Shown here: positions 1 through 64,000 of the stretch, piece after piece
How positions within the stretch are numbered: position 1 is the stretch's first letter
How the letters are laid out: every line of letters begins with the position of its first letter
NCBI GenBank assembly: GCA_044432725.1
Contig: JAWXUL010000004.1
Location: forward strand, 48,536-112,535
Source: Eubacteriales bacterium
GTDB lineage: Bacteria; Bacillota; Clostridia; Oscillospirales; Oscillospiraceae
Direction of reading: 5' to 3'
DNA: 64,000 nucleotides
The notes under the pieces: generated by a model
Seen by the model: the letters and a program-made list of their open reading frames with translations, nothing else
Database searches by the model: none
What the model was told of the DNA's origin: nothing
Program-made: the position numbers and the translations under genes

Positions 1-243
1 AACAATCTCGTCAGAAGAGATGATTTCTCCAGCCAGTTGGGACAAAGTGTCTTGATACTGGACTTCTTGGTGGGTTTCCTCCACAGTAATGATGTCTTCT
101 CCTAGAATCAAATCATTAGAAACAGATTCTGGGGTGTTTTCTTGGGCATAGCTAGGTGGCACAAAACCAAGACCCATGGCAAAAGCCATAAATCCTGAAA
201 GCGCTCTCTGTGTCCAAGGACGTGGGTTGGGTGTGTTTTTCAT
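1..243 (-). CDS. secreted protein, N-terminal fragment (gene runs off the left edge)
   Basis: Open minus-strand frame from ATG at 243..241, preceded by GGAAAGGAG. Translation MKNTPNPRPWTQRALSGFMAFAMGLGFVPPSYAQE... looks like a signal peptide. It is open-ended, so it is absent from the ORF track. Confidence 0.5.
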   Translation of the reverse strand, partial: MKNTPNPRPWTQRALSGFMAFAMGLGFVPPSYAQENTPESVSNDLILGEDIITVEETHQEVQYQDTLSQLAGEIISSDEIV

Positions 244-433
244 GGGTGTATTCTCCTTTCCTGATAAACAGGGGGTTAATTGTGTTAGGGCAATATCATC
301 TAATTCCCATTTCAATTCGCTTTTTATATTAGGGAACAAAGGAAATCAGAGGATTTGCCATTTGTATTTTTTCATTGTTATTTCAGTGGCTCTATTTGCG
401 ATCTGACCTGTCAAATTTTTTGACAGAACATAT

Positions 434-1051
434 TTATGAAATCATAAATAATTTTTTCGTGACTTTTCCGTCTTTTAAGTCGTCACGTTCTTTCAACTGG
501 AGGTACAGGACTTCTCGCCGTATCATACGCTCGATATCATCTACTCCAGACATGAACTTTGTGACACAATAATATTGACCAGAAGCTTCTTCTTTTTGGT
601 TGATGATTTTTCCACGAACCAGCAAAGCCCCTTCTCGTATATGAACCGCAACTTCCACCAGTTCCTGACCTGTAAAAGGTCGTGGAGAGAAAAAGCTCAG
701 GGCACCGCAACTGAGGGTATCTGTTTTCACAGTGACACGACCTTGCCAAGTGCCAGAAACAGGATAAACATATGTGTCGTGGTCAAAGGGCACTCGTAAA
801 TTTTCTAAGGGGGCTTCCCCAAGGCTCGAGCCCTTCTCCACTGCCATTCGATTTCCCCGTCGCCTTGTCACCTTTCCTTCAAAAGAAGGATAGCCTTCAT
901 CAAAGCTTAAAAATTGCAAATTGACATGTCCATCTAATCGGGGCACATCGTTCTCGGGGATTTCGAATTCTAATATAGGAGAAGAACCACCGCTGCGCAA
1001 GACGCCTTGGGTCAAAGAGCTATGGTCTTCATCCATGATTAAATATTCCAT
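434..1051 (-). CDS. PilZ-domain protein (flagellar-brake/YcgR-like c-di-GMP receptor candidate)
   Basis: 205 aa. RRRGNR followed later by DTLSCGA resembles the RxxxR / DxSxxG PilZ signature. Good RBS (AAAGGAGA). Located beside flagellar and chemotaxis genes. Confidence 0.55.
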   Translation of the reverse strand: MEYLIMDEDHSSLTQGVLRSGGSSPILEFEIPENDVPRLDGHVNLQFLSFDEGYPSFEGKVTRRRGNRMAVEKGSSLGEAPLENLRVPFDHDTYVYPVSGTWQGRVTVKTDTLSCGALSFFSPRPFTGQELVEVAVHIREGALLVRGKIINQKEEASGQYYCVTKFMSGVDDIERMIRREVLYLQLKERDDLKDGKVTKKLFMIS

Positions 1052-1161
1052 CTTAGTCTCCTTTTTTATGTTCTTAAAAAAATTTCCTAAAAATCTACTT
1101 TTCCAATATTTACATGAAATGAAACTTGGAAAATCCTTAAAATCACCCTCATATTTCCCCC

Positions 1162-1203
1162 AAAAACCGTGCCAACTTTTCGGAAAAACCGTGCCAACTT
1201 TTC
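1162..1203. repeat. tandem direct repeat, 2 x AAAAACCGTGCCAACTTTTC (22-bp period)
   Basis: Two identical 20-mers at 1162..1181 and 1184..1203, in the intergenic region upstream of the PilZ gene. Each contains the GTGCCAA motif also found at 8.36-8.56 kb. Confidence 0.8.
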
Positions 1204-1412
1204 TTTTTTACGAAAAATCTTTTTAAAAAAGTGCATATTTCAAGAGGTTTTCTGTAGAAAAAGAGAGAAAATAAAGGGATTTGTGTTTTGCGTTCTTTCT
1301 AGTATTTTAATTATCGGCAGAGTTTTTTTATTTGTTAAGGGGAAGCGGAAAAAACTCTTTCAGAGACGAGGGAGGAGAGAGGAGAATGCAAGGAAAAGAA
1401 GGGCTTCCCCTT

Positions 1413-1877
1413 CTATTCCTGATTCCCATATAAATCTGCCATAGCGTCTTCCAAAGAAGCTGGGGCAACACGTTCAGGTTCAGGCTCTTGGCTCAGCTCT
1501 GCAGTATCTTTCATAGCTGCTTGACGTTCTTTTTCCAAGCGACGGCGCTCTTCACGCTCTCTGCCTAATTTTCCAGGGTCGTTGGGGTCGAATTTTAAAA
1601 AATAAACATAAATTTGTACAATGGCTTGGTATAGTTCTGGTGGAACGGATTGCCCCAACTGCAGCTGTGAGAGCATGGTGGCAAGGGAATTATCCTCGTA
1701 AATAGGCACACCGTTGTCCTCTGCCACCTCTACCATTTTTTCTGCCATATATCCCATACCAGAAGCCACAATAATGGGTGCACCACTGGATTGGTCATAT
1801 TTCAGTGCCACAGCTCTCCCATTTTTTCGAGAGGTAATGGTTTGGTCCTTTTTCTTCTTATCCTCAGGCTTTGACAT
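1413..1877 (-). CDS. FlhB C-terminal-domain-like protein (EscU/YscU/HrcU family)
   Basis: 154 aa. AVALKYD...APIIVASGMGYMAEKMVEVAEDNGVPIYEDNSLA...PPELYQAIVQI matches the conserved FlhB C-terminal (YlqH-like) pattern. Confidence 0.8.
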   Translation of the reverse strand: MSKPEDKKKKDQTITSRKNGRAVALKYDQSSGAPIIVASGMGYMAEKMVEVAEDNGVPIYEDNSLATMLSQLQLGQSVPPELYQAIVQIYVYFLKFDPNDPGKLGREREERRRLEKERQAAMKDTAELSQEPEPERVAPASLEDAMADLYGNQE

Positions 1878-3297
1878 CTACACTCGTCTCCCCTTCATAA
1901 ATTTTTGGAAATACCTGTGCCAGCTGTAAAGGTGCGTGCATTTTACCGACATAGATATCTTTTGGCTTTAAGCCGTTATCCCGAAGGATTTCTGAAATAT
2001 CCTTCGCTACAATTTTGCTGTGGTTTGCCACGATTTCTGGGCAATGTAAAATCATTTCAGTATCGCCATTCTGGGTTGCCACCACTAAATCAAAAAGCCC
2101 CAAACCTTCCACGTCCATTTTTAGGAAAATTTTAGCAATGGGGTCTTCGTCATCTTTTCCTTTTTTCAAATTATCTTCAGCATCAGGGTCTACCCACATT
2201 TGAGAAAACAAAAAGACGCCACCCCAATCCAAAGGAATGGTCAGATGATTCAAGGGGACATAAACACTCTCATTTAACAAGAAAGTATCTAAAACTTGCT
2301 TGAACACTTCTTGAATTTCCGAGCCAGAATCGCCTGTCATTGCTTCTCCAGTTGCTTCAATCAGTAAGGAGGCAAAGGGATTTACTTCTTCTCCTTGCAT
2401 AAAAGCCGAGCCTTGAATCAGGCGAAGAAGAGCTGTGTCTGACAGCCCACCAAATTTGCTACGCAAAGGACCGTGGGTGTTCATTTGATGAAAAGCGTTG
2501 AGCAGTTGTTCTTCACTGCCCCCCTCTAGTCTGGCTGTGTTAAAAGTTAAAACAGAAATGAGCGTACGTGACAAGCCCATATCGTGGGTGCGTTTGGTAT
2601 AATCCCCCACAAATGGGATTATTTTCCCCTGTAATAGTTTGATGGCACCTTCCCTGTCACCCTTTTCCAATGTTTCAGCCAATTCCCCTGTCATACTGGC
2701 AAGCTTGTTGCCATAGCTGGCAGGGATACTGTGGGTCAGCTTATCCAAGGTACGCAAAACATTGGTTTCCACATGGTCTGTGGAGGTGTAGTTACTAAAG
2801 GCTTTTAAAAACTGTAACACATCCTCTTTCAAAGTGGGAGAGGTAGAGCTGATAAAAACTTCTCGCAGAGCGTTGAACAAAGCACCGCCAAAGCGGTTAC
2901 CCGAGGATAACTGGTCTGTGATAAATTTTCCCAGCTGCTCCTCGTCCATCTTCAACATTTCCATCATTTCAGCCAAAGCTGCTGTGATTGGTCCTTGCTC
3001 AGCGCCTTTGGCAAATTTCAGCATGACCTCGGCAAGTGTCTCATTTAAGTTCTTGGATTCATTCAATTTTTGTGCAAAAGTGCTGAAATTAGAGGAAAAC
3101 TGTAGTTTTTTCGAGCCATCCCCTTCACTAGAGCTTTGTTGCTCGGATTTGTTGTCGCTCTTGATTATTTTGGTAGGGTCAGGAACGTTCTGCAGTTTTG
3201 GATTATCCACCAAAATCTGTTGATTTTGCACGTTATTTGGGCGATCTTGCCCCGGTACTGGGTTTGTGATTCCTAGCATATTTGCCATGGGTGGCAC
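1864..3297 (-). CDS. FliK-like flagellar hook-length control protein (putative)
   Basis: 477 aa with an S/N/Q-rich N-terminus. The C-terminal block (IFLKMDVEGLGLFDLVVATQNGDTEMILHC...LRDNGLKPKDIYV) resembles the Flg_hook domain. Overlaps and precedes the flhB-like gene. The start could be ATG at 3288. Confidence 0.4.
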   Translation of the reverse strand: MPPMANMLGITNPVPGQDRPNNVQNQQILVDNPKLQNVPDPTKIIKSDNKSEQQSSSEGDGSKKLQFSSNFSTFAQKLNESKNLNETLAEVMLKFAKGAEQGPITAALAEMMEMLKMDEEQLGKFITDQLSSGNRFGGALFNALREVFISSTSPTLKEDVLQFLKAFSNYTSTDHVETNVLRTLDKLTHSIPASYGNKLASMTGELAETLEKGDREGAIKLLQGKIIPFVGDYTKRTHDMGLSRTLISVLTFNTARLEGGSEEQLLNAFHQMNTHGPLRSKFGGLSDTALLRLIQGSAFMQGEEVNPFASLLIEATGEAMTGDSGSEIQEVFKQVLDTFLLNESVYVPLNHLTIPLDWGGVFLFSQMWVDPDAEDNLKKGKDDEDPIAKIFLKMDVEGLGLFDLVVATQNGDTEMILHCPEIVANHSKIVAKDISEILRDNGLKPKDIYVGKMHAPLQLAQVFPKIYEGETSVDVKA

Positions 3298-3494
3298 CCC
3301 GTTTCTAAAATTTTTTTAAAAAAACTTAATTTAATAGTGGATTTTTCCGACATAATAGTGTATAATGATAAGCGAAAACCTTTGCTATAGGCTTCGTCTT
3401 TTCATAGCAAACACAATACTATGGGTAATCCTATCCCTAGTATAACAAAAAAAAACCAAATTTACAAGAAGGAAAAAAAGGGGTAATTATTTGT

Positions 3495-5735
3495 ATGGGA
3501 ACAGGAAATGAAAGCATTTTAGATATGTATTTGTACGAGACAAATACATTGCTAGAACAACTAGATGGCATTGTGCTTGCTGCTGAAACAGCAGACACCT
3601 TCTCGCAAGACGACGTAAACGAAATTTTTCGTATCATGCACACAATCAAAGGTTCCTCAGCGATGATGGAGTTTACTTCACTGATGACTGTGGCTCACCG
3701 CATTGAAGACATGTTCTTTATCATTCGTGACAACACCATGGATGCAGTGAAGGAGGAAGACAGACCAGCGTTGTTTGATCTGATGTTCCAAGCCATTGAC
3801 TTCTTCCGTAGTGAAGTGGAATTGATTGAAAACAACGAACCTTGTACCGAAGACATCGACAGCTTTATTGGGAAAATTAAGGCTCTCATCAATAAAGTCA
3901 CAGGACAAGAAGAGGAAGCAAGCCCAGATAAAAGCGTGGAAGAAATCCACAATGAAGTAATGGCAGAAGCCACAGGCGTCGCTGCCCCAGTGGAAGCACC
4001 TGCTGCAGCACCAGAAGCGCCTGCTGTGGTGGAAGAAGCACCAGACACCATTCACAACTCTCCAGACCCAAGTCGCATCGACTGGGGAGATGGTCAGCAC
4101 AATTATGGTTTGGTTGTTTTCTTTGAAGAAGGCTGTGGCATGGAAAACCTCCGTGCATTTATGCTTGCCACTTCACTACAAGATTTTTGTGGAAACTTTG
4201 TTTGGTTCCCTGAAAATGTGGACCAAGATCCAGAGCAAGCAGATTACATCGCAGAACACGGCTTTTTGGTTCGCTTTGAATCAGAAGCAAGCCGTAACTC
4301 AGCCATTCCCACTGTGACAACCACAGGATCTGTCCGTTCTTACGAAACAGTAGACGCACCAACATCAGGTGGTGCCCTAGCCGAAGCCCCAGCTGCCGCT
4401 CCAGTTGCTACCGCCCCAGCTGTTGCCGCCCCAGTTGCAGCAGCCCCAGCCGCCGCTCCAGTTGCTGCCGCCCCAGCCGCTGCAGCAAAACCAGCCGCCG
4501 CAGCAAAACCAGCAGCGGGAAATGCAGCGCCAGCAACTCCAACCCCACAAGCAGGGAAGGAAAGTTTAATCAGCGTGAATCTCAGCAAGTTAGACCAACT
4601 GATGGCTGTGGTGGGAGAAATCGTTATCACCGAAGCACAAGTGACTGCTTGTCCTGATTTGAACGGCTTAAAGCTAGATACATTTACAAAATCAGCACGT
4701 CAACTTCGTAAATTAACAGACGAACTCCAAGACGTGTCCATGTCTCTTCGCATGGTGCCAGTTTCTGGTACATTCCAAAAAATGCACCGTGTGGTACGTG
4801 ACATGACCAAAAAATTGAATAAACGTGTGACATTAACCTTAGTGGGAGAAGACACAGAAGTGGATAAAACCATTGTGGATAACATCTCTGACCCAATTAT
4901 GCACATCGTTCGTAACTCTATGGACCATGGGATTGAAAAAACAGAAGAAGAACGTATCGCTCGTGGAAAAGACCCAGTGGGTCAAATTACCCTGTCTGCT
5001 TGGCACACAGGTTCCGAGGTTATCATCGAAATCCAAGACAATGGTGGTGGGGTGAACACAGAATACGTTTTGGCAAAAGCAATCCGTAATGGTCTTGCCA
5101 ATCCAGAACATGAATATACTCACAGAGAAATTCTAAACTTCCTACTTATGGCAGGATTTTCTACCAACGAAGAAGTCACCGAGTTCTCTGGCAGAGGCGT
5201 GGGCATGGACGTGGTAAAACAAAATGTAGAAGATGTGGGTGGCACAGTGACCATCTCTTCCAACTTCGGTCACGGCATGACCACAACCTTGAAAATTCCT
5301 TTGACCATGGCAATCATGGACGGTATGGAAGTGGCTGTGGGCGAATCTGTTTTCACCATTCCTATCAACAATATCCGTCAATCTTTCAAAGTGACCGAGG
5401 ATTTGATTATCCACGACGCTTTGCAAGGGGAAATGATCAAATGTATGGATAAATTCTATCCCATTATTCGTGTGAAAGAAGCTTATCGCATGGACAATGG
5501 CTGTGACCATATCGAAGATGGTATCATCATTTGGGTGGAATCAGGAGAAATTTCTTATTGTCTGTTTGTGGACGAACTCATTGGCGAACACCAAGTGGTG
5601 GTGAAACCATTACCTACCTATGTCAACAGCTTTAATGTAAAAAGCTATGGCATCACTGGCTGTACCATTCTAGGAGACGGCAACATCAGTATTATTTTAG
5701 ATATTTTGAACCTGAGCACGATTAACAACAGTTAA
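3495..5735 (+). CDS. cheA: chemotaxis histidine kinase CheA
   Basis: 746 aa. HPt motif HTIKGSSAMM, dimerisation and HATPase blocks (DNGGG, GRGVGMDVV), and a C-terminal CheW-like domain. Two Ala/Pro-rich linkers. Confidence 0.95.
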   Translation: MGTGNESILDMYLYETNTLLEQLDGIVLAAETADTFSQDDVNEIFRIMHTIKGSSAMMEFTSLMTVAHRIEDMFFIIRDNTMDAVKEEDRPALFDLMFQAIDFFRSEVELIENNEPCTEDIDSFIGKIKALINKVTGQEEEASPDKSVEEIHNEVMAEATGVAAPVEAPAAAPEAPAVVEEAPDTIHNSPDPSRIDWGDGQHNYGLVVFFEEGCGMENLRAFMLATSLQDFCGNFVWFPENVDQDPEQADYIAEHGFLVRFESEASRNSAIPTVTTTGSVRSYETVDAPTSGGALAEAPAAAPVATAPAVAAPVAAAPAAAPVAAAPAAAAKPAAAAKPAAGNAAPATPTPQAGKESLISVNLSKLDQLMAVVGEIVITEAQVTACPDLNGLKLDTFTKSARQLRKLTDELQDVSMSLRMVPVSGTFQKMHRVVRDMTKKLNKRVTLTLVGEDTEVDKTIVDNISDPIMHIVRNSMDHGIEKTEEERIARGKDPVGQITLSAWHTGSEVIIEIQDNGGGVNTEYVLAKAIRNGLANPEHEYTHREILNFLLMAGFSTNEEVTEFSGRGVGMDVVKQNVEDVGGTVTISSNFGHGMTTTLKIPLTMAIMDGMEVAVGESVFTIPINNIRQSFKVTEDLIIHDALQGEMIKCMDKFYPIIRVKEAYRMDNGCDHIEDGIIIWVESGEISYCLFVDELIGEHQVVVKPLPTYVNSFNVKSYGITGCTILGDGNISIILDILNLSTINNS

Positions 5736-5766
5736 TCATTGCTCTATAAGGAAGGAGACACAAATT

Positions 5767-6237
5767 ATGTCCGAAGAAGTTTTATTTGCCAGCCAAGAAG
5801 AAATCAATGCCAGTATTGAAGAGGTAGAAATTGTTACCACCAAATATCTGATTTTTAAAACCGAAGAGCTTCTTTTTGGTGTGGACGCTGCCACAGTGGT
5901 AGAAATTTTGACAAATCACGCCATCACCAAATTACCAATGGTGCCAGATTATGTCAATGGTATCATCAATCTTCGTGGTCTGATTATTCCTATCATCGAC
6001 ATCCGTCGCAGATTAGGAAAAGAATCCAAAGACGATTGCAGCATTATTGTCATCAATATCTATGGTACCCAAGTGGGTGTCTTGGTGGATTGGGTGGATC
6101 GCATGGTGGACGTGCCAGACGGTACCATTTTGCCTGTGCCATCTCACAATGCACAAAAAATGACATCAGGAATGAGCTCTCTCCCTGATGGTGGCACTAT
6201 GCTAGTGCTTGATTGCGACTTATTGATTCATGAATAA
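5767..6237 (+). CDS. cheW: chemotaxis coupling protein CheW
   Basis: 156 aa. Typical CheW pattern (YLIFKTEELLFGVDA...PDYVNGIINLRGLIIPIIDIRRRLG). Confidence 0.9.
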   Translation: MSEEVLFASQEEINASIEEVEIVTTKYLIFKTEELLFGVDAATVVEILTNHAITKLPMVPDYVNGIINLRGLIIPIIDIRRRLGKESKDDCSIIVINIYGTQVGVLVDWVDRMVDVPDGTILPVPSHNAQKMTSGMSSLPDGGTMLVLDCDLLIHE

Positions 6238-6249
6238 GAGGTTTTTACT

Positions 6250-7065
6250 TTGGAACTAACACTTTTAGATGCTGACTTTGAACGTCTTACCGTATTTATT
6301 AAAAATAATTATGGCATAAACCTTGCCCAAAAACGTCAACTGGTGGCAAGCCGTCTGGGCTCTACTGTCACTGACCAAGGTTTTGGAGACTTTTCTGGCT
6401 ATATCAATCACATTTTAAAAACAAAAAAAACTGCTGATATTGAAAATATCATCAACAAACTCACTACAAATTACACCTTTTTTATGCGTGAAAAACAACA
6501 TTACGATTTCTTTCGTAATGTTGTTCTTCCCGATTTAATCGAACGTCATCAACGTGACAAAGTGATTTCTATCTGGAGTGCTGGTTGCTCTAGTGGGGAA
6601 GAACCCTATAACATTTCCATGTATATCAAAGATTTTCTTGGGACAAAAGCAAAAGATTGGGACACCCGTGTCCTTGCCACAGATATATGTCAACAAGTTT
6701 TGGAAAAGGCAAAGGAAGGAAAGTATGAACTGCCAGACACCATCCCCTCCAACTGGCAAACAAAATACTTTGTCCCCACCAAAGACCCAAAAGTCTTTGA
6801 AGTGGCACCTGATATCAAAAAGAATGTGATTTTTCAAACCTTTAATTTGATGGATAACATCAGATTCAAATTAAAATTTGACATCATTTTTTGCAGAAAT
6901 GTTATGATTTATTTCGATCAACCAACCAAAGATGCCCTGTGCCAACGTTATTATGATGCGACAACCCCTGGTGGCTATCTCTTCATTGGACATTCGGAAT
7001 CTTTGAATAAAAATACGCCTTACAAAACCCTTGCCCCTGCCACCTATCAAAAAGCAAACAAATAA
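6250..7065 (+). CDS. cheR: chemotaxis protein methyltransferase CheR
   Basis: 271 aa, TTG start with RBS AAGAGG. SAM-binding block ISIWSAGCSSGEEPYNI and FCRNVMIYFD. Confidence 0.9.
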   Translation: MELTLLDADFERLTVFIKNNYGINLAQKRQLVASRLGSTVTDQGFGDFSGYINHILKTKKTADIENIINKLTTNYTFFMREKQHYDFFRNVVLPDLIERHQRDKVISIWSAGCSSGEEPYNISMYIKDFLGTKAKDWDTRVLATDICQQVLEKAKEGKYELPDTIPSNWQTKYFVPTKDPKVFEVAPDIKKNVIFQTFNLMDNIRFKLKFDIIFCRNVMIYFDQPTKDALCQRYYDATTPGGYLFIGHSESLNKNTPYKTLAPATYQKANK

Positions 7066-7235
7066 TCATTGTTACAGTGATAAACAAAGAATAAATATCG
7101 TCTCTCTCTGTTATTGTTATGTAAGTCTTTGACAAGAACAAAGAGAGTCGCTTATTATAATGCTTGTTTTCAAAAGAAATAAGATCGGCTTTAGGGATAT
7201 CTGGGGAAAGGTAATGAAGGAGAAAAGGAGAAGTT

Positions 7236-8267
7236 TTGGCGCAGAAAAAACATCGAGTCTTGATTGTAGATGACTCTGCTGTGTCACGAGTCATGATGAC
7301 ACGGGGATTGAATGCCCATCCAGGCATAGAAGTGGTGGATGCTGTGCCAAGTATCAAGCTAAATGCTTTGCAAACAGAACGACTCAACTTAGATATTGTG
7401 GTTTGCGACATCGATGCAACTCGCTTGGGCGCTGAGGAGCTGGCTCGCTCCCTTTCTGCTGTGAAAAGACTGCCTGTGGTGGCAGTCTCTGCACTGGATT
7501 TAACAGGGGTGAATTTGATGGGACGTGGAGTGATTGGTTTTGTGCAAAAACCTGTTCTGCCTGGGGATACCCCCACTTTTTTGAAGAAATTATCTTCCAA
7601 AATAGTCCTCGGGGTGGCAGAAAGCGACACTGGCTCCCCTCGCTATGCGGCCCTACATTCGGGGAATCCCCCCTTGGGCGTCAAGCCCTCTTTGGATGAT
7701 ACCATCATCGCCTTGGGTGCTTCTACTGGTGGCACCGAAGCCACTTTGGAAGTGCTGAAGCAACTACCTGCCGATCTCCCCCCTTTAATCATTGTGCAGC
7801 ATATGCCAACTGGATTTACCAAAATGTATGCTGAACGTCTGAACAGGACTTGCGAAATGAGGGTGGTGGAAGCAAGCGATGCCACGATGGTCAGAAGAGG
7901 CACGGTGTATGTAGCGCCAGCTGGGGTGCAAACTCGTGTCTTGCAACATGGCTCGGAACTGGTGATTTCATGTGTGGCGGGAGAGAAAATCAGTGGACAC
8001 AGCCCCTCGGTGGATGTTCTTTATGCTTCTGTGGCAGAGCTGAAGAACAAAAACAAAGTGGGTATCATTTTAACTGGCATGGGACGAGATGGAGCAAGAG
8101 AAATGCTCACCCTTCGGAAAAAGGGGGGCTTTACCATCGGTCAAGACGAAAAATCCTCGGTGGTTTATGGTATGCCAATGGAAGCATACGCCATTGGCGC
8201 TGTGCAAATGCAGGGAGACTTGAAAAAAATCCCTGACATACTATTAAATCATTTACGTAAATTATAA
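7236..8267 (+). CDS. cheB: chemotaxis response regulator protein-glutamate methylesterase CheB
   Basis: 343 aa, TTG start. N-terminal receiver (RVLIVDDS...VCDID...FVQKP). C-terminal esterase blocks (IIALGASTGGTEA, VQHMP, GMGRDGA, SSVVYGMP). Confidence 0.9.
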   Translation: MAQKKHRVLIVDDSAVSRVMMTRGLNAHPGIEVVDAVPSIKLNALQTERLNLDIVVCDIDATRLGAEELARSLSAVKRLPVVAVSALDLTGVNLMGRGVIGFVQKPVLPGDTPTFLKKLSSKIVLGVAESDTGSPRYAALHSGNPPLGVKPSLDDTIIALGASTGGTEATLEVLKQLPADLPPLIIVQHMPTGFTKMYAERLNRTCEMRVVEASDATMVRRGTVYVAPAGVQTRVLQHGSELVISCVAGEKISGHSPSVDVLYASVAELKNKNKVGIILTGMGRDGAREMLTLRKKGGFTIGQDEKSSVVYGMPMEAYAIGAVQMQGDLKKIPDILLNHLRKL

Positions 8268-8313
8268 CAAGTTATCTTTTGAAAAGACAAAAGATGACTT
8301 GTTATTTTTTTTC
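8267..8313 (+). terminator. rho-independent terminator after cheB
   Basis: AACAAGTTATCTTTT-loop-AAAAGATGACTTGTT hairpin followed by ATTTTTTTT. Confidence 0.7.
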
Positions 8314-8357
8314 CGCTTGTTGAAAAAAGGAGGAACATTTTCCCACACTTTTCCCCT

Positions 8358-8380
8358 TTTTTTGGCATTGTGCCAAAAAA
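8358..8380. promoter_or_regulatory. perfect palindrome TTTTTTGGCA-TTG-TGCCAAAAAA (candidate dimeric regulator site)
   Basis: 10+10 bp perfect inverted repeat with a 3-nt spacer. Its half-site recurs as GTGCCAA at 8393, 8488 and 1169/1191, with variants at 8430 and 8558. Confidence 0.5.
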
Positions 8381-8550
8381 GCATATACAATCGTGCCAAC
8401 TTTTTTTTCCATACTTTACATAGAAATTTGTGCCAGTTTTATCAATTATGAATAAAATGTGAATATTTTGAGAGAGAGTTAATAGCTGTGCCAAAAAAAG
8501 TTCAAAAAAATGTTTATGCAATCTGACAACATTTTTTTTCCATTTTTTCC

Positions 8551-8579
8551 TTGAATCATGCCAAAATTTGTGTTACTAT
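8551..8579 (+). promoter_or_regulatory. sigma-A-type promoter of the giant surface-protein gene
   Basis: TTGAAT, 17-nt spacer, TACTAT with upstream TG. About 60 nt before the start codon. Confidence 0.5.
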
Positions 8580-8644
8580 GAATCTGACTTAATTCGAGAT
8601 AGTAAAAATATCTACGAAATGTACATTTTAAGGAGGAAATGACC

Positions 8645-11600
8645 ATGAAAAAAAGGATTTTTAATGCGGCATTGACTCTCGCCATGATTGTGGGTATTTT
8701 ACCCAGTACCATGATGAGTGCCTTTGCAACGGAGAGGGAGGAGGAACCGCAGAGTATTGAGTCAGCAACCCTTGCCAGTGCAAGCAACGAATTCGCAGGT
8801 GGTAGTGGTACAGCAGCAGACCCTTGGCTCATCGCAACCGAGACTCAATTTGAAATTTTAGCGTCTTATGTCATTAATGATGATGCAGTTCATAATGCAA
8901 ATACTGCTTATTATCTTTTGATAGACAATTTATCGGTTGGTAATGCCGCTATTGGTACGGAAACTCACCAGTTCAAAGGTAATTTTGATGGTGGTTACAA
9001 AAATATTAATGTTGCTGTAGTTGAAACTGACTATGGTGACGATTATGCTGGCCTTTTTGGTGTTGTCGGCTCGAAAGGAACAGTTAAGAATCTGAGCGTA
9101 ACAGGTTCTGTAACACTTTCTCAATACAGTCAAACGAGAGTAACAGAACTTTATGCAGGCGGGATTGTGGGATATAATAATGGTGGTTTTATCCTCAACT
9201 GTACTAGTTATGTTAAGGTTAGTGCTTCAGCAGATACAACACAATCGGTAGCTTATGGTGGTGATTCTACCCTTATAAATCGTACTGACTACACTTATTA
9301 CAACAACTATACTGCAACTGCCTATGCAGGTGGTATTGTTGGTAGAAACAACGGTACTGTGTGGAACTGTGTGTCTGTAAGTTCTCAAGCTTCAGGTACA
9401 GAAGATATTTATGCTAATGCTACCGGGCAAATTTCAAACTCAACTGGTAATTCGACTGGAAGTAATCTAGACTCTCACACAACAGGTAGCAATGCTGCAC
9501 TTTCATACGCTGGGGGAATTGTTGGTAAGAATGAAAGCAAGATTGAAAACTCCCACACTTCGTCTGTGGTGAAATCAAATGCCTCTATCTATGAAGGGAC
9601 AGCAAGTACATGGCCAGCGAATGGTACAACAAGTCACATTAAAAACAGTGTAACAGCAACCTATATTCCAACTGTTGGTGGTATTGCTGGCTCTAGTTCT
9701 AGTTCAGGGAACATTAACAACTGTTATTCAACAGGTTCTCTCAGCACAACACAAATAGCACCTACTGGTACTACCGTTTCAGGTAGTACAGTTACAGCTA
9801 CAGGTAGTGCTTCGCCAGCGAGCACAACGCTTTATAGGTCTTATACAGTAAGAAACTATGGTATTATTGGTTCAGGGTATACTTACGATAACAGCTTTTG
9901 GTTAAAAACTACAGCTACATCAGCACCAGTTTCTTCCCAGCCTGCAGAATATGATGCCTTTGATGGCACATACAGAATTTATGGTGGCGATTGTGCTGGT
10001 ACCACCCTTGGATCACAGCTTTTTGGTTGGGTGGATAGTAAGGAAAAATCAGTTCATGTTGACACAAAAGTAGTGACTATTAACTATCCTGACAAAGATT
10101 ATTATTTCACAAAAGCCAGCGACGCCTTTGGGCTATCCCAATGGATTATCAGTGATCGTAGCCTTACTTCACGGATAAATCTTTACATCGAAGGGAAACT
10201 TGTGGATCTGGATAGTGCAGATAGCATTGTTACTTTTTATGACAACTTCACAGGTCTGGAAAACAGCAACTATGCTTCAGAAACTGATGTTATCAAAGTC
10301 GTAATTGATCCTTCCAAATATTCAGATAATCCTGATATTGCTTATCAAAAACCCTTGCCAGTAGAGGTGAATTATGCTGTTGGTTATGCGAATCAAGACT
10401 ATGCAGCAGATATTTTAGGGGAACTTAAAGCCTCGGAACAATTAGAGTATGATACAGCAACTAACACTTATTTCATGACATTTACTATGCCAAAATCAAG
10501 CGTTTCAGTGAATGTTACCTTTAGTAATGTTGATGGTTTAAATTGTGATTGTTGTAAGAAATTAGACATTGGCGATGACCATTGGATTGGGATAAGCGAT
10601 GCTGAAGAATTTGCAAAATACACACAATCTTCAGGATATTTCTTCTTGCAAGACGATATTGATCTAGGGTCAGCAGAAGGGTTTGACATTGCAACAGGCG
10701 ATAATGTTTACCTATGTCTAAATGGATATAAACTAGAAACAAAAAATGATACTTATTTACTAAATGTCACAGGCACAGGGGTTTTGACAATTTGCGGAAG
10801 CGAACCTGGAAGTGTTTTAGAAAATAATGGTATCGGTAGCGCTGTATTAGCCAATAATTCAGCTGGAACTGAACTAACTATTTGTGGTTCTCCAATCATT
10901 CAAAATGGCGGTCTAAAGCTTGGTTCAGGCACTTATGTCACTCTTTTATCTGGTACTAGAACAGCAAACTCTATCTATGTAGTAACCTCTAGTTCTGACA
11001 ATAAAATTGCCGTGGCAGGGGATGACTATGCCCTAACCAGTGCAGATGCTGCCGCATTTTATGGAGAGGTAGTTGGGGACAAAACCGGAGTTGCCTTCTA
11101 TCGTGTTTCACAGGATGCAATTTTTCTAGCTAAAGTTGACCCAACTCCTGATGATTTTGTGGTTTCCTTTAACCTTGGACAAATTTACAATGTTGTTTAT
11201 AACGGAGAAGCCCATAGTTTGGACGGCTATCTGTTAGACGACCTAACAAATGCAAATTATCTTGATGAAAATGGCATCTACAATGCAGCATTCAAAGCAG
11301 CTTATGATGCTGATACCCTGAAATTAACTGGGCTTACTTTCCGTTATGTGGGTTACCCTTATGTAGATAAAGGTGTGCTATATGACTCAACTGTCGCCCC
11401 CACAGAAGCAGGTATCTATGAAGTCTTTGCTTCTGTAACAAATCATGACCACTATACAGACGTGGAAACCCTTAGCCCAGTGGCAACTTTGAATATTCTC
11501 CAAAAACCAGTGTCCACTGGGGAATATGAGATTTATATTGTCGGGCAAGACGAAAAAGGGCAATATACAACCCCTTATAATGGCTATACACAAGAACCAG

Positions 11601-14600
11601 AGATTATTGTGACTATCAAAGCAGAAAATTCAGTCACAGGAAAAGCAGTTGTCTTAGTGGAAGGATTGGACTACACATTGACTTATGCAGACCACAAAGA
11701 AGTAGGTACTGCAAGAGTCACAGTTACCCCATTATCAACATCAAACTATGTCCTTGCTGAAGATTACAGAACTTTTGAAATTACTGGGAAAACAGTTGTT
11801 TTGGACGTTGTGACTTCTGCTAAAGACGGTATTCTTGTCTATGGCGATCCATTGAACATCGAAGTAACACCAACTGCAGGTGATGTCACAGTCACTGGTT
11901 TTAATTATGGTGCTTATAAAGTCACAGCTTATGCACATGGTGAAACCTTGGTAGAATTGACTTATGATAAAGGTGTATATCCAGAAGGTAAGTACGTAGG
12001 AAGCTATGATAGCGTAGAAAAGGGCTTGGTCATTGATGAAAATGAGATCACAATTGTATTTGAAGGAGATGGCTCCAGTTTCGAATATAAAGCGACAACA
12101 ATTGATATCATTCTTGAACCAAAAACATTGAACGCTTCTGTGAAATCAGGACAATCCAAAGTCTATGATGGTAACAATGAATTTACAGGGGATTTGACCA
12201 TTCTAGACATCGGTGGAGCAGATGCCCTGGAAGGAAAAGACAATGTCACTCTGACTGTTTCTGGTTTCCTGGAAAGTGCACTTGTGGGCAAAGACAATCG
12301 TTTCCTCTCTTTGGATACAGTGCACTATGACGGGGAAGATGCAGGATACTACATTCTTCCATTAGAAAACATTGATTTCACAACACAAGTTGAAATCGAA
12401 GCAAAAGACCTAGCAAGCGAAGTGGACAAGAATTTCCACATTCAAGTCCTTTATGGCATTGGTACTTATGTAGAACCAACCATCTCTTATGAAGATTTTA
12501 ACGGCGAAGAAGTGATTGTTTCTGGTATTTTGACTTATAAAGATACCACTTATAACGAAATCGTGAGTGTCTTGAAAGAACTTCCTGCTAGATCTACTCA
12601 CGAAGTCACCTATACCTTCGTAGCAGATGACACAAGCAACTATTCCAATACCACATTTACAGGGAAAATTATCTTCTCTATCACTGACATCGCTTTCTCT
12701 AACATTGACCAAGCCATTGTCATCGCAGATACCTGTATCTATGGTAACATGGACAATCTTGTCTATGATCCAAGCAAATTTGTGGCAAACATTGGAAACA
12801 ACGCCACAACAACAGGTGTATACAACCTGACTATCAAAGACTCTTACAACGCAGATGTCACAGATGAATACATCTTAAACGCAGGTGTTTACACCTATTT
12901 CGTCACATTTACCTCTTATGACGGTGCCTTTGTTGGTTCTTTTGTCACAGATGGTACCTTCGAAATTATTCCTCGCACAGTAGAAATTGAATGGGATAGC
13001 CACAATTTCGTTTACAACAGCTTAGCACAAAAACCAACAGCAACAGTCATCAATACTGTGTGGACAGATGATATTGGCGTTTATGTCACAACCCAAGAAA
13101 CAGCAATCAACGTGGGCGATTATGTTGGCGTGCTCTCTCTTGTGGGCGCAGATAGAAACAACTATCAAATCGGCGACACAACAGTCAGCTATACCATTAC
13201 ACCTGTCCCAGCACAAGGGATTGTTACTTTGACAATCACAGACACCGACGGATCTGGCACTGTGAGCATCACAGACGTGATCAACGCTGATATTTCTGGT
13301 ATTTCACCTGCTGGTGGTACTGTGTTCTATCAATGGTATGTGAACAATGTGATTCAAACCAATGGCGTCCACGAAAGCTTTATCCTAATCAACTCTGCAA
13401 CCATTCCTGCCGATGCAGAAATTCATTGTGTGGTCACTTTCTCTGGAAACATGGCTGGCACATTTGAAAGTACTTCTGTTGTGGTAGGAGACGATTTCTT
13501 CCAAGGAACTGTGGCAATCACTCATCTTTTGGGCGAATTGACAGCAACAGTTTCTGATGCAAACACCAACGACTATACCATTTATTGGTCAGGCACAAGC
13601 TCTGTGGGTAGCGGAACAAGCTACACTCTGAAAGAAGAAGATTATGGAAACACTGTTCTTGTCACAGTTGTGGCAAACGAAACCAGTGGTTTCAGCGGAA
13701 GCTTCTCTTCTTCTATTAGCGTAGAATCAACAAAACCCTTTATTCCAGCAATCGAAGTCAAACCAGGAGACGAGTCTGCCTATGTTTCATGGGAAACTCC
13801 TTTCCACGGTGGTACTCCATTACAAGATTATACCTTAACTGTCATTGATAAAGACGGAAACCATGCTTATGGCTCTCCTTTCACAATCGGAAGCACATTG
13901 AAAAGCTTTACTGTGACAGGTTTGGAAAATGATCTTGTGTACACCTTTAAACTAATTGCTAAAAACGCACAAGGTACCAGCGCTTCTGAAGAAGTCACAG
14001 CAGTACCACGTTCTTCCAGTGACTCAGAAACAGAGGATGATGTCATTGTCAGCACAACAACAACCACTTATGTAGATGATGATGGAAACAATGTCACTGA
14101 AAAACTGGTTGTGGAAACAGATCTGACAGATTACTCTGTGAAAACAACACTTACCACAACAACAGAAGGCCGTGACGGCTCTGTCACAGTAGAAAAAGTG
14201 ATGGAAAAAGTTTCTAACACAGGCGAAATCCTTGAAAGCTCAAGAGATTATAGCTATACAGAGGAAAATCTTAAAATCGTATACAATACCTATGAAGATA
14301 GCTATGAATCTTATGGCGACCTGACTGCAACTGTGACAAACAACGATAACGTCAAATTGCCAACTTCTATGGTAGAAATGATTCATGAAAAAGGCGAAAG
14401 TACAGTTACCATTGTTGCTCCTAGTGCAGAAATCACCTTTGATGATGCAGCCCTAGCAGAAATTTGGGCAACAGTACATCCTGACTCTGATAGCACTTTC
14501 GAAGTGATTGCTAGATATTCTAGCCCTGAACTTTTCCCTGCATCCTTGCATGAACGTTTTGGTTCTGCCTTTGTGGTAGATCTGATTGTAAAAGTGGACG

Positions 14601-15331
14601 GCGTTGAAGTCAATGACTTTGGTGCTGGGAAAGCAACTGTTACACTTCCTTACCAACGTTCTGATTTGACTGGCCATGTCAATGTGTATCATGTCGCAAC
14701 GAATGGTGTAGTCACAAGCATGCCAGACACCATTTATCGCAACACAAATTATACCGTTACCTTTACAACAAATCACTTCTCTTACTATGCAGTGATTGAA
14801 GAAGCAGGGGTGTTCTTTGATGTAAGCCCAACAGACTACTTCTATAACGCAGTGGTTTGGGCTGTGGAAACAGGTATTTCTTCTGGGACAAACGAAAACT
14901 ATTACAGTCCTTATGAAATCAGCAACCGTGCACAAGTCATGACTATGCTTTGGAGTGCAGCGGGTAAACCAGCAACATCCTTTGACCCTGGCTTTGTAGA
15001 TGTAAATCCAGATGATTATTACTATACAGCTGTCAACTGGGCATTCCAACGTGGCGTGACCGCAGGCTTTAGTGATGAATTCTTTGGCGCAATGCGTGAG
15101 TGCGACCGTGCTCAAATCGTGACTTTCTTGTGGAACATCAGCGGCAAACCTGTTGTAGACGATGAACTCTATTTCAGTGACGTGGCTGTGGGAAGCTGGT
15201 ATGCAGACGCTGTCCGTTGGGCAGTATCTGAAGGCATTACTGCAGGTACCACTGCTTCTACCTTCGAACCATTCACAGAATGTACACGTGCAGAAGTGGT
15301 AACATTTATCTACGCATTCCTAGGGAAATAA
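8645..15331 (+). CDS. very large SLH-anchored cell-surface protein (GLUG-type repeats, Ig-like/YDG repeats, FN3, three C-terminal SLH repeats)
   Basis: About 2230 aa. The ORF opens at 8639, but ATG 8645 has better spacing to AAGGAGG. Signal peptide MKKRIFNAALTLAMIVGILPS. Repeated YAGGIVG motifs and KVYDGN-type repeats. C-terminal FFDVSPTDYFYNAVVWAV / FVDVNPDDYYYTAVNWAF / FSDVAVGSWYADAVRWAV are SLH repeats. Confidence 0.85.
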   Translation: MKKRIFNAALTLAMIVGILPSTMMSAFATEREEEPQSIESATLASASNEFAGGSGTAADPWLIATETQFEILASYVINDDAVHNANTAYYLLIDNLSVGNAAIGTETHQFKGNFDGGYKNINVAVVETDYGDDYAGLFGVVGSKGTVKNLSVTGSVTLSQYSQTRVTELYAGGIVGYNNGGFILNCTSYVKVSASADTTQSVAYGGDSTLINRTDYTYYNNYTATAYAGGIVGRNNGTVWNCVSVSSQASGTEDIYANATGQISNSTGNSTGSNLDSHTTGSNAALSYAGGIVGKNESKIENSHTSSVVKSNASIYEGTASTWPANGTTSHIKNSVTATYIPTVGGIAGSSSSSGNINNCYSTGSLSTTQIAPTGTTVSGSTVTATGSASPASTTLYRSYTVRNYGIIGSGYTYDNSFWLKTTATSAPVSSQPAEYDAFDGTYRIYGGDCAGTTLGSQLFGWVDSKEKSVHVDTKVVTINYPDKDYYFTKASDAFGLSQWIISDRSLTSRINLYIEGKLVDLDSADSIVTFYDNFTGLENSNYASETDVIKVVIDPSKYSDNPDIAYQKPLPVEVNYAVGYANQDYAADILGELKASEQLEYDTATNTYFMTFTMPKSSVSVNVTFSNVDGLNCDCCKKLDIGDDHWIGISDAEEFAKYTQSSGYFFLQDDIDLGSAEGFDIATGDNVYLCLNGYKLETKNDTYLLNVTGTGVLTICGSEPGSVLENNGIGSAVLANNSAGTELTICGSPIIQNGGLKLGSGTYVTLLSGTRTANSIYVVTSSSDNKIAVAGDDYALTSADAAAFYGEVVGDKTGVAFYRVSQDAIFLAKVDPTPDDFVVSFNLGQIYNVVYNGEAHSLDGYLLDDLTNANYLDENGIYNAAFKAAYDADTLKLTGLTFRYVGYPYVDKGVLYDSTVAPTEAGIYEVFASVTNHDHYTDVETLSPVATLNILQKPVSTGEYEIYIVGQDEKGQYTTPYNGYTQEPEIIVTIKAENSVTGKAVVLVEGLDYTLTYADHKEVGTARVTVTPLSTSNYVLAEDYRTFEITGKTVVLDVVTSAKDGILVYGDPLNIEVTPTAGDVTVTGFNYGAYKVTAYAHGETLVELTYDKGVYPEGKYVGSYDSVEKGLVIDENEITIVFEGDGSSFEYKATTIDIILEPKTLNASVKSGQSKVYDGNNEFTGDLTILDIGGADALEGKDNVTLTVSGFLESALVGKDNRFLSLDTVHYDGEDAGYYILPLENIDFTTQVEIEAKDLASEVDKNFHIQVLYGIGTYVEPTISYEDFNGEEVIVSGILTYKDTTYNEIVSVLKELPARSTHEVTYTFVADDTSNYSNTTFTGKIIFSITDIAFSNIDQAIVIADTCIYGNMDNLVYDPSKFVANIGNNATTTGVYNLTIKDSYNADVTDEYILNAGVYTYFVTFTSYDGAFVGSFVTDGTFEIIPRTVEIEWDSHNFVYNSLAQKPTATVINTVWTDDIGVYVTTQETAINVGDYVGVLSLVGADRNNYQIGDTTVSYTITPVPAQGIVTLTITDTDGSGTVSITDVINADISGISPAGGTVFYQWYVNNVIQTNGVHESFILINSATIPADAEIHCVVTFSGNMAGTFESTSVVVGDDFFQGTVAITHLLGELTATVSDANTNDYTIYWSGTSSVGSGTSYTLKEEDYGNTVLVTVVANETSGFSGSFSSSISVESTKPFIPAIEVKPGDESAYVSWETPFHGGTPLQDYTLTVIDKDGNHAYGSPFTIGSTLKSFTVTGLENDLVYTFKLIAKNAQGTSASEEVTAVPRSSSDSETEDDVIVSTTTTTYVDDDGNNVTEKLVVETDLTDYSVKTTLTTTTEGRDGSVTVEKVMEKVSNTGEILESSRDYSYTEENLKIVYNTYEDSYESYGDLTATVTNNDNVKLPTSMVEMIHEKGESTVTIVAPSAEITFDDAALAEIWATVHPDSDSTFEVIARYSSPELFPASLHERFGSAFVVDLIVKVDGVEVNDFGAGKATVTLPYQRSDLTGHVNVYHVATNGVVTSMPDTIYRNTNYTVTFTTNHFSYYAVIEEAGVFFDVSPTDYFYNAVVWAVETGISSGTNENYYSPYEISNRAQVMTMLWSAAGKPATSFDPGFVDVNPDDYYYTAVNWAFQRGVTAGFSDEFFGAMRECDRAQIVTFLWNISGKPVVDDELYFSDVAVGSWYADAVRWAVSEGITAGTTASTFEPFTECTRAEVVTFIYAFLGK

Positions 15332-15378
15332 TTTAATAGGTATTGTACAACAAACATGATGTAAAGACCTAGAAAAAA

Positions 15379-15419
15379 CGGCTACAACTGATATGCTCAG
15401 TTGTAGCCGTTGATTTTTA
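15379..15419 (+). terminator. rho-independent terminator
   Basis: ACGGCTACAACTG-loop-CAGTTGTAGCCGT followed by TGATTTTTAT. Confidence 0.75.
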
Positions 15420-15631
15420 TGAACGCTTTCAAAAAACAGGATACATAAGAGATTTCTCCAGACCAATCTTTTTCTTCTGATTATGTTTCACTTTTTTAGT
15501 ATCATTTAAGGTTCGAGGATTATAATCATCATTAGAAAAGTAATTTCTAATACTATAAAGAAAGGAAACAATAATGTTCAAAAACAGTAAAACAAGGTTC
15601 TCTAATGAAAAAATAAAAGGAGGGACTTATC

Positions 15632-16321
15632 ATGCTTGATTCAATCTTTGCATCTGCTATTGTAGGAGCAGAGATGGGGGGCATCACCCCACTAGCCTTT
15701 GCCATATGTATGGGCTCTGCCTTGGTCATTGGATTTATGATTTCGGTTTTCTATACCATTCACAACCAATACACCAAAAGTTTTGTCATGACCCTTTGTA
15801 CACTACCATGTGCTGTGGCGATGGTCATTATCATGGTCAACGGTAGTGTGGGGGTGGGAGTCGCTGTGGCAGGTGCCTTCAGCTTGATACGCTTTCGTTC
15901 TGTTCCCGGAACAGCGAAAGAAATCTCTGCCATCTTCTTGGCTATGGGCGCTGGCTTGGCAGTAGGATTGGGCTATGTTGCCTTTGCCTTTGTCTATGCT
16001 CTGTTCCTCTCTTGTGCAAACATGGCGCTGGCAATAAGTTCCTTTGGAGAGCCACAAAAAAATCACCGCACTTTACTGATTACCATGCCAGAGCATTTAG
16101 ATTACGGCACTGTTTTCCAAGACATTTTTCAGCAATATACCCTTTCAGCACAGCTTGTTGCTGTGAAAACAACAAGTATGGGTAGCTTATTCAAGCTAAG
16201 CTATGATGTCACCCTTGCCAAAGAAGAAGATGAAAAAGCTTTTTTAGATGAATTACGCTGTCGTAATGGTAATTTAGAAATCAGTTTAACCAAACAAAGT
16301 ATCGTAAATACAGAATTATAA
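15632..16321 (+). CDS. DUF4956-like integral membrane protein
   Basis: 229 aa with several TM helices. The GAFSLIRFRSVPGTAKEISAIFLAMGAGLAVGLGY block is what I remember as the DUF4956 signature. Confidence 0.6.
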   Translation: MLDSIFASAIVGAEMGGITPLAFAICMGSALVIGFMISVFYTIHNQYTKSFVMTLCTLPCAVAMVIIMVNGSVGVGVAVAGAFSLIRFRSVPGTAKEISAIFLAMGAGLAVGLGYVAFAFVYALFLSCANMALAISSFGEPQKNHRTLLITMPEHLDYGTVFQDIFQQYTLSAQLVAVKTTSMGSLFKLSYDVTLAKEEDEKAFLDELRCRNGNLEISLTKQSIVNTEL

Positions 16322-16441
16322 AAGGAAAAGTTTTCACAAAAAGAAACACTCTTTTGGAAAAAAGAAAACAGATAAAGGCTCTTGTCAATAAGTGTCTTTT
16401 GAAGTTCACATCAATAAATTTTTAAATTAGGAGATATTATT

Positions 16442-18739
16442 ATGAACAATTTAGGTATGGCGACCTCTTTGCTACTGGCAGTTTTTTTCACAGGATGTGC
16501 AACAGCAGATACAACTGAAACACCTAGCACCACAAGCACTAGCGAGCAATCATCATCTTCTTTGGAAAGCACCCCATTAAGCTATAACTCTGGTATTCTC
16601 AGTTCCCTTTCCTCTGACGATTTTTTTTCCAGTCGTGATTATCGAACCACTCTGGATTCTGAAAGCCCAGTCACCTTGACTTTTTCTGGGAGCAGCATCA
16701 CAGCAGATGGCGACGGTGTAGTGATTTCTGGCTCTACTGTTACCATTGTGGAAGAAGGCACTTATATTTTAACAGGCTCTTTGACAGAAGGGCAAGTCAT
16801 TGTGGATATGGCAGATGAAACTCATAAAGCTCAACTTGTCTTGGATAATGTCACCATTCAAAACAGCAAAACAGCAGCCATTCACGCACCTGTGGCTGAT
16901 AAACTCTTTATCACCATGGTAGAAGGTTCCGAAAATCATTTTGACATTGCCATTGACAACGATGATTCCGTGGATGCTGGTATTTTTGCTCGTTGCGACT
17001 TAACTTTAAATGGAGAAGGTACCCTTCATATTCAAATGACAAAGGGCGATGGGGTGGTGGGGAAAGACGAATTGACCATCACTTCAGGGACTTATCATGT
17101 CACAGGAGATGGTCATGGGATGGATGCAAACGACTCCATTGCCATTGCAGGTGGTACCTTTGTTTTCGATGTGGAAAAAGATGGTTTTCATTGTGAGCAT
17201 AGCGACAATGAAAGCAAAGGAAATATTTATGTCTTAGATGGTAACTTTACTTTGAATGTCCTAAGAGATGGTTTTGATGCCAGTGGATTTTTGGAAATCA
17301 ATGATGGTTATTTTGACATCACCACCAATGGAGGTTGGGAGTCTGCACCTGTGAAAGTTGCAGCCGTCAACACACATGGTGGTGGCAGAACAACAACCAC
17401 TCCAAATACAATGAACTCCGGAAATCAGCAAAGCCAAATGGGGGGAGAATCTCCTGATATGGATGCCATGATGGCTATGGGAGAAGAAATGGCGGGTCAA
17501 ATGGACCAACGTGACCAAGGGCAAATATTCCAAGGAACACAAGGACAAATGGGTGGCATGGGTCAAATGGAAATTCCGGAAGGTATGGAAATGCAACAAG
17601 GGATGCAAGGCATGGAAATGCAACAAGGGATGCAAGGCATGGAAATGCAACAAGGGATGCAACAAGGGATGCAACAAGGGATGCAAGGCATGGAAATGCA
17701 ACAAGGAATGCAAGGTATGGCAATGCCAGAAGGCATGGAGTTCCCTGAGGGGATCGAGCTGCCAGAGGGTTTTGACCCTAACGACCCAACGACCTTTACA
17801 CCAGAAGTACTGGAAAGCATCATGGCACAAATGACACCAGAAATGATGGAGGAAATGCGAACAGCCATGACAGGTGGCATGCCATCAGACACAGGAGTCA
17901 CTTATGTAGTGGATGGAGAAGAGGACGAAACACTGGAAAACAGCACAAAAGGTTTGAAGGCAGTGGGAGATTTGCGTATTTACGGAGGTGTTTTCATTTT
18001 GGATTGCTATGACGACGCAATCCACGGTGACAGCAGAGTGGAAATTCACGGTGGGGACTATACCATTGGAACAGCAGACGACGCAATCCACGCCAACTGG
18101 GAAACAGTTATCTCAGGAGGGAATATCATCATTGAAAATTGTTTCGAAGGTATCGAAGGACAAAGAATCGACATTTCTGGTGGCTATATTGATATGTATT
18201 GTGGAGATGATGGCATCAACGCAGCCACAGGTGCCACAGATCCAGAGAACAGCAGTATTACCCTCAACATTTCTGGAGGGACCATCATTATGGATACCAA
18301 CAAAGAAGGGGACGGCGTGGACTCTAACGGTAGTATCTTGATCACTGGGGGAGATTTGTTGATTTCCAGCACCACAGATGCAAGAGATACCCAACTTGAT
18401 TCTCAGTATGACTCTATTATCACTGGGGGGAGTTTTGTAGCAACAGGAAGCAATTCAGGTACCATTCAAAACTTTGATGGAGAATCTACCCAAGGAAGTA
18501 TTTTAGTGGTTTTATCCTCTGTCACCTCTGGTCAAGTCACTTTAACAGACAGTGAAGGAACGGTTTTAGTAGATTTTCTCCCTGTGAAAGACTATCAATC
18601 AGTGACCATTAGTATCCCTGAACTCGCCGTTGGCGAAACTTATACTTTGATGGCAGGGGAGCACAGCGAGACCATCAACATGGAATCTCTCCAATCTGGA
18701 ACTTCCACTGGATCTGGTTCCATGGGGAACAGAAGATAA
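16442..18739 (+). CDS. lipoprotein, Cthe_2159-like beta-helix carbohydrate-binding-domain protein with a Met/Gln-rich insert
   Basis: 765 aa. Lipobox LAVFFTGC. Repeated ...ITxxGTY... / GDGxxxxD... beta-helix-like units (VTIVEEGTYILTGSL, LTITSGTYHVTGDGHGMDA, ISGGTIIMDTNKEGDGVDSNG). Central low-complexity M/Q/G/E region. Confidence 0.65.
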   Translation: MNNLGMATSLLLAVFFTGCATADTTETPSTTSTSEQSSSSLESTPLSYNSGILSSLSSDDFFSSRDYRTTLDSESPVTLTFSGSSITADGDGVVISGSTVTIVEEGTYILTGSLTEGQVIVDMADETHKAQLVLDNVTIQNSKTAAIHAPVADKLFITMVEGSENHFDIAIDNDDSVDAGIFARCDLTLNGEGTLHIQMTKGDGVVGKDELTITSGTYHVTGDGHGMDANDSIAIAGGTFVFDVEKDGFHCEHSDNESKGNIYVLDGNFTLNVLRDGFDASGFLEINDGYFDITTNGGWESAPVKVAAVNTHGGGRTTTTPNTMNSGNQQSQMGGESPDMDAMMAMGEEMAGQMDQRDQGQIFQGTQGQMGGMGQMEIPEGMEMQQGMQGMEMQQGMQGMEMQQGMQQGMQQGMQGMEMQQGMQGMAMPEGMEFPEGIELPEGFDPNDPTTFTPEVLESIMAQMTPEMMEEMRTAMTGGMPSDTGVTYVVDGEEDETLENSTKGLKAVGDLRIYGGVFILDCYDDAIHGDSRVEIHGGDYTIGTADDAIHANWETVISGGNIIIENCFEGIEGQRIDISGGYIDMYCGDDGINAATGATDPENSSITLNISGGTIIMDTNKEGDGVDSNGSILITGGDLLISSTTDARDTQLDSQYDSIITGGSFVATGSNSGTIQNFDGESTQGSILVVLSSVTSGQVTLTDSEGTVLVDFLPVKDYQSVTISIPELAVGETYTLMAGEHSETINMESLQSGTSTGSGSMGNRR
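17582..17713 (+). repeat. in-frame tandem repeat (27-bp unit GGCATGGAAATGCAACAAGGGATGCAA x4 plus 12-bp sub-repeats) encoding GMEMQQGMQ
   Basis: Units at 17582, 17609, 17636 and 17687. Two 12-bp CAAGGGATGCAA units at 17663..17686. Confidence 0.9.
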
Positions 18740-18879
18740 GAAGATAGGAAATGCTTTTCTGTCCTGAAAATAAGCTTTGAAACTCCTTTCAAGGAAAGGA
18801 AGAAAATGGACTCTCTTTCTGCATTAAAAGATGAGCAGAAAGGGAGTCCTTTGTTTTCGTATCGGAAGAAGTTATGGGC

Positions 18880-19527
18880 TTACAACAATTCAAATTGGTT
18901 CTTGTGGAATAACAAAATACCTTCTTTTTGCATTCTGGATAATTCGGCAGACAATGCGCTTCGGTCCACAGCAATATAGTTTGCCATTTCTTCACGATTC
19001 AGGTCAATAATTATTTTTCCTTTTCCCTTGGAGCCTAAAAAAGCTAAAATCTTTTCTCTGGTGCTACGTTTGGAAAGAATTTCTACTTTCTCGCTCATAG
19101 AGACGCATTTCAAGGCAATCATTTTCAGCAGATTTTCCACCAGCTTTCCATGAAATCCACAGGAATGGTCACAGGTTTTTAAAATCTTTTGATAGTTTAA
19201 GAATAGGATTTTACTTTCCTCTTTGGCTTCCACTGTCACTGGGGAATGGAGGAGATCAGCACAAGGAAATACCTCTGCGAAGGTATCCCCCACAGAGATA
19301 TGGGCAAGGATGGTTCGATTTCCATGGATATCTTCTTGAAAAACCTTCACAGAACCAGAGAGCACCAGACCAATCTGTTCAATCTTTTCTCCACTGAGAA
19401 AAATTACATCTCTTTTTTCGTAGTCTTTGGTAAATCCCCCCAAACAAGCGAGGATAGAGTGAAATTCCTCTTGATTCAAATGGTGAAAGAGAGGATTATC
19501 TTTTACCACTGGATAATAATCTTCCAT
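18880..19527 (-). CDS. Crp/Fnr-family transcriptional regulator
   Basis: cNMP-binding-like N-terminus and a C-terminal HTH (REEMANYIAVDRSALSAELSRMQKEGIL). Start set at ATG 19527 (MEDYY...), preceded by AAAGGA. Confidence 0.8.
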   Translation of the reverse strand: MEDYYPVVKDNPLFHHLNQEEFHSILACLGGFTKDYEKRDVIFLSGEKIEQIGLVLSGSVKVFQEDIHGNRTILAHISVGDTFAEVFPCADLLHSPVTVEAKEESKILFLNYQKILKTCDHSCGFHGKLVENLLKMIALKCVSMSEKVEILSKRSTREKILAFLGSKGKGKIIIDLNREEMANYIAVDRSALSAELSRMQKEGILLFHKNQFELL

Positions 19528-19705
19528 TATATTTTCCTTTCGTTGTAAAAACAACATATTTTTTTCTTTGATTGTAGCATAATAGAAAGGAAAGGTCAAG
19601 ATTGAAAGAAATCTTATCTTTCAAAATTTGAAAAATAAGGAAAAATTCCTTCTTAGTTCTCTTGTTTGCTGGAACGAGGGAGCAGAATGTGTAGAGGAGA
19701 AAGAA

Positions 19706-20371
19706 ATGAGCAGAGAAAAAATAATCATTGACAGAGAGAAGTGCGTGGGCTGTGGTTTGTGCGCAAGCACTTGTCATCAAGCAGCCATTGCCATGGTGGA
19801 TGGCAAAGCGACGGTGATTGCTGAGGATATATGTGATGGTCTGGGCAGATGTTTGCCTGTTTGTCCTGTGTCAGCAATCTCGTTTTCTAAAGAAGAAAAA
19901 AAGATAGACAGAGAAATCTCTGTCTCCTGTCCAAGTATATCAGAAAAAATCATAGAGCCACCTGAAACAGATGGGGAAAAAGGGTCGCCTTCAGCGTTAA
20001 AACAATGGCCCTTACAAATTAAATTAGTACCCACAAAAGCACCCTATTTTGAAAAAGCCCCCTTGCTTGTGGCTGCAGATTGTTCTGCTTTTGCCTATGG
20101 AAATTTTCATCAGGAATTTATGAAAAACAAAGTGACCATCATTGGCTGTCCTAAATTGGACGAAGTAGATTACTCTATGAAATTAACGGAGATATTGGCA
20201 GAAAACGAGATCAAATCTGTGACAGTGGTACGCATGGAAGTCCCTTGTTGTGGAGGCATCGAGAATGCAGTGGTAACAGCTTTGAAACACAGTGGGAAAA
20301 TGCTTCCCTGTGAGGTGGTAACACTGTCTATTGAGGGGCAGATATTAGGAAAATCAATCAGAAATTGTTAA
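19706..20371 (+). CDS. 4Fe-4S dicluster-domain protein
   Basis: CVGCGLCASTC and CDGLGRCLPVCP ferredoxin motifs, then a Cys-containing C-terminal domain (AADCSAFAY, GCPKLD, EVPCCGG). Start at ATG 19706 after GAGGAG. Divergent from the Crp/Fnr gene. Confidence 0.75.
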   Translation: MSREKIIIDREKCVGCGLCASTCHQAAIAMVDGKATVIAEDICDGLGRCLPVCPVSAISFSKEEKKIDREISVSCPSISEKIIEPPETDGEKGSPSALKQWPLQIKLVPTKAPYFEKAPLLVAADCSAFAYGNFHQEFMKNKVTIIGCPKLDEVDYSMKLTEILAENEIKSVTVVRMEVPCCGGIENAVVTALKHSGKMLPCEVVTLSIEGQILGKSIRNC

Positions 20372-20484
20372 GGAACACTGATTTTGCTGATGTTCAGAGA
20401 TATTTTGATAAAAAAATAAGGAATCCAAAAAGGATTCCTTACTTTATCAGTATACTTGGCTACTTCAGAGCAAGTCAATCTGTA

Positions 20485-21315
20485 TTAATAGACTCGGCTA
20501 CTTTGGAGCAAGCCCATCCAAGATTGGGTATCGCTAAATCCAGTGGCGTTGTCACCTAGTAATGCAGTAACATCACTTGCTACAGCGTCTGATTCTGCTA
20601 AAAAGGCTTGCAAATCAAAGCTTTCACTGCTGTCCTCGTCTGTATTCACATTAGGGGTGGCACTGGCTGATGTATTGGCGCTACTTGATTCAGCATCTGC
20701 TGTTTCACGATATTGAGCAAGCCAAGCTGAGGGATCATAAGTTTCCGTATTTTCTGGGTCAGTGGGGTCTGCTACTTCGGGTTCTGCTGGAGTTGTCACC
20801 TCTGGAGCAGAGGCATCTGGTTCTGTGGGAGTTGTCGCTTCTGGGTCTGCCACTTCTGGTTCTGGATTTACTTCAGGAGTGCTTGTAGAGCCAGCTGAGC
20901 CAGGACCGATTTCGTTGGGATTGGGATTAGCCTTTTCATCACGATAGGCTTTCAGCCAAGCTTCTGGGTCATAGGTTTCCATATTGCTGGCATCTGTGGG
21001 GTCAATCAGCTCCTCTGGAATGGCTGCTTCTGGGGCTTGGTCGATTTCGGGCATCACAGTGGGAGAACCATAGGTTCCATCCATGTTGTCCACTTCTGGT
21101 TCGTCGCCCACCACCAAATCAGATGTAGTCGCCATGCTTTCCAGATAGTCCAGACCCTCTTGGGAGGGGGTATAGCTGTCATATTTGGGCGCTACTTTTT
21201 CAGGAGCCTCTGTTTGGGGATTTCCCTGAGGGGCTTGTCTCACAGGGGAGACAGGGGAAACTTTGTTCATGCCTTGTACGGAGTTCATGTTATTTTGTAA
21301 TCCTAATAAATTCAT
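20485..21315 (-). CDS. acidic, Pro/Glu/Thr-rich low-complexity protein (function unknown)
   Basis: About 276 aa from ATG 21315, with a strong RBS (AAAGGAGGG). Internal repeats ETYDPEAWLKAYRDE / ETYDPSAWLAQYRET and PEVADP. No signal peptide seen. Confidence 0.55.
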   Translation of the reverse strand: MNLLGLQNNMNSVQGMNKVSPVSPVRQAPQGNPQTEAPEKVAPKYDSYTPSQEGLDYLESMATTSDLVVGDEPEVDNMDGTYGSPTVMPEIDQAPEAAIPEELIDPTDASNMETYDPEAWLKAYRDEKANPNPNEIGPGSAGSTSTPEVNPEPEVADPEATTPTEPDASAPEVTTPAEPEVADPTDPENTETYDPSAWLAQYRETADAESSSANTSASATPNVNTDEDSSESFDLQAFLAESDAVASDVTALLGDNATGFSDTQSWMGLLQSSRVY

Positions 21316-21625
21316 AATGAACCCTCCTTTCAAAATATTGCTATACTATATTATACCACAAGAAAGCAGTATAAAAACAAAAATAGGGTGAATGGTCGAA
21401 AATCAGGGGCGAATGGTTCTTTTAAAATTTTCTCCAATCACTTTTTCAAATAAACTCGTAGAAATATTTTTATCGCTGTTATGATATGGATTGATTCTTT
21501 CGTGGTATTCCCACTGTTTTACCAAGGAGTGTGAGGAATTCTGTTCTTGAATTGTGCTGTGAAATGTGGTAAAGTAGAGAGACAGGGTCTTGGATTGAAA
21601 CTCAGCAGAGAAAGGAGTGGGAAGG

Positions 21626-22900
21626 ATGGCTGAAATCGCTCATTTTTTAAACTTTTTCACTAAATTATTCTATGGTGCCCATTTGGCACTTGCTTTTTCA
21701 GGCGTAACTATAGTAAAAAACAAAAAAGACTACTGTTTCATTATGCTTCTTTTGGTGTTATTGCAAAACCTTAGCTACTTTTCCGTTGGAGAAGGATTCA
21801 CTGTGGAAATTTATCCTTTTTTAATTCACCTACCACTGATTTTATTCTTATATCTCAAAGTGAAAGTCCCCTTTTTTCACAGCGTATTTGCCTTAATTCT
21901 TGCCTTTCAGCTGCTTTCCTGTCGAAACTGGTCAGCAGTATTTTGCGGCTATTTTACAGGAAATACACAAGTGGCAAGAGACTTCGCTGCAACGATTCTC
22001 ACTGTGCCTCTGGCTTTTCTCTTTGGGAAATATCTTGCCCCTCCCGTTGCAAAGCTGAAAGGGGAGGGGAAAATCATGGCACTGTTGTCCATTGCCCCCA
22101 TCAGCTATTACGTATTTGTTTATACTTTTAAAGTCTATGAAATTTTTTCAGAAGAAAATACACAAGAGATTCTGAATTTTGTAGAGGCATGGAGCGTCTT
22201 TGCTTTTTTGGTCTATTTTTTATTTTCCTTGTATCTTTTTGAAGAAAAAAGGAGAAGCGATATAGAGCGAGCTGTCCTACTTAATATGCAAAATCAGTCA
22301 GAAATAGAGCTGAAACGCCTACATTCTCAATACGAAAAGGAGGAAATGCACAGACATGATATGCGACATCATGGAAATTACATTCTCTCATTGTTACCAG
22401 AGGAGAGTGGGGAGAAAGCAAAAGTCTATATCCAATCAGTGCTGATTTCCCCAAAAGAGGAGAAGAATTTATTTTGCAACAACGAAACCTTGAATTTGTT
22501 GTTACAGTTTTATCAGGAGCAAGGGAAAAAGAAAGGGATTCCCCTTGAAATTAAAGTAGAGGTGGGAGATTATTCTGGAATCTCCATGGTGGATTTGTGC
22601 TGTTTATTGTCCAATGGTTTGGAAAATGCCATGAAGGCAAGCACAGAATTGCCAGAAGGACAAAGGTTTATTTCCCTGAAAATACAATCCAAAGGGAAAA
22701 CATTGCAGATTGATCTGAGAAATACCTTCCTCACAGAGCCAGTTTTTGTTGGGGATTTACCCCATACTGATCAGGAAAAACATGGCTACGGCACAAAAAG
22801 CATGGTTGAAATATGCAAAAAATATCATGGTATCGCCCGTTTTTCTGTGATAGAGGATAAATTTTGCTTTCAAGGGGTTTTGTTCCAAGGAAAGGGCTGA
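21626..22900 (+). CDS. AgrC/LytS-like GHKL sensor histidine kinase (membrane)
   Basis: Six or so N-terminal TM helices. H-box MHRHDMRHHGNY, N-box LSNGLENAMKA, G-box KHGYGTKSM. Confidence 0.75.
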   Translation: MAEIAHFLNFFTKLFYGAHLALAFSGVTIVKNKKDYCFIMLLLVLLQNLSYFSVGEGFTVEIYPFLIHLPLILFLYLKVKVPFFHSVFALILAFQLLSCRNWSAVFCGYFTGNTQVARDFAATILTVPLAFLFGKYLAPPVAKLKGEGKIMALLSIAPISYYVFVYTFKVYEIFSEENTQEILNFVEAWSVFAFLVYFLFSLYLFEEKRRSDIERAVLLNMQNQSEIELKRLHSQYEKEEMHRHDMRHHGNYILSLLPEESGEKAKVYIQSVLISPKEEKNLFCNNETLNLLLQFYQEQGKKKGIPLEIKVEVGDYSGISMVDLCCLLSNGLENAMKASTELPEGQRFISLKIQSKGKTLQIDLRNTFLTEPVFVGDLPHTDQEKHGYGTKSMVEICKKYHGIARFSVIEDKFCFQGVLFQGKG

Positions 22901-23020
22901 GTCTCTGAAAAAGGAAAGCCCTTCCTTTTTCCATGCAAGCAAATAGGAGTCAGGTAAAATAAAAAAACCACAAAAGATAATATGGAATTGACCAATCATT
23001 TCTTTTGTGGTATATTTATT

Positions 23021-23096
23021 TGGTCCGAGTGACAGGAGTCGAACCTGCGGCATCCTGCTCCCAAAGCAGGCGCGCTACCATCTGCGCTACACCCGG
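23021..23096 (-). tRNA. tRNA-Pro (anticodon TGG)
   Basis: The reverse complement folds as a cloverleaf. Acceptor CCGGGTG/CACTCGG, anticodon loop TTTGGGA, T-loop GTTCGACT, encoded CCA. Confidence 0.9.
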
Positions 23097-23137
23097 ATAT
23101 TATGGTCAATCAGAAGCTTCCTCTTGACGACTTATTT

Positions 23138-23166
23138 ATTATAACACAAAAAAAATAGGATTGCAA
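23138..23166 (-). promoter_or_regulatory. sigma-A-type promoter for tRNA-Pro
   Basis: On the minus strand: TTGCAA, 17-nt spacer, TATAAT with an extended TG. Confidence 0.5.
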
Positions 23167-23262
23167 TACCCAATTTTGTATGTTACAATATTTTTTTAGA
23201 GGGGTTGTTTGTACAAAATGACCAAAAAGAAATGGATTTCCAGATATAAGGAGAATTTTAAA

Positions 23263-23955
23263 ATGAGAATGAGAAAGAAACCAAACCTTCCAGCCAGAAT
23301 GGAGAAATGCAAAAATCTTTTGCCAGAGGATCCCAAAGGAATGAAAGGAAAGTGGCAGACACTTTTTCCAGAGGCAAAAGAAATTTGGCTGGAGCTAGGA
23401 GCTGGGAAAGGGCGTTTTACAGCAGAGATGGCACAAAAGCATCCAGAAGTGCTGTACGTTGCTGTGGAACGTGTTCCGGATGCCATGGTGGTAGCCATGG
23501 AAAAGGTGGAAGAAATGTCTTTGACCAATGTGTTTTTTATCGATGGGGATGCAGCCCTCTTACAAGAATATTTTGAAAAAGAAGAAATCTCTCGGCTTTT
23601 TGTGAATTTTTGTGACCCATGGCCAGGGCAAAAACACGCACGTCGTCGGCTGATTCATGCCAATTTTCTTTCCATCTACCGTCGGGTACTAAGAGTAGGT
23701 GGAGAGGTGGAATTCAAGACAGATAATAAGGATTTGTTCGAGTTTTCCTTATTCCAATTCCCCAAAGTGGGGTATGAACTCAGTGATGTCACCCGAAATT
23801 TACATGAAAATGGGATTCTTGGTATCATGACAGATTATGAGGAAAAATTCCATCTCCAAGGACTGCCCATTCATCGTTGTGTTGGGAAAAAACTGTTTTT
23901 GGAAGAAGAGCCAGAAATTGTTCCCATCTACACAACTGCTCCTCCTGAAAATTAA
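23263..23955 (+). CDS. trmB: tRNA (guanine-N7)-methyltransferase
   Basis: LELGAGKGRFTAEMA SAM motif, FVNFCDPWPGQKHARRRL block. Start at ATG 23263 after AAGGAG. Confidence 0.9.
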   Translation: MRMRKKPNLPARMEKCKNLLPEDPKGMKGKWQTLFPEAKEIWLELGAGKGRFTAEMAQKHPEVLYVAVERVPDAMVVAMEKVEEMSLTNVFFIDGDAALLQEYFEKEEISRLFVNFCDPWPGQKHARRRLIHANFLSIYRRVLRVGGEVEFKTDNKDLFEFSLFQFPKVGYELSDVTRNLHENGILGIMTDYEEKFHLQGLPIHRCVGKKLFLEEEPEIVPIYTTAPPEN

Positions 23956-23989
23956 ATGGTGGAATTTGTGAAAAATATGAAGAATTTCC

Positions 23990-24018
23990 TTGACAATAGA
24001 AGAAAATTGTGATATTCT
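23990..24018 (+). promoter_or_regulatory. sigma-A-type promoter of the MCP gene
   Basis: TTGACA, 17-nt spacer, TATTCT. Confidence 0.45.
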
Positions 24019-24077
24019 ATCCCAGACGAAGCATAACGTGAAAAAATTATCAAAATAATAATCGTCAGGAGAAAACG

Positions 24078-26207
24078 ATGAAATTTATCCGTAGTAGCCT
24101 AATTCGTAAAATTGCCATTGCCTCTGTACTGAATCTTTTCCTTGCTTGTATTGTGATTATTGTCATGGGTGCAACCACATTGTCCAGTAAAATGAGTACT
24201 GCCATTCGACAAGAAATGGCAAGTTCAGCAAATACAATGGCATTAGAGATTGAACAGGTGTTCAGTTCGGTGGAGGCGATTGTCAGTAATATTTATCACG
24301 CTTCGGAGACAGCCTTTCATGATCCTGATGTATACGTGGCACAAGAAGGTGTGGAAAGTACTGTTGTCTCAGGGGTTGAAATCTCTATGCCTATTCATGA
24401 TTTTGAGCAATTTACCATCAAAACCATGGTGAATGCCTTGCAGTATAGCCAAGATTTAGCGGGTATGGGGATTCTCTTCGAGCCAAATGCTTTTTGGAAT
24501 GGGGTTCAAAATTATTCTATTTATGTGACAGCAGGGATGGCAGCAGAGGACGTAAGCCACTTCTTAGATTATAATGATTTTAGTGGACTAAGCTACTACT
24601 CTACCAGTAAAACCACAGGGCAAAGCTATGTGACTTCTCCTTATCTAGAAAATAATGTGATGGTTGTCACTTTGTGTCAACCCTTTTATAACAAAAATAA
24701 TCAGTTTCTAGGTGTCATCGGTGCAGATGTTTCTGTAGATCATTTTGGTGCCTTTTTGATGCAAAATAGTGAATACCCCAGCATGGAATCCTCTATCTTA
24801 GATTATAATTATAATCTTGCTTACAGCACACGAGAAGGCTTGAACTTTGGAGATGCTCTGTCAACCATTGTGTCAAATACCAGTGATTTGTCTGAAATTA
24901 AAAGTCTCATGGGTAAGGGGGAGGCATTTGACTATACAGCAAAGGATGCCATAGGGGAGAATGTCACACGCTTCTTCCAACCAATCCACGTGGGGAATTA
25001 TACTTGGTGGGCAATGACTTCCATCAATAACAGTGATATGAACGCTTCTACTGTAGAAAGTGTGACACAGCTGATTGTGGCTTCTCTTGTGATGCTTGGT
25101 TTTTCTGTGCTCTTTCAAGTGGGACATTTGCAACGTACCCTATCCCCAATCAAAAAAGTGGTGGGGGCAGCAGAGGACATTTCAAAGGGCAATCTTCACG
25201 TAGATCTGTCTGTGAAGACAGGAGACGAATTGGAGTTACTAGGAAACTCTTTCTCTGGCATGGCGAAAGCTTTGCAAGGGATGGTGGCAGATATCAAAAA
25301 TGTCCTACGCCAAGTATCCCTGAAAAATTTAGATGTAGAGCCCAATGCTGAATATGTGGGAGATTTTGCTGAAATCGAAACTTCCATGTCCAGTATTGTG
25401 GAAACTATGAACAATATCATTACAGAAATTCACATTTCTTCTCAACAAGTGGCAGCAGGGGCAAGTAATGTGACAGATGGCTCGATGGTGCTGAGCCAAG
25501 GTGCCACAGAACAAGCAGAAACCATCAAAATTCTGTCTAATAACGTAGACGAAATCACTGAAAAAATCACCCAAAATGCTGAACATTCCACAGAGGTCAG
25601 TGACATCTTTGTACAATTAGTAGAAGATATCACAAACGGCAACGAGCGCATGAAAGAAATGATTCAGGCGATGGGTGACATCTCTACCAGTTCTGAAGAA
25701 ATTGGTAAAATCATGAAAACAATCAATGAAATTGCCAGTCAGACACGGATTCTTGCACTAAATGCTTCTGTGGAAGCTGCCAGAGCAGGCGAAGCAGGGA
25801 AAGGCTTTGCTGTGGTGGCTGGGGAAGTGCGTACACTGGCACAGAAATCAGCAGAAGCTGCCAAGAATACCACTGAACTCATTGAAAACTCGGTGTCAGC
25901 AGTGCGTCGTGGTTCTGAATTGGCTGGTTCTACCCAAGAATCCTTGAACGTGGTGATTGAACAAGCAGAACGCACCTCTGTGTTGATTTACGATATTACA
26001 AAAGCCAGTCGTGACCAAGCAGATGCAATCCAAGAAATTACATCAGGGATTCACGAAATCACGGGTGTGGTCGGTAATAACAGCTCTGCTGCAGTGGAAA
26101 GCGCTGCCGCCAGCGAGCAACTCCTTGCTCAATCAGAAACCCTTCAAGTTATGGTCAACGAATTCCAGTTGAAAGAAGACGAAAGTAAAGGCCACGCAAC
26201 CTTTTAA
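24078..26207 (+). CDS. methyl-accepting chemotaxis protein (Cache-like sensor, HAMP, MCP signalling domain)
   Basis: 709 aa with two TM segments flanking an extracytoplasmic domain. Conserved signalling hairpin [41 protein letters not shown]. Confidence 0.92.
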
Positions 26208-26225
26208 TCAAAAGTAATCATAATG

Positions 26226-26267
26226 ATACCTCCACTTAAGAACATTTCTGAAGTGGAGGTATTTTTA
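26226..26267 (+). terminator. rho-independent terminator after the MCP gene
   Basis: ATACCTCCACTT-loop-AAGTGGAGGTAT followed by TTTTATG. Confidence 0.75.
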
Positions 26268-26412
26268 TGTTCTAAATCTTTGTATTTCCACATATTTTAG
26301 GAAGAGACTTGTCATAAGTGGTCTAATCCCTGTTCTATTTACACTTATTATTAGGAATAGAATTGGGATTGGATATATGTATGAGATGATTATTTGAACA
26401 GGAGGAAATCAT

Positions 26413-28245
26413 ATGTGTGGGATAGCAGGAGAAATAGACTTTTCAGGGAAAGAGAGAACAAAGGACGAGGTTTTTCTCGCCATGAAAAACAGTCTTCGCC
26501 CTCGTGGTCCTGACCAAGAGGGCTTGTATGAAAAGGGAAAAGCAACTCTGATTCACAGCCGACTGGCAGTGGTGGATTTAGAGGGAGGGATGCAACCACT
26601 GACAAAGCACTATCAAGGGGAAGAATATACCTTGGTTTATAATGGGGAGCTGTATAACACAGAAAACATTCGCTGTGATCTCCTTGCCTGTGGTCACAGC
26701 TTTCTGGGCTACGGAGATACAGAGGTGCTTTTGACGGCTTTTATCCAATGGGGGGAGGGCTGTTTGGCTCGGCTGAATGGTATTTTTGCCTTTGCTGTTT
26801 GGAAAGGGAAAGAGGAAAAACTATTTTTGGCACGGGACCGTATGGGGGTGAAACCTCTTTTCTATACCTTGGTAGAAGAGAAACTGATTTTTGCCAGTGA
26901 AATCAAAGCTCTTCTTTGCCATCCAGAAATCCCCCCAAAAGTCAGCCGTCATTCTTTGGCAGAAATGCTACTCTTAGGCCCAGGCCGTCCCATGGGGAAA
27001 ACAGTGTTTCCACAAATACAAGAACTGAAGGCAGCAGAATGTGCGTGGTATTGTGGTAATACCTTTACCCCCAAAAGCTATTGGAATTTAGTAGATCGCC
27101 CTTATTCCTTTCAATTTCAAGATACATTGATGGAACTTCGTGCTTTGGTGGTGGATGCCATAGAAAGACAGGTGAGCTGTGATGTGCCTGTCTGTACCTT
27201 TTTATCAGGAGGCTTGGACAGCTCTCTCATTACAGCTGTGGCTGCTCAGACCTTAAAAAAAGAGGGGAAACAGCTTCATAGCTTTAGTGTGGATTATCTG
27301 GATAATGACAAGAATTTCACGGCGAGTAAGTTTCAACCCTCTCGAGATGATTATTACATCAATCTGGTGTCACAAGCTTATGAAACCCAGCACCATACCG
27401 TGTTATTGGATACACCACAGCTGGTTCATGCTTTAACAGCAGCCGTGGAGGCGAGGGATTTACCGGGGATGGCAGATGTGGACAGCAGTCTTCTCTTGTT
27501 TTGTCAAGAGGTGAAACAACACGCAACTGTGGCGCTGTCAGGGGAGTGTGCCGACGAACTATTCGGAGGGTATCCATGGTATAGAGACCCTGAAATTAGA
27601 GAGAGAGCTGGCTTTCCTTGGGCGCAAAACACAGCCTATCGCCTTAGTTTTCTCCAAGATGATTTTGCTTCTGCACTGGATGGCGAGGCATTGCTTGAAA
27701 ATTATTATCAAGAGACTCTTTTTGCGACCCATAAATTTGTGGGAGGGGACCCACAAGAGGGGCGCATGAAAGAGATGACTCGCTTGAACACAGACTGGTT
27801 CATGCAAACTTTGTTAGAGCGAAAAGACCGTATGAGTATGGCATGTGGTTTGGAAGTACGAGTCCCTTTCTGTGATTTTCGTATTGCAGAGCTTCTTTAT
27901 ACCATGCCTTGGGATTTGAAAGAGTATCAAGGGGCAGAAAAAGGCATCCTACGCCAAGCCATGGAGGGGTATCTTCCAGAAGAGGTGCTGTGGCGAAAAA
28001 AATCTCCCTATCCCAAAACCTATAACCCCAATTATCGCCAAGCAGTGGGGGGGATTTTGGGAGAGATCATTCGGGATTATAAGTCTCCTCTCTTAGAGTT
28101 TGTCTCCAAAGAGGCTTTGGAAAGACTGCTGACAGAAGAAAATTCTGTTCCTTGGTATGGGCAACTGATGACCACACCACAAACCATTGCATATTTTATC
28201 CAAGTCAATCATTGGTTGAAAAAATATAAGATAGAAATTACCTGA
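26413..28245 (+). CDS. asnB: asparagine synthase (glutamine-hydrolysing)
   Basis: 610 aa. N-terminal MCGIAG nucleophile, SGGLDSS PP-loop motif. Ends in TGA. Confidence 0.92.
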   Translation: MCGIAGEIDFSGKERTKDEVFLAMKNSLRPRGPDQEGLYEKGKATLIHSRLAVVDLEGGMQPLTKHYQGEEYTLVYNGELYNTENIRCDLLACGHSFLGYGDTEVLLTAFIQWGEGCLARLNGIFAFAVWKGKEEKLFLARDRMGVKPLFYTLVEEKLIFASEIKALLCHPEIPPKVSRHSLAEMLLLGPGRPMGKTVFPQIQELKAAECAWYCGNTFTPKSYWNLVDRPYSFQFQDTLMELRALVVDAIERQVSCDVPVCTFLSGGLDSSLITAVAAQTLKKEGKQLHSFSVDYLDNDKNFTASKFQPSRDDYYINLVSQAYETQHHTVLLDTPQLVHALTAAVEARDLPGMADVDSSLLLFCQEVKQHATVALSGECADELFGGYPWYRDPEIRERAGFPWAQNTAYRLSFLQDDFASALDGEALLENYYQETLFATHKFVGGDPQEGRMKEMTRLNTDWFMQTLLERKDRMSMACGLEVRVPFCDFRIAELLYTMPWDLKEYQGAEKGILRQAMEGYLPEEVLWRKKSPYPKTYNPNYRQAVGGILGEIIRDYKSPLLEFVSKEALERLLTEENSVPWYGQLMTTPQTIAYFIQVNHWLKKYKIEIT

Positions 28246-28336
28246 TTTTTCTTTGCAAAAATCTTTTTTTCTGCTATACTAGAAAAGGAATTTAAGAAAT
28301 TCTAATAGATGATATGTATCAGAAAGAGGAAAACAA

Positions 28337-28786
28337 ATGAAAAAAATTATCTTAGGTGGCGACCATGGTGGAGCCACATTAAAAAATCAAATCAAAGAAA
28401 GATTAGAAAAAGAAGGCTATACAGTGGAAGACATGGGGGTTAAGGACGAAAATACCTCGGTGGACTATCCTGTCATTGCAGAAAAAGTGGGGAAGGCAGT
28501 CCTTGCACAGGAAGGGGACTGTGGACTCCTGTTTTGTGGGACTGGTTTGGGAATATGTATTGCAGCCAATAAAGTCAAAGGGATTCGTGCTGTCACCTGT
28601 AGTGACCCTTTTTCTTCTCGTATGTCCATGGAACACAATAACGCAAATATTCTTTGCCTTGGTGGGCGAGTTATTGGGATTGAGCTTGCTTGGACTGTGG
28701 TGGAAGCCTATTTAAAAGCAGAGTTTCAAGGGGGCAGACATGGAGAACGGGTGAACTTAATTCATCAAATAGAAGAAAAAAACTAA
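28337..28786 (+). CDS. rpiB: ribose-5-phosphate isomerase B (RpiB/LacA/LacB family)
   Basis: 149 aa. GGDHGG, CGTGLGICIAANK, RHGERV blocks. Confidence 0.9.
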   Translation: MKKIILGGDHGGATLKNQIKERLEKEGYTVEDMGVKDENTSVDYPVIAEKVGKAVLAQEGDCGLLFCGTGLGICIAANKVKGIRAVTCSDPFSSRMSMEHNNANILCLGGRVIGIELAWTVVEAYLKAEFQGGRHGERVNLIHQIEEKN

Positions 28787-28802
28787 AGCTTTAAAGAAGA
28801 CA

Positions 28803-29182
28803 CACTGGGGGGATGTCTCCCCCAATGCTGTCAACGAAACAACCCTCTCAGTCAGCTAACGCTGACAGCTCTCCCAGAGGGAGAGCCAAGCCCGACACAA
28901 GGAGAGCCAATTTCCCCTGCCTCTCCCTTCGGGAGAGGTGCCGCCCGCAGGCGGCGGAGAGGGCGTTCCCCAGAGGGAGAGCCAAAAGACTTCTTTCAGA
29001 AAGCTTCTTCGGGTTCCCTTGCCTCTCCCATCGGGAGAGGTGCCGCCCGTAGGCGGCGGAGAGGGCGTTCCCCAGAGGGAGACCCAAGCCCGACACAAGG
29101 AGAGCCAATTTCCCCTTGCCTCTCCCATCGGGAGAGGCAAGGGGAAATCCTTAAGTGACAGCATTGATGTCCTCCCCCAGTG
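28803..29182. repeat. GC-rich structured intergenic element (MITE/REP-like) with ~30-bp imperfect terminal inverted repeats and ~2.7 internal ~100-bp tandem units
   Basis: Ends are CACTGGGGGG..AATGCTGTCA and TGACAGCATT..CCCCCAGTG. Internal unit CCAGAGGGAGAGCC...GCCTCTCCC-TTCG-GGGAGAGG-TGCCGCC-CGCA-GGCGGCG-GAGAGGGCGTTCC contains two stem-loops. A related copy lies at 49806..49946. Confidence 0.8.
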
Positions 29183-29202
29183 TATTCAAAAGATGAAATG
29201 GC

Positions 29203-30072
29203 TTAGATTACAAACTCTGTGCCATAGACAAGAACTTCACTTTTCCCCTGTGGAAGCTTTCGGATGTTGTGCTTTTCCACCAGTCCTCGCCCCACAAAGG
29301 TGCAATCTGGCAAGGAAGTCCAAGGCTCGATGCAGAAAAAGCGATCAGGCTTGCCAGACCACAGAACAAGATGGTCGAAATCGGGAAAGACAAGTCTCAG
29401 TCGGACTTTCCCCTCTTGATCCAGAAGAGACACCCCACGTTGGGGGAGGTTTTCCAAGACATAGGAGTCAAAGCCATCTTTGCTATGGTCCAAAGAAAAC
29501 TTGTTCTCTGAGAGAGGGATTTCTTTTTTCTTTGGAGTAAGAATCCCCTTTTCATCAGAAAGGTAAGAGTTAAGTTCTGTCACAGCAGGGATTTCTAAGG
29601 CACAACGTCGAAAATCCTCATCCTTAGTGAAGCCCATGGCAAAGGCATCGTGACCACCCAATTCGTACCACATATCCCCTTCCCCTTTGTTGGTGATTTT
29701 ATGGCTTTTTTCTAAAATTTGCCCCTTTAAACTGTAAGTAATTTCTAAAGAAAAGTCAAAGGGGTATTGTGCTTTCCTCTCCTCGTCAGATTCTAAGAGG
29801 AAAGTTATGGCAGTGGCACTTTGATTGGTGCAAAGGAAGGGGAGATCACGGGCGAATCCATGGGTGGGAATCTGGTAATCTTCCCCTTGATAGCGATAGG
29901 TCGTATCTCGAAGCCTTCCCACAAAAGGGAAGCAAATGGGGGCATGACGTCCCCATATCTCTGGATCGCCTTCCCAAATCCATTCACGACCCTGACAGTC
30001 CATGGCAGATTGTATCTCGGCACCTAGGGGAGAAATAGTGATTGTCATGAGTTTATTGTGGATTGTGTACAT
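29203..30072 (-). CDS. aldose 1-epimerase family protein (LacX-like)
   Basis: 289 aa. ISPLGAEI...WGRHAPICFPFVGRL...IPTHGFARD pattern of galactose mutarotase-like proteins. Confidence 0.8.
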   Translation of the reverse strand: MYTIHNKLMTITISPLGAEIQSAMDCQGREWIWEGDPEIWGRHAPICFPFVGRLRDTTYRYQGEDYQIPTHGFARDLPFLCTNQSATAITFLLESDEERKAQYPFDFSLEITYSLKGQILEKSHKITNKGEGDMWYELGGHDAFAMGFTKDEDFRRCALEIPAVTELNSYLSDEKGILTPKKKEIPLSENKFSLDHSKDGFDSYVLENLPQRGVSLLDQEGKVRLRLVFPDFDHLVLWSGKPDRFFCIEPWTSLPDCTFVGRGLVEKHNIRKLPQGKSEVLVYGTEFVI

Positions 30073-30131
30073 ATTTTACCTCCTCACTGAAAAAGTCTGG
30101 GAAATCCAGAGCTTTCTCGGAAAATTTTCTC

Positions 30132-30160
30132 TTGCCATTGTTGATTTGATGTGGTATAAT
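30132..30160 (+). promoter_or_regulatory. sigma-A-type promoter for tRNA-Arg
   Basis: TTGCCA, 17-nt spacer, TATAAT. 10 nt before the tRNA 5' end. Confidence 0.6.
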
Positions 30161-30170
30161 AAACTGATTT

Positions 30171-30245
30171 GCCCTCATAGTTAAATGGATATAACAAGCC
30201 CCTCCTAAGGGCTAGTTGTGTGTTCGATTCACACTGGGGGTGCCA
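30171..30245 (+). tRNA. tRNA-Arg (anticodon CCT)
   Basis: Acceptor GCCCTCA/TGGGGGT, anticodon stem-loop AGCCC-CTCCTAA-GGGCT, T-loop GTTCGATT, encoded CCA. Confidence 0.9.
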
Positions 30246-30255
30246 ACAGAAAAAG

Positions 30256-30292
30256 AAAACTCCATTCACTGTCTTTGGGTGAATGGAGTTTT
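30256..30292. terminator. bidirectional terminator hairpin (tRNA-Arg / dipeptidase)
   Basis: AAAACTCCATTCAC-loop-GTGAATGGAGTTTT, with A/T runs on both sides. Confidence 0.7.
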
Positions 30293-30302
30293 ACCTTGTC
30301 AT

Positions 30303-31283
30303 TTATAAAGTGTCTTTAATGACACGCAAGGAATTTTTTGTGGCAATTTTTTCGATTTGGTCTGCAGTGAAGCCTTCTTCCAGCATTTTTTCGAAAAAGA
30401 GAGGCATTTCTTGGGCACCAGAAATCTCCATAATGGTACCTTTGCTGTTGTCAAAATCCGAGCCCAAGGACAAAGCGTCAATACCAGCCACGTTGATTAC
30501 GTGGTGCATTTGACGAAAAACAGATTCGCAAGTACTTCTTTTGTTATTGGGGTCACCTGTGAGCAAAAAGGGATTGAAAGAAATCCCCACCACGCCACCT
30601 TTGTCCCCGATGGCACGTAACATTTGGTCGCTTAAATTTCTGGGGTGAGGGGCAATTTCTCGGCAACCACTGTGGGAAGCCACAAAGGGTTTTTTGCTGA
30701 TATGTTCCACATCCCAGAAACCACCGTCTGATAAGTGGGACACGTCCACAATCATCCCCAGATCGTTCATCATACTAACGGCATCTTTCCCTAGTTTGCT
30801 GAGACCTTTGCTCATGATATCCACATCGCCAGAGCAAGGCACACCCAAACAGTTGGGAAGATTCCAAGTCAAGGTGAGTAAACGCACCCCTAGCTTGTAA
30901 AAACGTTTCAGATTAGAAAGTCTGCCGTCAATAGCTCTGCCATCTTCCATAGATAGAAAAGCAGAGACTTTGCCAGCACGGGTGTTGCGACGTAAATCGT
31001 CGTACTTTCCAGCAAAAGCAGCAGAATCTGGATTTTTCAGGAGTGTCGTTTGGAAGATTCGGTATAAACGATTGATATGCTCTTCATCATTGGGGAAAAG
31101 AGCACCCATTCGAGTTTTCAACGTAAGAGGAACCATATAAATGGCAAAGAATTGTGCACGACAGCCATTTTTTTTCAATCTATTCAAATCCACCTGGGCA
31201 GAGGGGAGAGAGATGATGTCATGTTCCATACATTTCCATCCCTCGGTCAAGGTGTCGCAGTGTAGGTCAATATAGGGTACCAT
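30303..31283 (-). CDS. membrane dipeptidase (peptidase family M19)
   Basis: VPYIDLHCDT, DVSHLSD, SHSGCREI, LGSDFD blocks. Start at ATG 31283 after AAGGAGG. Confidence 0.85.
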   Translation of the reverse strand: MVPYIDLHCDTLTEGWKCMEHDIISLPSAQVDLNRLKKNGCRAQFFAIYMVPLTLKTRMGALFPNDEEHINRLYRIFQTTLLKNPDSAAFAGKYDDLRRNTRAGKVSAFLSMEDGRAIDGRLSNLKRFYKLGVRLLTLTWNLPNCLGVPCSGDVDIMSKGLSKLGKDAVSMMNDLGMIVDVSHLSDGGFWDVEHISKKPFVASHSGCREIAPHPRNLSDQMLRAIGDKGGVVGISFNPFLLTGDPNNKRSTCESVFRQMHHVINVAGIDALSLGSDFDNSKGTIMEISGAQEMPLFFEKMLEEGFTADQIEKIATKNSLRVIKDTL

Positions 31284-31447
31284 GTTTACCTCCTTATATT
31301 CCCATAAAATAGCCTGTAACAAGGCTGTAGGGTACAATATACAGATGATATCTTAAGGGTATTATAACATAAAAAAACAAAAGATTCAACAAGAAAAGAA
31401 ACTTTTAAAAGAAAATTTTAAAAAAAGAAAAAATTTCAAAAAAACTA

Positions 31448-31476
31448 TTGACATTTCCAAATCCCTGTGGTAATAT
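31448..31476 (+). promoter_or_regulatory. sigma-A-type promoter for the tRNA-Ser pair
   Basis: TTGACA, 17-nt spacer, TAATAT. Confidence 0.55.
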
Positions 31477-31515
31477 AACTATTGTATCTGACCTCAAGAT
31501 TTAAGGGTCTTTTTT

Positions 31516-31603
31516 GGAGAGGTGTCCGAGTGGTCATAAGGAGCTAGTCTTGAAAACTAGTGACTCGCAAGAGCCGTGGGTTCGAATCCCACCCTCTCCG
31601 CCA
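31516..31603 (+). tRNA. tRNA-Ser (anticodon TGA)
   Basis: GGAGAGG acceptor, anticodon loop CTTGAAA, long variable arm, GTTCGAATC T-loop, CCA. Confidence 0.9.
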
Positions 31604-31631
31604 CAAACTTCTTCACAGTAAAAATTCATAT

Positions 31632-31723
31632 GCAGAAATACCCAAGTGGCTATAAGGGGCTCCCCTGCTAAGGGAGTAGGCGGGTTAAACCGTGCGAGAG
31701 TTCGAATCTCTCTTTCTGCGCCA
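31632..31723 (+). tRNA. tRNA-Ser (anticodon GCT)
   Basis: GCAGAAA acceptor, anticodon loop CTGCTAA, long variable arm, GTTCGAATC T-loop, CCA. Confidence 0.9.
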
Positions 31724-31740
31724 TACTTTAGCAAGTGCAA

Positions 31741-31782
31741 ATAAGTCAAACTCTATTTTTAGAGCTTGACTTATTTTGTTTT
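31741..31782 (+). terminator. rho-independent terminator after the tRNA-Ser pair
   Basis: ATAAGTCAAACTCT-loop-AGAGCTTGACTTAT followed by TTTGTTTT. Confidence 0.75.
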
Positions 31783-31892
31783 CATGGTAAAAAAAACAGG
31801 CTTCTTCCTTCAGTGGGGAGAAACCTGCTTTTAAGTTTTATCCTGCTGGAACTAGAGGAATCTGAAGCACTGTTTAGAAGATGGGGAAAGGA

Positions 31893-32597
31893 TTATTTTT
31901 CGTAGTTTTCTTTGTCAAACTCTTCTTTTAATCTTTTTAAAGCTTTTTTCTCGATTCGAGAGACATAGGAACGGGAAATACCACATTCACTGGCAATTTC
32001 CCGTTGGGTTTTAGGGATGAGCGTATCTATGCCATAACGCATTTTCAGAATGTTTTTTTCACGTTCTGGAAGAAATTTTTCCAACATAGCACGTACTTTG
32101 ATCCGAGCGTCTCGGTTATCTAAATCCTCTAACATGGTGTCATCTACTGCAAGTACATCCATCAGGGAAAGGGCACCTGCCTCGTCGCTACCATCTAAGG
32201 CATCTGAGAGAGAGACATCCCCTTGGGTTTTACGGATGGAGCGAAAGTGCATAAGTATTTCGTTTTCAATACACCGACTAGCATAAGTAGCAAGTCTCAC
32301 ATTTTTATCAGCCTTGAAAGTAGAAATCCCCTTAATCAGCCCAATCGTCCCGATCGAAATCAAATCATCTTGCTCCCCAGTCTGGGCGTAGTATTTTTTG
32401 ATAATATGAGCCACCAATCTCAAATTATGCTCCACAAGCTTGTTCCTTGCTTCTAAGCTACCATTTGCATACTCATCCAGATACTTTCTTTCTTCCTCGG
32501 CGGAAAGGGGCTTGGGAAAGGAGCCGCCTCCGCCGGTGAGACGTAAAGAAAAGAAAAGTCCGTTCATCACAAGGTAAATCAATGGGGAAAAAAACAT
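31893..32597 (-). CDS. sigK: RNA polymerase sporulation sigma factor, pro-sigma-K
   Basis: 234 aa. Hydrophobic pro-sequence then SFPKPLSAEEERKYL...ARNKLVEHNLRLVAHIIKKY...LISIGTIGLIKGISTF...ATYASRCIENEILMHFR, closest to my memory of SigK rather than SigE/G/F. Uninterrupted ORF. Confidence 0.85.
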   Translation of the reverse strand: MFFSPLIYLVMNGLFFSLRLTGGGGSFPKPLSAEEERKYLDEYANGSLEARNKLVEHNLRLVAHIIKKYYAQTGEQDDLISIGTIGLIKGISTFKADKNVRLATYASRCIENEILMHFRSIRKTQGDVSLSDALDGSDEAGALSLMDVLAVDDTMLEDLDNRDARIKVRAMLEKFLPEREKNILKMRYGIDTLIPKTQREIASECGISRSYVSRIEKKALKRLKEEFDKENYEK

Positions 32598-32633
32598 AAA
32601 AACACCTCCTACGACAGTGTATGAGGTGTTTTT
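32598..32633 (-). promoter_or_regulatory. 11-bp stem hairpin abutting the sigK start codon (terminator of the upstream gene, sequesters the sigK RBS)
   Basis: Minus-strand RNA: AAAAACACCUC-AUACACUGUCGUAG-GAGGUGUUUUU-AUG. The 3' arm contains GAGG of the AGGAGG RBS. The loop contains CATACAcT. Confidence 0.6.
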
Positions 32634-32637
32634 ACTT

Positions 32638-32826
32638 TTAGAACTCTAAGTCGAAATCTGTAGAAGCGAATTTCTTTCGGAGTTTTTCTTTTTCCATTTC
32701 CAGCGCTTCTTCTGACAAAGAAATACAAATGCAATCATAACACATACCAACTTCATCTAGGCTGACTTCTCCAGCAGTGCAGTGGTTATCTTCTTGGTAG
32801 ATACAAAATCTATGACGACAGGTCAT
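32638..32826 (-). CDS. small Cys-rich protein (62 aa, six Cys; DUF1540-like Cys spacing)
   Basis: MTCRHRFCIYQEDNHCTAGEVSLDEVGMCYDCICISL... with a strong RBS (AAGGAGGTGA). A frameshifted paralogue lies at 53208..53385. Confidence 0.6.
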   Translation of the reverse strand: MTCRHRFCIYQEDNHCTAGEVSLDEVGMCYDCICISLSEEALEMEKEKLRKKFASTDFDLEF

Positions 32827-32909
32827 AAAGTCACCTCCTTTTACATGGTGAATATTTTCACTATACTTTGGTTAAAAAAATAACCTATAATAAGGTAGAG
32901 GTGAATTCA

Positions 32910-33131
32910 ATGGCTATTAGTTATGTTCCTTTGGTGAAAACAATGGAAGAAAAAGAGATTTCTTGGTATTTTTTAGCTCAGCAAGGTATCGACCACAGAA
33001 CATTGCATCAATTACGGCATAATATGAACATCACTTTGAAAACCTTGGAAAAAATCTGTTCAATTTTACACTGTACTCCCAATGATGTTTTGGCTTTTGT
33101 CCCAGAAAAAGTAGAATCTACTGTAATATAG
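32910..33131 (+). CDS. small HTH DNA-binding protein (Cro/C1-like)
   Basis: 73 aa from ATG 32910 (RBS GAGGTG). WYFLAQQGIDHRTLHQLRHNMNITLKTLEKICSILHCTPNDVL resembles a short XRE/YozG-type HTH. Divergent from the Cys-rich gene. Confidence 0.55.
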   Translation: MAISYVPLVKTMEEKEISWYFLAQQGIDHRTLHQLRHNMNITLKTLEKICSILHCTPNDVLAFVPEKVESTVI

Positions 33132-33182
33132 TGAATGTAATCAGTATATAGAATTTTAAAGAAAAAGTCAATATTATTTTAA

Positions 33183-33435
33183 AGGCAGTCTTTCTTTTGA
33201 AAGACTGCCTATATTTTTATGTTTGGATCATTCGTATCATACCTCGATAAGTGTTACGAACTCAACAATGATACACCTCACTCTTTCAAGATGACAGCCA
33301 AGGATCAGAGAGGTTTTTCCCCATTTTGTTGGGATATCATTTCACAAGAGCAGAGGGAGAACAGGGCTCTGTCCAGAGGTTTACTGCGATGAAATTTCTC
33401 TACCACTTAGGCAGTTGGTACCAGTTGACACGGTG
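33183..33435 (+). repeat. left inner arm of a long-range inverted repeat (partner 52675..52850)
   Basis: Hairpin GGCAGTCTTTC..GAAAGACTGCC, then ACCTCGATAAGTGTTACGAACTCAACAATG...CAAGATGACAGCCAAGGATCAGAGAGGTTT. About nine in ten positions match the reverse complement of the right arm. The left copy carries a ~57-bp insertion/duplication. Confidence 0.8.
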
Positions 33436-33460
33436 ATTTGTAGCATAATTTTCTCCTTTT

Positions 33461-33694
33461 TCAAAAGGGTGGAAATGGTACAGAGTCGAGCCATGTCTGG
33501 ATGGAATCTTTGATTTTGCCAGCAATTTTCAGCATCATCTCATCTGTGTTATCTACATCCGCCACGGTTTCGTCATCATCCATACCGATTATGATGGTTC
33601 CACTCTCTGAATTGGCAAAAGCTTTGATGGTTTTCAGGATAGAGTCGCTGTATTCTCGTTTGTATTCTAGTTGTGACCCTTCCATTTGTATCAC
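33461..33694 (-). pseudogene. truncated AlbA_2 (Schlafen-like) DNA-binding-domain gene; only the first ~77 codons remain
   Basis: EGSQLEYKREYSDSILKTIKAFANSESGTIIIGMDDDETVADV matches the AlbA_2 N-terminal pattern. Full-length relatives are several hundred aa. The ORF stops 25 nt from the repeat-arm boundary. Confidence 0.6.
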
Positions 33695-33752
33695 CTCTTT
33701 TCACTATTTTATTATAAATGAAGTTGGAATGCAAGGATATTGAAAAGATTTA

Positions 33753-35066
33753 TCATCGAAAAATCCCTATCAATCCCAAAATCAGATATTCTTTTCCAAA
33801 ATAATCTTTTAATTCCAATAAACCGAGATAAATGACTGAGAGAAACAATTTCAGTTCTCGCTCACTTTTTGGTTTTCTCATTTTTTGTGCACCACTGAAA
33901 AAATATATTTCTTGGCAAAGTTCTTCTATCTGTTCAACTTTATAATTCAAATATTTTTCGTAATATTGCAAGGCATTTTTATTTAAATAAGCAGAAATTT
34001 CATCTAAAGCAGAATGAAAAACAGGTTGAGACTGAAAATAACGCACCTGTTTCAGGGAAAACCCCCATGTCTCTTTTACAATAGATTCAGCCTCTTTGTC
34101 TTTGATACAAGAAAAAAGAGAATCCTCCATGAATACATCAAAAAAAGGGACAACACAGGTTGATTTCACTTCTGTTTCACTGCGGTCAAACTCCAATAAG
34201 TTGGAAAGTTTCATAAAGCCCCATTGTGATAATGGAATATTTACAGAGTTATCCTTTTCAAAAAGAGAACATAATTGTGCAAATAGTCGTAAATAATCAC
34301 GGTTCTTATGAAAATTTTTTCCATTATCTTTGTCTATTTCATAGTGTTTGTAGCGAAAAAGAGATTCTAAATTCACTGAGATATCCTTATTTGTTTGAAG
34401 TCTGCTCACATGATTGACAATAATTTGATATAGATACAAAGGAGCTACTTTCCGTAGTGATTCATAGGAGTTTAAGTCAGAAATGAGAGTTTCTAGATTA
34501 TAAAGAAAAACCCCATTGCCCTTCAATTTATCCGTGAAAATTTTAGTGATATTCCAAAGTTCTTTGGTGCTGACATTTGTTTTAGGCAGAGATACTTGAT
34601 TTTTTTTGAATAGTTGAGGAACAATAAAATTCCATGACTCTGACAAAGATTCTATGATGGAAAGATTTTTTTCTACTTCTTCAAATTGATCCATAGCAAA
34701 TATAAATTCATCTGTACTTTGTTTTGATTGTGCCTGAAGTAAACTTCCTTGTTCAGGCAAGTAAAGTCTTAATAAACGCCCTAAATCTTTTGTATACACT
34801 TCTACTTCACTGATTGAGATGCAGGTCTGAAAGGAATCATCTAAATTAAATTGAAACTTTTCACCCAGATGAATCAGTTCTTTTTGCCATGTGATTCGTT
34901 TTTCTTCCACTTCCTCTAAACTTAGGTTTTCTTGCTTTAACCAATCTTCAAGGCTAAAATCCTCTTTTTCATTGAGAAATATCTCTTCCAGCTCTTCCAT
35001 AGACATCGTTTCATCATAGATCCCTTCTAGAACTTTTGCAGAAAAGAGATTGTCAAATAATTTCAT
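33753..35066 (-). CDS. hypothetical protein (437 aa, no recognisable motif)
   Basis: Long ORF in a visibly AT-richer stretch. The translation is helical-looking and K/E/L/F-rich. Lies upstream of, and is probably co-transcribed with, the AlbA_2 remnant. Confidence 0.6.
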   Translation of the reverse strand: MKLFDNLFSAKVLEGIYDETMSMEELEEIFLNEKEDFSLEDWLKQENLSLEEVEEKRITWQKELIHLGEKFQFNLDDSFQTCISISEVEVYTKDLGRLLRLYLPEQGSLLQAQSKQSTDEFIFAMDQFEEVEKNLSIIESLSESWNFIVPQLFKKNQVSLPKTNVSTKELWNITKIFTDKLKGNGVFLYNLETLISDLNSYESLRKVAPLYLYQIIVNHVSRLQTNKDISVNLESLFRYKHYEIDKDNGKNFHKNRDYLRLFAQLCSLFEKDNSVNIPLSQWGFMKLSNLLEFDRSETEVKSTCVVPFFDVFMEDSLFSCIKDKEAESIVKETWGFSLKQVRYFQSQPVFHSALDEISAYLNKNALQYYEKYLNYKVEQIEELCQEIYFFSGAQKMRKPKSERELKLFLSVIYLGLLELKDYFGKEYLILGLIGIFR

Positions 35067-35114
35067 TCATATCACCCTATTTTAGTATAGCACAGATATT
35101 TATAGCTTACAACA

Positions 35115-35156
35115 AGAAGTAGTTCCGAAAATTATATTTGTTTCGGAACTACTTCT
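35115..35156. promoter_or_regulatory. 16-bp perfect inverted repeat (AGAAGTAGTTCCGAAA-N10-TTTCGGAACTACTTCT) upstream of the 437-aa gene
   Basis: Lies about 50-90 nt upstream of the start at 35066, with no adjoining T-tract on either strand. Could be an operator or a leader hairpin. Confidence 0.45.
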
Positions 35157-35468
35157 CTTAAAAAAAGAACATATGGTATAAAATCAAACTATCAATGAAG
35201 GAAAGAGCCTATTGGTACCTCAGCCAATCACCTTATGCAAATAACGGATTTCCTATTTTACTATTTATAATGGCTTATTTTATCCATACTTTGAATAATT
35301 TAGTGTTGCCGATAAAAAAATTTCCCTTTCTCTTCCTCTGGGACATCTCTTTGCCTTTCTAGCATGATTCCTTCTGCCGTGGTTTTTCTGGATCTGGGGT
35401 TGACGACTCAATTTTTTTATGCTAAAATAGAGTTAGAGAAAACTAACTAACTGAAAGGAGTGCTAAAA

Positions 35469-35960
35469 ATGTCTTTACTCATCCAATGTGTCATCGCTTG
35501 TATTCTGTTCACTTGTCTTGTCCTGCCCTCTGGATACAAAGACCCTGTGAAGCAGATCATGTCTTATCCTCCAGCCATCAGAAAAAGAGTGGAATCCTTG
35601 CCAGAATATCAAGACACCATCCAATCCATAGAAAAAAGGCATATTTCTGTCAAAATCATTGCGGCATTTGTGTTCGTGATCATTTTCGCTGTCATTGCTT
35701 ACTATTCTCAGGCAAGGACTTTTTCCTCTGCCTTTCGCCACACCTTTTTGTTATTTCTCGGCGTGAATCTGTTTGATACCGTGGTGTTGGATATCGGTCT
35801 TTTTTGTCACAGCAAAAAAATGGTGATTTCAGGGACAGAAGACATGGTCAAAGAGTATCGTAGCCCTTGGCATCATGTGAAAGGATTTTTCATTGGCACA
35901 GTGATCAGCATTGTTGTGTCCTTGCTGAGTGGCAGTTTGATTCATTTCTTTGTGGCGTAG
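35469..35960 (+). CDS. integral membrane protein (function unknown)
   Basis: About 163 aa with four predicted hydrophobic helices. Start ATG 35469 after AAAGGAG. Promoter-like TTGACG-17-TAAAAT at about 35399..35427. Confidence 0.6.
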   Translation: MSLLIQCVIACILFTCLVLPSGYKDPVKQIMSYPPAIRKRVESLPEYQDTIQSIEKRHISVKIIAAFVFVIIFAVIAYYSQARTFSSAFRHTFLLFLGVNLFDTVVLDIGLFCHSKKMVISGTEDMVKEYRSPWHHVKGFFIGTVISIVVSLLSGSLIHFFVA

Positions 35961-36388
35961 GTCTGGTTCTATGAAATGATGTCACGGAAGAAAAGTGGCT
36001 CATTAAAGAAAAAAGAAACATTTCACCCAAGAAGGTTTGGTACAAAAAGAAACATTTATTCCGCAGATATCAGTCTTGTCGAGGCGGAAAAGCTTGATAA
36101 AATACCATCTTTGGAGATACCAGAGGATGGAATCGGAATGAATCAGCATATATATTGGTAACTGCTTATGCACCCTATTCCGACACAGTGATACATTATC
36201 TCAAAGAAGAAGGTCATGGCACAATCAACCATTACATGGAAAATGTCACTTTATATTCTACCCATTTAAGTAGCATCCCCCATCATCAGCGCCACATGGA
36301 TACACGATACTGACTTATCTGATTTGGAATGGGAGGGCTGATTTTTAGGCTATTTTAGTATGAATGTTATCTGAAAGTAGGTTTTATC

Positions 36389-37108
36389 ATGATTAATGTA
36401 GGGGATCGAATCGTAAATACCTTTGTTTACCCCATTCAGGAGGGTTATGTGATGATTGACACAGGTTATGAAAATATGTTTCAAAGTCGTGAAAAGAGAT
36501 TAAAAAAGAAAAATATCTCTGTCAAAGAGGTGAAATACATTTTTTTAACCCACGCACATGACGACCACGCTGGGTTTGTGAACGAGATGATTCAAGAGAA
36601 TCCAGACATTCGTGTGATTATGAGTCCAAAAGGCTTGGACACCTTAAAAAATGGCAAAAACCCCAATATAGGTGGTTGTTCTGGCACGCAGAGTTATTTA
36701 TTTTGCCAAATCCTGAAACTGTTTGGCAAGGGGAGTCACACTTTCCCACCCATCAAGGCAGAATTTGAAGGAAACTTATGGTTCCTCACCCCGGACAATC
36801 AGGCAGAAATGGAAGAGAAATTAGAGGGAACCATACTGGAAACCTCTGGACATACCTGTGATTCTATTTCTTTGCTGACAAAAGAGGGCAACTTGTTTTG
36901 TGGGGACTTGGCAATGAGTGGCATTCCTAGTAAAAATAACATGATTATATGGATTGAAAATGAAGAAGAATACGAGAAGTCGTGGGGGAAAGTGCTTGAA
37001 ACAGAGACAAAAAGGATATATCCCGCCCATGGCAGTCCTTTTTCAGTGGCTAAATTAGCAAAAAATAAGAATAAAATCCAAAAAGTCAAACTGATTCCAT
37101 TATCATAA
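36389..37108 (+). CDS. MBL-fold metallo-hydrolase
   Basis: 239 aa. LTHAHDDHAGF (HxHxDH) motif, later SGHTCDS and PAHG. Confidence 0.8.
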   Translation: MINVGDRIVNTFVYPIQEGYVMIDTGYENMFQSREKRLKKKNISVKEVKYIFLTHAHDDHAGFVNEMIQENPDIRVIMSPKGLDTLKNGKNPNIGGCSGTQSYLFCQILKLFGKGSHTFPPIKAEFEGNLWFLTPDNQAEMEEKLEGTILETSGHTCDSISLLTKEGNLFCGDLAMSGIPSKNNMIIWIENEEEYEKSWGKVLETETKRIYPAHGSPFSVAKLAKNKNKIQKVKLIPLS

Positions 37109-37122
37109 GAAAAGGGGGGACC

Positions 37123-37650
37123 ATGAAGCTTAGTGAAAAAATAGTGAAAACCAGTGCCCCTGACTTCGACTACATTAAAAGTTTCATGAAACGAGTCTTT
37201 CCACAAGAGGAACTCTTTCCCATGTCATTACTTATGGCGCTGAATAAGTTGAAACGCTGTAATTTTCAGGCTTTTTATGAAGATGAACAATTTATCGGCA
37301 TCCTATATACCATAGAATTTCCAAAATTTGTCCATATTAAATATCTTGCTGTCAATGACGTACTACATTCAAAGGGGTATGGGACAGAAATGCTCCACTT
37401 GTTAAAGGGTAGGTATGGTGATGAAACTTGTACTTTATTTGTGGAAACATTAGATTCTACAGCTGAAAATTTTCTACAAAGAGAGAAAAGAATTGCCTTT
37501 TATGAGAGGAATGGTTTTCATCAAGTAGGAGTAAAGATAGGTAATAAAAAGCCCCTTTACGATATTTTGTCCTCTAATCCAAACTTAAGGAAAGAGCACT
37601 GCAAGAAAGCATTGCGTTTTATTCCCATGAAGGTGTTTGTGGAAAGATGA
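37123..37650 (+). CDS. GNAT-family N-acetyltransferase
   Basis: 175 aa. LAVNDVLHSKGYGTEMLHLL (Q/RxxGxG/A-like motif) and AFYERNGF. Confidence 0.7.
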   Translation: MKLSEKIVKTSAPDFDYIKSFMKRVFPQEELFPMSLLMALNKLKRCNFQAFYEDEQFIGILYTIEFPKFVHIKYLAVNDVLHSKGYGTEMLHLLKGRYGDETCTLFVETLDSTAENFLQREKRIAFYERNGFHQVGVKIGNKKPLYDILSSNPNLRKEHCKKALRFIPMKVFVER

Positions 37651-37720
37651 GGAGAAGAGGCAGCTCACATAATTCCTCCGACAAAGTGAGAAAAGAAATC
37701 AGACGAGAAAATTTCAATAA

Positions 37721-37753
37721 AAGGAGCCAGTGTAGAAATTACACTGGCTCCTT
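37721..37753. terminator. bidirectional terminator hairpin
   Basis: AAGGAGCCAGTGTA-loop-TACACTGGCTCCTT between convergent genes. Confidence 0.65.
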
Positions 37754-37806
37754 TCTTAGAACAAAAAACTTCTACTTGTCACATTGAAAGAAATTGATTT
37801 CTTCTA

Positions 37807-38529
37807 TCAGATTAGTTCCTCAGGAGCATCTTTTCCCAGATTGGTATCTTGGAATTTTTGGTAAGCATAACGAAAATAGAAAAAAACTAAAATTGCTTCA
37901 CCTAAAAAACTACTCAAGAAAATAAGTTTTGGATCAAAGATTACCCCAACTAAGGTAAATCCAAGCATACCTAGGGTAGAAATCAACATATTATAGTCCT
38001 TTTTGTAACGAATGGTGACGATTGCACCAGCTGACATGGGGATTAAAGTGCCGTAACTCAGAAATTTTAAAATGAAGCGAGAGAGAAAGAAGGCATTATC
38101 CTTGTCAATAGAATGACGAATCACACCGCCGTAGTCAATCAGATCCACTGGAGAGGTAAAAATCGCCACAATCGCTCCTCCTGACAGGAAAAAAACAAGA
38201 ACCCACACTAATTTAGTGTAATTTTTGTGGAGTAATTTCCCACAATCACGAAAAGCGTTCAGCACAATCATCATAATCAGAGGTGTCAGAGCGTGGAAAA
38301 CGTGTCGGAAGATACCAATCCAATAAAATCCAGAAACATTGACCAAGTGATACCCCAAGCCAGTGATGATTGTGTCATAACATAAACCAAAAGAGATCAA
38401 TCCATTGAATAAAAAGATAGAGTCTTTTGATTTTTTGTAATATATTAGGGAGAAAATTCCCACTGACAATAAAAAAGCGAAGAGTAAATAGCAGTAAGTG
38501 GGGTTGATTTGTTCAAATAGTTTTAACAT
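37807..38529 (-). CDS. polytopic membrane protein (function unknown)
   Basis: 240 aa with about seven hydrophobic segments and no recognised motif. Confidence 0.6.
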   Translation of the reverse strand: MLKLFEQINPTYCYLLFAFLLSVGIFSLIYYKKSKDSIFLFNGLISFGLCYDTIITGLGYHLVNVSGFYWIGIFRHVFHALTPLIMMIVLNAFRDCGKLLHKNYTKLVWVLVFFLSGGAIVAIFTSPVDLIDYGGVIRHSIDKDNAFFLSRFILKFLSYGTLIPMSAGAIVTIRYKKDYNMLISTLGMLGFTLVGVIFDPKLIFLSSFLGEAILVFFYFRYAYQKFQDTNLGKDAPEELI

Positions 38530-38589
38530 AAGTACCTCGTTTTAATATGATTGGAGATTTTACAACGTAAGTTTTCTTCGGCAAATGGA

Positions 38590-38795
38590 TTTGCTAAGGC
38601 AATACCTCATAATTGCCGTTTTCAAATTTCAAGAAAAATTGTTTCCCCTAAAGGGACTTCCAAGGTCGCACAAAAAGTTGAAATTTGAGCGTAATCCTTG
38701 GTGGATTGCCGAAAATTTCAGCGAATTTGTGGGACGATTTTTGAAGGAATTTGGAAATGAGTGATTGTGAGGTGTTGCCCTAAGGATAGAGAGTA
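38590..38795 (+). repeat. copy A of a three-copy intergenic element (core AAAAAGTTGAAATTTGAGCGTAATCCTTGGTGGATTGCCGA)
   Basis: Core at 38672..38720. Its ends GGCAATACCTCATAAT / ATTGTGAGGTGTTGCC form imperfect inverted repeats. Related copies at ~54780..54900 and ~56150..56380. Confidence 0.6.
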
Positions 38796-38869
38796 ATCAT
38801 GGCCCTTGTGATGATTTGGAATATTACCAACAGGAAATTTTCTTCTTATAAGCTGAAATTTATTTGTGA

Positions 38870-41725
38870 TTAAGAAAGATTCGTAAAATTACTCAGCATA
38901 ACAGCCACTTCCACTCGTGAAACAACGCCATTGGGGGTGAGTGTACCATTTGCATTTCCTGACATCAAGCCATTTTTTACTGCCCAAGCAAGTCCAGACT
39001 GCGCCCAGCTATTTCCGCTCGTTCCGTCAGGATAGTCAGACAAAATGCCAAGTTCATAGCTGACATCTTTCCCTTGGACTGTTGCAAGCTGACGTAAAAT
39101 TAGAGCAAATTCTTCTCGACTCACATCTCCCACTGCGTTAAACCAAGTGCTTGTATTCCCAGCCATCACTTTATTTTCAAAACACCAACCAATGGCATTG
39201 GCATAATTCCCAACATCTGTGAAATCACTGGCATAAGTGCCACCATCTCCGCTCATATTATAAAGTGATTGTGCGATTAAGCCACGATTACTTGCCGTTC
39301 CGTAATTTTCTGGAGAAATATCCGTCATAATATCAGAAGATACGAAGTCGATATAAGTGCTTGCCCATGTGGGGTAAGAACTGCTTGGGGTGGTGACTTC
39401 TGGGGTGATGCTTGGGGTAGTTGTGGTAACTGGTGCTGTGGGCAATGTTGGCACAGAGGTGGGGATAATGGTGGGATTTTGGTTTTCCTTAGAAATATCT
39501 CCCAGAGAGGAGAATGTAAACACATTTGTATAGGAGGATAGTTGTGCTACGCTGGTATTGGGGTAGCCATAGACCACCAAGGAAGGATTGCTCTCCACAA
39601 ATGGATGGTTTAAAAGAATCATTACAATGAGATGTTGATAATAAAAGCAAGAACTGACAGTACTAGGTAACACAACTTTTGCCAAAGAACTACAGCCGAG
39701 GAATTGTGCCTTATCCGTATACGTAGTATTCTCGCCATAAGCAAAACTTCGGAATCCATAAGGGAAAATTGCTTCGCTCAGGCTGGTACAATGTTGGAAG
39801 GCAGCTAAACCAACATAGGATAATCTTGTATTACTGAAATCAAGTTTCCCTAGTTTAGAACAGCCATAGAAAGCATAATCATAAATATTTTTCGTGGTGC
39901 TTGGTAAAGTGATTTGTGGCAAAGTCGTGCAACCATAGAAAGCATAAGGTCCAATGTTCACAATGCCTTCTCGCAAATATACATCTTTTAAGGCAGTAGT
40001 ATTTAAAAAAGTAGATTCAGGCAACTGATCAATATCTGCCATGATAATGGCAGAGGACAAGAGGGAACATTCTTGGAACACATGGGTTCCCATGATACGC
40101 ACTGTGTCAGGCACATATGCCGAAGTCAAACCAGATCGATAGAACACCCCACGGGCGAACTCTACCACAGTACTGGGAATCCAAATATCTCGCAAAAGAG
40201 TGGTGCGAGCAAAACAATCACGACCTAAATATTCCAAGCCTTCGTTCAAAGTCACCGAATGTAAGTTGGTACAGCCGTCAAAGGCATATCCCTCAATTCG
40301 CTTGAGGGTATTTGGCATGGTAACAGAATCAATATTTGTCTTATTTTGAAAGACATTGGCAGCTATGCCAAGGACAGTCCTTCCACCAATGGTGGAAGGA
40401 ATCACCACATTGCCACCAGAACCAGTATAAGAGGTAATCAAACCACCTGCCCCAAGAACAAAATCCGATTCTGCACTTGCGTTGGGTGTTGGGACTGGAG
40501 TGACTTCCGTCACTACCATGTCAGATTTTTTGGGCAGTGCAGGGGCTGAGGTTGGGGACGTGATAGCGTTTTGATTTTCACTTGATGTAGACCCCAGAGA
40601 AGAGAAGCGAAACACATTTGTATAAGTGGAAAGTTTCGCCACAGAGGTATCTGGATAGCCATAGACCACCAAGGAGGGATTGCAGTCGATAAAAGGATGG
40701 TTTAAGATTTCATAATTATTCGTGAGATAGTTCAGCACCAGCCCAGCGCTAAAATTGGGAATGGTATAGCGCCAATAGCAAGAACTTAAAGTGCTAGGTA
40801 GCACCACTTTTTCCAAAGAAGTACATCCATAAAATTGCGCCTTATCTGTATAGGTATAATTCTCGCCATAAGCAAAACTTTGGAATCCATAAGGGAAGAT
40901 CGCTTCCCTTAGGCTGAGACAATGTTGGAATGCTGCTAAACCCACCGAAGCTAGTTGGGTATTGGAAAAATCAAGCTTCTCCAGTTTAGAACAAGCAAAA
41001 AAAGCATATTGGTTGATGGTTTTGGTGCTGCTTGGTAGGGTGATTTCTGTTAAACTTTTACATCCATAAAAGGCATAAGGACCAACAGTGGCAATGCCTT
41101 CTCTTAAGTAGACTTCTTTCAAGACGACAGAGTTTAAGAAAGTAGATTCTGGTAAGAGGTTGACATTTGCCATGAAAATCACCTCTGTGAGACGTTGACA
41201 TTCTTGGAACACATGAGTGCCCATACTTCTCACTGTGGCAGGCACATATGCAGAGGTCAAACCAGATTGATAAAACACCCCACGAGCCAATTCCACCACG
41301 GTACTAGGAATCCAAATGGCAGTTAAATTGGTGGTGCGGGCAAAAGAATCACGACCTAAATATTCCAAACCTTCATTCAAATCCACAGAGCGTAAGTTGC
41401 TACAGCCATCAAAAGCATACTATTCTATCCGTGTCAAAGTACTTGGCATGGTGACAGATTCTATGCTTGTCACATTTTGGAAGGCACTCGTCCCGATGCT
41501 GTACACTGTCTGCCCGCCAATGGTAGAAGGGATGACCACATCGCCACCAGCTCCTGTATATTTTGTGATGATTCCACCACTGCCCATGGTGAAATCTCCT
41601 TCACTACTGGCGAGAGTTTGGGTATAAACTCCTGTTTCCTCTGTGATTTCTCTGGCAAAGCTGACCATAGATACACTGGATAAGAGCATAGAGCTTGCTA
41701 GAATGAAGGGTAATAATTTTTTCAT
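38870..41725 (-). pseudogene. BspA-type leucine-rich-repeat surface protein with C-terminal SLH-like repeats, interrupted by one in-frame TAG (41420..41422)
   Basis: ORF 41725..41423 (signal peptide plus first repeat, ...LTRIE) and ORF 41386..38870 are in the same frame, separated by a single TAG: TRIE*YAFDGCSNL versus the second module KRIEGYAFDGCTNL. Two ~1-kb tandem modules. Confidence 0.75.
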
Positions 41726-41945
41726 AATGACAGACCTCGTTCCTTGGTGAAATTTTGATTTTTTTAATGTACAGTATCTATTGTATGGTAAATAAAGGGG
41801 AAAGTCAAGGGGTAAGAGGAATATTAAGAAGGTTTACTCAGAAGCAAGAAAAAATAAATGTTATATAACCCTTGACAAGAAACCTGACTAGCTGTATAAT
41901 ACAGTTAAACTGCACTACAGGATTAATACAGAAAGGGGTGGTAAT

Positions 41946-42341
41946 GTGGTATCATTCCATGACCTGATTTTAAAAGAAGATAGCCCGATATATTTGCAAA
42001 TCATAGCCCATGTCAAAGCAGGGATCGTGGGAGAACTGATCAAAAATGGAGATGAAATGCCCTCTCGAAGAACAGTTTCAGCTCTTTTAGGGGTGAATCC
42101 AAACACAATTCAAAAAGCTTATAGGCAAATGGAAGAAGAAGGTTTGATATACTCCCACGCAGGGGCGAAAAGTTCCATTACTGTTTCCCAAGCACAGGTA
42201 AAGGAATTGAAAAAAGAGTTGCTTGAAGGGGATATTTTACACATCATCCTTCGTTTACAGGCGATCGGGCTAAAAAAAGAGGATGCATTCACACTGTTAG
42301 AAGATTTATGGGAGGAGAATGAAGATGAAACAAAAATTTAG
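41946..42341 (+). CDS. GntR-family transcriptional regulator (YtrA subfamily)
   Basis: 131 aa, GTG start. PIYLQIIAHVKAGIVGELIKNGDEMPSRRTVSALLGVNPNTIQKAYRQMEEEGLI winged-helix pattern and a short C-terminus. Confidence 0.85.
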   Translation: MVSFHDLILKEDSPIYLQIIAHVKAGIVGELIKNGDEMPSRRTVSALLGVNPNTIQKAYRQMEEEGLIYSHAGAKSSITVSQAQVKELKKELLEGDILHIILRLQAIGLKKEDAFTLLEDLWEENEDETKI

Positions 42342-43062
42342 TTTATTATCCTTGGTCAGTAGCCATACACTGAAACCTGTGATTTCAATTTGCATTATAA
42401 TGGCAAGTTTTCAAGCTGGACTACTGTATTATTTTGGAGTAAAACAAGAGGAACTTATGAATTTCAACGGAAGTATACAGCCATTTTATGCGTGGGGGGA
42501 GCATTTTTGGATGGAATTAAGCTATCTTATAGCACTTTGTGGAATTCTTGTCCTTTGCCTTTTAGAAAACTCTCTTCGTAATGGTAAGTATACATTGTTG
42601 CGACTAAGTACAAAGGAAACTGATTTCTTTCTTGCCTGCTTTTTTAACACATTGTGTTGCCTTTTGCTCTTGTGGGCAGTGGAGGCGATTGTACTAATTT
42701 GTGGAAGTTATTACTATATTTCAGTCACACCTTCTGATTTTCTCACCAATCAAAGTATTTTTCTTGCAACGTTATACAGCAACTTTCTCCAAGGGATTTT
42801 TCCAACGGTTAATCTGGCTGTTTGGGTGAAAAGTATGCTACAAATACTGTTAATTTCCTCCACTGTGGCAAGTGTTTCCACAAGTATCCTACAGGGGAAG
42901 TTGAGGAAATATTTGATAGGTTTCCTTGTTTTTCTTGTGCTAAACTATTTTTCCTCTAGGTATGTAGAAAGTAACCTTGTTTTTTCTGTGATTTATGCTG
43001 TGTTATTGGTGTTTGTGCTGAAAGGAGGCTTGTCTTGTGAAAGAGAAAAGGAAACAATGTAA
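42319..43062 (+). CDS. membrane protein of the YtrA-type operon
   Basis: 247 aa with multiple TM helices. Overlaps the neighbouring genes (translational coupling). Confidence 0.6.
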   Translation: MKMKQKFSLLSLVSSHTLKPVISICIIMASFQAGLLYYFGVKQEELMNFNGSIQPFYAWGEHFWMELSYLIALCGILVLCLLENSLRNGKYTLLRLSTKETDFFLACFFNTLCCLLLLWAVEAIVLICGSYYYISVTPSDFLTNQSIFLATLYSNFLQGIFPTVNLAVWVKSMLQILLISSTVASVSTSILQGKLRKYLIGFLVFLVLNYFSSRYVESNLVFSVIYAVLLVFVLKGGLSCEREKETM

Positions 43063-43582
43063 CATTCAAAATTTCCTACCCATGGGCGAAGAAGCAATAC
43101 CTCTATTTCGTCTATATTCTATATTTTTAGGGGTACTATTCCTTTTATCGCTCCAATTTTTTTATCATTTTTGGCGTTTTCAAGTGGAACAAGAGTGGAT
43201 TTTAGAACGGGATGGACTTTTGATTCAAACTGAATATTTTGGTCAACTGATCAAAAAAGGCTTCAATGGTTTGCCTTATTTTTATATTTGGTGTTTTGGA
43301 TTGGGCATACATCATTATTATACCCACACAAGGGGAAGTAAATCAATCTATTTAATGAAAAGATTGCCAAATTCTTGGGAATTTGTGGTGAGAATCTGGA
43401 CTTTCCCAGTCGTGTTTTCCTTAGTGACAGGTATTCTTACGGTTATTTTAATATTTTTGTACTACCAATACTATCTCTGTTTTTCAGTCCCAGACACAAT
43501 TCCAGAAAATCAACTGGAAATTTTTATAGACTTATGGTTTCAAGGAGGAGAAAAATATGTTGAAATTAGAAAATATCAATAA
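43037..43582 (+). CDS. membrane protein of the YtrA-type operon
   Basis: 181 aa (start uncertain, GTG 43037 or ATG 43082). Four hydrophobic segments. Overlaps both neighbours. Confidence 0.5.
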   Translation: MKEKRKQCNIQNFLPMGEEAIPLFRLYSIFLGVLFLLSLQFFYHFWRFQVEQEWILERDGLLIQTEYFGQLIKKGFNGLPYFYIWCFGLGIHHYYTHTRGSKSIYLMKRLPNSWEFVVRIWTFPVVFSLVTGILTVILIFLYYQYYLCFSVPDTIPENQLEIFIDLWFQGGEKYVEIRKYQ

Positions 43583-44297
43583 AAAATACTTGCCAGTAAG
43601 CAAGGCATTGGACTCTGTGAATCTCGACTTACCACGAGGAGAAATCGTGGGAATTTTCGGAGAAAATGGAGCCGGTAAAACAACATTGATGAAATCTGTC
43701 TTCAATTTTCATCACTATGAAGGGAAAATAACCTTAGATGGTGAAAAAATCACTCGTGCCAACATCAATAAACTTTCCTTTGCTACCTGTGAACATTCCT
43801 TCTTTCCTAAGATTACTGCAACAGCACATCGTGAATTTTATGAAAATCATTTCACTACTTTTCGCAGAAAACGCTACGAAACCTTGATGGAGTTTTTTGA
43901 ACTTCCTCAAAACAAAAAAATAAAAAGCTTTTCCACAGGGCAAAAAAATCAATTTGAGGTCATTATGGCACTGTCACAGGGAGCTGATTACATTTTCATG
44001 GACGAACCCTTTGCTGGGAACGATATTTTCAACCGTGAGGACTTCTATAAGGTGCTTTTGGGGATTTTAGAAGAACAGGAAACTTTGGTCCTATCCACCC
44101 ATTTAATCGAAGAAGTTTCCAATTTTATTGGTCGTGCCGTGCTGTTCAGCAAGGGGAAAATCATTGGGGATACCACTCTGGAGGACTTGGAAGAAAAGGG
44201 CTTAATGGCTTATGTGAAAGAGTCCTATCAATACCAAAATGACCGAGTCAGCCGTGCTTTGGAAAGATTTCAGGAGGAAAAGGAGGGAGATACATGA
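43557..44297 (+). CDS. ABC transporter ATP-binding protein
   Basis: Walker A GENGAGKTT, signature FSTGQKNQ, Walker B IFMDEP. Ends in TGA overlapping the next start (ATGA). Confidence 0.9.
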   Translation: MLKLENINKKYLPVSKALDSVNLDLPRGEIVGIFGENGAGKTTLMKSVFNFHHYEGKITLDGEKITRANINKLSFATCEHSFFPKITATAHREFYENHFTTFRRKRYETLMEFFELPQNKKIKSFSTGQKNQFEVIMALSQGADYIFMDEPFAGNDIFNREDFYKVLLGILEEQETLVLSTHLIEEVSNFIGRAVLFSKGKIIGDTTLEDLEEKGLMAYVKESYQYQNDRVSRALERFQEEKEGDT

Positions 44298-45706
44298 ATA
44301 AATCAGCGATATTCTCGATCTTCTTTGCAGTGGTTTCTGTTCTTGTCATTGGAGGCACTTCCGTGAAACTTGCCTCTGTGAAAGAAGAAGTGACAATCAG
44401 TCAAACTGTTTTAGTGGGGGATGAAAGTCTTGTGACTAACATTCAGATGAATTTAATCACTTATGATCAATATATGAACTCTTGGGAGATGAATATACCC
44501 TTATCTGCACCAGAAGAGAGGGAAACTACCTTCTGTTTTAATGTGAATCCTTGGATTGCTTATCCCAACGAATCAGAAGGGGATTTTTACCTTGGAACAA
44601 GTGTTAATATTTCAGGCTCCACCATGGGAACAATGGATTTTGAACTCATGGAACAAGAGCAAGGACACGAACAACTTTCAAGAGAGATGCTACTACCTTT
44701 TTTGATGCTAAAAGAAGTAGCAAGTGCCACTCCATTAGGGGAAACCCACAGTGAAACTTTATCTATGGCAGATTATTATGATTACTTACCTCTTAGTTTT
44801 AACATTTTCCCCAAAGGGGCTCGAGCCTTTGTCAATCCTTCTTATGATATTTTACAAGATTATTTTAAGTTTCCTGTTCACCCAGAGATAAAACTGAACA
44901 TCACCGTTGAAAAAAGCATGGAGGGGGTCAAAGCTTATTCTGTTAAAAATGCGGGGGATATTACTTCTGAAATTCTGGCATCTTATGTGATGGTGGAGGA
45001 TGGTATCATTGCTGCGACACAATCAGTGACTTATCAGGTTTCCATGCCAGATGAATGGAGTATAATCAACGAATTCATCAGGCAAGAAGAAACTCAAATC
45101 ACTAAAATTTCTTGGAATCATGTGAATGATGGGAATATCAGCACTGTGGAAATAAACGATGTTTATGAAATTTCTACCCTTGATTCTTCTTATACTATCT
45201 TTGATATGGTGGATTTAGGAGAAAATTTAGGGGTATTGCAGGAAAAAAAGGACCAATATTCTTTTTCTGTCCGTGACAAAGAAAGTTTTGAAGAACTTCA
45301 ATCGGTACCTCTCAGCCATGATGGCTATACAATCAACGAAGTGGATGGTGCATTTCTGATTGTTTCTTCTATTTCTCCAGAGGAAACAGCACGTTTCACC
45401 GTGTTAGAACAAGAGAACGACCATGTTTTCATCGGATTAGAGGGGGAAGATAGGTATCTTTTGGAAGGTGAAGAGAACAAGTATTACTCTATGGCACATT
45501 ATAATTATCATAAAGGGCATCTTTCAATGATAAGAGAGTATCGACGACATGATCAACATTTAGGTGATATATTCGTGAAAGTTTTCGATGAAAGTGGTAT
45601 GTATTTTGCCAGTCTTTACGAAAGTAGCCAAACAATCCAAGGAGAATATTACAATGGTATTGATTATGTGCAACTCTTTGACCAAGCAGAAATTACTTAT
45701 AAATGA
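44294..45706 (+). CDS. membrane-anchored extracytoplasmic protein (470 aa, function unknown)
   Basis: A single N-terminal TM/signal anchor (AIFSIFFAVVSVLVIGG) followed by a large soluble domain. Last gene of the GntR-ABC operon. Confidence 0.6.
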   Translation: MNKSAIFSIFFAVVSVLVIGGTSVKLASVKEEVTISQTVLVGDESLVTNIQMNLITYDQYMNSWEMNIPLSAPEERETTFCFNVNPWIAYPNESEGDFYLGTSVNISGSTMGTMDFELMEQEQGHEQLSREMLLPFLMLKEVASATPLGETHSETLSMADYYDYLPLSFNIFPKGARAFVNPSYDILQDYFKFPVHPEIKLNITVEKSMEGVKAYSVKNAGDITSEILASYVMVEDGIIAATQSVTYQVSMPDEWSIINEFIRQEETQITKISWNHVNDGNISTVEINDVYEISTLDSSYTIFDMVDLGENLGVLQEKKDQYSFSVRDKESFEELQSVPLSHDGYTINEVDGAFLIVSSISPEETARFTVLEQENDHVFIGLEGEDRYLLEGEENKYYSMAHYNYHKGHLSMIREYRRHDQHLGDIFVKVFDESGMYFASLYESSQTIQGEYYNGIDYVQLFDQAEITYK

Positions 45707-46071
45707 AGAAACTCCTGTAAATTTTAACCACTAATGCCCAAAGCACGGAAGATTCAACAGATCATGGAGAGAGTACCTTTGTCCTTGGACGAAGGTACTC
45801 TGATTATATTCTATCCTATTTTGCAACCACTCGACTTAGGTCAGATAGTGATTGCAGTTTCTCTAATATTTTAGGAAAGTTTTTTCCAGTTTCATAAAAA
45901 CTTTATGCACTATGTGGATCAGCTATACTAAGTTGTACAGAAAAAAATCGAACTGTGTGTTATACTAGACAATAAGAAAGAGGTGATACACATGGCAGAA
46001 AAAGTAAAAAAATACTAGATGAATTCAAAAAGCAAATCGTTTAATTTTCCCAAAGGTATAGATAAATGTGA

Positions 46072-46102
46072 AAAAGAGCAACTCTGTGTGAGTTGCTCTT
46101 TT
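46072..46102 (-). terminator. rho-independent terminator after hsdR
   Basis: Minus strand: AAAAGAGCAACTC-ACACA-GAGTTGCTCTTTT followed by TCAC. Confidence 0.65.
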
Positions 46103-46137
46103 CATCTTAAAATGTCTTTCATCTGGGAAATATCAGC

Positions 46138-49100
46138 TTAGACCTTAACATTTTGATTTATTTCTTGGATGATTTTGTGTATTCCTTGCCATACTGAAAG
46201 ATCCGTGAAAATCTCAACAACGCTTCCTTTGGAAGTGAACGGTGCTTCTTGCAAGACAGATAGGTCCTTCATCATACCATTTTCCACGATGTACTCCACA
46301 ATTTGGTTCACAAAGTAAATTTGTCGATCATCTAAATTCGCATTACTTAAAAACACCCCAAAGGCTTTTTTCGCTGCATTCATATCCAGTCCAAGAATTT
46401 CTCGGACAAATTCCCCTAGAGGTTTTTCGCCAAAGGTGTTTTCATATTCTTCGGCTGTGCCTACTTGACTCCATAAAATATCTTGTAAATCAACCATATC
46501 CTCAAATGTAAGTGGCTCATTATGCTTTAATTTCGCAATGGTTGGGTGATTTTGGTGTTCACGCACATAAAACTCTGCTTTTTCTTTATAATTTTTTAAA
46601 TCATCATTTTCTAAGTCAGATTCATGCCACTCCGTGGTGATTTCATCCGTGAAGTTGGTGCTATAAATGCGGTGTTCCTTTTTTATAAATTTCACCAAAC
46701 CACGTAGAGACTTTCTGATGTGTTCAAATTCTGGGATTGTTGCCTCCCCCATGTAATCATTGTGTAAAATTTTCTCGATTAACTCGTGTTGCGCCGTGAT
46801 TTCAGGAACATTTTGGATTCTGGAAATATCATTTACTCTTTGAAATAAATCACCTATTCCTTTAGACATTGGTTTTTTAGCCAAAAAGGCAAACTCTATC
46901 CCATAGAGAAGGGCATCGAATCGCAAAGCAGAAATTTCATCCTTGTCTGGCAAGATAAGATGTGCCAAATGTTCAGAAATCAGTGCCGTATCCTGAGAAG
47001 TGAGAGAATCATATGCCTTTTTATCGGAAAATTTCTCCACAAACTCTAAGTGCTGCTGCACTGCAAAGTGTTCTTTGTTTAATTCAGATACTTTTCCTAC
47101 TACTTCAATGACTAAGTTTTCTCTGATTTCTTGTAATTCAGGGCTTTGATAATCGAAGTCTTGGAGCAATAGAACTAATTTCGCCTTTAAATTCACCAAA
47201 GCACCTTGCAAAGGGAGGATATTGTTGGAAGTTTTTCCTTCGTGCATACGGAAGAACTTGAAATTTCCACAACAATCGAAAATATAGAACTTGCTTTTAT
47301 CCGTCCCGTCAATCAGGTTGGGACAAAGACGAGTGCCACGTCCAATCATTTGCCAAAACTTCGCTTTACTCATGACTCGTTTGAAAAATACCAGATTAAC
47401 CACCTCAGGAATATCAATCCCAGTGTCTAACATATCCACAGAAATGGCGATGTGTGGCATTTTATTCCCATCAGTGAAGCTATCAATGGCAGTTTCTGCA
47501 TAGTTAATATAATTATCAATGACTTGGGCAAAACCAGGAAGATGTGGATAGTTTTTGTTGAATATTTCGTATATTTTCTCTGCATGTAGATGATTCTTTG
47601 CGAAAACAATGGTTTTCCCTAGTTTGCTACCATAGTCCACTGAAATCCCTTGTGTCATCACCAAGTCCAACACTTTCGAGATGGTATCTTCGTTAAAAAG
47701 CCACTCATTCAGGGCAGAGGAAAGGATTTTTTTCGGAACATTCCCTGCATCATCGGTAAAAGTCTCTTCAAATTCTTCTTTTTCCTCGTCACTTAGGTCA
47801 TCATAGTGAATGCCTTCGTCAATGAATTTCAATTTACTTTCCACAGACATAAAATCCACTAAATATCCATCTCTCACAGCTTGGGCAAGTTCATAGCCAT
47901 AAGTGGGGATTCCCTTGTCCAGTTGGAAGATTTCATAGGTGTTTTTGTCAATTTCGTCCTTAGGTGTTGCCGTCAAACCCACCAAAGGCGCATCAAAATA
48001 GGTGAAAATATCCTTGTACTTGTTATAAATAGAGCGATGTGCCTCGTCACAAATCACAAGGTCAAAGTGACCTGTGGTAAACAGCTTCCCATCCTTGTCT
48101 TTGATTGTGTCAATGCAGTTGATCATTGTTTGATACGTAGAAAAAACGCAGTGAGCAGAGGTGTTTTTCTTATCTTCACAGAGATTTGTACAAGAAAGAT
48201 TAGGTAAAAGATTGACAAAGCTCCTTTTTGCCTGAGAAATCAGTGGAGTTCTGTCTGCTAGGAACAATATGTTTTTCACCCAACCATGTTTTTGCAGAAT
48301 CTCACAAAGTGCGATGACAGTTCTCGTTTTCCCCGAACCTGTTGCCATCACAAGGAGTGCTTTCCTCTGATTTTCTTCCAAAGTACGACAAACGGCTCGA
48401 ATAGCGCCTTCTTGGTAGTACCTATCTGCAATTTTCTTGTTCATTTCAATGTTTTTCAGGGGAGTTCGTTGTTTTCGCAAATTATAGAGTTTTTCCAAGT
48501 CTCGTTTTGCGTAAATCCCAGCCACTTTTCTTTCTGGATATTGCCAATCAAGAAGTCTGTATTCAAATCCGTTGGTTAAAAATAACACAGGTTTCACTCC
48601 ATGCTGTTTTTCAAGCAATTCAGCATACAATGTCCCTTGAATCCTTCCTTTTTCCACGGAAACAGAGGTTCTTTTTGCTTCAATGACGGCTAGAGGCTTA
48701 CCAACATCGTCATAAAGGACATAATCAGCGAAACCAACTTCGGATTTATTTGGCATTCCTTGCAGTTCTACCTCGTCAATCCAATTTCCCTTTTGTTTCC
48801 AACCTAAATCACGCAACATGGTGTCAATATATATTTTTCTGGTGGCATATTCTGATAAATCCAGAGGTTTTGGCTCGTAAGATTCTTTCTTTTCCTCGCA
48901 ACGCTGAGAAAGTTCCTCTCTCACATCCTCCTTTTCTTTCTGCAACGTGGTGAAGTCCACTTCAGAAATAGGACTGGCAGGGACGGCTTCTCCTTGCTTC
49001 AGTAAAACAGGGTCAAATTCTCTGTCCTCATAATGTTCCCCATAGCAATAGCCCAAGAAGTCAAGAAAAATATAGAGATTTTGCAAACAAATAGTGGCTT

Positions 49101-49416
49101 TTTGTTCTGAGATTTCTGCTTTTTCGTGGCTGGTATCATTCCCAGCTTTTCGAATAAAATCAAGTCGAAAGAACAACTCAGGATCTATAAACTGCTTAAA
49201 GCAACGAGCCGTCAACAGGCTGTGAAGGGTGCTGTTTTCTGGAAAATATAGTGCATTTTCCACAGAATAGAGCCATTTTATGGCGAACTCCATGGCTCTG
49301 CGACAGTTGACTGCTGCTGTGGCAGGGTCAATGGCAAAGCATTTCTCTGCATTCACTGCCACTTTGGCAAAGGTTTGAAATTGTGGTTCTTTGGTAAAAT
49401 GATCGAAGTTGGTCAT
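46138..49416 (-). CDS. hsdR: type I restriction endonuclease subunit R
   Basis: N-terminal DUF4145-like region, helicase motifs MATGSGKTRT and ICDEAHRS (DEAH), QMIGRGTR. Start set at ATG 49416 (MTNFDHF), just after the DUF559 remnant stop. Confidence 0.9.
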   Translation of the reverse strand: MTNFDHFTKEPQFQTFAKVAVNAEKCFAIDPATAAVNCRRAMEFAIKWLYSVENALYFPENSTLHSLLTARCFKQFIDPELFFRLDFIRKAGNDTSHEKAEISEQKATICLQNLYIFLDFLGYCYGEHYEDREFDPVLLKQGEAVPASPISEVDFTTLQKEKEDVREELSQRCEEKKESYEPKPLDLSEYATRKIYIDTMLRDLGWKQKGNWIDEVELQGMPNKSEVGFADYVLYDDVGKPLAVIEAKRTSVSVEKGRIQGTLYAELLEKQHGVKPVLFLTNGFEYRLLDWQYPERKVAGIYAKRDLEKLYNLRKQRTPLKNIEMNKKIADRYYQEGAIRAVCRTLEENQRKALLVMATGSGKTRTVIALCEILQKHGWVKNILFLADRTPLISQAKRSFVNLLPNLSCTNLCEDKKNTSAHCVFSTYQTMINCIDTIKDKDGKLFTTGHFDLVICDEAHRSIYNKYKDIFTYFDAPLVGLTATPKDEIDKNTYEIFQLDKGIPTYGYELAQAVRDGYLVDFMSVESKLKFIDEGIHYDDLSDEEKEEFEETFTDDAGNVPKKILSSALNEWLFNEDTISKVLDLVMTQGISVDYGSKLGKTIVFAKNHLHAEKIYEIFNKNYPHLPGFAQVIDNYINYAETAIDSFTDGNKMPHIAISVDMLDTGIDIPEVVNLVFFKRVMSKAKFWQMIGRGTRLCPNLIDGTDKSKFYIFDCCGNFKFFRMHEGKTSNNILPLQGALVNLKAKLVLLLQDFDYQSPELQEIRENLVIEVVGKVSELNKEHFAVQQHLEFVEKFSDKKAYDSLTSQDTALISEHLAHLILPDKDEISALRFDALLYGIEFAFLAKKPMSKGIGDLFQRVNDISRIQNVPEITAQHELIEKILHNDYMGEATIPEFEHIRKSLRGLVKFIKKEHRIYSTNFTDEITTEWHESDLENDDLKNYKEKAEFYVREHQNHPTIAKLKHNEPLTFEDMVDLQDILWSQVGTAEEYENTFGEKPLGEFVREILGLDMNAAKKAFGVFLSNANLDDRQIYFVNQIVEYIVENGMMKDLSVLQEAPFTSKGSVVEIFTDLSVWQGIHKIIQEINQNVKV

Positions 49417-49417
49417 C

Positions 49418-49774
49418 TTATTCATTCCTTTCTGTAATGATTGCATCATTAAGTTTTTGGCAAACTTCTCGAAAATGATTTTTCACTTCGTGATTGGTAA
49501 AACGAATGACTTTTAAGCCTAAACTATATAAGATTTTTGTTCTTTCTGTATCATAACTCATACCTTCCTCAGTATAATGCTGAGATCAGTCAAGTTCTAT
49601 CACCAGTTTAGCTTTGTGACAATAAAAGTCAACGATATAATTACCAATGATACGTTGTTTATAAATTTTGACTGGGTAGTGCCTCAAAAAATCGTACCAC
49701 AATTTTCTTTCTTCTTGTGTCATTTCTTTTCTTAGGCTTTTGGCTCTGCTAAGTAATTTATTGTTTTTCATCAC
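49418..49774 (-). pseudogene. DUF559 (Vsr-like endonuclease) gene with an in-frame TGA at 49586..49588
   Basis: Same frame reads ...YCHKAKLVIELD*SQHYTEEGMSYDTERTKILYSLGLKVIRFTNHEV. The stop sits where I remember this family having Gly (ELDGxxH), so GGA->TGA is the likely change. Confidence 0.7.
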
Positions 49775-49805
49775 TTCTGCTCAAAGATTCGCAATTTTCA
49801 AGAAC

Positions 49806-49946
49806 GCCCTCTCAGTCTTTTCCCCTGAAGAACACCCTCTCAGTCGCCTGAGGGCGACAGCTCTCCCAAAGGGAGAGCCAAAAGCCACGCACCCTCCTCT
49901 GCCTCTCCCTCTGGGAGAGGTGCCTCCGCAGAGGCGGAGAGGGTTA
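49806..49946. repeat. second copy of the GC-rich structured repeat family
   Basis: CCCTCTCAGTC...GACAGCTCTCCCAAAGGGAGAGCCAAAAG...GCCTCTCCC-TCT-GGGAGAGG-TGCCTCC-GCA-GAGGCGG-AGAGGGTTACCC aligns with units of 28803..29182. Fills the hsdS-DUF559 gap. Confidence 0.75.
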
Positions 49947-51056
49947 CCCAAAATACCCCTGCATTCTCTCTGCAAAGAGCATTTCCATCTTCACAAGCCC
50001 CTCTTCCATTTCTTTTTTTGCTTCCTCTACGCTTTGGACGTATAGGGCGAATTGTTCTTGGAGGGGGAGGGGGGGGAGAGGGAAACTTATTTCATTTAAC
50101 TTCGATTGATTTAGTTTTGGTTGTGCAGAGCCAGTTACGAATGGTGTTAAATCAATTTTGTTAAATAAATATTCGCAGTAAGTTTGTGTTGCTGTTGCGT
50201 GGAAAGAAAGTACATGAGCATGATTATTAATCCAACATTTTTCTTCAACAGAAAATGCTATAGCTGTTGTTCTAGCGAGTAGATTTGCCCCATCTTCGGA
50301 AATTAAAAGTAGTCTTTCATCAAAAATATAGTCGTTTACATAATCAATTATACCAGAAGCTCCATAATAGGGATATTTTCCAAGTTTTCGATCGTTACTT
50401 GTTATCGGAACCCTTCTGTTATCTAAATTTTTCGAAACATCATCAAGATTTTTTTCCTCCCACGCCATAGGATTCACCACTGGATCCCCAAACATCTCCA
50501 CAAACTTCGCCTTCACTAGCAAATTCAGTTTCTTGATTTGCTCTTTCCGTAGAGCGATGATTTCACTGATTTCATCTAATTCGTGAGCGATTTCTTGCTG
50601 TTTTTCAAGGGGTGGGAGGGGGAGATTAAATTTTGACAGCCAACCTGTATTCAAATTTGCTTGTGACGCACCTTTTACATTTTGTCTAATTTGTTCAAAA
50701 AAGCTTTTTGAAAACATCCAATAATACAAATATTTCAATTCTAAATTATCTTTATTTTTATTTCTAAAGAACCCTAAACTCACGAAAGTTCCAAATAAAG
50801 GAGTGTTTTTTTCAATTATTACTGGTTTCCCCAATGTTCCAACACGACAGAATAGCATATCACCAATTTGTGGCTTTGCACCTTTAGGTAGCGAGTTATA
50901 TTCTTCTTCTGTAATGTAACTGCATTTTTCAAAATTTATAAAACCTTGACTGATATCTTTAACAGATAGAAAAGGAACTCCCTGCTCTTGGTATTTAGGT
51001 GTATGCGTTAGTCCTAACGAAATCTGAACTATTTCTTCTAACTTCACTTCACTCAT
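49944..51056 (-). CDS. hsdS: type I restriction-modification specificity subunit S
   Basis: Two target-recognition halves separated by conserved helices (LPPLEKQQEIAHELD / LPPLPLQEQFALYV). ATG 51056 overlaps the hsdM stop (ATGAGTGA). Confidence 0.9.
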   Translation of the reverse strand: MSEVKLEEIVQISLGLTHTPKYQEQGVPFLSVKDISQGFINFEKCSYITEEEYNSLPKGAKPQIGDMLFCRVGTLGKPVIIEKNTPLFGTFVSLGFFRNKNKDNLELKYLYYWMFSKSFFEQIRQNVKGASQANLNTGWLSKFNLPLPPLEKQQEIAHELDEISEIIALRKEQIKKLNLLVKAKFVEMFGDPVVNPMAWEEKNLDDVSKNLDNRRVPITSNDRKLGKYPYYGASGIIDYVNDYIFDERLLLISEDGANLLARTTAIAFSVEEKCWINNHAHVLSFHATATQTYCEYLFNKIDLTPFVTGSAQPKLNQSKLNEISFPLPPLPLQEQFALYVQSVEEAKKEMEEGLVKMEMLFAERMQGYFG

Positions 51057-52548
51057 AAAACCCCTCCAACGCTTCCAATTTCGCCCCAATTTTTTTCTCT
51101 ATCTCAGAAATATCTGCTAAAATCTCCTTTGTTGGTGGGTAGACTTCTGCCACATACACTGTCTTTTTATACTTATTGATTGACAAATCATAGGCATTTT
51201 CCACGATTTCCTCTTTGGGAACGATGAAACTTTGTTCCGTCCGTTCCCGACTTCCCTCTGCCTCAACTTTACTAAATCGCTCCAAAATATCAGGGATATC
51301 GTTGTCAGAAATCTCACTTCGCTTGTCATCCAGTGAAAAACCATCAGCCTTCATGTCATAAAACCACACAGAATCTGTTCCACCATGCCCTGTTTTTGTA
51401 AAAATCAAAATCCCTGTACTCACCCCAGCATAGGGCTTAAATACCCCTGAAGGCATGGAAATCACAGCTTCAAGGCGATGATTTTCAATAATTTCTTTCC
51501 GAATCGCCTTATGCGCCGTAGAACCACCGAACAAAACACCATCAGGGACAATGACAGCACAGCGACCACCCACACGCAACATACGCAGCATCAGTGCGAG
51601 AAAAAGAAGTTCACTTTTCTTGGTTTTGCATACTTTTATCAGATGTCCAGAGACAATATCGTTGTCAATGCTTCCTTTAAAGGGTGGATTCGCCAAAATC
51701 AGAGAATATTTTTCGAAATCCGTGTTCTGATCTGACAAACTATCCCGATAATCTATGGAAGGGTTGTCCACACCGTGACTCATCATGTTCATAGCACCAA
51801 TGCGAAGCATGGTAGCGTCTGTGTCATAACCTGTGAACATTTCATTCATATAATGGTCCTTTGTTTCTTTGTTTCGGAGAATTTCACCATTATTTTTCTC
51901 TTTTAAGTAGTCACCACTTGCCACCAGAAAGCCAGATGTGCCACAAGCAGGGTCACAGATGAAATCCGTAGCAGAAGGTTCCATCAACTCCACCATCATA
52001 CGAATGATGTGTCTTGGCGTGCGAAATTGACCATTTAAGCCAGATTGTGCAATTTTTGAGAGCAAATACTCATAGACATCCCCACCAATATCCTTGTTGT
52101 GGAGTTCGTCCATACTAGCATAAATCTCATCTAAGGAATCCACCACTTTTGACAGCAATAAGGGGGTGGGGAGGTTAAAATTTGCCTTTTCCATATACTT
52201 AGCGTAAGAAGTTTGTTTTTCTCCGTGGAGATTCTTGATGAAAGGAAAGACAAAGTTACCCATCATGTCAAACATTTTTTCAGCAGGGAAATCGTGAAAA
52301 ACGGACCATTTCAGCTGTTCCCCAGAGATGGTTTCTCCTGAAATGGTGACTTCCTCAGGAAAAAGTGACTGAAAAGGCAGTCCTAACATGGCTGATTCCT
52401 TATTTCTCATCATATCGTTGTAATCCAGTCCACGAATGAACATCAAATAGGTGATTTGTTCCACCACTTCCAGTGGGTTCACGATGCCACCCGCTGCGAA
52501 CATATCCCATAAGCTGTCGATTTTGTTACGTAATTCCCCTGTAATCAT
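51049..52548 (-). CDS. hsdM: type I restriction-modification DNA methyltransferase subunit M (N6-adenine)
   Basis: 499 aa. FRTPRHII, DPACGTSGFL (motif I), LANPPFKGS (motif IV). Confidence 0.92.
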   Translation of the reverse strand: MITGELRNKIDSLWDMFAAGGIVNPLEVVEQITYLMFIRGLDYNDMMRNKESAMLGLPFQSLFPEEVTISGETISGEQLKWSVFHDFPAEKMFDMMGNFVFPFIKNLHGEKQTSYAKYMEKANFNLPTPLLLSKVVDSLDEIYASMDELHNKDIGGDVYEYLLSKIAQSGLNGQFRTPRHIIRMMVELMEPSATDFICDPACGTSGFLVASGDYLKEKNNGEILRNKETKDHYMNEMFTGYDTDATMLRIGAMNMMSHGVDNPSIDYRDSLSDQNTDFEKYSLILANPPFKGSIDNDIVSGHLIKVCKTKKSELLFLALMLRMLRVGGRCAVIVPDGVLFGGSTAHKAIRKEIIENHRLEAVISMPSGVFKPYAGVSTGILIFTKTGHGGTDSVWFYDMKADGFSLDDKRSEISDNDIPDILERFSKVEAEGSRERTEQSFIVPKEEIVENAYDLSINKYKKTVYVAEVYPPTKEILADISEIEKKIGAKLEALEGFYE

Positions 52549-52615
52549 AATTGTACCTCATTATTTCTTTGTTTTAGAGGAAAAGCCTTCCTCTTTGTCA
52601 GTTCTTGTCAAAATA

Positions 52616-52644
52616 ATTATACCATAATAGGGAAATGATTACAA
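52616..52644 (-). promoter_or_regulatory. sigma-A-type promoter of hsdMS(R)
   Basis: Minus strand: TTGTAA, 17-nt spacer, TGgTATAAT (extended -10). About 65 nt upstream of the hsdM ATG. Confidence 0.5.
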
Positions 52645-52674
52645 GGAGAGGGGAGGGATTTCGTGGGATTTTCC

Positions 52675-52850
52675 ATGATGTCAACCCTAAGGAGAAAAAT
52701 CCTCCCAGTAAACCTCTCTCATCCTTGGCTATCATCTTGAAAGAGAGGGATGTAACATTGTTGAGTTCGTAACACTGATCGAGGTAGGAAAGGACTGATA
52801 CAAACATAAAAAATAGGCAGTCTTTCACAAGAAAGACTGCCAAAAAATAT
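52675..52850 (-). repeat. right inner arm of the long-range inverted repeat (partner 33183..33435)
   Basis: The reverse complement reads GGCAGTCTTTCTTGTGAAAGACTGCC...ACCTCGATCAGTGTTACGAACTCAACAATG...CAAGATGATAGCCAAGGATGAGAGAGGTTT. Confidence 0.8.
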
Positions 52851-52875
52851 AACTATTTCTTCTGTTGTTCGCCAC

Positions 52876-53112
52876 TTATATATCTTCCACTTCTATAAAA
52901 AGTTGGTATGGCTCAATTCCTAGAACTAGGCAAATACGAAAAAGAATGTCCAAAGAAGGGGTTTTCTCGACGTTTCGTGCCTCGATATGACTGATATGTG
53001 TGCGAGATATGTTTGTCTTATGTGCCAATCCTTCTTGGGTTAAATGCTTCTTTTTTCTGTAATAAGCCACATTTTTTCCAATTATTTCATAGTAGTCCAT
53101 AGTTTCGTCCAT
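52876..53112 (-). CDS. XRE-family HTH transcriptional regulator (possible controller of the R-M operon)
   Basis: 78 aa. YRKKKHLTQEGLAHKTNISRTHISHIEARN is a classic Cro/C1 HTH. Same strand as, and directly upstream of, hsdM. Confidence 0.8.
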   Translation of the reverse strand: MDETMDYYEIIGKNVAYYRKKKHLTQEGLAHKTNISRTHISHIEARNVEKTPSLDILFRICLVLGIEPYQLFIEVEDI

Positions 53113-53207
53113 TTCATCACCCTTATTAAGTGTAACCTAAAACAGTCATCAATTTGCTTGCTATAAGCTAGCAAATCTGTTATACTTTATTCAGAGGAGG
53201 TGACTTT

Positions 53208-53385
53208 ATGACCTGTCGCCATAGATTTTGTATCTACCAAGAAGATAACCAATGCACTGCTGGAGAAGTCAGCCTAGATGAAGTTGGTATGGTTAGGATT
53301 GTGTTGTATTTCTTTGTCAGACGAAGCACTGGAGAAGGAAAAAGAAAAACTCAGAAAGAAATACGATTATGATGATTTCGACTAA
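53208..53385 (+). pseudogene. frameshifted paralogue of the small Cys-rich gene
   Basis: The first 84 nt differ from the 32826..32743 copy at 2 positions. Two 1-nt deletions then shift the frame after ...EVGM. The homologous C-terminus (CCISLSDEALEKEKEKLRKKY) continues in another frame to TAA 53383..53385. Confidence 0.65.
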
Positions 53386-53413
53386 GCGTGATAAAGTAAA
53401 ATCACACAAACAA

Positions 53414-53453
53414 ACACCCCCAAATGTTAGAAAAATCTAAGATTTGGGGGTGT
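53414..53453. terminator. bidirectional terminator hairpin
   Basis: ACACCCCCAAAT-loop-ATTTGGGGGTGT between convergent genes. Confidence 0.65.
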
Positions 53454-53519
53454 ATTTAAATGACCAAGGGGTTTTCAAAAATCCCGTGAATAGAAGCTGT
53501 GAGTCAGGCTCTCACTGCC

Positions 53520-54239
53520 CTAAGTGTTTGCGGAAAGGGCACGCTCTCCACCACCAAGGGCTTTGCAAATATTTTGGTATTTTCCACAGACGATGAGTCT
53601 GTCTCCTTCACGAAAATAGTCCTCAGCATGGACTTTGTCAGGTTGCCTGCCAGCACGTTCTAGCAAAATGACCAAAATACCATATTTGTCCCCGATGCAG
53701 CTGTCACGTAGCATTTTGTTTGAAAATTCCTCTGGTACTTTCCTTAAATTAACCTCAACTATGGCGTTATGCCCTATGTGGTCCAGAAGCAAAATTCGAT
53801 TTTCATAGTTTCCGTGGACCAGTTTTTCTGCAACAGCTTCGATGCGTTTGTTGATAAATCGGCTTGCTGTTTTGTTTCTTCCAAGCATTTCCACCACGAG
53901 TAAAAGCACCAATGGAATGGATAACTGCCACCACACATGTTGTAGCTCGAACTGGTTCAAAGACACAAAAACATTCACCAAAGCAGACATAATGGTGACC
54001 GAAAAAGCATACCCAAAAACCATAATAATATGTGAAAGTTTTCTTCGCACAGGGGTAGATATTGCCATTTCACTCTCTTTTGTGGTAAATCCACAGCCAG
54101 TGAGCAAGGCAACTACCTGAAAACGTGCCTTTTCTCTGGGCATTCCAGTAAAACGAAATAATACTGTAAAGATAGAAACAATAAACTGGTAAATAATCAC
54201 CAAAAGTGCAAACAAAGTAAAAGACCCAAAGATACCCAT
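53520..54239 (-). CDS. membrane protein with a C-terminal TrkA-C (RCK_C)-like domain
   Basis: 239 aa. N-terminal TM helices, then a soluble C-terminus (LRDSCIGDKYGILVILLERAGRQPDKVHAEDYFREGDRLIVCG) that resembles the TrkA-C fold signature. Confidence 0.55.
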   Translation of the reverse strand: MGIFGSFTLFALLVIIYQFIVSIFTVLFRFTGMPREKARFQVVALLTGCGFTTKESEMAISTPVRRKLSHIIMVFGYAFSVTIMSALVNVFVSLNQFELQHVWWQLSIPLVLLLVVEMLGRNKTASRFINKRIEAVAEKLVHGNYENRILLLDHIGHNAIVEVNLRKVPEEFSNKMLRDSCIGDKYGILVILLERAGRQPDKVHAEDYFREGDRLIVCGKYQNICKALGGGERALSANT

Positions 54240-54610
54240 GGAAAACTCCTTTTATGTTACTGTTATATAATGTAAAACGTTCACCTTCATTATAACAAAC
54301 ATCTAGGATGAAATCAATACTTTTCGTAAAAATTCTGACAATTCCTCATTCCCCTCTTTAGGAAAAATAATCCCCTCAAATTCCCTAAAAATCTTCCACG
54401 GCTCTTTCTTTTGTCCTTGTCAATCCCTCAAGAAGTATCTCGATTCGTCATTTTTTTGTACGACCTTGACATTCCCCATAGAAAGCACGCATTTTCTCTA
54501 AATCAAAAAGAGAATCATGAGGCATTGTCTTGACTTTTACAATGCCAATGGTATATAATAAGCTATACTCTTTATGCCAAATTACAAGCATATTTTAAGG
54601 ATATTATAAC

Positions 54611-54766
54611 GTGAAAATCATCAAAAATCTAGTCCTCACTACAACAATCTGTGCAACTTTATCAGGGAAAGAACAACCACCAGATTTTGGTTTTGACCCT
54701 TCAAAACCTGCTGATGAAGTAACCCATGAACAAATGCTAGAATCCTCTCAAACAAGTTGGAGTTAA
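54611..54766 (+). CDS. possible small secreted peptide (51 aa)
   Basis: GTG start 9 nt after AAGGA. Strong upstream promoter TTGACT-18-TATAAT (54530..54559). VKIIKNLVLTTTICATLSG... is signal-peptide-like. Below the ORF-track size cut-off. Confidence 0.3.
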   Translation: MKIIKNLVLTTTICATLSGKEQPPDFGFDPSKPADEVTHEQMLESSQTSWS

Positions 54767-54779
54767 AACCTAGCCCCAA

Positions 54780-54900
54780 CCACAACCCACAACGATATCT
54801 ATAGGAGAAAATTATTGTTCTGAAAAAGTTATTAATCCTTGGTGGATTCAGAACTTTTTCAGGGCGAAAATTAGGGAGCCTATGCTGGAACAAGACTCTC
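54780..54900 (+). repeat. copy B of the three-copy intergenic element (core GAAAAAGTTATTAATCCTTGGTGGATTCAGAAC)
   Basis: Core at 54822..54855, same orientation as copies A and C. Confidence 0.5.
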
Positions 54901-55114
54901 TGGAGAGCTTGATTTCTCTGGAAAAATTATGCAGAAAATAAAGTATTAAACTTGACAGCAAGGAACAAGTATGGTATGATATACCAATATGAAAAATATT
55001 TAAGCTCAAAGGCTTCATTATTTTGATTGAAAGCTATGGTTTCAAGTTGTTGCCTTGATTTCTGTAGAATCTTACAGTAGCAAATTATATATTATGACAG
55101 AGAGAAGTGGTTCT

Positions 55115-55873
55115 ATGAACTTTATGAAAGATATTTTAAGTGATTTTGTTGAAAGTGATAAAAATTTCATTCGGCATCTCCTAGGTATGCCTAATAATGC
55201 TACTGAAAAGCAGAAAAAATTATGGAAAGTGCTTTTGCTAGGCACTGTAGGATTTGCATTTTTCTCGATTCTTCGTGTCTTATTTAATTTTCAACCACTA
55301 TTTATTAAAGTGATCACAGTTATCGTTCTTCTCGCTGATTTATTTTTACTGGCGACAGACCGTGATAATATGGATGAACTTTTTGAAAAACCCACGTTCC
55401 TTATAGCTTTAGCTAGTGGGTTATTATTGTCCTTTGTGGGTATGTTACTCTACCTTAGCTACGCAATTTGGTTCATTTCCATGATTATCGGTTTTGTTCG
55501 TGGGGCAGACCGAAAACCGATATATCGTATTTTGGCAGCACTCACCAGTGGAATTGGGGGATTTGCTCTTGGGTTTAGTGTAAAAAATGTCCTATTTGAG
55601 TTGGTTGGTATGATTATCATTATCATTGTCTTTAAATATGTGCTTTTTGGCATGACAGCTCTTTTTGGTGTTGCAGCTGTAGCAGGTGTGATTGACGGAA
55701 GTAAACCTCGCTCGGAAGGAGCACAATCAGTATTGGATGGCATTAATGATGAAGGCGTTCAGTATGAGTATGTTGTAGATGAGGCAAGGTTAAAACAACA
55801 CTTGGCAAATGATCGAGTGAAACTGAAGACCGAGTTGAATAATATTGCTTATCGTAATCGACATGGAAAATGA
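55115..55873 (+). CDS. polytopic membrane protein (function unknown)
   Basis: About 252 aa from ATG 55115 (start uncertain; the ORF opens at 55055). Five or six hydrophobic segments. A terminator hairpin follows at 55917..55951. Confidence 0.55.
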   Translation: MNFMKDILSDFVESDKNFIRHLLGMPNNATEKQKKLWKVLLLGTVGFAFFSILRVLFNFQPLFIKVITVIVLLADLFLLATDRDNMDELFEKPTFLIALASGLLLSFVGMLLYLSYAIWFISMIIGFVRGADRKPIYRILAALTSGIGGFALGFSVKNVLFELVGMIIIIIVFKYVLFGMTALFGVAAVAGVIDGSKPRSEGAQSVLDGINDEGVQYEYVVDEARLKQHLANDRVKLKTELNNIAYRNRHGK

Positions 55874-56149
55874 CATAAGACAACTTGAAAACACTTTTTC
55901 TAGTACATGAACCATTGAAAGAGGTCAGCCACACAAAGGCTGACCTCTTTCATATTGCGTAATACTTTATCTCAAAATTATCTTATTCATTCTATTAAAT
56001 CGTGATATAATGAAGCAAATGAACGGATATACCTATGAAACAAGTATAAAATTATCTGTGTGGTGAATTTATGCGTTTATTCCTGAAAAACATTGGAAAA
56101 CTGTAAGAAGCTGACATCAAGCTAGATGGCGTCACACTGTGGACAAACG

Positions 56150-56380
56150 GACAATTTGCTGTAGGTATGAATGGGTTTCAGGGACGAGGACAGCACTTTA
56201 ACGACTGTACCCCAGGGCACTCTCCCTTGCTCCTTTAGAGCAATTCACCTTGAGGAAACAGTTCTTCAAAAAGTTTAAAATTGAGAGTCATCCTTGGTGG
56301 ATTACCGAGATTTTTATCGATTTTAAAGAGCTTATTTTAGCAAAAGTAGAGAATGGGGATTGTGCGCTGTTGTCTTAAAA
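56150..56380 (+). repeat. copy C of the three-copy intergenic element (core CAAAAAGTTTAAAATTGAGAGTCATCCTTGGTGGATTACCGAG)
   Basis: Core at 56267..56309. Preceded by a 12-codon ATPase-like ORF remnant at 56071..56106. Confidence 0.55.
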
Positions 56381-56396
56381 ATTTTCAAAAAACTTC

Positions 56397-56425
56397 TTGA
56401 CAAGGACGTTAACTTGTGCTAATAT
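56397..56425 (+). promoter_or_regulatory. sigma-A-type promoter of the MarR gene, followed by a palindrome ACTTAG-TAGTC-CTAAGT
   Basis: TTGACA, 17-nt spacer, TAATAT. The palindrome immediately downstream (about 56430..56446) is a candidate MarR operator. Confidence 0.55.
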
Positions 56426-56472
56426 GAATACACTTAGTAGTCCTAAGTAAAAAAGAACTGGGAGAGTTATCT

Positions 56473-56937
56473 GTGGACGAGATGAATTTATTCAATGAGC
56501 ACATGGACGCATTACAAAAACAGATTCATTTGCTCAAAAAAGTACGAACAGCAGAATACGGATTCTTTCAAAATAGTGATACTAACATTTTAAGACGTAT
56601 TCAAAAACATGAGAAAAAGCAGGGCGTGAAGACAACTTCGGTGAAAATCAGTCAACAACTGGGCATCACCCAAGCGACAATTACACCAATGCTAGACAGA
56701 TTATTAAAGAAAGGATATATTACCAAAGAAATTTCTCCCACAGATAAAAGGGCGAAATTGCTGTCGATCACGCCAGAGGGACAGGCTTATTTAACAGAAA
56801 CAAGTAATGCTGAAAAAAAACAAATTGAAAAGCTAATCACCTATCTAGGGGAAGAGGACACAAGGGAATGTATCCGGCTTTTACAGAAAATGACCCGCTT
56901 TCTTTGTGAGAACAATCCATCTCCAAGGGGAAAATAA
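56473..56937 (+). CDS. MarR-family transcriptional regulator
   Basis: 154 aa, GTG start after GGGAGAG. KISQQLGITQATITPMLDRLLKKGYITKEISPTDKRAKLLSITPEG is a typical MarR winged helix. Confidence 0.85.
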   Translation: MDEMNLFNEHMDALQKQIHLLKKVRTAEYGFFQNSDTNILRRIQKHEKKQGVKTTSVKISQQLGITQATITPMLDRLLKKGYITKEISPTDKRAKLLSITPEGQAYLTETSNAEKKQIEKLITYLGEEDTRECIRLLQKMTRFLCENNPSPRGK

Positions 56938-57008
56938 GACAAAAAGTGCTGCTTAGCACTATTTTTTGAATAAAAAAATACTTAGGTGTACGAAGAAAAG
57001 GAGAACAA

Positions 57009-57767
57009 ATGAGAAAAATTGCGATTTATGGAAAAGGTGGTATCGGAAAGTCCACAACCACCTCTAATTTATCCGCTGCTTTGGCGAAAAAAGGATTTAA
57101 AGTCATGCAAGTTGGTTGTGACCCAAAGTCTGATTCTACCAAAAACTTAATGGGCGGGAAAGTCATCCCCTCTGTTTTGGATATGTTGAAAGAACATGGA
57201 GATGATTTAAGCCTAGAACACGTGGTGTTCACAGGATATGCAGGGGTTCTCTGTGTGGAATCAGGAGGACCCACTCCAGGGATTGGTTGTGCTGGCCGAG
57301 GGATTATCACAGCTTTTGAAAAACTTGCAGAGTTAAAGGCATTTGAAGTTTATCAGCCAGATATTGTGATTTATGACGTTCTTGGTGATGTGGTTTGTGG
57401 TGGTTTTGCCATGCCAATCCGTGATGGATATGCAAAAGAAGTATTTATTGTCTCTTCTGGAGAGATGATGGCTCTTTATGCAGCGAATAACATTGCAACT
57501 GCTGTGAAGAATTTTGAAAAACGTTCCTATGCCAAAATGTCTGGACTGATTTTAAACAGCAAAAATATCGAAAACGAACGAGAAATTGTAGAAAAAGCTT
57601 GCGCAGAAATCGGTACGGAAATTATAACAGAAATCCCACGCTCTGGGGACATTCAAGTGGCAGAAAACAAAGGTGGAACTGTCTTTGAATTTGCAACAGA
57701 ATCCCCCATGTGTCAGGTGTATCAAGACTTAGCAGATGAAATAATCAAGAACACAACAGATGGATAG
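57009..57767 (+). CDS. nitrogenase iron protein-like ATPase (NifH/BchL/CfbC family)
   Basis: 252 aa. GKGGIGKST Walker A, DPKSDST switch [18 protein letters not shown] and [14 protein letters not shown] carrying the two [4Fe-4S] cysteines. Confidence 0.9.
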
Positions 57768-57779
57768 AAAGAGGTTTTT

Positions 57780-58505
57780 ATGAAAGATAACATGGAAGAA
57801 ATGGAAGCAAAAATGGATATGATGAGGAAACTGTCTGGGATGGAACGTTGTCCCTTGTCCTCTGCAGCAAAAGCAATCGCCTCTATTGAAGGTGCTGCAA
57901 TGCTGATTATTGGCACAGAAGAATGCACTTATTACTCAAAAGTTGGTATTATCAGACGTGGAGGGGGCGATATTTGTTTTTCTGTGGTGATGGATAAGCA
58001 CGATGTCACCTTTGGCTCTGCGGACAAAGTCGCCGCAGCCATCGACGAATTGATGGAAATCACGACGCCCAAAACACTATTTTTGGTGACTACTTGTGTC
58101 CCTGAAATCATCGGCGAAGATTACCAATCAATCGTCCAAGAAGCAGAAGAAAAATATAAACTGCCAATTCACCTCTTAACGACCAATCATTACACTGGTA
58201 AAGACGGAGAATATGGCTTTGAATTGGTGGAAAAAGCCATCGGTTATGCCTTGCCCAGAAAGAAAAAAAGAGATGGTCAAGGAAATTCTCCTATGGGAAA
58301 AATGGGGGAAATGGCTCATAAATTTGCTGGAAAAGGGCAAGGGGGTCGCCCTGAAGGAGGTCGCCCTGAAGGAGGTCGTCCAAGAGGAGATATGAGTGAG
58401 GAAGAAATGATGGCAATGATGCGAGACAAAATGGGAGGACACATGAGCGACGAAGAAATCAGAGAGAAACTTCATTCTCGTATGGGTGGAGGTGGCCGCA
58501 GATGA
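57780..58505 (+). CDS. nitrogenase component-1-like protein, NifD/NifE/BchN-type, single-domain and truncated, with a low-complexity tail
   Basis: 241 aa. ERCPL..., IIGTEECTYY, LVTTCVPEIIGEDY (Cys24/49/106). After about residue 165 it is only low complexity (GGRPEGGRPEGGRPRG, EEMMAMMRDKMGGHM). Confidence 0.75.
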   Translation: MKDNMEEMEAKMDMMRKLSGMERCPLSSAAKAIASIEGAAMLIIGTEECTYYSKVGIIRRGGGDICFSVVMDKHDVTFGSADKVAAAIDELMEITTPKTLFLVTTCVPEIIGEDYQSIVQEAEEKYKLPIHLLTTNHYTGKDGEYGFELVEKAIGYALPRKKKRDGQGNSPMGKMGEMAHKFAGKGQGGRPEGGRPEGGRPRGDMSEEEMMAMMRDKMGGHMSDEEIREKLHSRMGGGGRR

Positions 58506-59632
58506 GTTTAACACGTTTTTTACCAACTCCCTCTGACCGCATGGGTATTTTGTGGACGCTGTTACAAATAGAAGGTGCCATCGTGTTAGAATATGGACCA
58601 GCAGGTACTTCAGCTTATGCAAAGAAAAATTTCACCACATCTGAAATGAGTATTCCAGGGGATCTTTTCACGACGCAACTAAGCGAAAGTGAACTTGTTC
58701 TAGGTGAAGACACACGTTTAGAGAATAAAATCAAAGAACTGGACAAAAAACTCTCCCCAAAAGTGATTTTTGTCATGGCTTCTTCTGTTTCTTCCGTCGT
58801 TGGTTATGATGTAGAGGGTGTTTGCAGTTATTTAAAAGAAGAGGTAAAGGCACAGCTTGTTGTCTTTCCACAAGGTGGTTTTGCTGGAGATTTTTCTTCT
58901 GGATTACAAGCAGCCTACACAAAATTAGTCACAGAATTACCAGAAGAGACTGCTGAAAAAGAAAATTGTTACAATATTTTAGGCATTTCATCCTTTTCTT
59001 CCCACGGCGTGGGGGACATGAAAAAGGCAGAAGTAATGATGAAAGAACACTTTGCTTTGTCTCAACACGCAGTACTTTCTTGTGAAACAAATTTAGAAAA
59101 AATACTCACCATGGGAAAGGCAAAAATCAATTTGGTTCTTAGTTACGAGGGACTAAAAGGGGCAAAAATACTACAAGAACGTTTTGGAACCCCTTATGTT
59201 TATGGATTTCCAATCAGCGCAGAAAGCCAAGAAAAATTCTTTGGAGAAATCGCAACGTATATTCCAAGAATAAGCCAAGGAACACCAGTCACAGCCACAA
59301 AGAAAACAGGAAAAATCGCTGTCTTTGCCCCTTATGATGTGCTTATTGCCATGGAAGAATATGCCACAGAAGTGGGGCTTGAGGTGGAATTTCTACTGTG
59401 CAACCATTCACTGAAAGAAGTAGAAAATCCCTCTGAAAAAGTGCGTTACTGCAAAACAGAGAAAGAGAAAATCGCCTTGTTTCAGTCTCTTAAGGACACA
59501 AATATCATTGGGGAAGGGACATTCTTCTCTCTGGTTCACGAAAGTAACCAAACATTCACACTTTCTACAAGAGATGACAACAATCCAATCTTTCAACTCA
59601 TGGGTCATGAATCTTTTTGCATCAACGAGTAA
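58502..59632 (+). CDS. nitrogenase component-1-like protein, NifK/NifN/BchB-type, lacking the usual cluster cysteines
   Basis: 376 aa. The ATG overlaps the upstream stop (ATGA). ILWTLLQIEGAIVLEYGPAGTSAY and VIFVMASSVSSVVGYDVEG align to the Cys-bearing blocks of the D-like protein but carry Ser/Gly instead. Confidence 0.7.
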   Translation: MSLTRFLPTPSDRMGILWTLLQIEGAIVLEYGPAGTSAYAKKNFTTSEMSIPGDLFTTQLSESELVLGEDTRLENKIKELDKKLSPKVIFVMASSVSSVVGYDVEGVCSYLKEEVKAQLVVFPQGGFAGDFSSGLQAAYTKLVTELPEETAEKENCYNILGISSFSSHGVGDMKKAEVMMKEHFALSQHAVLSCETNLEKILTMGKAKINLVLSYEGLKGAKILQERFGTPYVYGFPISAESQEKFFGEIATYIPRISQGTPVTATKKTGKIAVFAPYDVLIAMEEYATEVGLEVEFLLCNHSLKEVENPSEKVRYCKTEKEKIALFQSLKDTNIIGEGTFFSLVHESNQTFTLSTRDDNNPIFQLMGHESFCINE

Positions 59633-59643
59633 GGAAAGAGAAA

Positions 59644-61032
59644 ATGAACACTAAAAATATAGGCGAAGAACTAGAGCAGAATTCCCTCCAAAAAACCATT
59701 GGTAAATACGCATTACCCGCTATTTTAAGTGGATTGGTGGCAGCACTTTATAACATTATTGATCAACTTTTCATTGGTCATATCATCGGAATTGATGGCA
59801 ATGCAGCCACAAACATTGCCTTTCCATTGGTCACCTTGACAACGGCAATCATGCTTTTGTTGGGATTAGGTGGCGCTGTGAATTTCAGTATTGCGTTGGG
59901 GAAAAAAGACCTAGAGCGAGGGAAGAAATTTGTGGGCGCTGTCTTAGTCGTTACCCCTTTGGTGGGGCTATTGATTACCACAATCACCTTGCTTTTTCTC
60001 AATCCACTCTTGTGGACATTGGGGGCGACGGAAAATAGTTTTGACTTAGCATTTTCTTATGTAAGTATTACAGCATTTGGCTTTCCCCTTTGGATGTCAG
60101 CAGAAGCCACAACGAAAGTCATTCGCTCTGACGGCTCTCCCAAATATGCTATGATTTGCTCTTTGACTGGAGCCTTCCTCAACTGTATCCTAAATCCCCT
60201 TTTGATGATCGGCTTTGACATGGGAATAGAGGGGGCTGCATGGGCAACTGTGATTGGTCAAGGTGTTTCCTTTTTCCTTGCCATAAGGTATTTCAAAAAT
60301 TTCAAGTCCTTCCCTCTCAAATGGGAAGAAATAAAACCAGATTCCACGATTATAAAACAAATCTGTAAAATTGGTGCTGCGCCTTTTCTCCAACAACTGG
60401 TGATGATGTTGACGCAAATTGTGATGAATAACATGGTAGTTCACTATGGTGGATTGTCAGCCTATGGCACAGAAATTCCCCTTGCTTGTGTAGGGATTAT
60501 CACAAAAGTGAATGCCCTGTATATGGCGATTATGATTGGAATAGCACAAGGAGCCCAGCCTCTCCTAGGATATTCCTATGGGGCGAAAAAGCCAGATAAA
60601 GTGCTGGAGATTTATCTGCAGTGTATTAAATATGCTTGTGCGATTTCTGTTTTGGTATTCTTGTCTTTTCAGATTTTCCCCCGTCAAATCTTATCTGCTT
60701 TCGGAGGAGAAGGAGAATTATTCTTTGAATTTGGTGTGAATTACTTTAGAATCTTTATGGCACTGACATTTTTAAACGGAATACAACCGGTCACTTTTAA
60801 CTTCTTTACTGCCATTGGCAAGCCTTTGAAAAGTGCCATCGTATCCCTGTCCAAACAATTACTATTTTTAATTCCCCTCTTATTGATTTTACCCACATTT
60901 TTGGGCATAGATGGACTGTTATACGCAGGACCTGTGGCTGATAGTTTGGCTTTTGCCATTACAATGGTATTTTTAAGAAAAGAAATCAGCGAGTTACAAG
61001 GGAATCCTCCAGAAGAAACAGTAATCGCATAA
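59644..61032 (+). CDS. MATE-family efflux transporter
   Basis: About 462 aa and 12 TM helices. N-terminal LPAILSGLVAALYNIIDQLFIGH pattern. Start ATG 59644 after AAGGAAAGAG. Confidence 0.85.
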   Translation: MNTKNIGEELEQNSLQKTIGKYALPAILSGLVAALYNIIDQLFIGHIIGIDGNAATNIAFPLVTLTTAIMLLLGLGGAVNFSIALGKKDLERGKKFVGAVLVVTPLVGLLITTITLLFLNPLLWTLGATENSFDLAFSYVSITAFGFPLWMSAEATTKVIRSDGSPKYAMICSLTGAFLNCILNPLLMIGFDMGIEGAAWATVIGQGVSFFLAIRYFKNFKSFPLKWEEIKPDSTIIKQICKIGAAPFLQQLVMMLTQIVMNNMVVHYGGLSAYGTEIPLACVGIITKVNALYMAIMIGIAQGAQPLLGYSYGAKKPDKVLEIYLQCIKYACAISVLVFLSFQIFPRQILSAFGGEGELFFEFGVNYFRIFMALTFLNGIQPVTFNFFTAIGKPLKSAIVSLSKQLLFLIPLLLILPTFLGIDGLLYAGPVADSLAFAITMVFLRKEISELQGNPPEETVIA

Positions 61033-61082
61033 AATAAACCCTAACACACTGGACTTCATGTCATAAGATTGCTGAAATTTGT

Positions 61083-61120
61083 GAGACAGTCTTTCTGGTG
61101 AGAGACTGTCTCTTTTTCTC
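61083..61120 (+). terminator. rho-independent terminator after the MATE gene
   Basis: GAGACAGTCT-loop-AGACTGTCTC followed by TTTTTCTC. Confidence 0.8.
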
Positions 61121-61259
61121 GGAAGACATGAAGCCACGCAGCCACACCCTTTCTTTCCTATGAGTATCAATATTTCTGCAAGTGTTGAACTGACTCCTGT
61201 TGGAATATCCTTGACATGAATAACAATTTATGGTAATATCAAGAAAAGGAGCTGTGATA

Positions 61260-61847
61260 ATGACAAGAATATGCAAAGATTGTGGGGCAGAGTTTACCCT
61301 GTCACAAGGTGAAATTGATTTTTACAAAGAAAAAAACTTCAATTTACCCCAACGTTGTAAAAGTTGCCGAAAAAAAAGAAAAGGAACCAATACACAGGAA
61401 CAAAAGCCATCTATCAAAGAACCTCGTGTTATATCTGTAAAGGAGCAATCTATTTACTCTAAAATTGCTAGTATCGTTGTTGCAGTCTTGTTGTTGATAT
61501 TTTGGATCTTACCAAAAATCACAAATTTATTCCAGCTGAATGAATCTTATTATGATACTACCTATTCTTCCTCACAAAGTGCTGACTTGGAGTTTAGAAG
61601 TGAGGAATATCTCAGTGAGCATTTCAGCAAACACGGAGGTTTACTGGGGCATTATAGCAAGGAAAGTTACTTATTAGCAGCAAATAATGTCATCAAGTCC
61701 TCCTCAGCGTTGAAACGAACCCAATCAGACGGAGACACAGCTTATTATCAAGAATCTAGCAATGAATTTGTAGTGGTTTCCACAGATGGCTATATTAGAA
61801 CTTATTTCAAACCAACAGATGGAAAAGAGTACTTTTACCGTCAATAA
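61260..61847 (+). CDS. zinc-ribbon / single-TM protein with an uncharacterised C-terminal domain
   Basis: CKDCGAEF...CKSCRKK zinc ribbon, TM helix IASIVVAVLLLIFWILP, then a ~110-aa C-terminal domain. Promoter TTGACA-17-TAATAT at 61211..61239. Start ATG 61260 after AAAGGAG. Confidence 0.65.
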   Translation: MTRICKDCGAEFTLSQGEIDFYKEKNFNLPQRCKSCRKKRKGTNTQEQKPSIKEPRVISVKEQSIYSKIASIVVAVLLLIFWILPKITNLFQLNESYYDTTYSSSQSADLEFRSEEYLSEHFSKHGGLLGHYSKESYLLAANNVIKSSSALKRTQSDGDTAYYQESSNEFVVVSTDGYIRTYFKPTDGKEYFYRQ

Positions 61848-61885
61848 TGATCATTTTCTCAACATGAACAGGGGGAAGCATTTTC

Positions 61886-61914
61886 TTGACAAGGGGTACG
61901 AAAGATGTTATAAT
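61886..61914 (+). promoter_or_regulatory. sigma-A-type promoter with an extended -10, giving a ~190-nt leader
   Basis: TTGACA, 17-nt spacer, TGtTATAAT. The next start codon is at 62114. Confidence 0.6.
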
Positions 61915-62113
61915 AACTTAGTTCTTAGGATGATGGTAATTGTTGGGAGAATCATCTTTCAGTCAACAATTTGAGTATATGAACTTAATTACCTAGGTTT
62001 TAGGGCTTTTTTTTGATTTAGGCTTTCTAACATCATTTCCACTTGTTTCTTGTGGGTAACTGGGTGTGTGGTATTGCTTCCAATGAGAGAAAATAGTGTG
62101 AGGAAGGGAGAAA

Positions 62114-62737
62114 ATGATGAATGTAGAAGGAAAAACATATACAGAAATGTTTCGCAGTGTGAAAATAGCGACAGCAGCTACTGTAGATGAATTTAACAAG
62201 CCTCAAGCTAGAATCATTAATGTGATGATCGCAAATGAAGATGGAATGTATATCGTAACATCCAAAGGCAAGCCTTTCTATAAACAACTGATGGAGACAG
62301 GAGAAATTGCATTATCAGCAATGTGCCCCAATAATAAATCTCTAAAATTCACTGGAAAATGTAGATTAGTGGATAAGTTTTGGGTAGATGAAGTATTTGT
62401 GCAAAATCCAGGGATGAACGAGGTATATCCAGAGGATAGCCGTTATATCTTGGATGCATTTCTCATCTACAGTGGACAAGGTGAATTTTTTGATTTAGAT
62501 ACCTATCCAATCCAAAGAACTTATTTTTCTTATGGTGAAGTACAGCGTGAAGAAGTTGGTTTCTATATCGATGAGCAATGCACAAAATGTAATGTCTGTG
62601 TGAAAAAATGTCCACAAAAGTGCATAAGCACAGGGGATACTTACAAAATAAAGGAAGAAAATTGCTTGTTTTGTGGTTTGTGTCTAGAGGTGTGTCCTGT
62701 AGATGCAATTAAGGCAAAGCATAGGGTGTTTCAATGA
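62114..62737 (+). CDS. pyridoxamine 5'-phosphate oxidase-like / 2x[4Fe-4S] ferredoxin fusion protein
   Basis: 207 aa. The N-terminal ~150 aa are a PNPOx-like split-barrel pattern (ATVDEFNKPQARIINVM...MYIVTSKGKPFYKQL). C-terminal CTKCNVCVKKCP and CLFCGLCLEVCP. Confidence 0.7.
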   Translation: MMNVEGKTYTEMFRSVKIATAATVDEFNKPQARIINVMIANEDGMYIVTSKGKPFYKQLMETGEIALSAMCPNNKSLKFTGKCRLVDKFWVDEVFVQNPGMNEVYPEDSRYILDAFLIYSGQGEFFDLDTYPIQRTYFSYGEVQREEVGFYIDEQCTKCNVCVKKCPQKCISTGDTYKIKEENCLFCGLCLEVCPVDAIKAKHRVFQ

Positions 62738-63375
62738 CAGTCATCAATGATATCTTAGAGTTATATGGAAATCGGGGCGATTGGTTTTGGGAGCTTTGGT
62801 TAGAGCATATCAAACTAGCCACGACAGCACTGCTCATATCGGGAAGCATAGGACTATTACTTGGGATATTTATTGCAGAATTTCCAAAGTTTGTCCTACC
62901 GATCATGGGAACAAGTAATTTACTATACACAATTCCAGCAATCTCCTTATTAGGTATGCTCATACCCGTCACTGGGATAGGGAACACCACAGCAATCATC
63001 GCCTTAAGCATTTATGGTGTCATGCCCATGCTACGGAATACTTACATCGGTATCACAACAATCAGTGCAGATATCATCGAAGCAGCCAGAGGAATGGGAA
63101 GCACAAGGCTACAGATCTTATTAAAAGTGAAATTGCCACTGGCTTCTGGGGTCATTGTTGCAGGAATCAGAAATATGGTGGTGATGACCATCTCTGTCAC
63201 TGGTATCGCTTCCTTTATCGGCGCTGGTGGATTAGGGGTGGCAATCTATCGAGGCATAACAATATACAATCCAGCAATGACAGCAGCAGGGAGTATACTT
63301 ATTGCGTTAACTGCAATAATTTGTGATATAATCTTAGGTATACTAGAAAAGAAATTGAAATCGAGAGGAATTTAG
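62734..63375 (+). CDS. ABC transporter permease (OpuCB/ProW-like, osmoprotectant type)
   Basis: 213 aa. The start overlaps the upstream stop (ATGA). EAARGMGSTRLQILLKVKLPLA EAA-loop motif. Ends in TAG. Confidence 0.8.
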   Translation: MTVINDILELYGNRGDWFWELWLEHIKLATTALLISGSIGLLLGIFIAEFPKFVLPIMGTSNLLYTIPAISLLGMLIPVTGIGNTTAIIALSIYGVMPMLRNTYIGITTISADIIEAARGMGSTRLQILLKVKLPLASGVIVAGIRNMVVMTISVTGIASFIGAGGLGVAIYRGITIYNPAMTAAGSILIALTAIICDIILGILEKKLKSRGI

Positions 63376-63378
63376 GAA

Positions 63379-64000
63379 ATGAAAAAAAGAGGATTCGCAT
63401 TTTTAATGTCAATGAGTTTATTGGCACTGGCAAGCTGTAGCACAGCAGAGACACCAGAAATAGCAAGTGGAACACCCACAGAAAACACAGGCAGTCAAGG
63501 TGAAGAGGCTGTAGAAACAGTCCAATTAGACCCCATTCAAATCGCCACAAAACCAATGGTGGAGCAATTCATTTTGGGAGAAATGCTAGGGCTATTGATT
63601 GAAGATGTTGGCTATGAAGTAGAGATCACCAAGGGAATCGCTGGTGGTACCAGCAACATCCAACCAGCCATGGAAGCAAAAGAATTTGACTTGTATCCAG
63701 AATATACCTCAAGTGGTTGGGTGTTGGTGCTAGGCAATGAAGCCGGTTCCATTGATGATTCAGAAATGCTAGAAGCCTTGCAAGCAGGGTATAGCGAGAA
63801 TTATGGCATGACTTGGGTGGGCATGTATGGATTCAATAATACTTACACCATTGCAGTGCGTCAAGAAATCGCTGATCAATATGGCTTGGTAGATACCAGT
63901 GATTTGCAAGCTGTGGCATCTGAATTAAATTTCGGTAGTAACCCTGATTATATCGAGAGAGCAGATGGCTTTCCTGCATTATGCGAAACTTATGGTTTAA
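63379..64000 (+). CDS. osmoprotectant (glycine betaine/choline-type) ABC transporter substrate-binding lipoprotein, partial (runs off the right edge)
   Basis: Lipobox LLALASC. IATKPMVEQFILGEMLGLLIE...IQPAMEAKEFDLYPEYTSSGW resembles OpuCC/OsmX-type binding proteins. Open-ended, so not in the ORF track. Confidence 0.7.
   Translation, partial: MKKRGFAFLMSMSLLALASCSTAETPEIASGTPTENTGSQGEEAVETVQLDPIQIATKPMVEQFILGEMLGLLIEDVGYEVEITKGIAGGTSNIQPAMEAKEFDLYPEYTSSGWVLVLGNEAGSIDDSEMLEALQAGYSENYGMTWVGMYGFNNTYTIAVRQEIADQYGLVDTSDLQAVASELNFGSNPDYIERADGFPALCETYGL

Follow-up and report, generated by a model that had tools for sequence, protein, structure and literature searches.

Anatomy of the inverted repeats

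The window, i.e., the whole 64,000-nt stretch analysed here (C4:48536-112535), contains 19.4 kb of DNA lying between two blocks that are repeated in inverted orientation, one of 214 nt (89% identity) and one of 158 nt (86%). This arrangement raises the question of whether the arms mark the limits of a mobile or invertible element or have come about in another way. The homology between the arms is distributed as follows:

32626-32839 versus 53405-53195, inverted: arm A, 214 nt, 88.8% identity, inner 97 nt at 98%
33159-33316 versus 52861-52710, inverted: arm B, 158 nt, 86% identity

The alignments of both arms confirm what a sequence-only reading of this DNA had described as mirror-image modules, since the arms are inverted copies of one gene module. 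Using a whole-genome search, we found exactly two copies of the arm repeats in the 3.4-Mb genome, both in the window. Each copy is a cassette of 0.75-0.85 kb containing a gene for a ~60-aa five-Cys protein, a divergent gene for a small DNA-binding protein, a terminator, and a non-coding tail of ~250 nt. The hairpin that had been noticed in both inner arms (GGCAGTCTTTC..GAAAGACTGCC) is a predicted terminator in each of them. In the alignment, arm B homology extends to ~33428 and 52686, respectively, beyond a 66-nt stretch that is present in the left arm, absent from the right arm and bounded by AGAGGTTT direct repeats. Mismatches in arm B are spread 5/4/4 over the codon positions, and this absence of codon-position bias shows that the tail is non-coding; it did not match any Rfam family.

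In total, the arms share ~370 nt at 86-89% identity, with perfect runs of 39 (the longest), 32, and 24 nt. The 97-nt tract at 98% identity deviates sharply from the rest of the arms, which show 82-87% (Fisher p = 6e-5), and over their first 84 nt the two Cys-rich genes show exactly 2 differences, as had been noted before. The tract may have been left by a recent exchange of sequence between the two arms, and in that case they do interact. At synonymous sites of the Cys-rich genes, pS is 0.06 (~1/15.7 sites) in the 5' part and 0.25 (~3.5/13.8) in the 3' part. Taken alone, this contrast is not significant, so that a more strongly constrained N-terminal Cys motif can also account for the 98% tract.

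The two cassettes carry different regulators

For comparison we used one fragmented congener, the sister species G001, which shares 70-82% nucleotide identity with our genome and offers only low comparative resolution. The two cassettes and the gene next to the left one consist of the following elements:

31893-32597, minus: intact sigK (pro-sigma-K, 234 aa; NCBIfam NF004471 SigK, Pfam Sigma70_r2 and r4)
32598-32637, minus: hairpin between the Cys-rich stop and the sigK start (sequence read directly; comparison with G001)
32638-32826, minus: left Cys-rich gene, intact, 62 aa, five family-conserved Cys; core of arm A
32840-33158, plus: left variable module, promoter/operator region and HTH_26 gene (Pfam, alignment)
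33159-33428, plus: left arm B, intrinsic terminator (33183-33210) and non-coding tail
52686-52861, minus: right arm B, terminator (52816-52841) and non-coding tail
52862-53194, minus: right variable module, HTH_3 gene with its own promoter/operator region (Pfam)
53195-53405, plus: right arm A, Cys-rich pseudogene

The sigK gene, which scores 275 bits against NF004471 (cut-off 252), directly follows the left Cys-rich gene and is read from the same strand. The short segment between the two genes carries the sigK ribosome-binding site and a CATACACT -10-like box, and it is here that homology to the sigK upstream region of G001 stops. Synteny with G001 is already gone on both sides of sigK.

The left regulator gene (32910-33131) encodes a 73-aa protein of the Pfam HTH_26 family (6.8e-12) and is accompanied by a promoter-like site at 32840-32867. 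Its intact right counterpart (52876-53112, 78 aa) belongs to HTH_3 (1.7e-12); a promoter-like site at 53158-53186 in the right module faces the Cys-rich pseudogene, and the hsdM promoter-like site (52644-52616) comes after right arm B. The two variable modules have no DNA homology in the alignment. That the HTH genes are unrelated, as had been stated, is consistent with their different Pfam families and an identity of 29% over 42 aa. Regulator gene and promoter/operator are replaced as one block, exactly between the conserved flanks, and the earlier suggestion of cassette replacement is supported, with the regulator part as the piece that was replaced.

The left Cys-rich copy retains all five Cys. 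The right copy contains two 1-nt deletions and a nonsense change (TAT>TAG) within the CxxC motif; its downstream reading frame is still recognisable and the Cys motif is lost. Its status as a pseudogene had been missed before. The ends of the arms coincide with breakpoints, as the sequence-only reading had suspected for the left inner end. There, the broken end of an AlbA_2 gene abuts arm B, the gene matching positions 1-78 of the 118-position profile and having its stop at 33461, ~30 nt from the arm end. The second breakpoint is the end of G000-G001 homology upstream of sigK, G000 being the genome studied here.

The DNA between the arms is a patchwork

The following features were assigned between the arms:

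33461-33694, minus: AlbA_2/Schlafen-type gene, truncated, 77 codons (Pfam PF04326)
33753-35066, minus: AT-rich orphan gene, 437 aa, GC 33-35%
35969-36118, plus: decayed third HTH_3 copy, DNA 76% identical to the right-arm HTH gene, frame broken
38591-38783, no strand assigned: MITE-like dispersed repeat, >20 copies on other contigs at 70-96% identity
38870-41725, minus: BspA-type LRR / SLH surface-protein gene, split into ORFs of 101 aa and 838 aa
41946-45706, plus: GntR(YtrA)-type regulator, then a five-gene ABC operon (Pfam GntR, ABC_tran)
45915-46041, plus: IS3-family left-end remnant, terminal sequence and first ~15 orfA codons, broken
46138-52548, minus: complete type I restriction-modification (R-M) operon (Pfam, PADLOC)

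The cargo had been listed correctly as a type I R-M system, an orphan, MBL and GNAT genes, a broken LRR/SLH protein, and a GntR-ABC operon. The IS3 remnant, the decayed HTH_3 copy, and the MITE-like element were missing from that list. The R-M operon comprises hsdM (51049-52548), hsdS (49944-51089), and hsdR (46138-49449), all full length, as befits a type I system (PADLOC: REase_I 2e-150, MTase_I 2.5e-177, Specificity_I 9e-60); within it lie a GC-rich REP-like element and, at 49586-49774, a DUF559 gene that is truncated. It is the sole PADLOC system between the arms; the orphan, the AlbA_2 fragment, and the membrane proteins had no PADLOC match, and the notion of a defence island is not borne out. 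The orphan did not match Pfam, NCBIfam, or PHROGs either, and the AlbA_2 gene has no paralogue in the genome. The IS3 remnant (127 nt) matches the termini of contigs C6 and C118 at 96.7% identity, and on C81 there is a related IS in full length, with HTH_Tnp_1 and rve domains. Between the arms we counted at least six pseudogenes or gene fragments.

Several of the genes regarded as cargo have orthologues in G001, which had also been overlooked. These include a 166-aa membrane protein (84% aa identity), the MBL protein (86%), the R-M genes (63-72%), and the whole GntR-ABC operon on contig G001:C67 (28-72%), and in G001 they are spread over different contigs and have other neighbours. There, the type I R-M orthologue adjoins a large serine recombinase and other mobile-element-like ORFs. 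Because the region upstream of hsdM is unrelated between G000 and G001, the R-M element does not include the cassette as a conserved component, and we found no copy of the cassette in G001. Poorly conserved DNA continues past the right arm to ~56 kb, and hence the arms do not delimit the region. The interior is a patchwork of unrelated, partly decayed genes, composed of genus-shared genes, the type I R-M operon, and numerous gene remnants. The idea of a coherent 19-kb accessory cargo is not supported, as the interior consists of independent blocks and pseudogenes.

The Cys-rich protein belongs to a widespread Clostridia family

The Cys-rich protein had no match in Pfam, NCBIfam, PHROG, or PADLOC. 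Searching 1.84 billion representative proteins, we obtained 213 clusters (at 50% identity) with E<1e-3, which form an uncharacterised, unnamed Clostridia-wide family. Its members have ~60 aa, five conserved Cys in the pattern C-x4-C-x7-C-x12-C-x2-C, and a C-terminal helix. In a 52-member alignment, C3, C8, C16, and C29 are invariant and C32 is present in at least 90%; the AF2 model (mean pLDDT 75) places the helix at residues 39-56. The protein is probably metal-binding. The best protein match to the window copies is 49% identical, with no closer allele in any collection searched, whereas the window copies are mutually ~89% identical in DNA. By this measure, they are each other's closest relatives.

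In 10 contexts examined in other Clostridia genomes, nine Cys-rich genes had a partner next to them: eight are divergent from a small HTH_3, HTH_26, or Arc/RHH gene and one has a co-directional RHH-like gene, while the tenth has no such neighbour. Both window copies adjoin a small HTH gene. In genome G026 the Cys-rich gene is present three times. Similarity among these copies (85-89% identity) is confined to the ~210 nt of the gene itself, their partners differ, and just one of the three is intact, which is the same pattern as in the window cassettes. The cassette has thus been multiplied in two genomes, with partner swap and decay of the extra copies, and this pattern is a hint that the product may be a potent effector under tight control. 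A widespread five-Cys mini-protein that lacks annotation and has a small, interchangeable DNA-binding partner (HTH_3, HTH_26, or RHH), one cassette copy of which sits directly on the sigK promoter, is the more useful by-product of this analysis. Some family members adjoin phage terminase-like or IS200-like genes, recognised from their translations rather than by profile search.

Origin of the arms

As had been reported, integrases and recombinases are absent: a whole-genome search with PF00589 and PF00239 gave no match in the window and 18 and 30 matches, respectively, elsewhere in the genome. No second or partial hsdS copy is present at the locus. Genes for tRNAs are located nearby, but we found no repeat of a tRNA 3' end (tRNA-Ser, tRNA-Arg, and tRNA-Pro sequences) and no tRNA-type att repeat. 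We detected no toggled promoter and no outward promoter uniquely placed at the arm ends. The arms encode only the Cys-rich and HTH proteins and lack a flanking direct repeat, and the IS trace in the inverted-repeat region is limited to the internal IS3 end remnant. GC-skew does not change sign at the arms. The organism is represented by one assembly, and its proteins are on record from a single contig. Nothing here speaks for a functioning inversion switch. In the reading that we favour, the arms are not the termini of a mobile or invertible element.

We consider it reasonably likely that the arms are paralogous copies of a small self-contained cassette with a swapped regulator, situated in a decaying, rearranging region. 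The lineage would have acquired the cassette after the split from the sister species, and it now carries two copies in opposite orientation. In one of them the regulator-plus-operator module would have been exchanged, giving HTH_26 on the left and HTH_3 on the right, and the right Cys-rich gene would have decayed after this exchange. The divergent small DNA-binding protein most likely represses the Cys-rich gene. The 19.4-kb interior would have been built piecemeal by insertions, deletions, and IS activity, so that the inverted repeats would be a by-product, able to support rare RecA-dependent inversion or gene conversion without forming a switch. The sequence establishes the anatomy, the copy number, the pseudogene status, the mosaic content, and the lack of recombinases, whereas repression by the HTH partner, the sequence of events, and the lack of inversion are inferred. 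Among long-range inverted repeats the structure is an ordinary one, and it would exemplify how inverted homology arises from the duplication of small cassettes in a rearranging, pseudogene-rich part of a gut Clostridia chromosome.

It is conceivable, though rather doubtful, that the copies were acquired independently, with related 'heteroimmune' alleles landing 19 kb apart in opposite orientation, possibly on two related mobile elements or prophage remnants; the right copy would have brought the R-M operon and the left copy the AlbA_2 gene and the orphan. The precise regulator swap is equally compatible with two independent acquisitions from an allele pool of the cassette and with duplication followed by replacement, and the exact replacement of regulator and operator between conserved flanks requires a pool of alleles sharing both arms. 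The genome is rich in mobile elements, and the surroundings of the G001 R-M operon and the terminase-like or IS200-like neighbours of some family members also argue for this origin. However, the searched collections hold no other allele above the 49% aa identity mentioned, no mobile-element genes are left beside either arm, and the unrelated DNA upstream of hsdM in G000 and G001 separates the cassette from the R-M element. Still less probable is that the inverted cassettes delimit a composite mobile element or genomic island made up of the whole 32.6-53.4 kb; in fact, we regard this as very unlikely. The inverted terminal modules, the accessory-type content (R-M, orphan, AT-rich stretch at 33-35 kb), and the nearby tRNA genes are consistent with an island, whereas the arms encode no transposase or integrase, a target-site or att duplication is lacking, poorly conserved DNA extends beyond the right arm, orthologues of interior blocks are dispersed through G001, and nothing similar was found in the other places searched.

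Actual inversion of the 19.4-kb segment by homologous recombination between the repeats is physically possible as a rare RecA-dependent event, but we judge it improbable. With a crossover in arm A, the intact Cys-rich gene, and possibly read-through into sigK, would come under the other regulator, and one in arm B would swap the sequence downstream of each terminator and leader, including hsdMSR. The inverted geometry, the ~370 nt of homology with its perfect runs, and the 97-nt tract as a potential exchange footprint speak for inversion. Identity and run lengths like these sit near the lower limit for RecA-dependent exchange, though, and a site-specific recombinase is absent, one arm is a pseudogene, the 98% tract can be explained by constraint on the N-terminal Cys motif, and the sign of the GC-skew is constant across the arms. 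That the arms recombine and inversion acts as a recombinase-independent, two-state regulator-swap switch of a sporulation-linked locus is a reading to which we give very little credence. If true, a crossover in the 98% 5' tract would move the sole intact Cys-rich ORF from HTH_26 to HTH_3 control and invert the R-M operon at the same time, and read-through across the hairpin could shift sigK transcription, too.

Relation to known systems

Dispersed inverted paralogous repeats, such as rrn operons, IS copies, and duplicated genes, resemble the window in that homologous inverted sequences lie tens of kb apart and inversion is physically possible without a dedicated recombinase. Compared to these, the window arms are short (214 and ~250 nt), 86-89% identical, and interrupted by 320 nt of non-homologous DNA, and one of them holds a pseudogene. 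The mosaic immunity regions of heteroimmune temperate phages share with the cassettes the replacement of a DNA-binding gene and its promoter/operator as a block between conserved flanks; the window differs in having no phage context and a payload of one 60-aa Cys-rich protein followed by a terminator, with repression being putative. In acr-aca operons and C-protein-controlled R-M systems, a tiny HTH/RHH regulator is similarly paired with a small gene of potent or unknown function, and the right HTH gene occupies the C-protein position upstream of hsdM. In contrast to these systems, the window pair is divergent, a terminator separates HTH gene and hsdM, and the G001 R-M operon has no such HTH gene. 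The missing PADLOC match of the Cys-rich protein has to be read with the content of PADLOC in mind, which holds defence and not anti-defence proteins.

Phase-variable type I R-M shufflons also have a type I R-M operon inside inverted repeats, but in the window the repeats lie outside hsdS, there is a single hsdS, and a recombinase is absent. As in skin elements, the locus is beside sigK, and in G001 sigK is split in the classic manner, with a large serine recombinase next to it. The window sigK, by contrast, is intact, and the cassette is positioned upstream of the gene, not within it.

Two inverted copies of a mini-cassette

Self-comparison of the window yielded two inverted repeat blocks, an outer arm A and an inner arm B, around a 19-kb segment, which bears out this part of the sequence-only reading. 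As far as sequence can tell, the structure is best read as a repressor-type mini-cassette present as two inverted paralogues in a decaying, rearranging stretch of chromosome; the copy beside sigK is alive, the one beside hsdM dead. The interest lies in the uncharacterised family of Cys-rich/regulator cassettes and in one copy being placed on the sigK promoter, rather than in the inverted repeat as such. Both arms show the same order of parts from outside to inside, i.e., a hairpin, the Cys-rich gene, a divergent promoter region with an HTH gene, a terminator, and a tail of ~250 nt, so the modules are indeed mirror images. In both arms, the terminator is predicted to be a strong intrinsic one (GGCAGTCTTTC-N4-GAAAGACTGCC followed by a T-run).

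Arms and cassette genes in the window
32626-32839 and 53405-53195, inverted: arm A, 214 nt, 88.8% identity, inner 97 nt at 98%
33159-33316 and 52861-52710, inverted: arm B, 158 nt, 86% identity
32638-32826, minus strand: left Cys-rich gene, intact, 62 aa
53208 onward: right Cys-rich copy, pseudogene
32910-33131: left HTH gene, HTH_26, intact
52876-53112: right HTH gene, HTH_3, intact
35969-36118: third copy, HTH_3-type, frame-broken relic with 76% DNA identity to the right-arm HTH gene

In a gapped alignment, arm B runs on to a common TTGACA at ~33428 and 52686. Only the left arm B contains a 66-nt stretch at 33309-33382, bounded on both sides by direct repeats AGAGGTTT; the difference resembles the outcome of a microhomology-mediated deletion on the right or of a duplication-insertion on the left. 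The ~320 nt separating arms A and B have no DNA homology between left and right. When the whole draft genome was searched (3.45 Mb in 149 contigs, the window being C4:48536-112535), these two arm copies were the only ones, and their divergence of 11–14% rules out an assembly artefact.

Identity is uneven within arm A, with two differences in the 97 nt of the 98% tract versus 22 in 117 nt elsewhere (Fisher p = 6e-5). This suggests, but does not demonstrate, gene conversion between the arms; we do not accept it as proven because the synonymous contrast (pS 0.06 vs. 0.25) rests on 1 vs. 3.5 changes only.

The left and right Cys-rich genes agree at 82 of their first 84 nucleotides, matching the two differences counted earlier. 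Past this point, the right copy lacks single bases at two places and has TAT changed to TAG within the CxxC motif. Since these three lesions fall within 20 nt, we regard the copy as a pseudogene rather than a sequencing slip; beyond them the original frame is still legible (SLSDEALEKEKEKLRKKY vs. SLSEEALEMEKEKLRKKF). The two HTH proteins belong to separate families and share 29% identity over 42 aa. The HTH_3 relic lies between a gene for a 166-aa membrane protein and an MBL gene; in the sister species G001, the only congener, no HTH gene adjoins the orthologue of either.

Two candidate functions for arm B were discarded. The 13 mismatches in its only shared ORF fall 5/4/4 by codon position, marking it as non-coding, and the tail, previously called a leader, had no Rfam match at gathering score, with E-values up to 5 representing noise only.

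The Cys-rich protein family and its partners

The Cys-rich protein has no match in Pfam, NCBIfam, PHROG, or PADLOC and no PDB relative either by sequence or, using Foldseek with an AF2 model, by fold. In the model (pLDDT 75), residues 39-56 are predicted to form a C-terminal helix. When 1.84 billion representative proteins were searched exhaustively with HMMER, a family of 213 clusters emerged at E<1e-3, nearly all members being 55–90 aa long, with the consensus MxCENxFCIYxxxxxCxLxxISLDxxGxCxxCIxV...KxKLL. All 52 aligned members have C3, C8, C16, and C29, and at least 90% of them have C32. The few named members are all “hypothetical protein” from Eubacteriales MAGs. Distribution is patchy: the family occurs in 16 of the 399 Clostridia genomes sampled and in 3 of 41 relatives, and was not found in G001. 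Close relatives of the arms were found neither by a protein-seeded search of genome contigs nor in a phage collection; neither the genome-contig nor the metagenome-contig collection contained an exact match to a 21-mer of arm B, and a word-indexed protein search returned the window's own two proteins only, both from this one contig.

We inspected 10 cassette contexts, all in genomes other than the source. Eight of them pair the Cys-rich gene with a divergently oriented small DNA-binding gene (HTH_3, HTH_26, or Arc/RHH), a ninth has an RHH-like gene next to it in the same direction, and the remaining one has no small DNA-binding neighbor. HTH_3 and HTH_26 thus recur as neighbors elsewhere, and the two versions in the window therefore represent two usual partner types. 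We infer that the Cys-rich gene would be repressed by its small DNA-binding partner.

At the sequence level, another Clostridia genome, G026, repeats the pattern of the window. Its three Cys-rich copies (L043 8023-8243, L044 10011-10232, and L045 8071-8280) are 85–89% identical, with similarity confined to the ~210-nt gene, and their regulators all differ, comprising two distinct XRE proteins and one Arc/RHH protein. One of the three copies is intact; in the other two the gene is disrupted (frameshift, Cys>Tyr change, or in-frame stop). Furthermore, a 9.4-kb MAG contig holds two Cys-rich copies three genes apart.

Origin of the two copies

In DNA, the window copies are ~89% identical whereas the next relative anywhere shares 49% at the protein level; they therefore derive from a common source of recent date. 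The neutral-looking tail of arm B is 13% diverged, compared with a DNA divergence of 18–30% between orthologues of the source genome and G001; as G001 in addition lacks the cassette, the pair is probably younger than the split of the two species. The cassette replacement proposed earlier was correct: the block comprising promoter/operator and HTH gene (HTH_26 vs. HTH_3) has been exchanged exactly between conserved flanks, from the Cys-rich RBS to 25 nt before the terminator. Such an exact swap needs recombination with another allele that has both flanks in common. We favor, with reasonable but limited confidence, a history in which the cassette would have been duplicated and one copy would then have undergone allele replacement. 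Two separate acquisitions from one pool of alleles fit these observations equally well and are ranked lower, as a rather doubtful course of events.

DNA between the arms

Features between the arms, from left to right
~30 nt beyond the left arm B: AlbA_2 gene, truncated after 77 codons
AT-rich orphan, 437 aa, GC 33–35%
right of the orphan: membrane-protein gene, 166 aa
right of the HTH_3 pseudogene: MBL and GNAT genes
right of the MBL/GNAT genes: membrane protein, 240 aa
38591-38783: MITE-like repeat, ~190 nt, >20 copies at 70–96% identity on at least 14 contigs
LRR/SLH surface-protein gene, split in two ORFs
GntR-ABC operon, five genes
45915-46041: truncated IS3-family left-end remnant, 127 nt, between the ABC operon and hsdR
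type I R-M operon, complete, embedding a DUF559 fragment and a GC-rich REP-like unit

The sequence-only reading took this DNA for bracketed cargo. We found instead fragments and blocks, several of them with G001 orthologues that are scattered over different contigs among other neighbors, and poor conservation passes the right arm, homology to G001 returning at ~56.3 kb. Protein identities to G001 are 84% for the 166-aa protein, 86% for MBL, 28–72% for the ABC operon, 72% for HsdM, and 63% for HsdR. A search of the genome for the missing 3' half of the AlbA_2 gene revealed no paralogue. Across 300 genomes of the order, R-M and ABC-domain DNA alone gave matches, at 65–71% identity, and these data contain no detectable recent transfer among the inter-arm blocks.

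The IS3 remnant and the ends of contigs C6 and C118 share 96.7% identity; as the same IS end lies at these tips, this IS is one cause of the assembly breaks there; a related full copy on C81 encodes HTH_Tnp_1, HTH_21, and rve domains. A second type I R-M system of the source genome (C38, ~10985-17247) shows 70–79% DNA identity to parts of the window hsdM/hsdR, its HsdS being 35% identical in protein to the window HsdS. On G001 contig C20 (L012 1-4800), the orthologous R-M system adjoins a large serine recombinase of >549 aa. Other ORFs near it are typical of an integrated mobile element, and the contig ends just past hsdR.

Inversion of the segment, as suggested earlier, was not supported. The 64-kb window contains no tyrosine or serine recombinase (18 and 30 matches, respectively, elsewhere in the genome), the R-M locus has a single hsdS, and the sign of GC skew does not flip at the arms, a negative stretch at 46–55 kb crossing the right one. 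Perfectly matching runs between the arms extend to 39, 32, 24, and 21 nt at most, which is near the lower limit for RecA-dependent exchange. The proposed defence-island scaffold was likewise not supported because the R-M system is the sole PADLOC match in the inter-arm DNA. No tRNA 3'-end repeat was found, nor, by self-comparison, a flanking direct repeat.

The sigK side

Homology to the region upstream of G001 sigK ends at ~32633, coinciding exactly with the arm A edge, and an empty-site comparison showed that synteny between the two genomes is lost on either side of sigK. Upstream of the gene, only ~35 nt are common to the source genome (32598-32640) and G001 (L011 3880-3926): CACC..CATA..GTCGTAGGAGGTGTTTTTATG. 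In the source genome, the 3' end of the Cys-rich gene occupies the place of the -35 region, and thus the cassette sits on the sigK promoter. Transcription of sigK may therefore require read-through or a promoter with a -10 element only.

A tie between the inter-arm cargo and a skin element was rejected for this genome because its sigK is intact. G001 sigK shows a classic skin-type interruption, whereas that of the window genome is uninterrupted. Codons 1-114 of G001 sigK lie on contig C59 (L011 3924-4280) and codons 110-230 on contig C39 (L047 5397-7488), straight after a 575-aa SpoIVCA-like large serine recombinase.

Follow-up and report, generated by a model that had tools for sequence, protein, structure and literature searches.

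The window, a stretch of 64,000 nucleotides from a fish gut Eubacteriales bacterium of the Clostridia, harbors a compact set of genes encoding a MarR regulator, three nitrogenase-like proteins, referred to here as H, D and K, and a MATE efflux transporter. The features of the locus are as follows.

56293..56309 (+), terminator-like hairpin, a 7-bp stem then a T-run, which closes the preceding transcription unit and forms the left operon boundary
56397..56425 (+), sigma-70-type promoter: TTGACA, 17 nt, TAATAT and an extended -10 TG, with 10/12 consensus matches
56432..56448 (+), perfect 6-5-6 palindrome ACTTAG-TAGTC-CTAAGT, immediately 3' of the -10 element
56473..56937 (+), MarR, winged-helix regulator of 154 aa; PF01047, 43.8 bits
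56945..56960 (+), weak hairpin (6-bp stem) and T-run between MarR and H
57009..57767 (+), H, NifH/CfbC/MarH-type ATP-dependent Fe protein of 252 aa
57780..58505 (+), D, 241 aa
57780..58259 (+), D core, aa 1-160: Met-rich N-terminus and domain I of a NifD/NifE/BchN-type subunit, with C24, C49, C66 and C106
58260..58391 (+), D linker, aa 161-204, variable and Lys/Gly/Pro-rich, with a 15-bp tandem repeat (58339-58389) coding GGRPE repeats
58392..58505 (+), D tail motif, aa 205-241 and stop: two predicted amphipathic, Met-faced helices, each GG-ended, MSEEEMMAMMRDKMGG and HMSDEEIREKLHSRMGGGG
58502..59632 (+), K, 376 aa, with an ATGA overlap with D
59644..61032 (+), MATE, efflux transporter of 462 aa from ATG 59644; PF01554, 134.8 bits; TIGR00797, 164 bits, exceeding the cut-off of 147
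61083..61112 (+), strong intrinsic terminator with a 13-bp stem at the operon end, shared by MATE

The genes for MarR, H, D, K and MATE form one operon, running from the promoter at 56397 to the terminator at 61083-61112, and the five open reading frames of the initial annotation were all recovered at the same positions. The promoter is also kept in the relative L004, which retains the palindrome as ACTTAGTAGACCTAAG; read from the sequence, the palindrome at 56432..56448 is a candidate MarR operator. MarR has no conserved Cys, and the hairpin at 56945..56960 is possibly a partial terminator or attenuator. The MATE reading frame was listed from TTG 59617, although ATG 59644, 12 nt past the K stop, is the more likely start. 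The operon has no gene for a protein that would donate electrons to H. Among window reading frames of at least 180 aa there is no radical-SAM/NifB protein, second Oxidored_nitro protein or NifV-type protein, which bears out the earlier remark that nifB/E/N/V-type genes are absent, and a MarB/IsrB-type radical-SAM gene is likewise missing from the window.

H matches Fer4_NifH with 332 bits. As had been proposed, it retains Walker A and both of the cysteines for a [4Fe-4S] cluster: Walker A (GKGGIGKS), switch I, switch II, C94 and C130 are all invariant across relatives. Against NCBIfam it scores 347 bits with CfbC (cut-off 402), 344 with nifH (cut-off 394) and 230 with BchL, and its closest PDB match is the Fe-protein chain of the solved structure 9fmg (9fmg_D, 275 bits), a point of likeness to the Mar and Isr systems.

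D matches the Oxidored_nitro profile only at positions 1-146 of 399, confirming that this 241-aa protein holds just the first Rossmann-like domain, and its residues 5-160 align with full-length D relatives at E = 4e-54 (hhalign). The three cysteines singled out earlier, C24, C49 and C106, are invariant in 32/32 related loci, and C66 is a fourth conserved Cys. What follows the core had been described as a dissolving, low-complexity end, but it is instead a variable Gly/Pro linker and then a conserved Met-rich motif under selection. This motif of approximately 37 aa, MSxEEMxxMxxxKxGGxMSxEEIRxKIxSxMGG, is conserved in the short-D proteins of Bacillota; it has no Pfam match, and the tail is not homologous to any part of full-length D. 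Purifying selection acts on H, the D core, the D tail and K, with dN/dS of approximately 0.03-0.2, a range that includes the D core and the C-terminal ~40 residues of the tail. The pN/pS ratio is 0.05-0.3 for the tail motif and reaches approximately 2 in the linker, which also carries indels and has another repeat copy number in the protein P0002. Although conserved and under selection, the tail is not essential to the core chemistry, because the Akkermansia versions lack any tail.

It might be supposed that the short D arose by deletion, frameshift or misassembly and that the cluster is a non-functional remnant or an artefact. Such decay is seen in a Holdemania MAG (L016), where D is frameshifted and K is N-terminally deleted, and the D linker evidently evolves through repeat slippage. 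However, four independent assemblies, each of a different sequencing run, contain the identical D protein, the close relatives encode a one-domain D as well, and the architecture is kept over three phyla, down to ~39% identity. Furthermore, dN/dS lies far below 1 in both core and tail, no remnants of domains II and III occur in other reading frames at the locus, and the tail does not correspond to the lost region. A decaying or artefactual origin is extremely improbable, and for the lineage of the window it is effectively refuted; the short D is genuine and conserved, neither artefact nor pseudogene.

K, by comparison, is a full three-domain NifK/NifN/BchB-type subunit without cluster cysteines (Oxidored_nitro, 166.7 bits, profile positions 3-312 of 399). 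Its length, its ATGA overlap and the lack of Cys in the blocks equivalent to those of D are as first reported. By hhalign, S11, T36 and S95 of K align opposite the three cysteines of D, and the invariant Thr36 sits where BchB has an Asp cluster ligand. The AF2 model of K (pLDDT 86, pTM 0.87) has its top TM-score with BchB of DPOR (3aek_B, TMq 0.83), with NifK and NifN at 0.72-0.75. Residues D130, N158, N210, H302 and E320 are conserved and the same in the full-length-D relatives.

The MarR-H-shortD-K arrangement is found in at least 11 species-level genomes, comprising Bacillota and Akkermansia MAGs, many of them from the hindgut of Kyphosus. The loci compared include 15 with a short D (158-252 aa) and 17 from the parent family with a full-length D (420-500 aa). 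In trees of both H and K the short-D proteins are monophyletic, a single derived branch nested within the uncharacterized full-length-D family, and H is 72-73% identical to that of the parent family. A FecCD/ABC iron-chelate importer is present at 15/17 full-length-D loci versus 0/15 short-D loci, whereas a MarR orthologue lies directly 5' of H in 12/12 short-D loci outside Rikenellaceae. The family was described in 2012 by Dos Santos et al. as NifH with a FecCD-type ABC importer and a NifEN-like pair, in which one subunit has three cysteines and the other none (PMC3464626); Clostridium botulinum CLM_0808/0809 and Alkaliphilus oremlandii Clos_0313/0314 show this same pattern of P-cluster-type Cys. 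The suggestion that the system is undescribed holds for the truncated D, the missing importer and the acquired MarR, which are new here together with the Met-rich tail of the short-D proteins of Bacillota, but not for the three-to-none Cys pattern, already published for CLM_0808/0809. The short-D system is a conserved but rare, previously undescribed variant of an uncharacterized enzyme family.

A detoxification model in line with the initial annotation would have MarR sensing a toxic small molecule, H-D-K reducing it with ATP and MATE, as an integral component, expelling the product. Efflux and detoxification operons are common targets of MarR regulators, and in the window MATE does end the operon, beginning 12 nt after K and sharing its terminator. 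Among the 15 short-D loci, however, MATE follows K in only three: the window and its two closest relatives, L003, with the same gene order, and L004, with a MATE remnant. It is missing from the other 12, both cultured hosts, Tannockella kyphosi and Chakrabartyella piscis, included, and no gene for another exporter recurs beside the module, so that this model can fit only the sub-lineage of the window. MarR-H-D-K is what recurs, with MarR in 12/12 loci outside Rikenellaceae; MATE lies outside the conserved core as a lineage-specific addition, and the proposal of a molecule sensed and expelled is unlikely as a general account and at best describes a local add-on.

We consider it probable, from sequence and structural models, that the genes encode a functional, MarR-regulated, two-component ATP-dependent reductase of the nitrogenase-like (NFL) superfamily, with a minimized catalytic component. 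On the best reading, ATP would drive the reductase, and its subunits would share a DPOR-like [4Fe-4S] cluster with three Cys ligands. In the H homodimer, C94 and C130 would hold a [4Fe-4S] cluster between them; H would bind MgATP and dock onto the D-K heterodimer, donating a low-potential electron to the one [4Fe-4S] cluster located where D and K meet. This cluster would be held by C24, C49 and C106 of D, possibly with C66, and K would give no Cys. Thr36 of K, flanked by S11, S95 and E30, may offer either an oxygen ligand or an open iron site, giving a cluster that is DPOR-like and probably site-differentiated; Thr is a rare kind of Fe-S ligand. Substrate reduction would take place in a pocket built largely by K, whose three domains are intact, and where D lacks domains II and III the linker and two Met-faced helices of the Bacillota proteins may act instead as a lid or docking element. 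The only structural proxy, the natural D-K fusion P0022, was modeled with a pTM of 0.71, its D-K arrangement not being confirmed by Foldseek. In terms of origin, a family residing in heme/iron-chelate uptake loci would have lost its importer and gained a ligand-sensing MarR repressor, the candidate operator ACTTAG-N5-CTAAGT lying over the transcription start, with MATE added in the lineage of the window. As substrate, a small organic molecule plentiful in the hindgut of seaweed-eating fish is most probable.

DPOR (BchL/ChlL with BchN-BchB, Group V) is likewise a two-component system for ATP-driven electron transfer, with a single inter-subunit [4Fe-4S] cluster that takes three Cys from one subunit and a non-Cys position on the other, to which D-K is likened; the 24/49/106 spacing in D also resembles that of BchN. 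The NB-cluster has three BchN Cys and one BchB Asp, the latter at the position of NifK Cys95 (PMC13474568). The differences are that K has Thr36 at the position of the Asp ligand, that H is far nearer to NifH/CfbC/MarH than to BchL, that D is without the two domains forming half of the Pchlide cavity, and that there are no chlorophyll genes. CfbCD provides the top NCBIfam match of H and shares a [4Fe-4S]-only catalytic component, independence from NifB and a subunit of ~350-380 aa. CfbD is a homomer whose Cys ligation is symmetric, in contrast to the two different subunits here, one of them single-domain; D and K score 37.9 and 33.7 against a cut-off of 268, H is also below its CfbC cut-off, and the host is a bacterium with no F430 pathway.

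Retention of the ancestral chemistry, namely reduction of a tetrapyrrole or metal chelate (heme, corrinoid, chlorophyll catabolite or algal bilin) as by DPOR, COR or CfbCD, with the uptake genes relocated, is possible but doubtful. The parent family sits in loci with FecB/C/D-type, TonB and ChaN heme-binding genes, the Phascolarctobacterium locus having TonB, ChaN and flavodoxin; the conserved K residues are identical in the two groups, and BchB is the closest fold to K. Moreover, three characterized NFL enzymes act on tetrapyrroles (PMC13474568), and the Kyphosus hosts eat seaweed rich in chlorophyll and phycobilin (PMC11333855). Against this, half of a DPOR-type cavity should be open or gone without domains II and III of D, neither a transporter in the uptake sense nor a tetrapyrrole gene lies within 7 kb at any of the 15 short-D loci, the regulator is now MarR, and tetrapyrrole action is putative even for the parent family.

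The Mar (Group IV-C) and Isr (Group IV-F) enzymes resemble the short-D system as non-N2-fixing, Group IV-type NFL proteins, and Group IV genes are generally tied to sulfur metabolism (PMC13474568). Assigned functions now also extend to Nfa (IV-A) and isethionate reductase (IV-F) (PMC13474568), so that the earlier statement that only CfbCD and MarBHDK have them is outdated. Algal sulfur compounds could be a source of sulfur or carbon if the enzyme cleaved a C-S or C-O-S bond, as methylthio-alkane or isethionate reductase does. An alkyl sulfatase of the MBL type directly adjoins the module in the Akkermansia MAGs, and in L015 it follows K by 25 bp on the same strand, with a formylglycine sulfatase next. 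Yet sulfatases are very abundant anyway in these Akkermansia and Bacteroidia genomes, and the Bacillota short-D loci have no flanking sulfur genes. Mar employs P- and L-like clusters, the latter bound through D domain III, and depends on MarB/NifB; both are out of the question here, with that whole domain missing and no NifB/MarB/IsrB radical-SAM gene in the window. IsrDK has the reversed pattern of one Cys in D and three in K, and the matches of D and K to MarDK reach no more than E of about 1e-6 to 1e-7. Organosulfur cleavage is accordingly a poor candidate.

It is similarly improbable that D-K is not a catalyst but an ATP-gated, low-potential electron relay activating another enzyme, or a NifEN-like Fe-S scaffold or maturase. 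The top PDB sequence matches of D and K are indeed NifE/NifEN maturases (fused NifEN 9i0g, E = 7e-9 and 1.5e-18, with nifE models in NCBIfam), but identity is ~15-20%, residues of the L-cluster/FeMo-co site and a nifB/nifH/nifDK context are lacking, and D is truncated. H, D and K all fall far under every NCBIfam equivalog cut-off and are only remotely similar to the solved NifEN, NifDK, MarDK and DPOR, supporting the earlier view of an uncharacterized nitrogenase-like system that is not a canonical N2-fixing nitrogenase. Three Rikenellaceae MAGs keep H with a protein of 317-322 aa in which domain I of D is fused to domain I of K and substrate-binding domains are absent; this speaks against a universal role of K domains II and III in catalysis. 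No gene for a partner enzyme is consistently linked to the short-D loci, the four-gene MarR-controlled module appears self-contained, and outside Rikenellaceae K retains domains II and III with H302, E320, N158 and N210 invariant.

The operon under study comprises five co-directional genes, recognised in the ORF listing and by profile searches, and their set and place agree with the initial annotation: a MarR regulator, a NifH-type Fe protein (H), two PF00148 proteins (D and K) and a MATE transporter, with K overlapping D by ATGA. The genes and the elements associated with them are as follows.

56293-56309: upstream terminator (consensus scan)
56397-56425: extended -10 promoter (consensus scan)
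56432-56448: perfect palindrome ACTTAG-N5-CTAAGT, just 3' of the -10 element and kept in the related locus L004
56473-56937, + strand: MarR (ORF listing and profile search; PF01047, 43.8 bits against a cut-off of 24.6)
56945-56960: weak hairpin between MarR and H (consensus scan)
57009-57767, + strand: H, NifH-type Fe protein (ORF listing and profile search)
57780-58505, + strand: D, PF00148 protein of 241 aa (ORF listing and profile search)
58502-59632, + strand: K, PF00148 protein of 376 aa, whose start overlaps the end of D
59644-61032, + strand: MATE transporter; ATG 59644 is the likely start, the ORF being listed from TTG 59617
61083-61112: terminator with a 13-bp stem (consensus scan)

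The promoter and the flanking terminators frame the five genes as one unit, and the palindrome is a plausible candidate for the MarR operator. The regulator harbors a winged-helix MarR domain (PF01047) and reaches no NCBIfam equivalog cut-off. Thiol-based redox sensing was considered for it and rejected; without a conserved Cys it is unlikely to act as a thiol sensor. The window ORFs of at least 180 aa include no radical-SAM/NifB protein, no second PF00148 protein beyond D and K, and no NifV-type protein, in keeping with the earlier statement that nifB/E/N/V-type genes are missing from the window.

Directly after the operon terminator lies a near-consensus promoter (61211-61239) belonging to a 205-aa protein (61230-61847, + strand) that carries a treble-clef zinc finger (zf_Tbcl) at its N-terminus and is predicted to have a membrane segment. 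A protein with a PNPOx-like (flavin-binding) domain and a 2x[4Fe-4S] ferredoxin domain is found within 7 kb of the nitrogenase-like (NFL) module in three loci, in differing positions and orientations: the window (62114-62737, +) and the related loci L003 (147-755, -) and L012 (9627-10316, +). This protein could be an electron donor, or its nearness could be coincidental.

D matches the Oxidored_nitro (PF00148) profile at positions 1-146 of 399 only (89.8 bits against a cut-off of 28.6) and aligns with residues 12-171 only of full-length relatives. The three-domain alpha/beta fold of a catalytic subunit is therefore incomplete in D, whereas it is complete in K, which covers profile positions 3-312 (166.7 bits against 28.6). 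The alignment of K to the profile begins with its own Met1, at profile position 3, which makes K a separate paralogous subunit rather than a continuation of D. A frameshift or split gene is ruled out as the origin of the short D by this start of K and by the other reading frames of 58176-58505, which encode nothing nitrogenase-like. An assembly artefact is likewise ruled out, as the identical 241-aa D, with K overlapping it, is present in four separate sequencing runs. The initial annotation had raised the prospect that close relatives carry a full-length D, which would make this one a deletion or an artefact; the short D itself recurs in related genomes, so the artefact reading is not supported. 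A search of 5.8 billion proteins gave 26 relatives of D, of 168-252 aa and down to 39% identity, and 15 short-D loci are present among the species-representative genomes scanned. Selection is strongly purifying on H (dN/dS 0.04), K (0.15) and the D core (0.03-0.2). Several lines of evidence thus agree that the short D is real. The architecture is nevertheless rare: an exhaustive search of 1.84 billion cluster representatives yielded about four clusters at 50% identity (241, 322, 171 and 201 aa), and the matches ranked below these are almost all full-length, about 400-500 aa, or fragments.

The region beyond the D core had been described as dissolving into low complexity, but it consists of two distinct parts, a variable Lys/Gly/Pro linker and a conserved terminal motif. 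The linker contains a 15-bp tandem repeat (58339-58389; 2.7-3.4 copies) encoding GGRPE repeats, of which there are about six copies in P0002, a relative of 69% identity. Copy number varies among close relatives, which indicates that linker length changes by repeat slippage. The terminal motif, MSxEEMxxMxxxKxGGxMSxEEIRxKIxSxMGG, has a pN/pS of 0.05-0.3 and is about as constrained as the D core. Methionine is frequent at both ends of D, at 32% in the first 22 residues and 14% in the tail compared with 2% in the core, and the motif reads as two putative amphipathic, Met-faced helices, each with a GG cap. The tail matches no Pfam family, giving only sub-threshold Lipoprotein_Ltp matches (E 0.02-0.09). 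A tail profile searched against 5.8 billion proteins found nothing at E <= 0.01, although this 44-residue biased profile has low power. MAFFT suggested that the tail is a vestige of D domain II, a possibility ruled out by an hhalign probability of 0.25%.

The initial annotation had noted three Cys in D with the spacing of cluster ligands beside a K devoid of Cys, and C24, C49 and C106 are indeed invariant in 32/32 loci. The window's D has just one further Cys, C66, which is shared by all 15 tabulated short-D loci and by the nearer full-length relatives; in P0156, a divergent 201-aa short D, its position is taken by Ile. Profile-profile alignment places S11, T36 and S95 of K opposite the three ligand Cys of D, and these residues vary little or not at all in either the short-D or the full-length family. 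T36 sits at the position of NifK Cys95, from which BchB of DPOR, the BchL/ChlL + BchN-BchB reductase, gives an Asp ligand to the three-Cys NB-cluster (PMC13474568).

The AF2 model of K (pLDDT 86, pTM 0.87) has its highest TM-score to BchB (3aek_B; TMq 0.83, rmsd 3.6 Å), compared with 0.72-0.75 to NifK, NifN and AnfK and about 0.65 to alpha-type subunits. Its N-terminus, MSLTRFLPxPSDRMGILW, is invariant from Met1. The polar residues D130, S132, N158, N210, H302 and E320 of domains II/III are kept in the short-D and full-length families alike, so the K site appears unchanged by the truncation of its partner. Every functional motif of H, switch I and switch II among them, is intact (PF00142, 332 bits): Walker A (GKGGIGKS), the CDPKx segment, and C94 and C130 are invariant, consistent with the Walker A and both [4Fe-4S] cysteines originally reported. 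Among the family's bacterial loci H is 72-81% identical, and its identity to the version from archaeal Methanospirillum is 57%. It scores 347 bits to CfbC, 344 to NifH and 230 to BchL, all under the curated cut-offs. Among solved structures, H is closest to the Fe protein of the methylthio-alkane reductase complex (PDB 9fmg, 275 bits). The natural D-K fusion P0022, taken as a stand-in for the D-K pair, was modeled as two well-folded domains joined by a disordered linker (pTM 0.71). In Foldseek comparisons with single chains, including the fused NifEN 9i0g, only one half of this model superposes (TMq about 0.38).

To our knowledge, all characterised NFL enzymes (Nif/Vnf/Anf, NifEN, DPOR, COR, CfbCD and Mar, the methylthio-alkane reductase) have catalytic subunits with the full three-domain fold. 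The present system has the NifH-type Fe protein and the PF00148 catalytic subunits that define the superfamily, and departs from it in that D is without two of the three domains. Measured against curated cut-offs and defining features, H, D and K fall outside the characterised groups, as the initial annotation had expected, and the system does not match what defines canonical nitrogenase, DPOR, CfbCD, Mar, Isr (isethionate reductase) or Group VI.

Canonical nitrogenase has six P-cluster Cys, three in alpha and three in beta, whereas here there are three in D and K has S11, T36 and S95. The FeMo-co ligands alpha-Cys275 and alpha-His442 lie in domain III, but D ends after domain I and its tail is not homologous. 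The nifB, nifE and nifN genes of that system have no counterpart among the window ORFs of at least 180 aa, and the equivalog scores fall short for nifH (344 vs 394), nifD (31.5 vs 654) and nifK (18.8 vs 427). The earlier exclusion of a canonical N2-fixing nitrogenase therefore stands on each of these counts. In DPOR, the cluster is bound by three Cys from N and one Asp from B; the three Cys are present here, but the Asp position is the invariant Thr36. The scores to BchL (230 vs 345), BchN (32.6 vs 420) and BchB (60.8 vs 490) are all low, yet the fold of K is nearest to BchB. CfbCD (Group IV-B) has a homomeric CfbD with symmetric ligation, in contrast to the two distinct subunits found here, and H scores 347 vs 402, with D at 37.9 and K at 33.7 vs 268.

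Mar (Group IV-C) has a P-cluster, the ligands MarD Cys270 and His429 for an L-like cluster, and a MarB/NifB maturase, whereas D is without the corresponding domain and the window has no radical-SAM protein; the chains of PDB 9fmg/9d9u score no more than about 31-33 bits against D and K. In Isr (Group IV-F) Cys occur at NifD-C88 and at NifK-C70, C95 and C153, a distribution that is reversed here, with three in D and none in K; its adjacent radical-SAM IsrB also has no equivalent among the neighbors. Finally, Group VI NflHDK, the Elusimicrobia type, has an H that is sister to BchL (Group V) and many radical-SAM neighbors. Membership in it is rejected on the HMM scores (344-347 bits to NifH/CfbC vs 230 to BchL) and on a gene context without radical-SAM proteins.

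The nearest described relatives are those of a clade noted by Dos Santos et al. in 2012, with NifH, an ABC-transporter gene and NifEN-like proteins, in which three P-cluster-type Cys occur in the E-like subunit and none in the N-like subunit (PMC3464626). The three-Cys/none pattern is shared with this clade and is not new. In neighbor-joining trees of H and K from 32 loci, which lack bootstrap support and an outgroup from other NFL groups, the short-D loci form one clade inside the full-length-D family (420-500 aa), nearest to Epulonipiscium, Phascolarctobacterium and spirochaete sequences. On these trees the short-D system appears to belong phylogenetically to the 2012 clade, but its architecture, regulation and gene context are different. 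Literature searches turned up neither the truncated D nor the MarR-linked form.

Gene context differs between the two forms. Genes for a FecCD permease and an ABC ATPase accompany H, D and K in 15/17 loci of the parent family, usually with a Peripla_BP_2 binding protein; 14 of these loci have the importer genes placed between H and D, and L020 has them upstream of H. By contrast, a FecCD-type transporter is present in 0/15 short-D loci. The Phascolarctobacterium locus (L019:98-10835) has the order TonB-dependent receptor, ExbB, ExbD, TonB, ABC protein, H, D, K, ChaN and flavodoxin, the ChaN-type protein being of the haem-binding type. These contexts suggest a possible haem or iron-chelate role for the parent family (L017-L033 generally), a widespread orphan NFL group that includes human-gut Lachnospiraceae. 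The truncation of D coincides with loss of the linkage to iron-chelate/haem uptake and with gain of MarR, which points to a change of substrate or physiological role. A 2026 review by North and Shafaat gives no function for the parent clade (PMC13474568), and literature searches for a clade function, or for a link of NFL genes to haem uptake or Fur, returned only Dos Santos et al. and one C. difficile expression-table entry (PMC11633334, section 3.3.1). This entry fits the parent-family arrangement and marks a candidate member in a tractable pathogen.

MarR lies directly upstream of H in all 12 short-D loci outside Rikenellaceae, and MarR-H-D-K is the conserved core; no neighbor beyond it is conserved in the Bacillota short-D loci. 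The MATE gene, which had been read as part of the operon, follows K in the window and its two nearest relatives only, and is accordingly rejected as a core component. Many of the short-D loci trace to the fish Kyphosus sydneyanus, either through FM_ MAGs from a study of its hindgut or through isolates, and the cultured Tannockella kyphosi and Chakrabartyella piscis carry the core.

The module varies among lineages. Akkermansia MAGs have a tail-less D of 158-172 aa, and the NFL module is adjoined by an MBL-fold alkyl sulfatase (Alkyl_sulf_dimr; L013:1663-3051, L014:4083-5471, L015:6391-9454); in L015, K, a 25-bp gap, the alkyl sulfatase and a formylglycine-type sulfatase follow one another on one strand. 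An MBL-fold alkyl sulfatase is also found near the module in one Rikenellaceae MAG (L010:868-2262). In three Rikenellaceae MAGs, H is followed by one protein of 317-322 aa (L010:5171-6139, L011:6959-7927, L012:6959-7912) that fuses D domain I, a disordered linker and K residues ~8-133 (domain I), with no further K gene after it. The fusion is flanked by an AraC-type regulator upstream on the opposite strand and an OPT transporter downstream, and would be the smallest nitrogenase-type component that we know of. A Holdemania MAG (L016:1600-3700) has a decayed locus in which D is frameshifted and only the C-terminal ~110 residues of K remain, with MarR and H intact.

A working scheme can be drawn from these features. 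Bound at the palindrome, MarR would keep the operon repressed, and a small ligand would lift this repression. With ferredoxin or flavodoxin as its reductant, the H2 dimer would bind ATP, dock onto D-K and pass an electron to a DPOR-like [4Fe-4S] cluster held by the Cys of D, with the K side O-ligated or open, and the substrate would be reduced in the pocket of K. The Met-faced helices of the tail may lie over the pocket on the side opened by the loss of D domains II/III, or may stabilise the complex, and in the window lineage the MATE pump may export the product or the inducer. It is possible, though we consider it rather unlikely, that the short-D module is a new functional NFL class in which a single-domain D only presents a site-differentiated three-Cys [4Fe-4S] cluster and an Fe-protein docking surface to a BchB-like partner. 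This class would have been stripped down from a haem/iron-chelate-processing ancestor, spread by horizontal transfer among the Bacillota, Akkermansia and Rikenellaceae of seaweed-eating fish guts, and would use ATP to reduce a compound from the diet, for instance an algal tetrapyrrole, a bilin or another xenobiotic. If so, no electron-accepting component of the nitrogenase type smaller than the Rikenellaceae fusion would be known, and this fusion would define the superfamily's minimal unit.

A conserved, selected variant in which only the cluster-binding domain of one subunit is left reveals what the architecture can do without, and the further reduction to a two-domain fusion in some lineages offers a natural minimal scaffold for engineering and for studying ATP-gated electron transfer. 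Both the single-domain catalytic subunit and the fusion would surprise specialists. The parent family is now tied to haem/iron-chelate uptake loci in human-gut and pathogenic Clostridia, a link from which a hypothesis on a large set of orphan NFL genes can be put to the test. According to the 2026 review, work on orphan NFL systems is held back mainly by the lack of tractable organisms (PMC13474568), and the two cultured hosts of MarR-H-D-K therefore provide a practical route to a new NFL substrate.

The window also encodes a complete type I restriction-modification system (46138-52548, -; HsdR 46138-49449, HsdS 49944-51089, HsdM 51049-52548) with a small XRE-type ORF nearby (52876-53112), together with CheA (3495-5735), CheR (6250-7065), CheB (7236-8267) and a dCache/HAMP methyl-accepting chemotaxis protein (24078-26207). 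There are two very large surface proteins with C-terminal SLH anchors, one of 2230 aa with fn3 and YDG domains (8639-15331, +) and one of 838 aa with BspA-type leucine-rich repeats (38870-41386, -). Four ORFs of 272-477 aa are without a Pfam match, three at E <= 1e-5 (1864-3297, -; 33753-35066, -; 44294-45706, +) and one at E <= 0.01 (55055-55873, +); the last of these, which shortly precedes the operon, is predicted to span the membrane several times.
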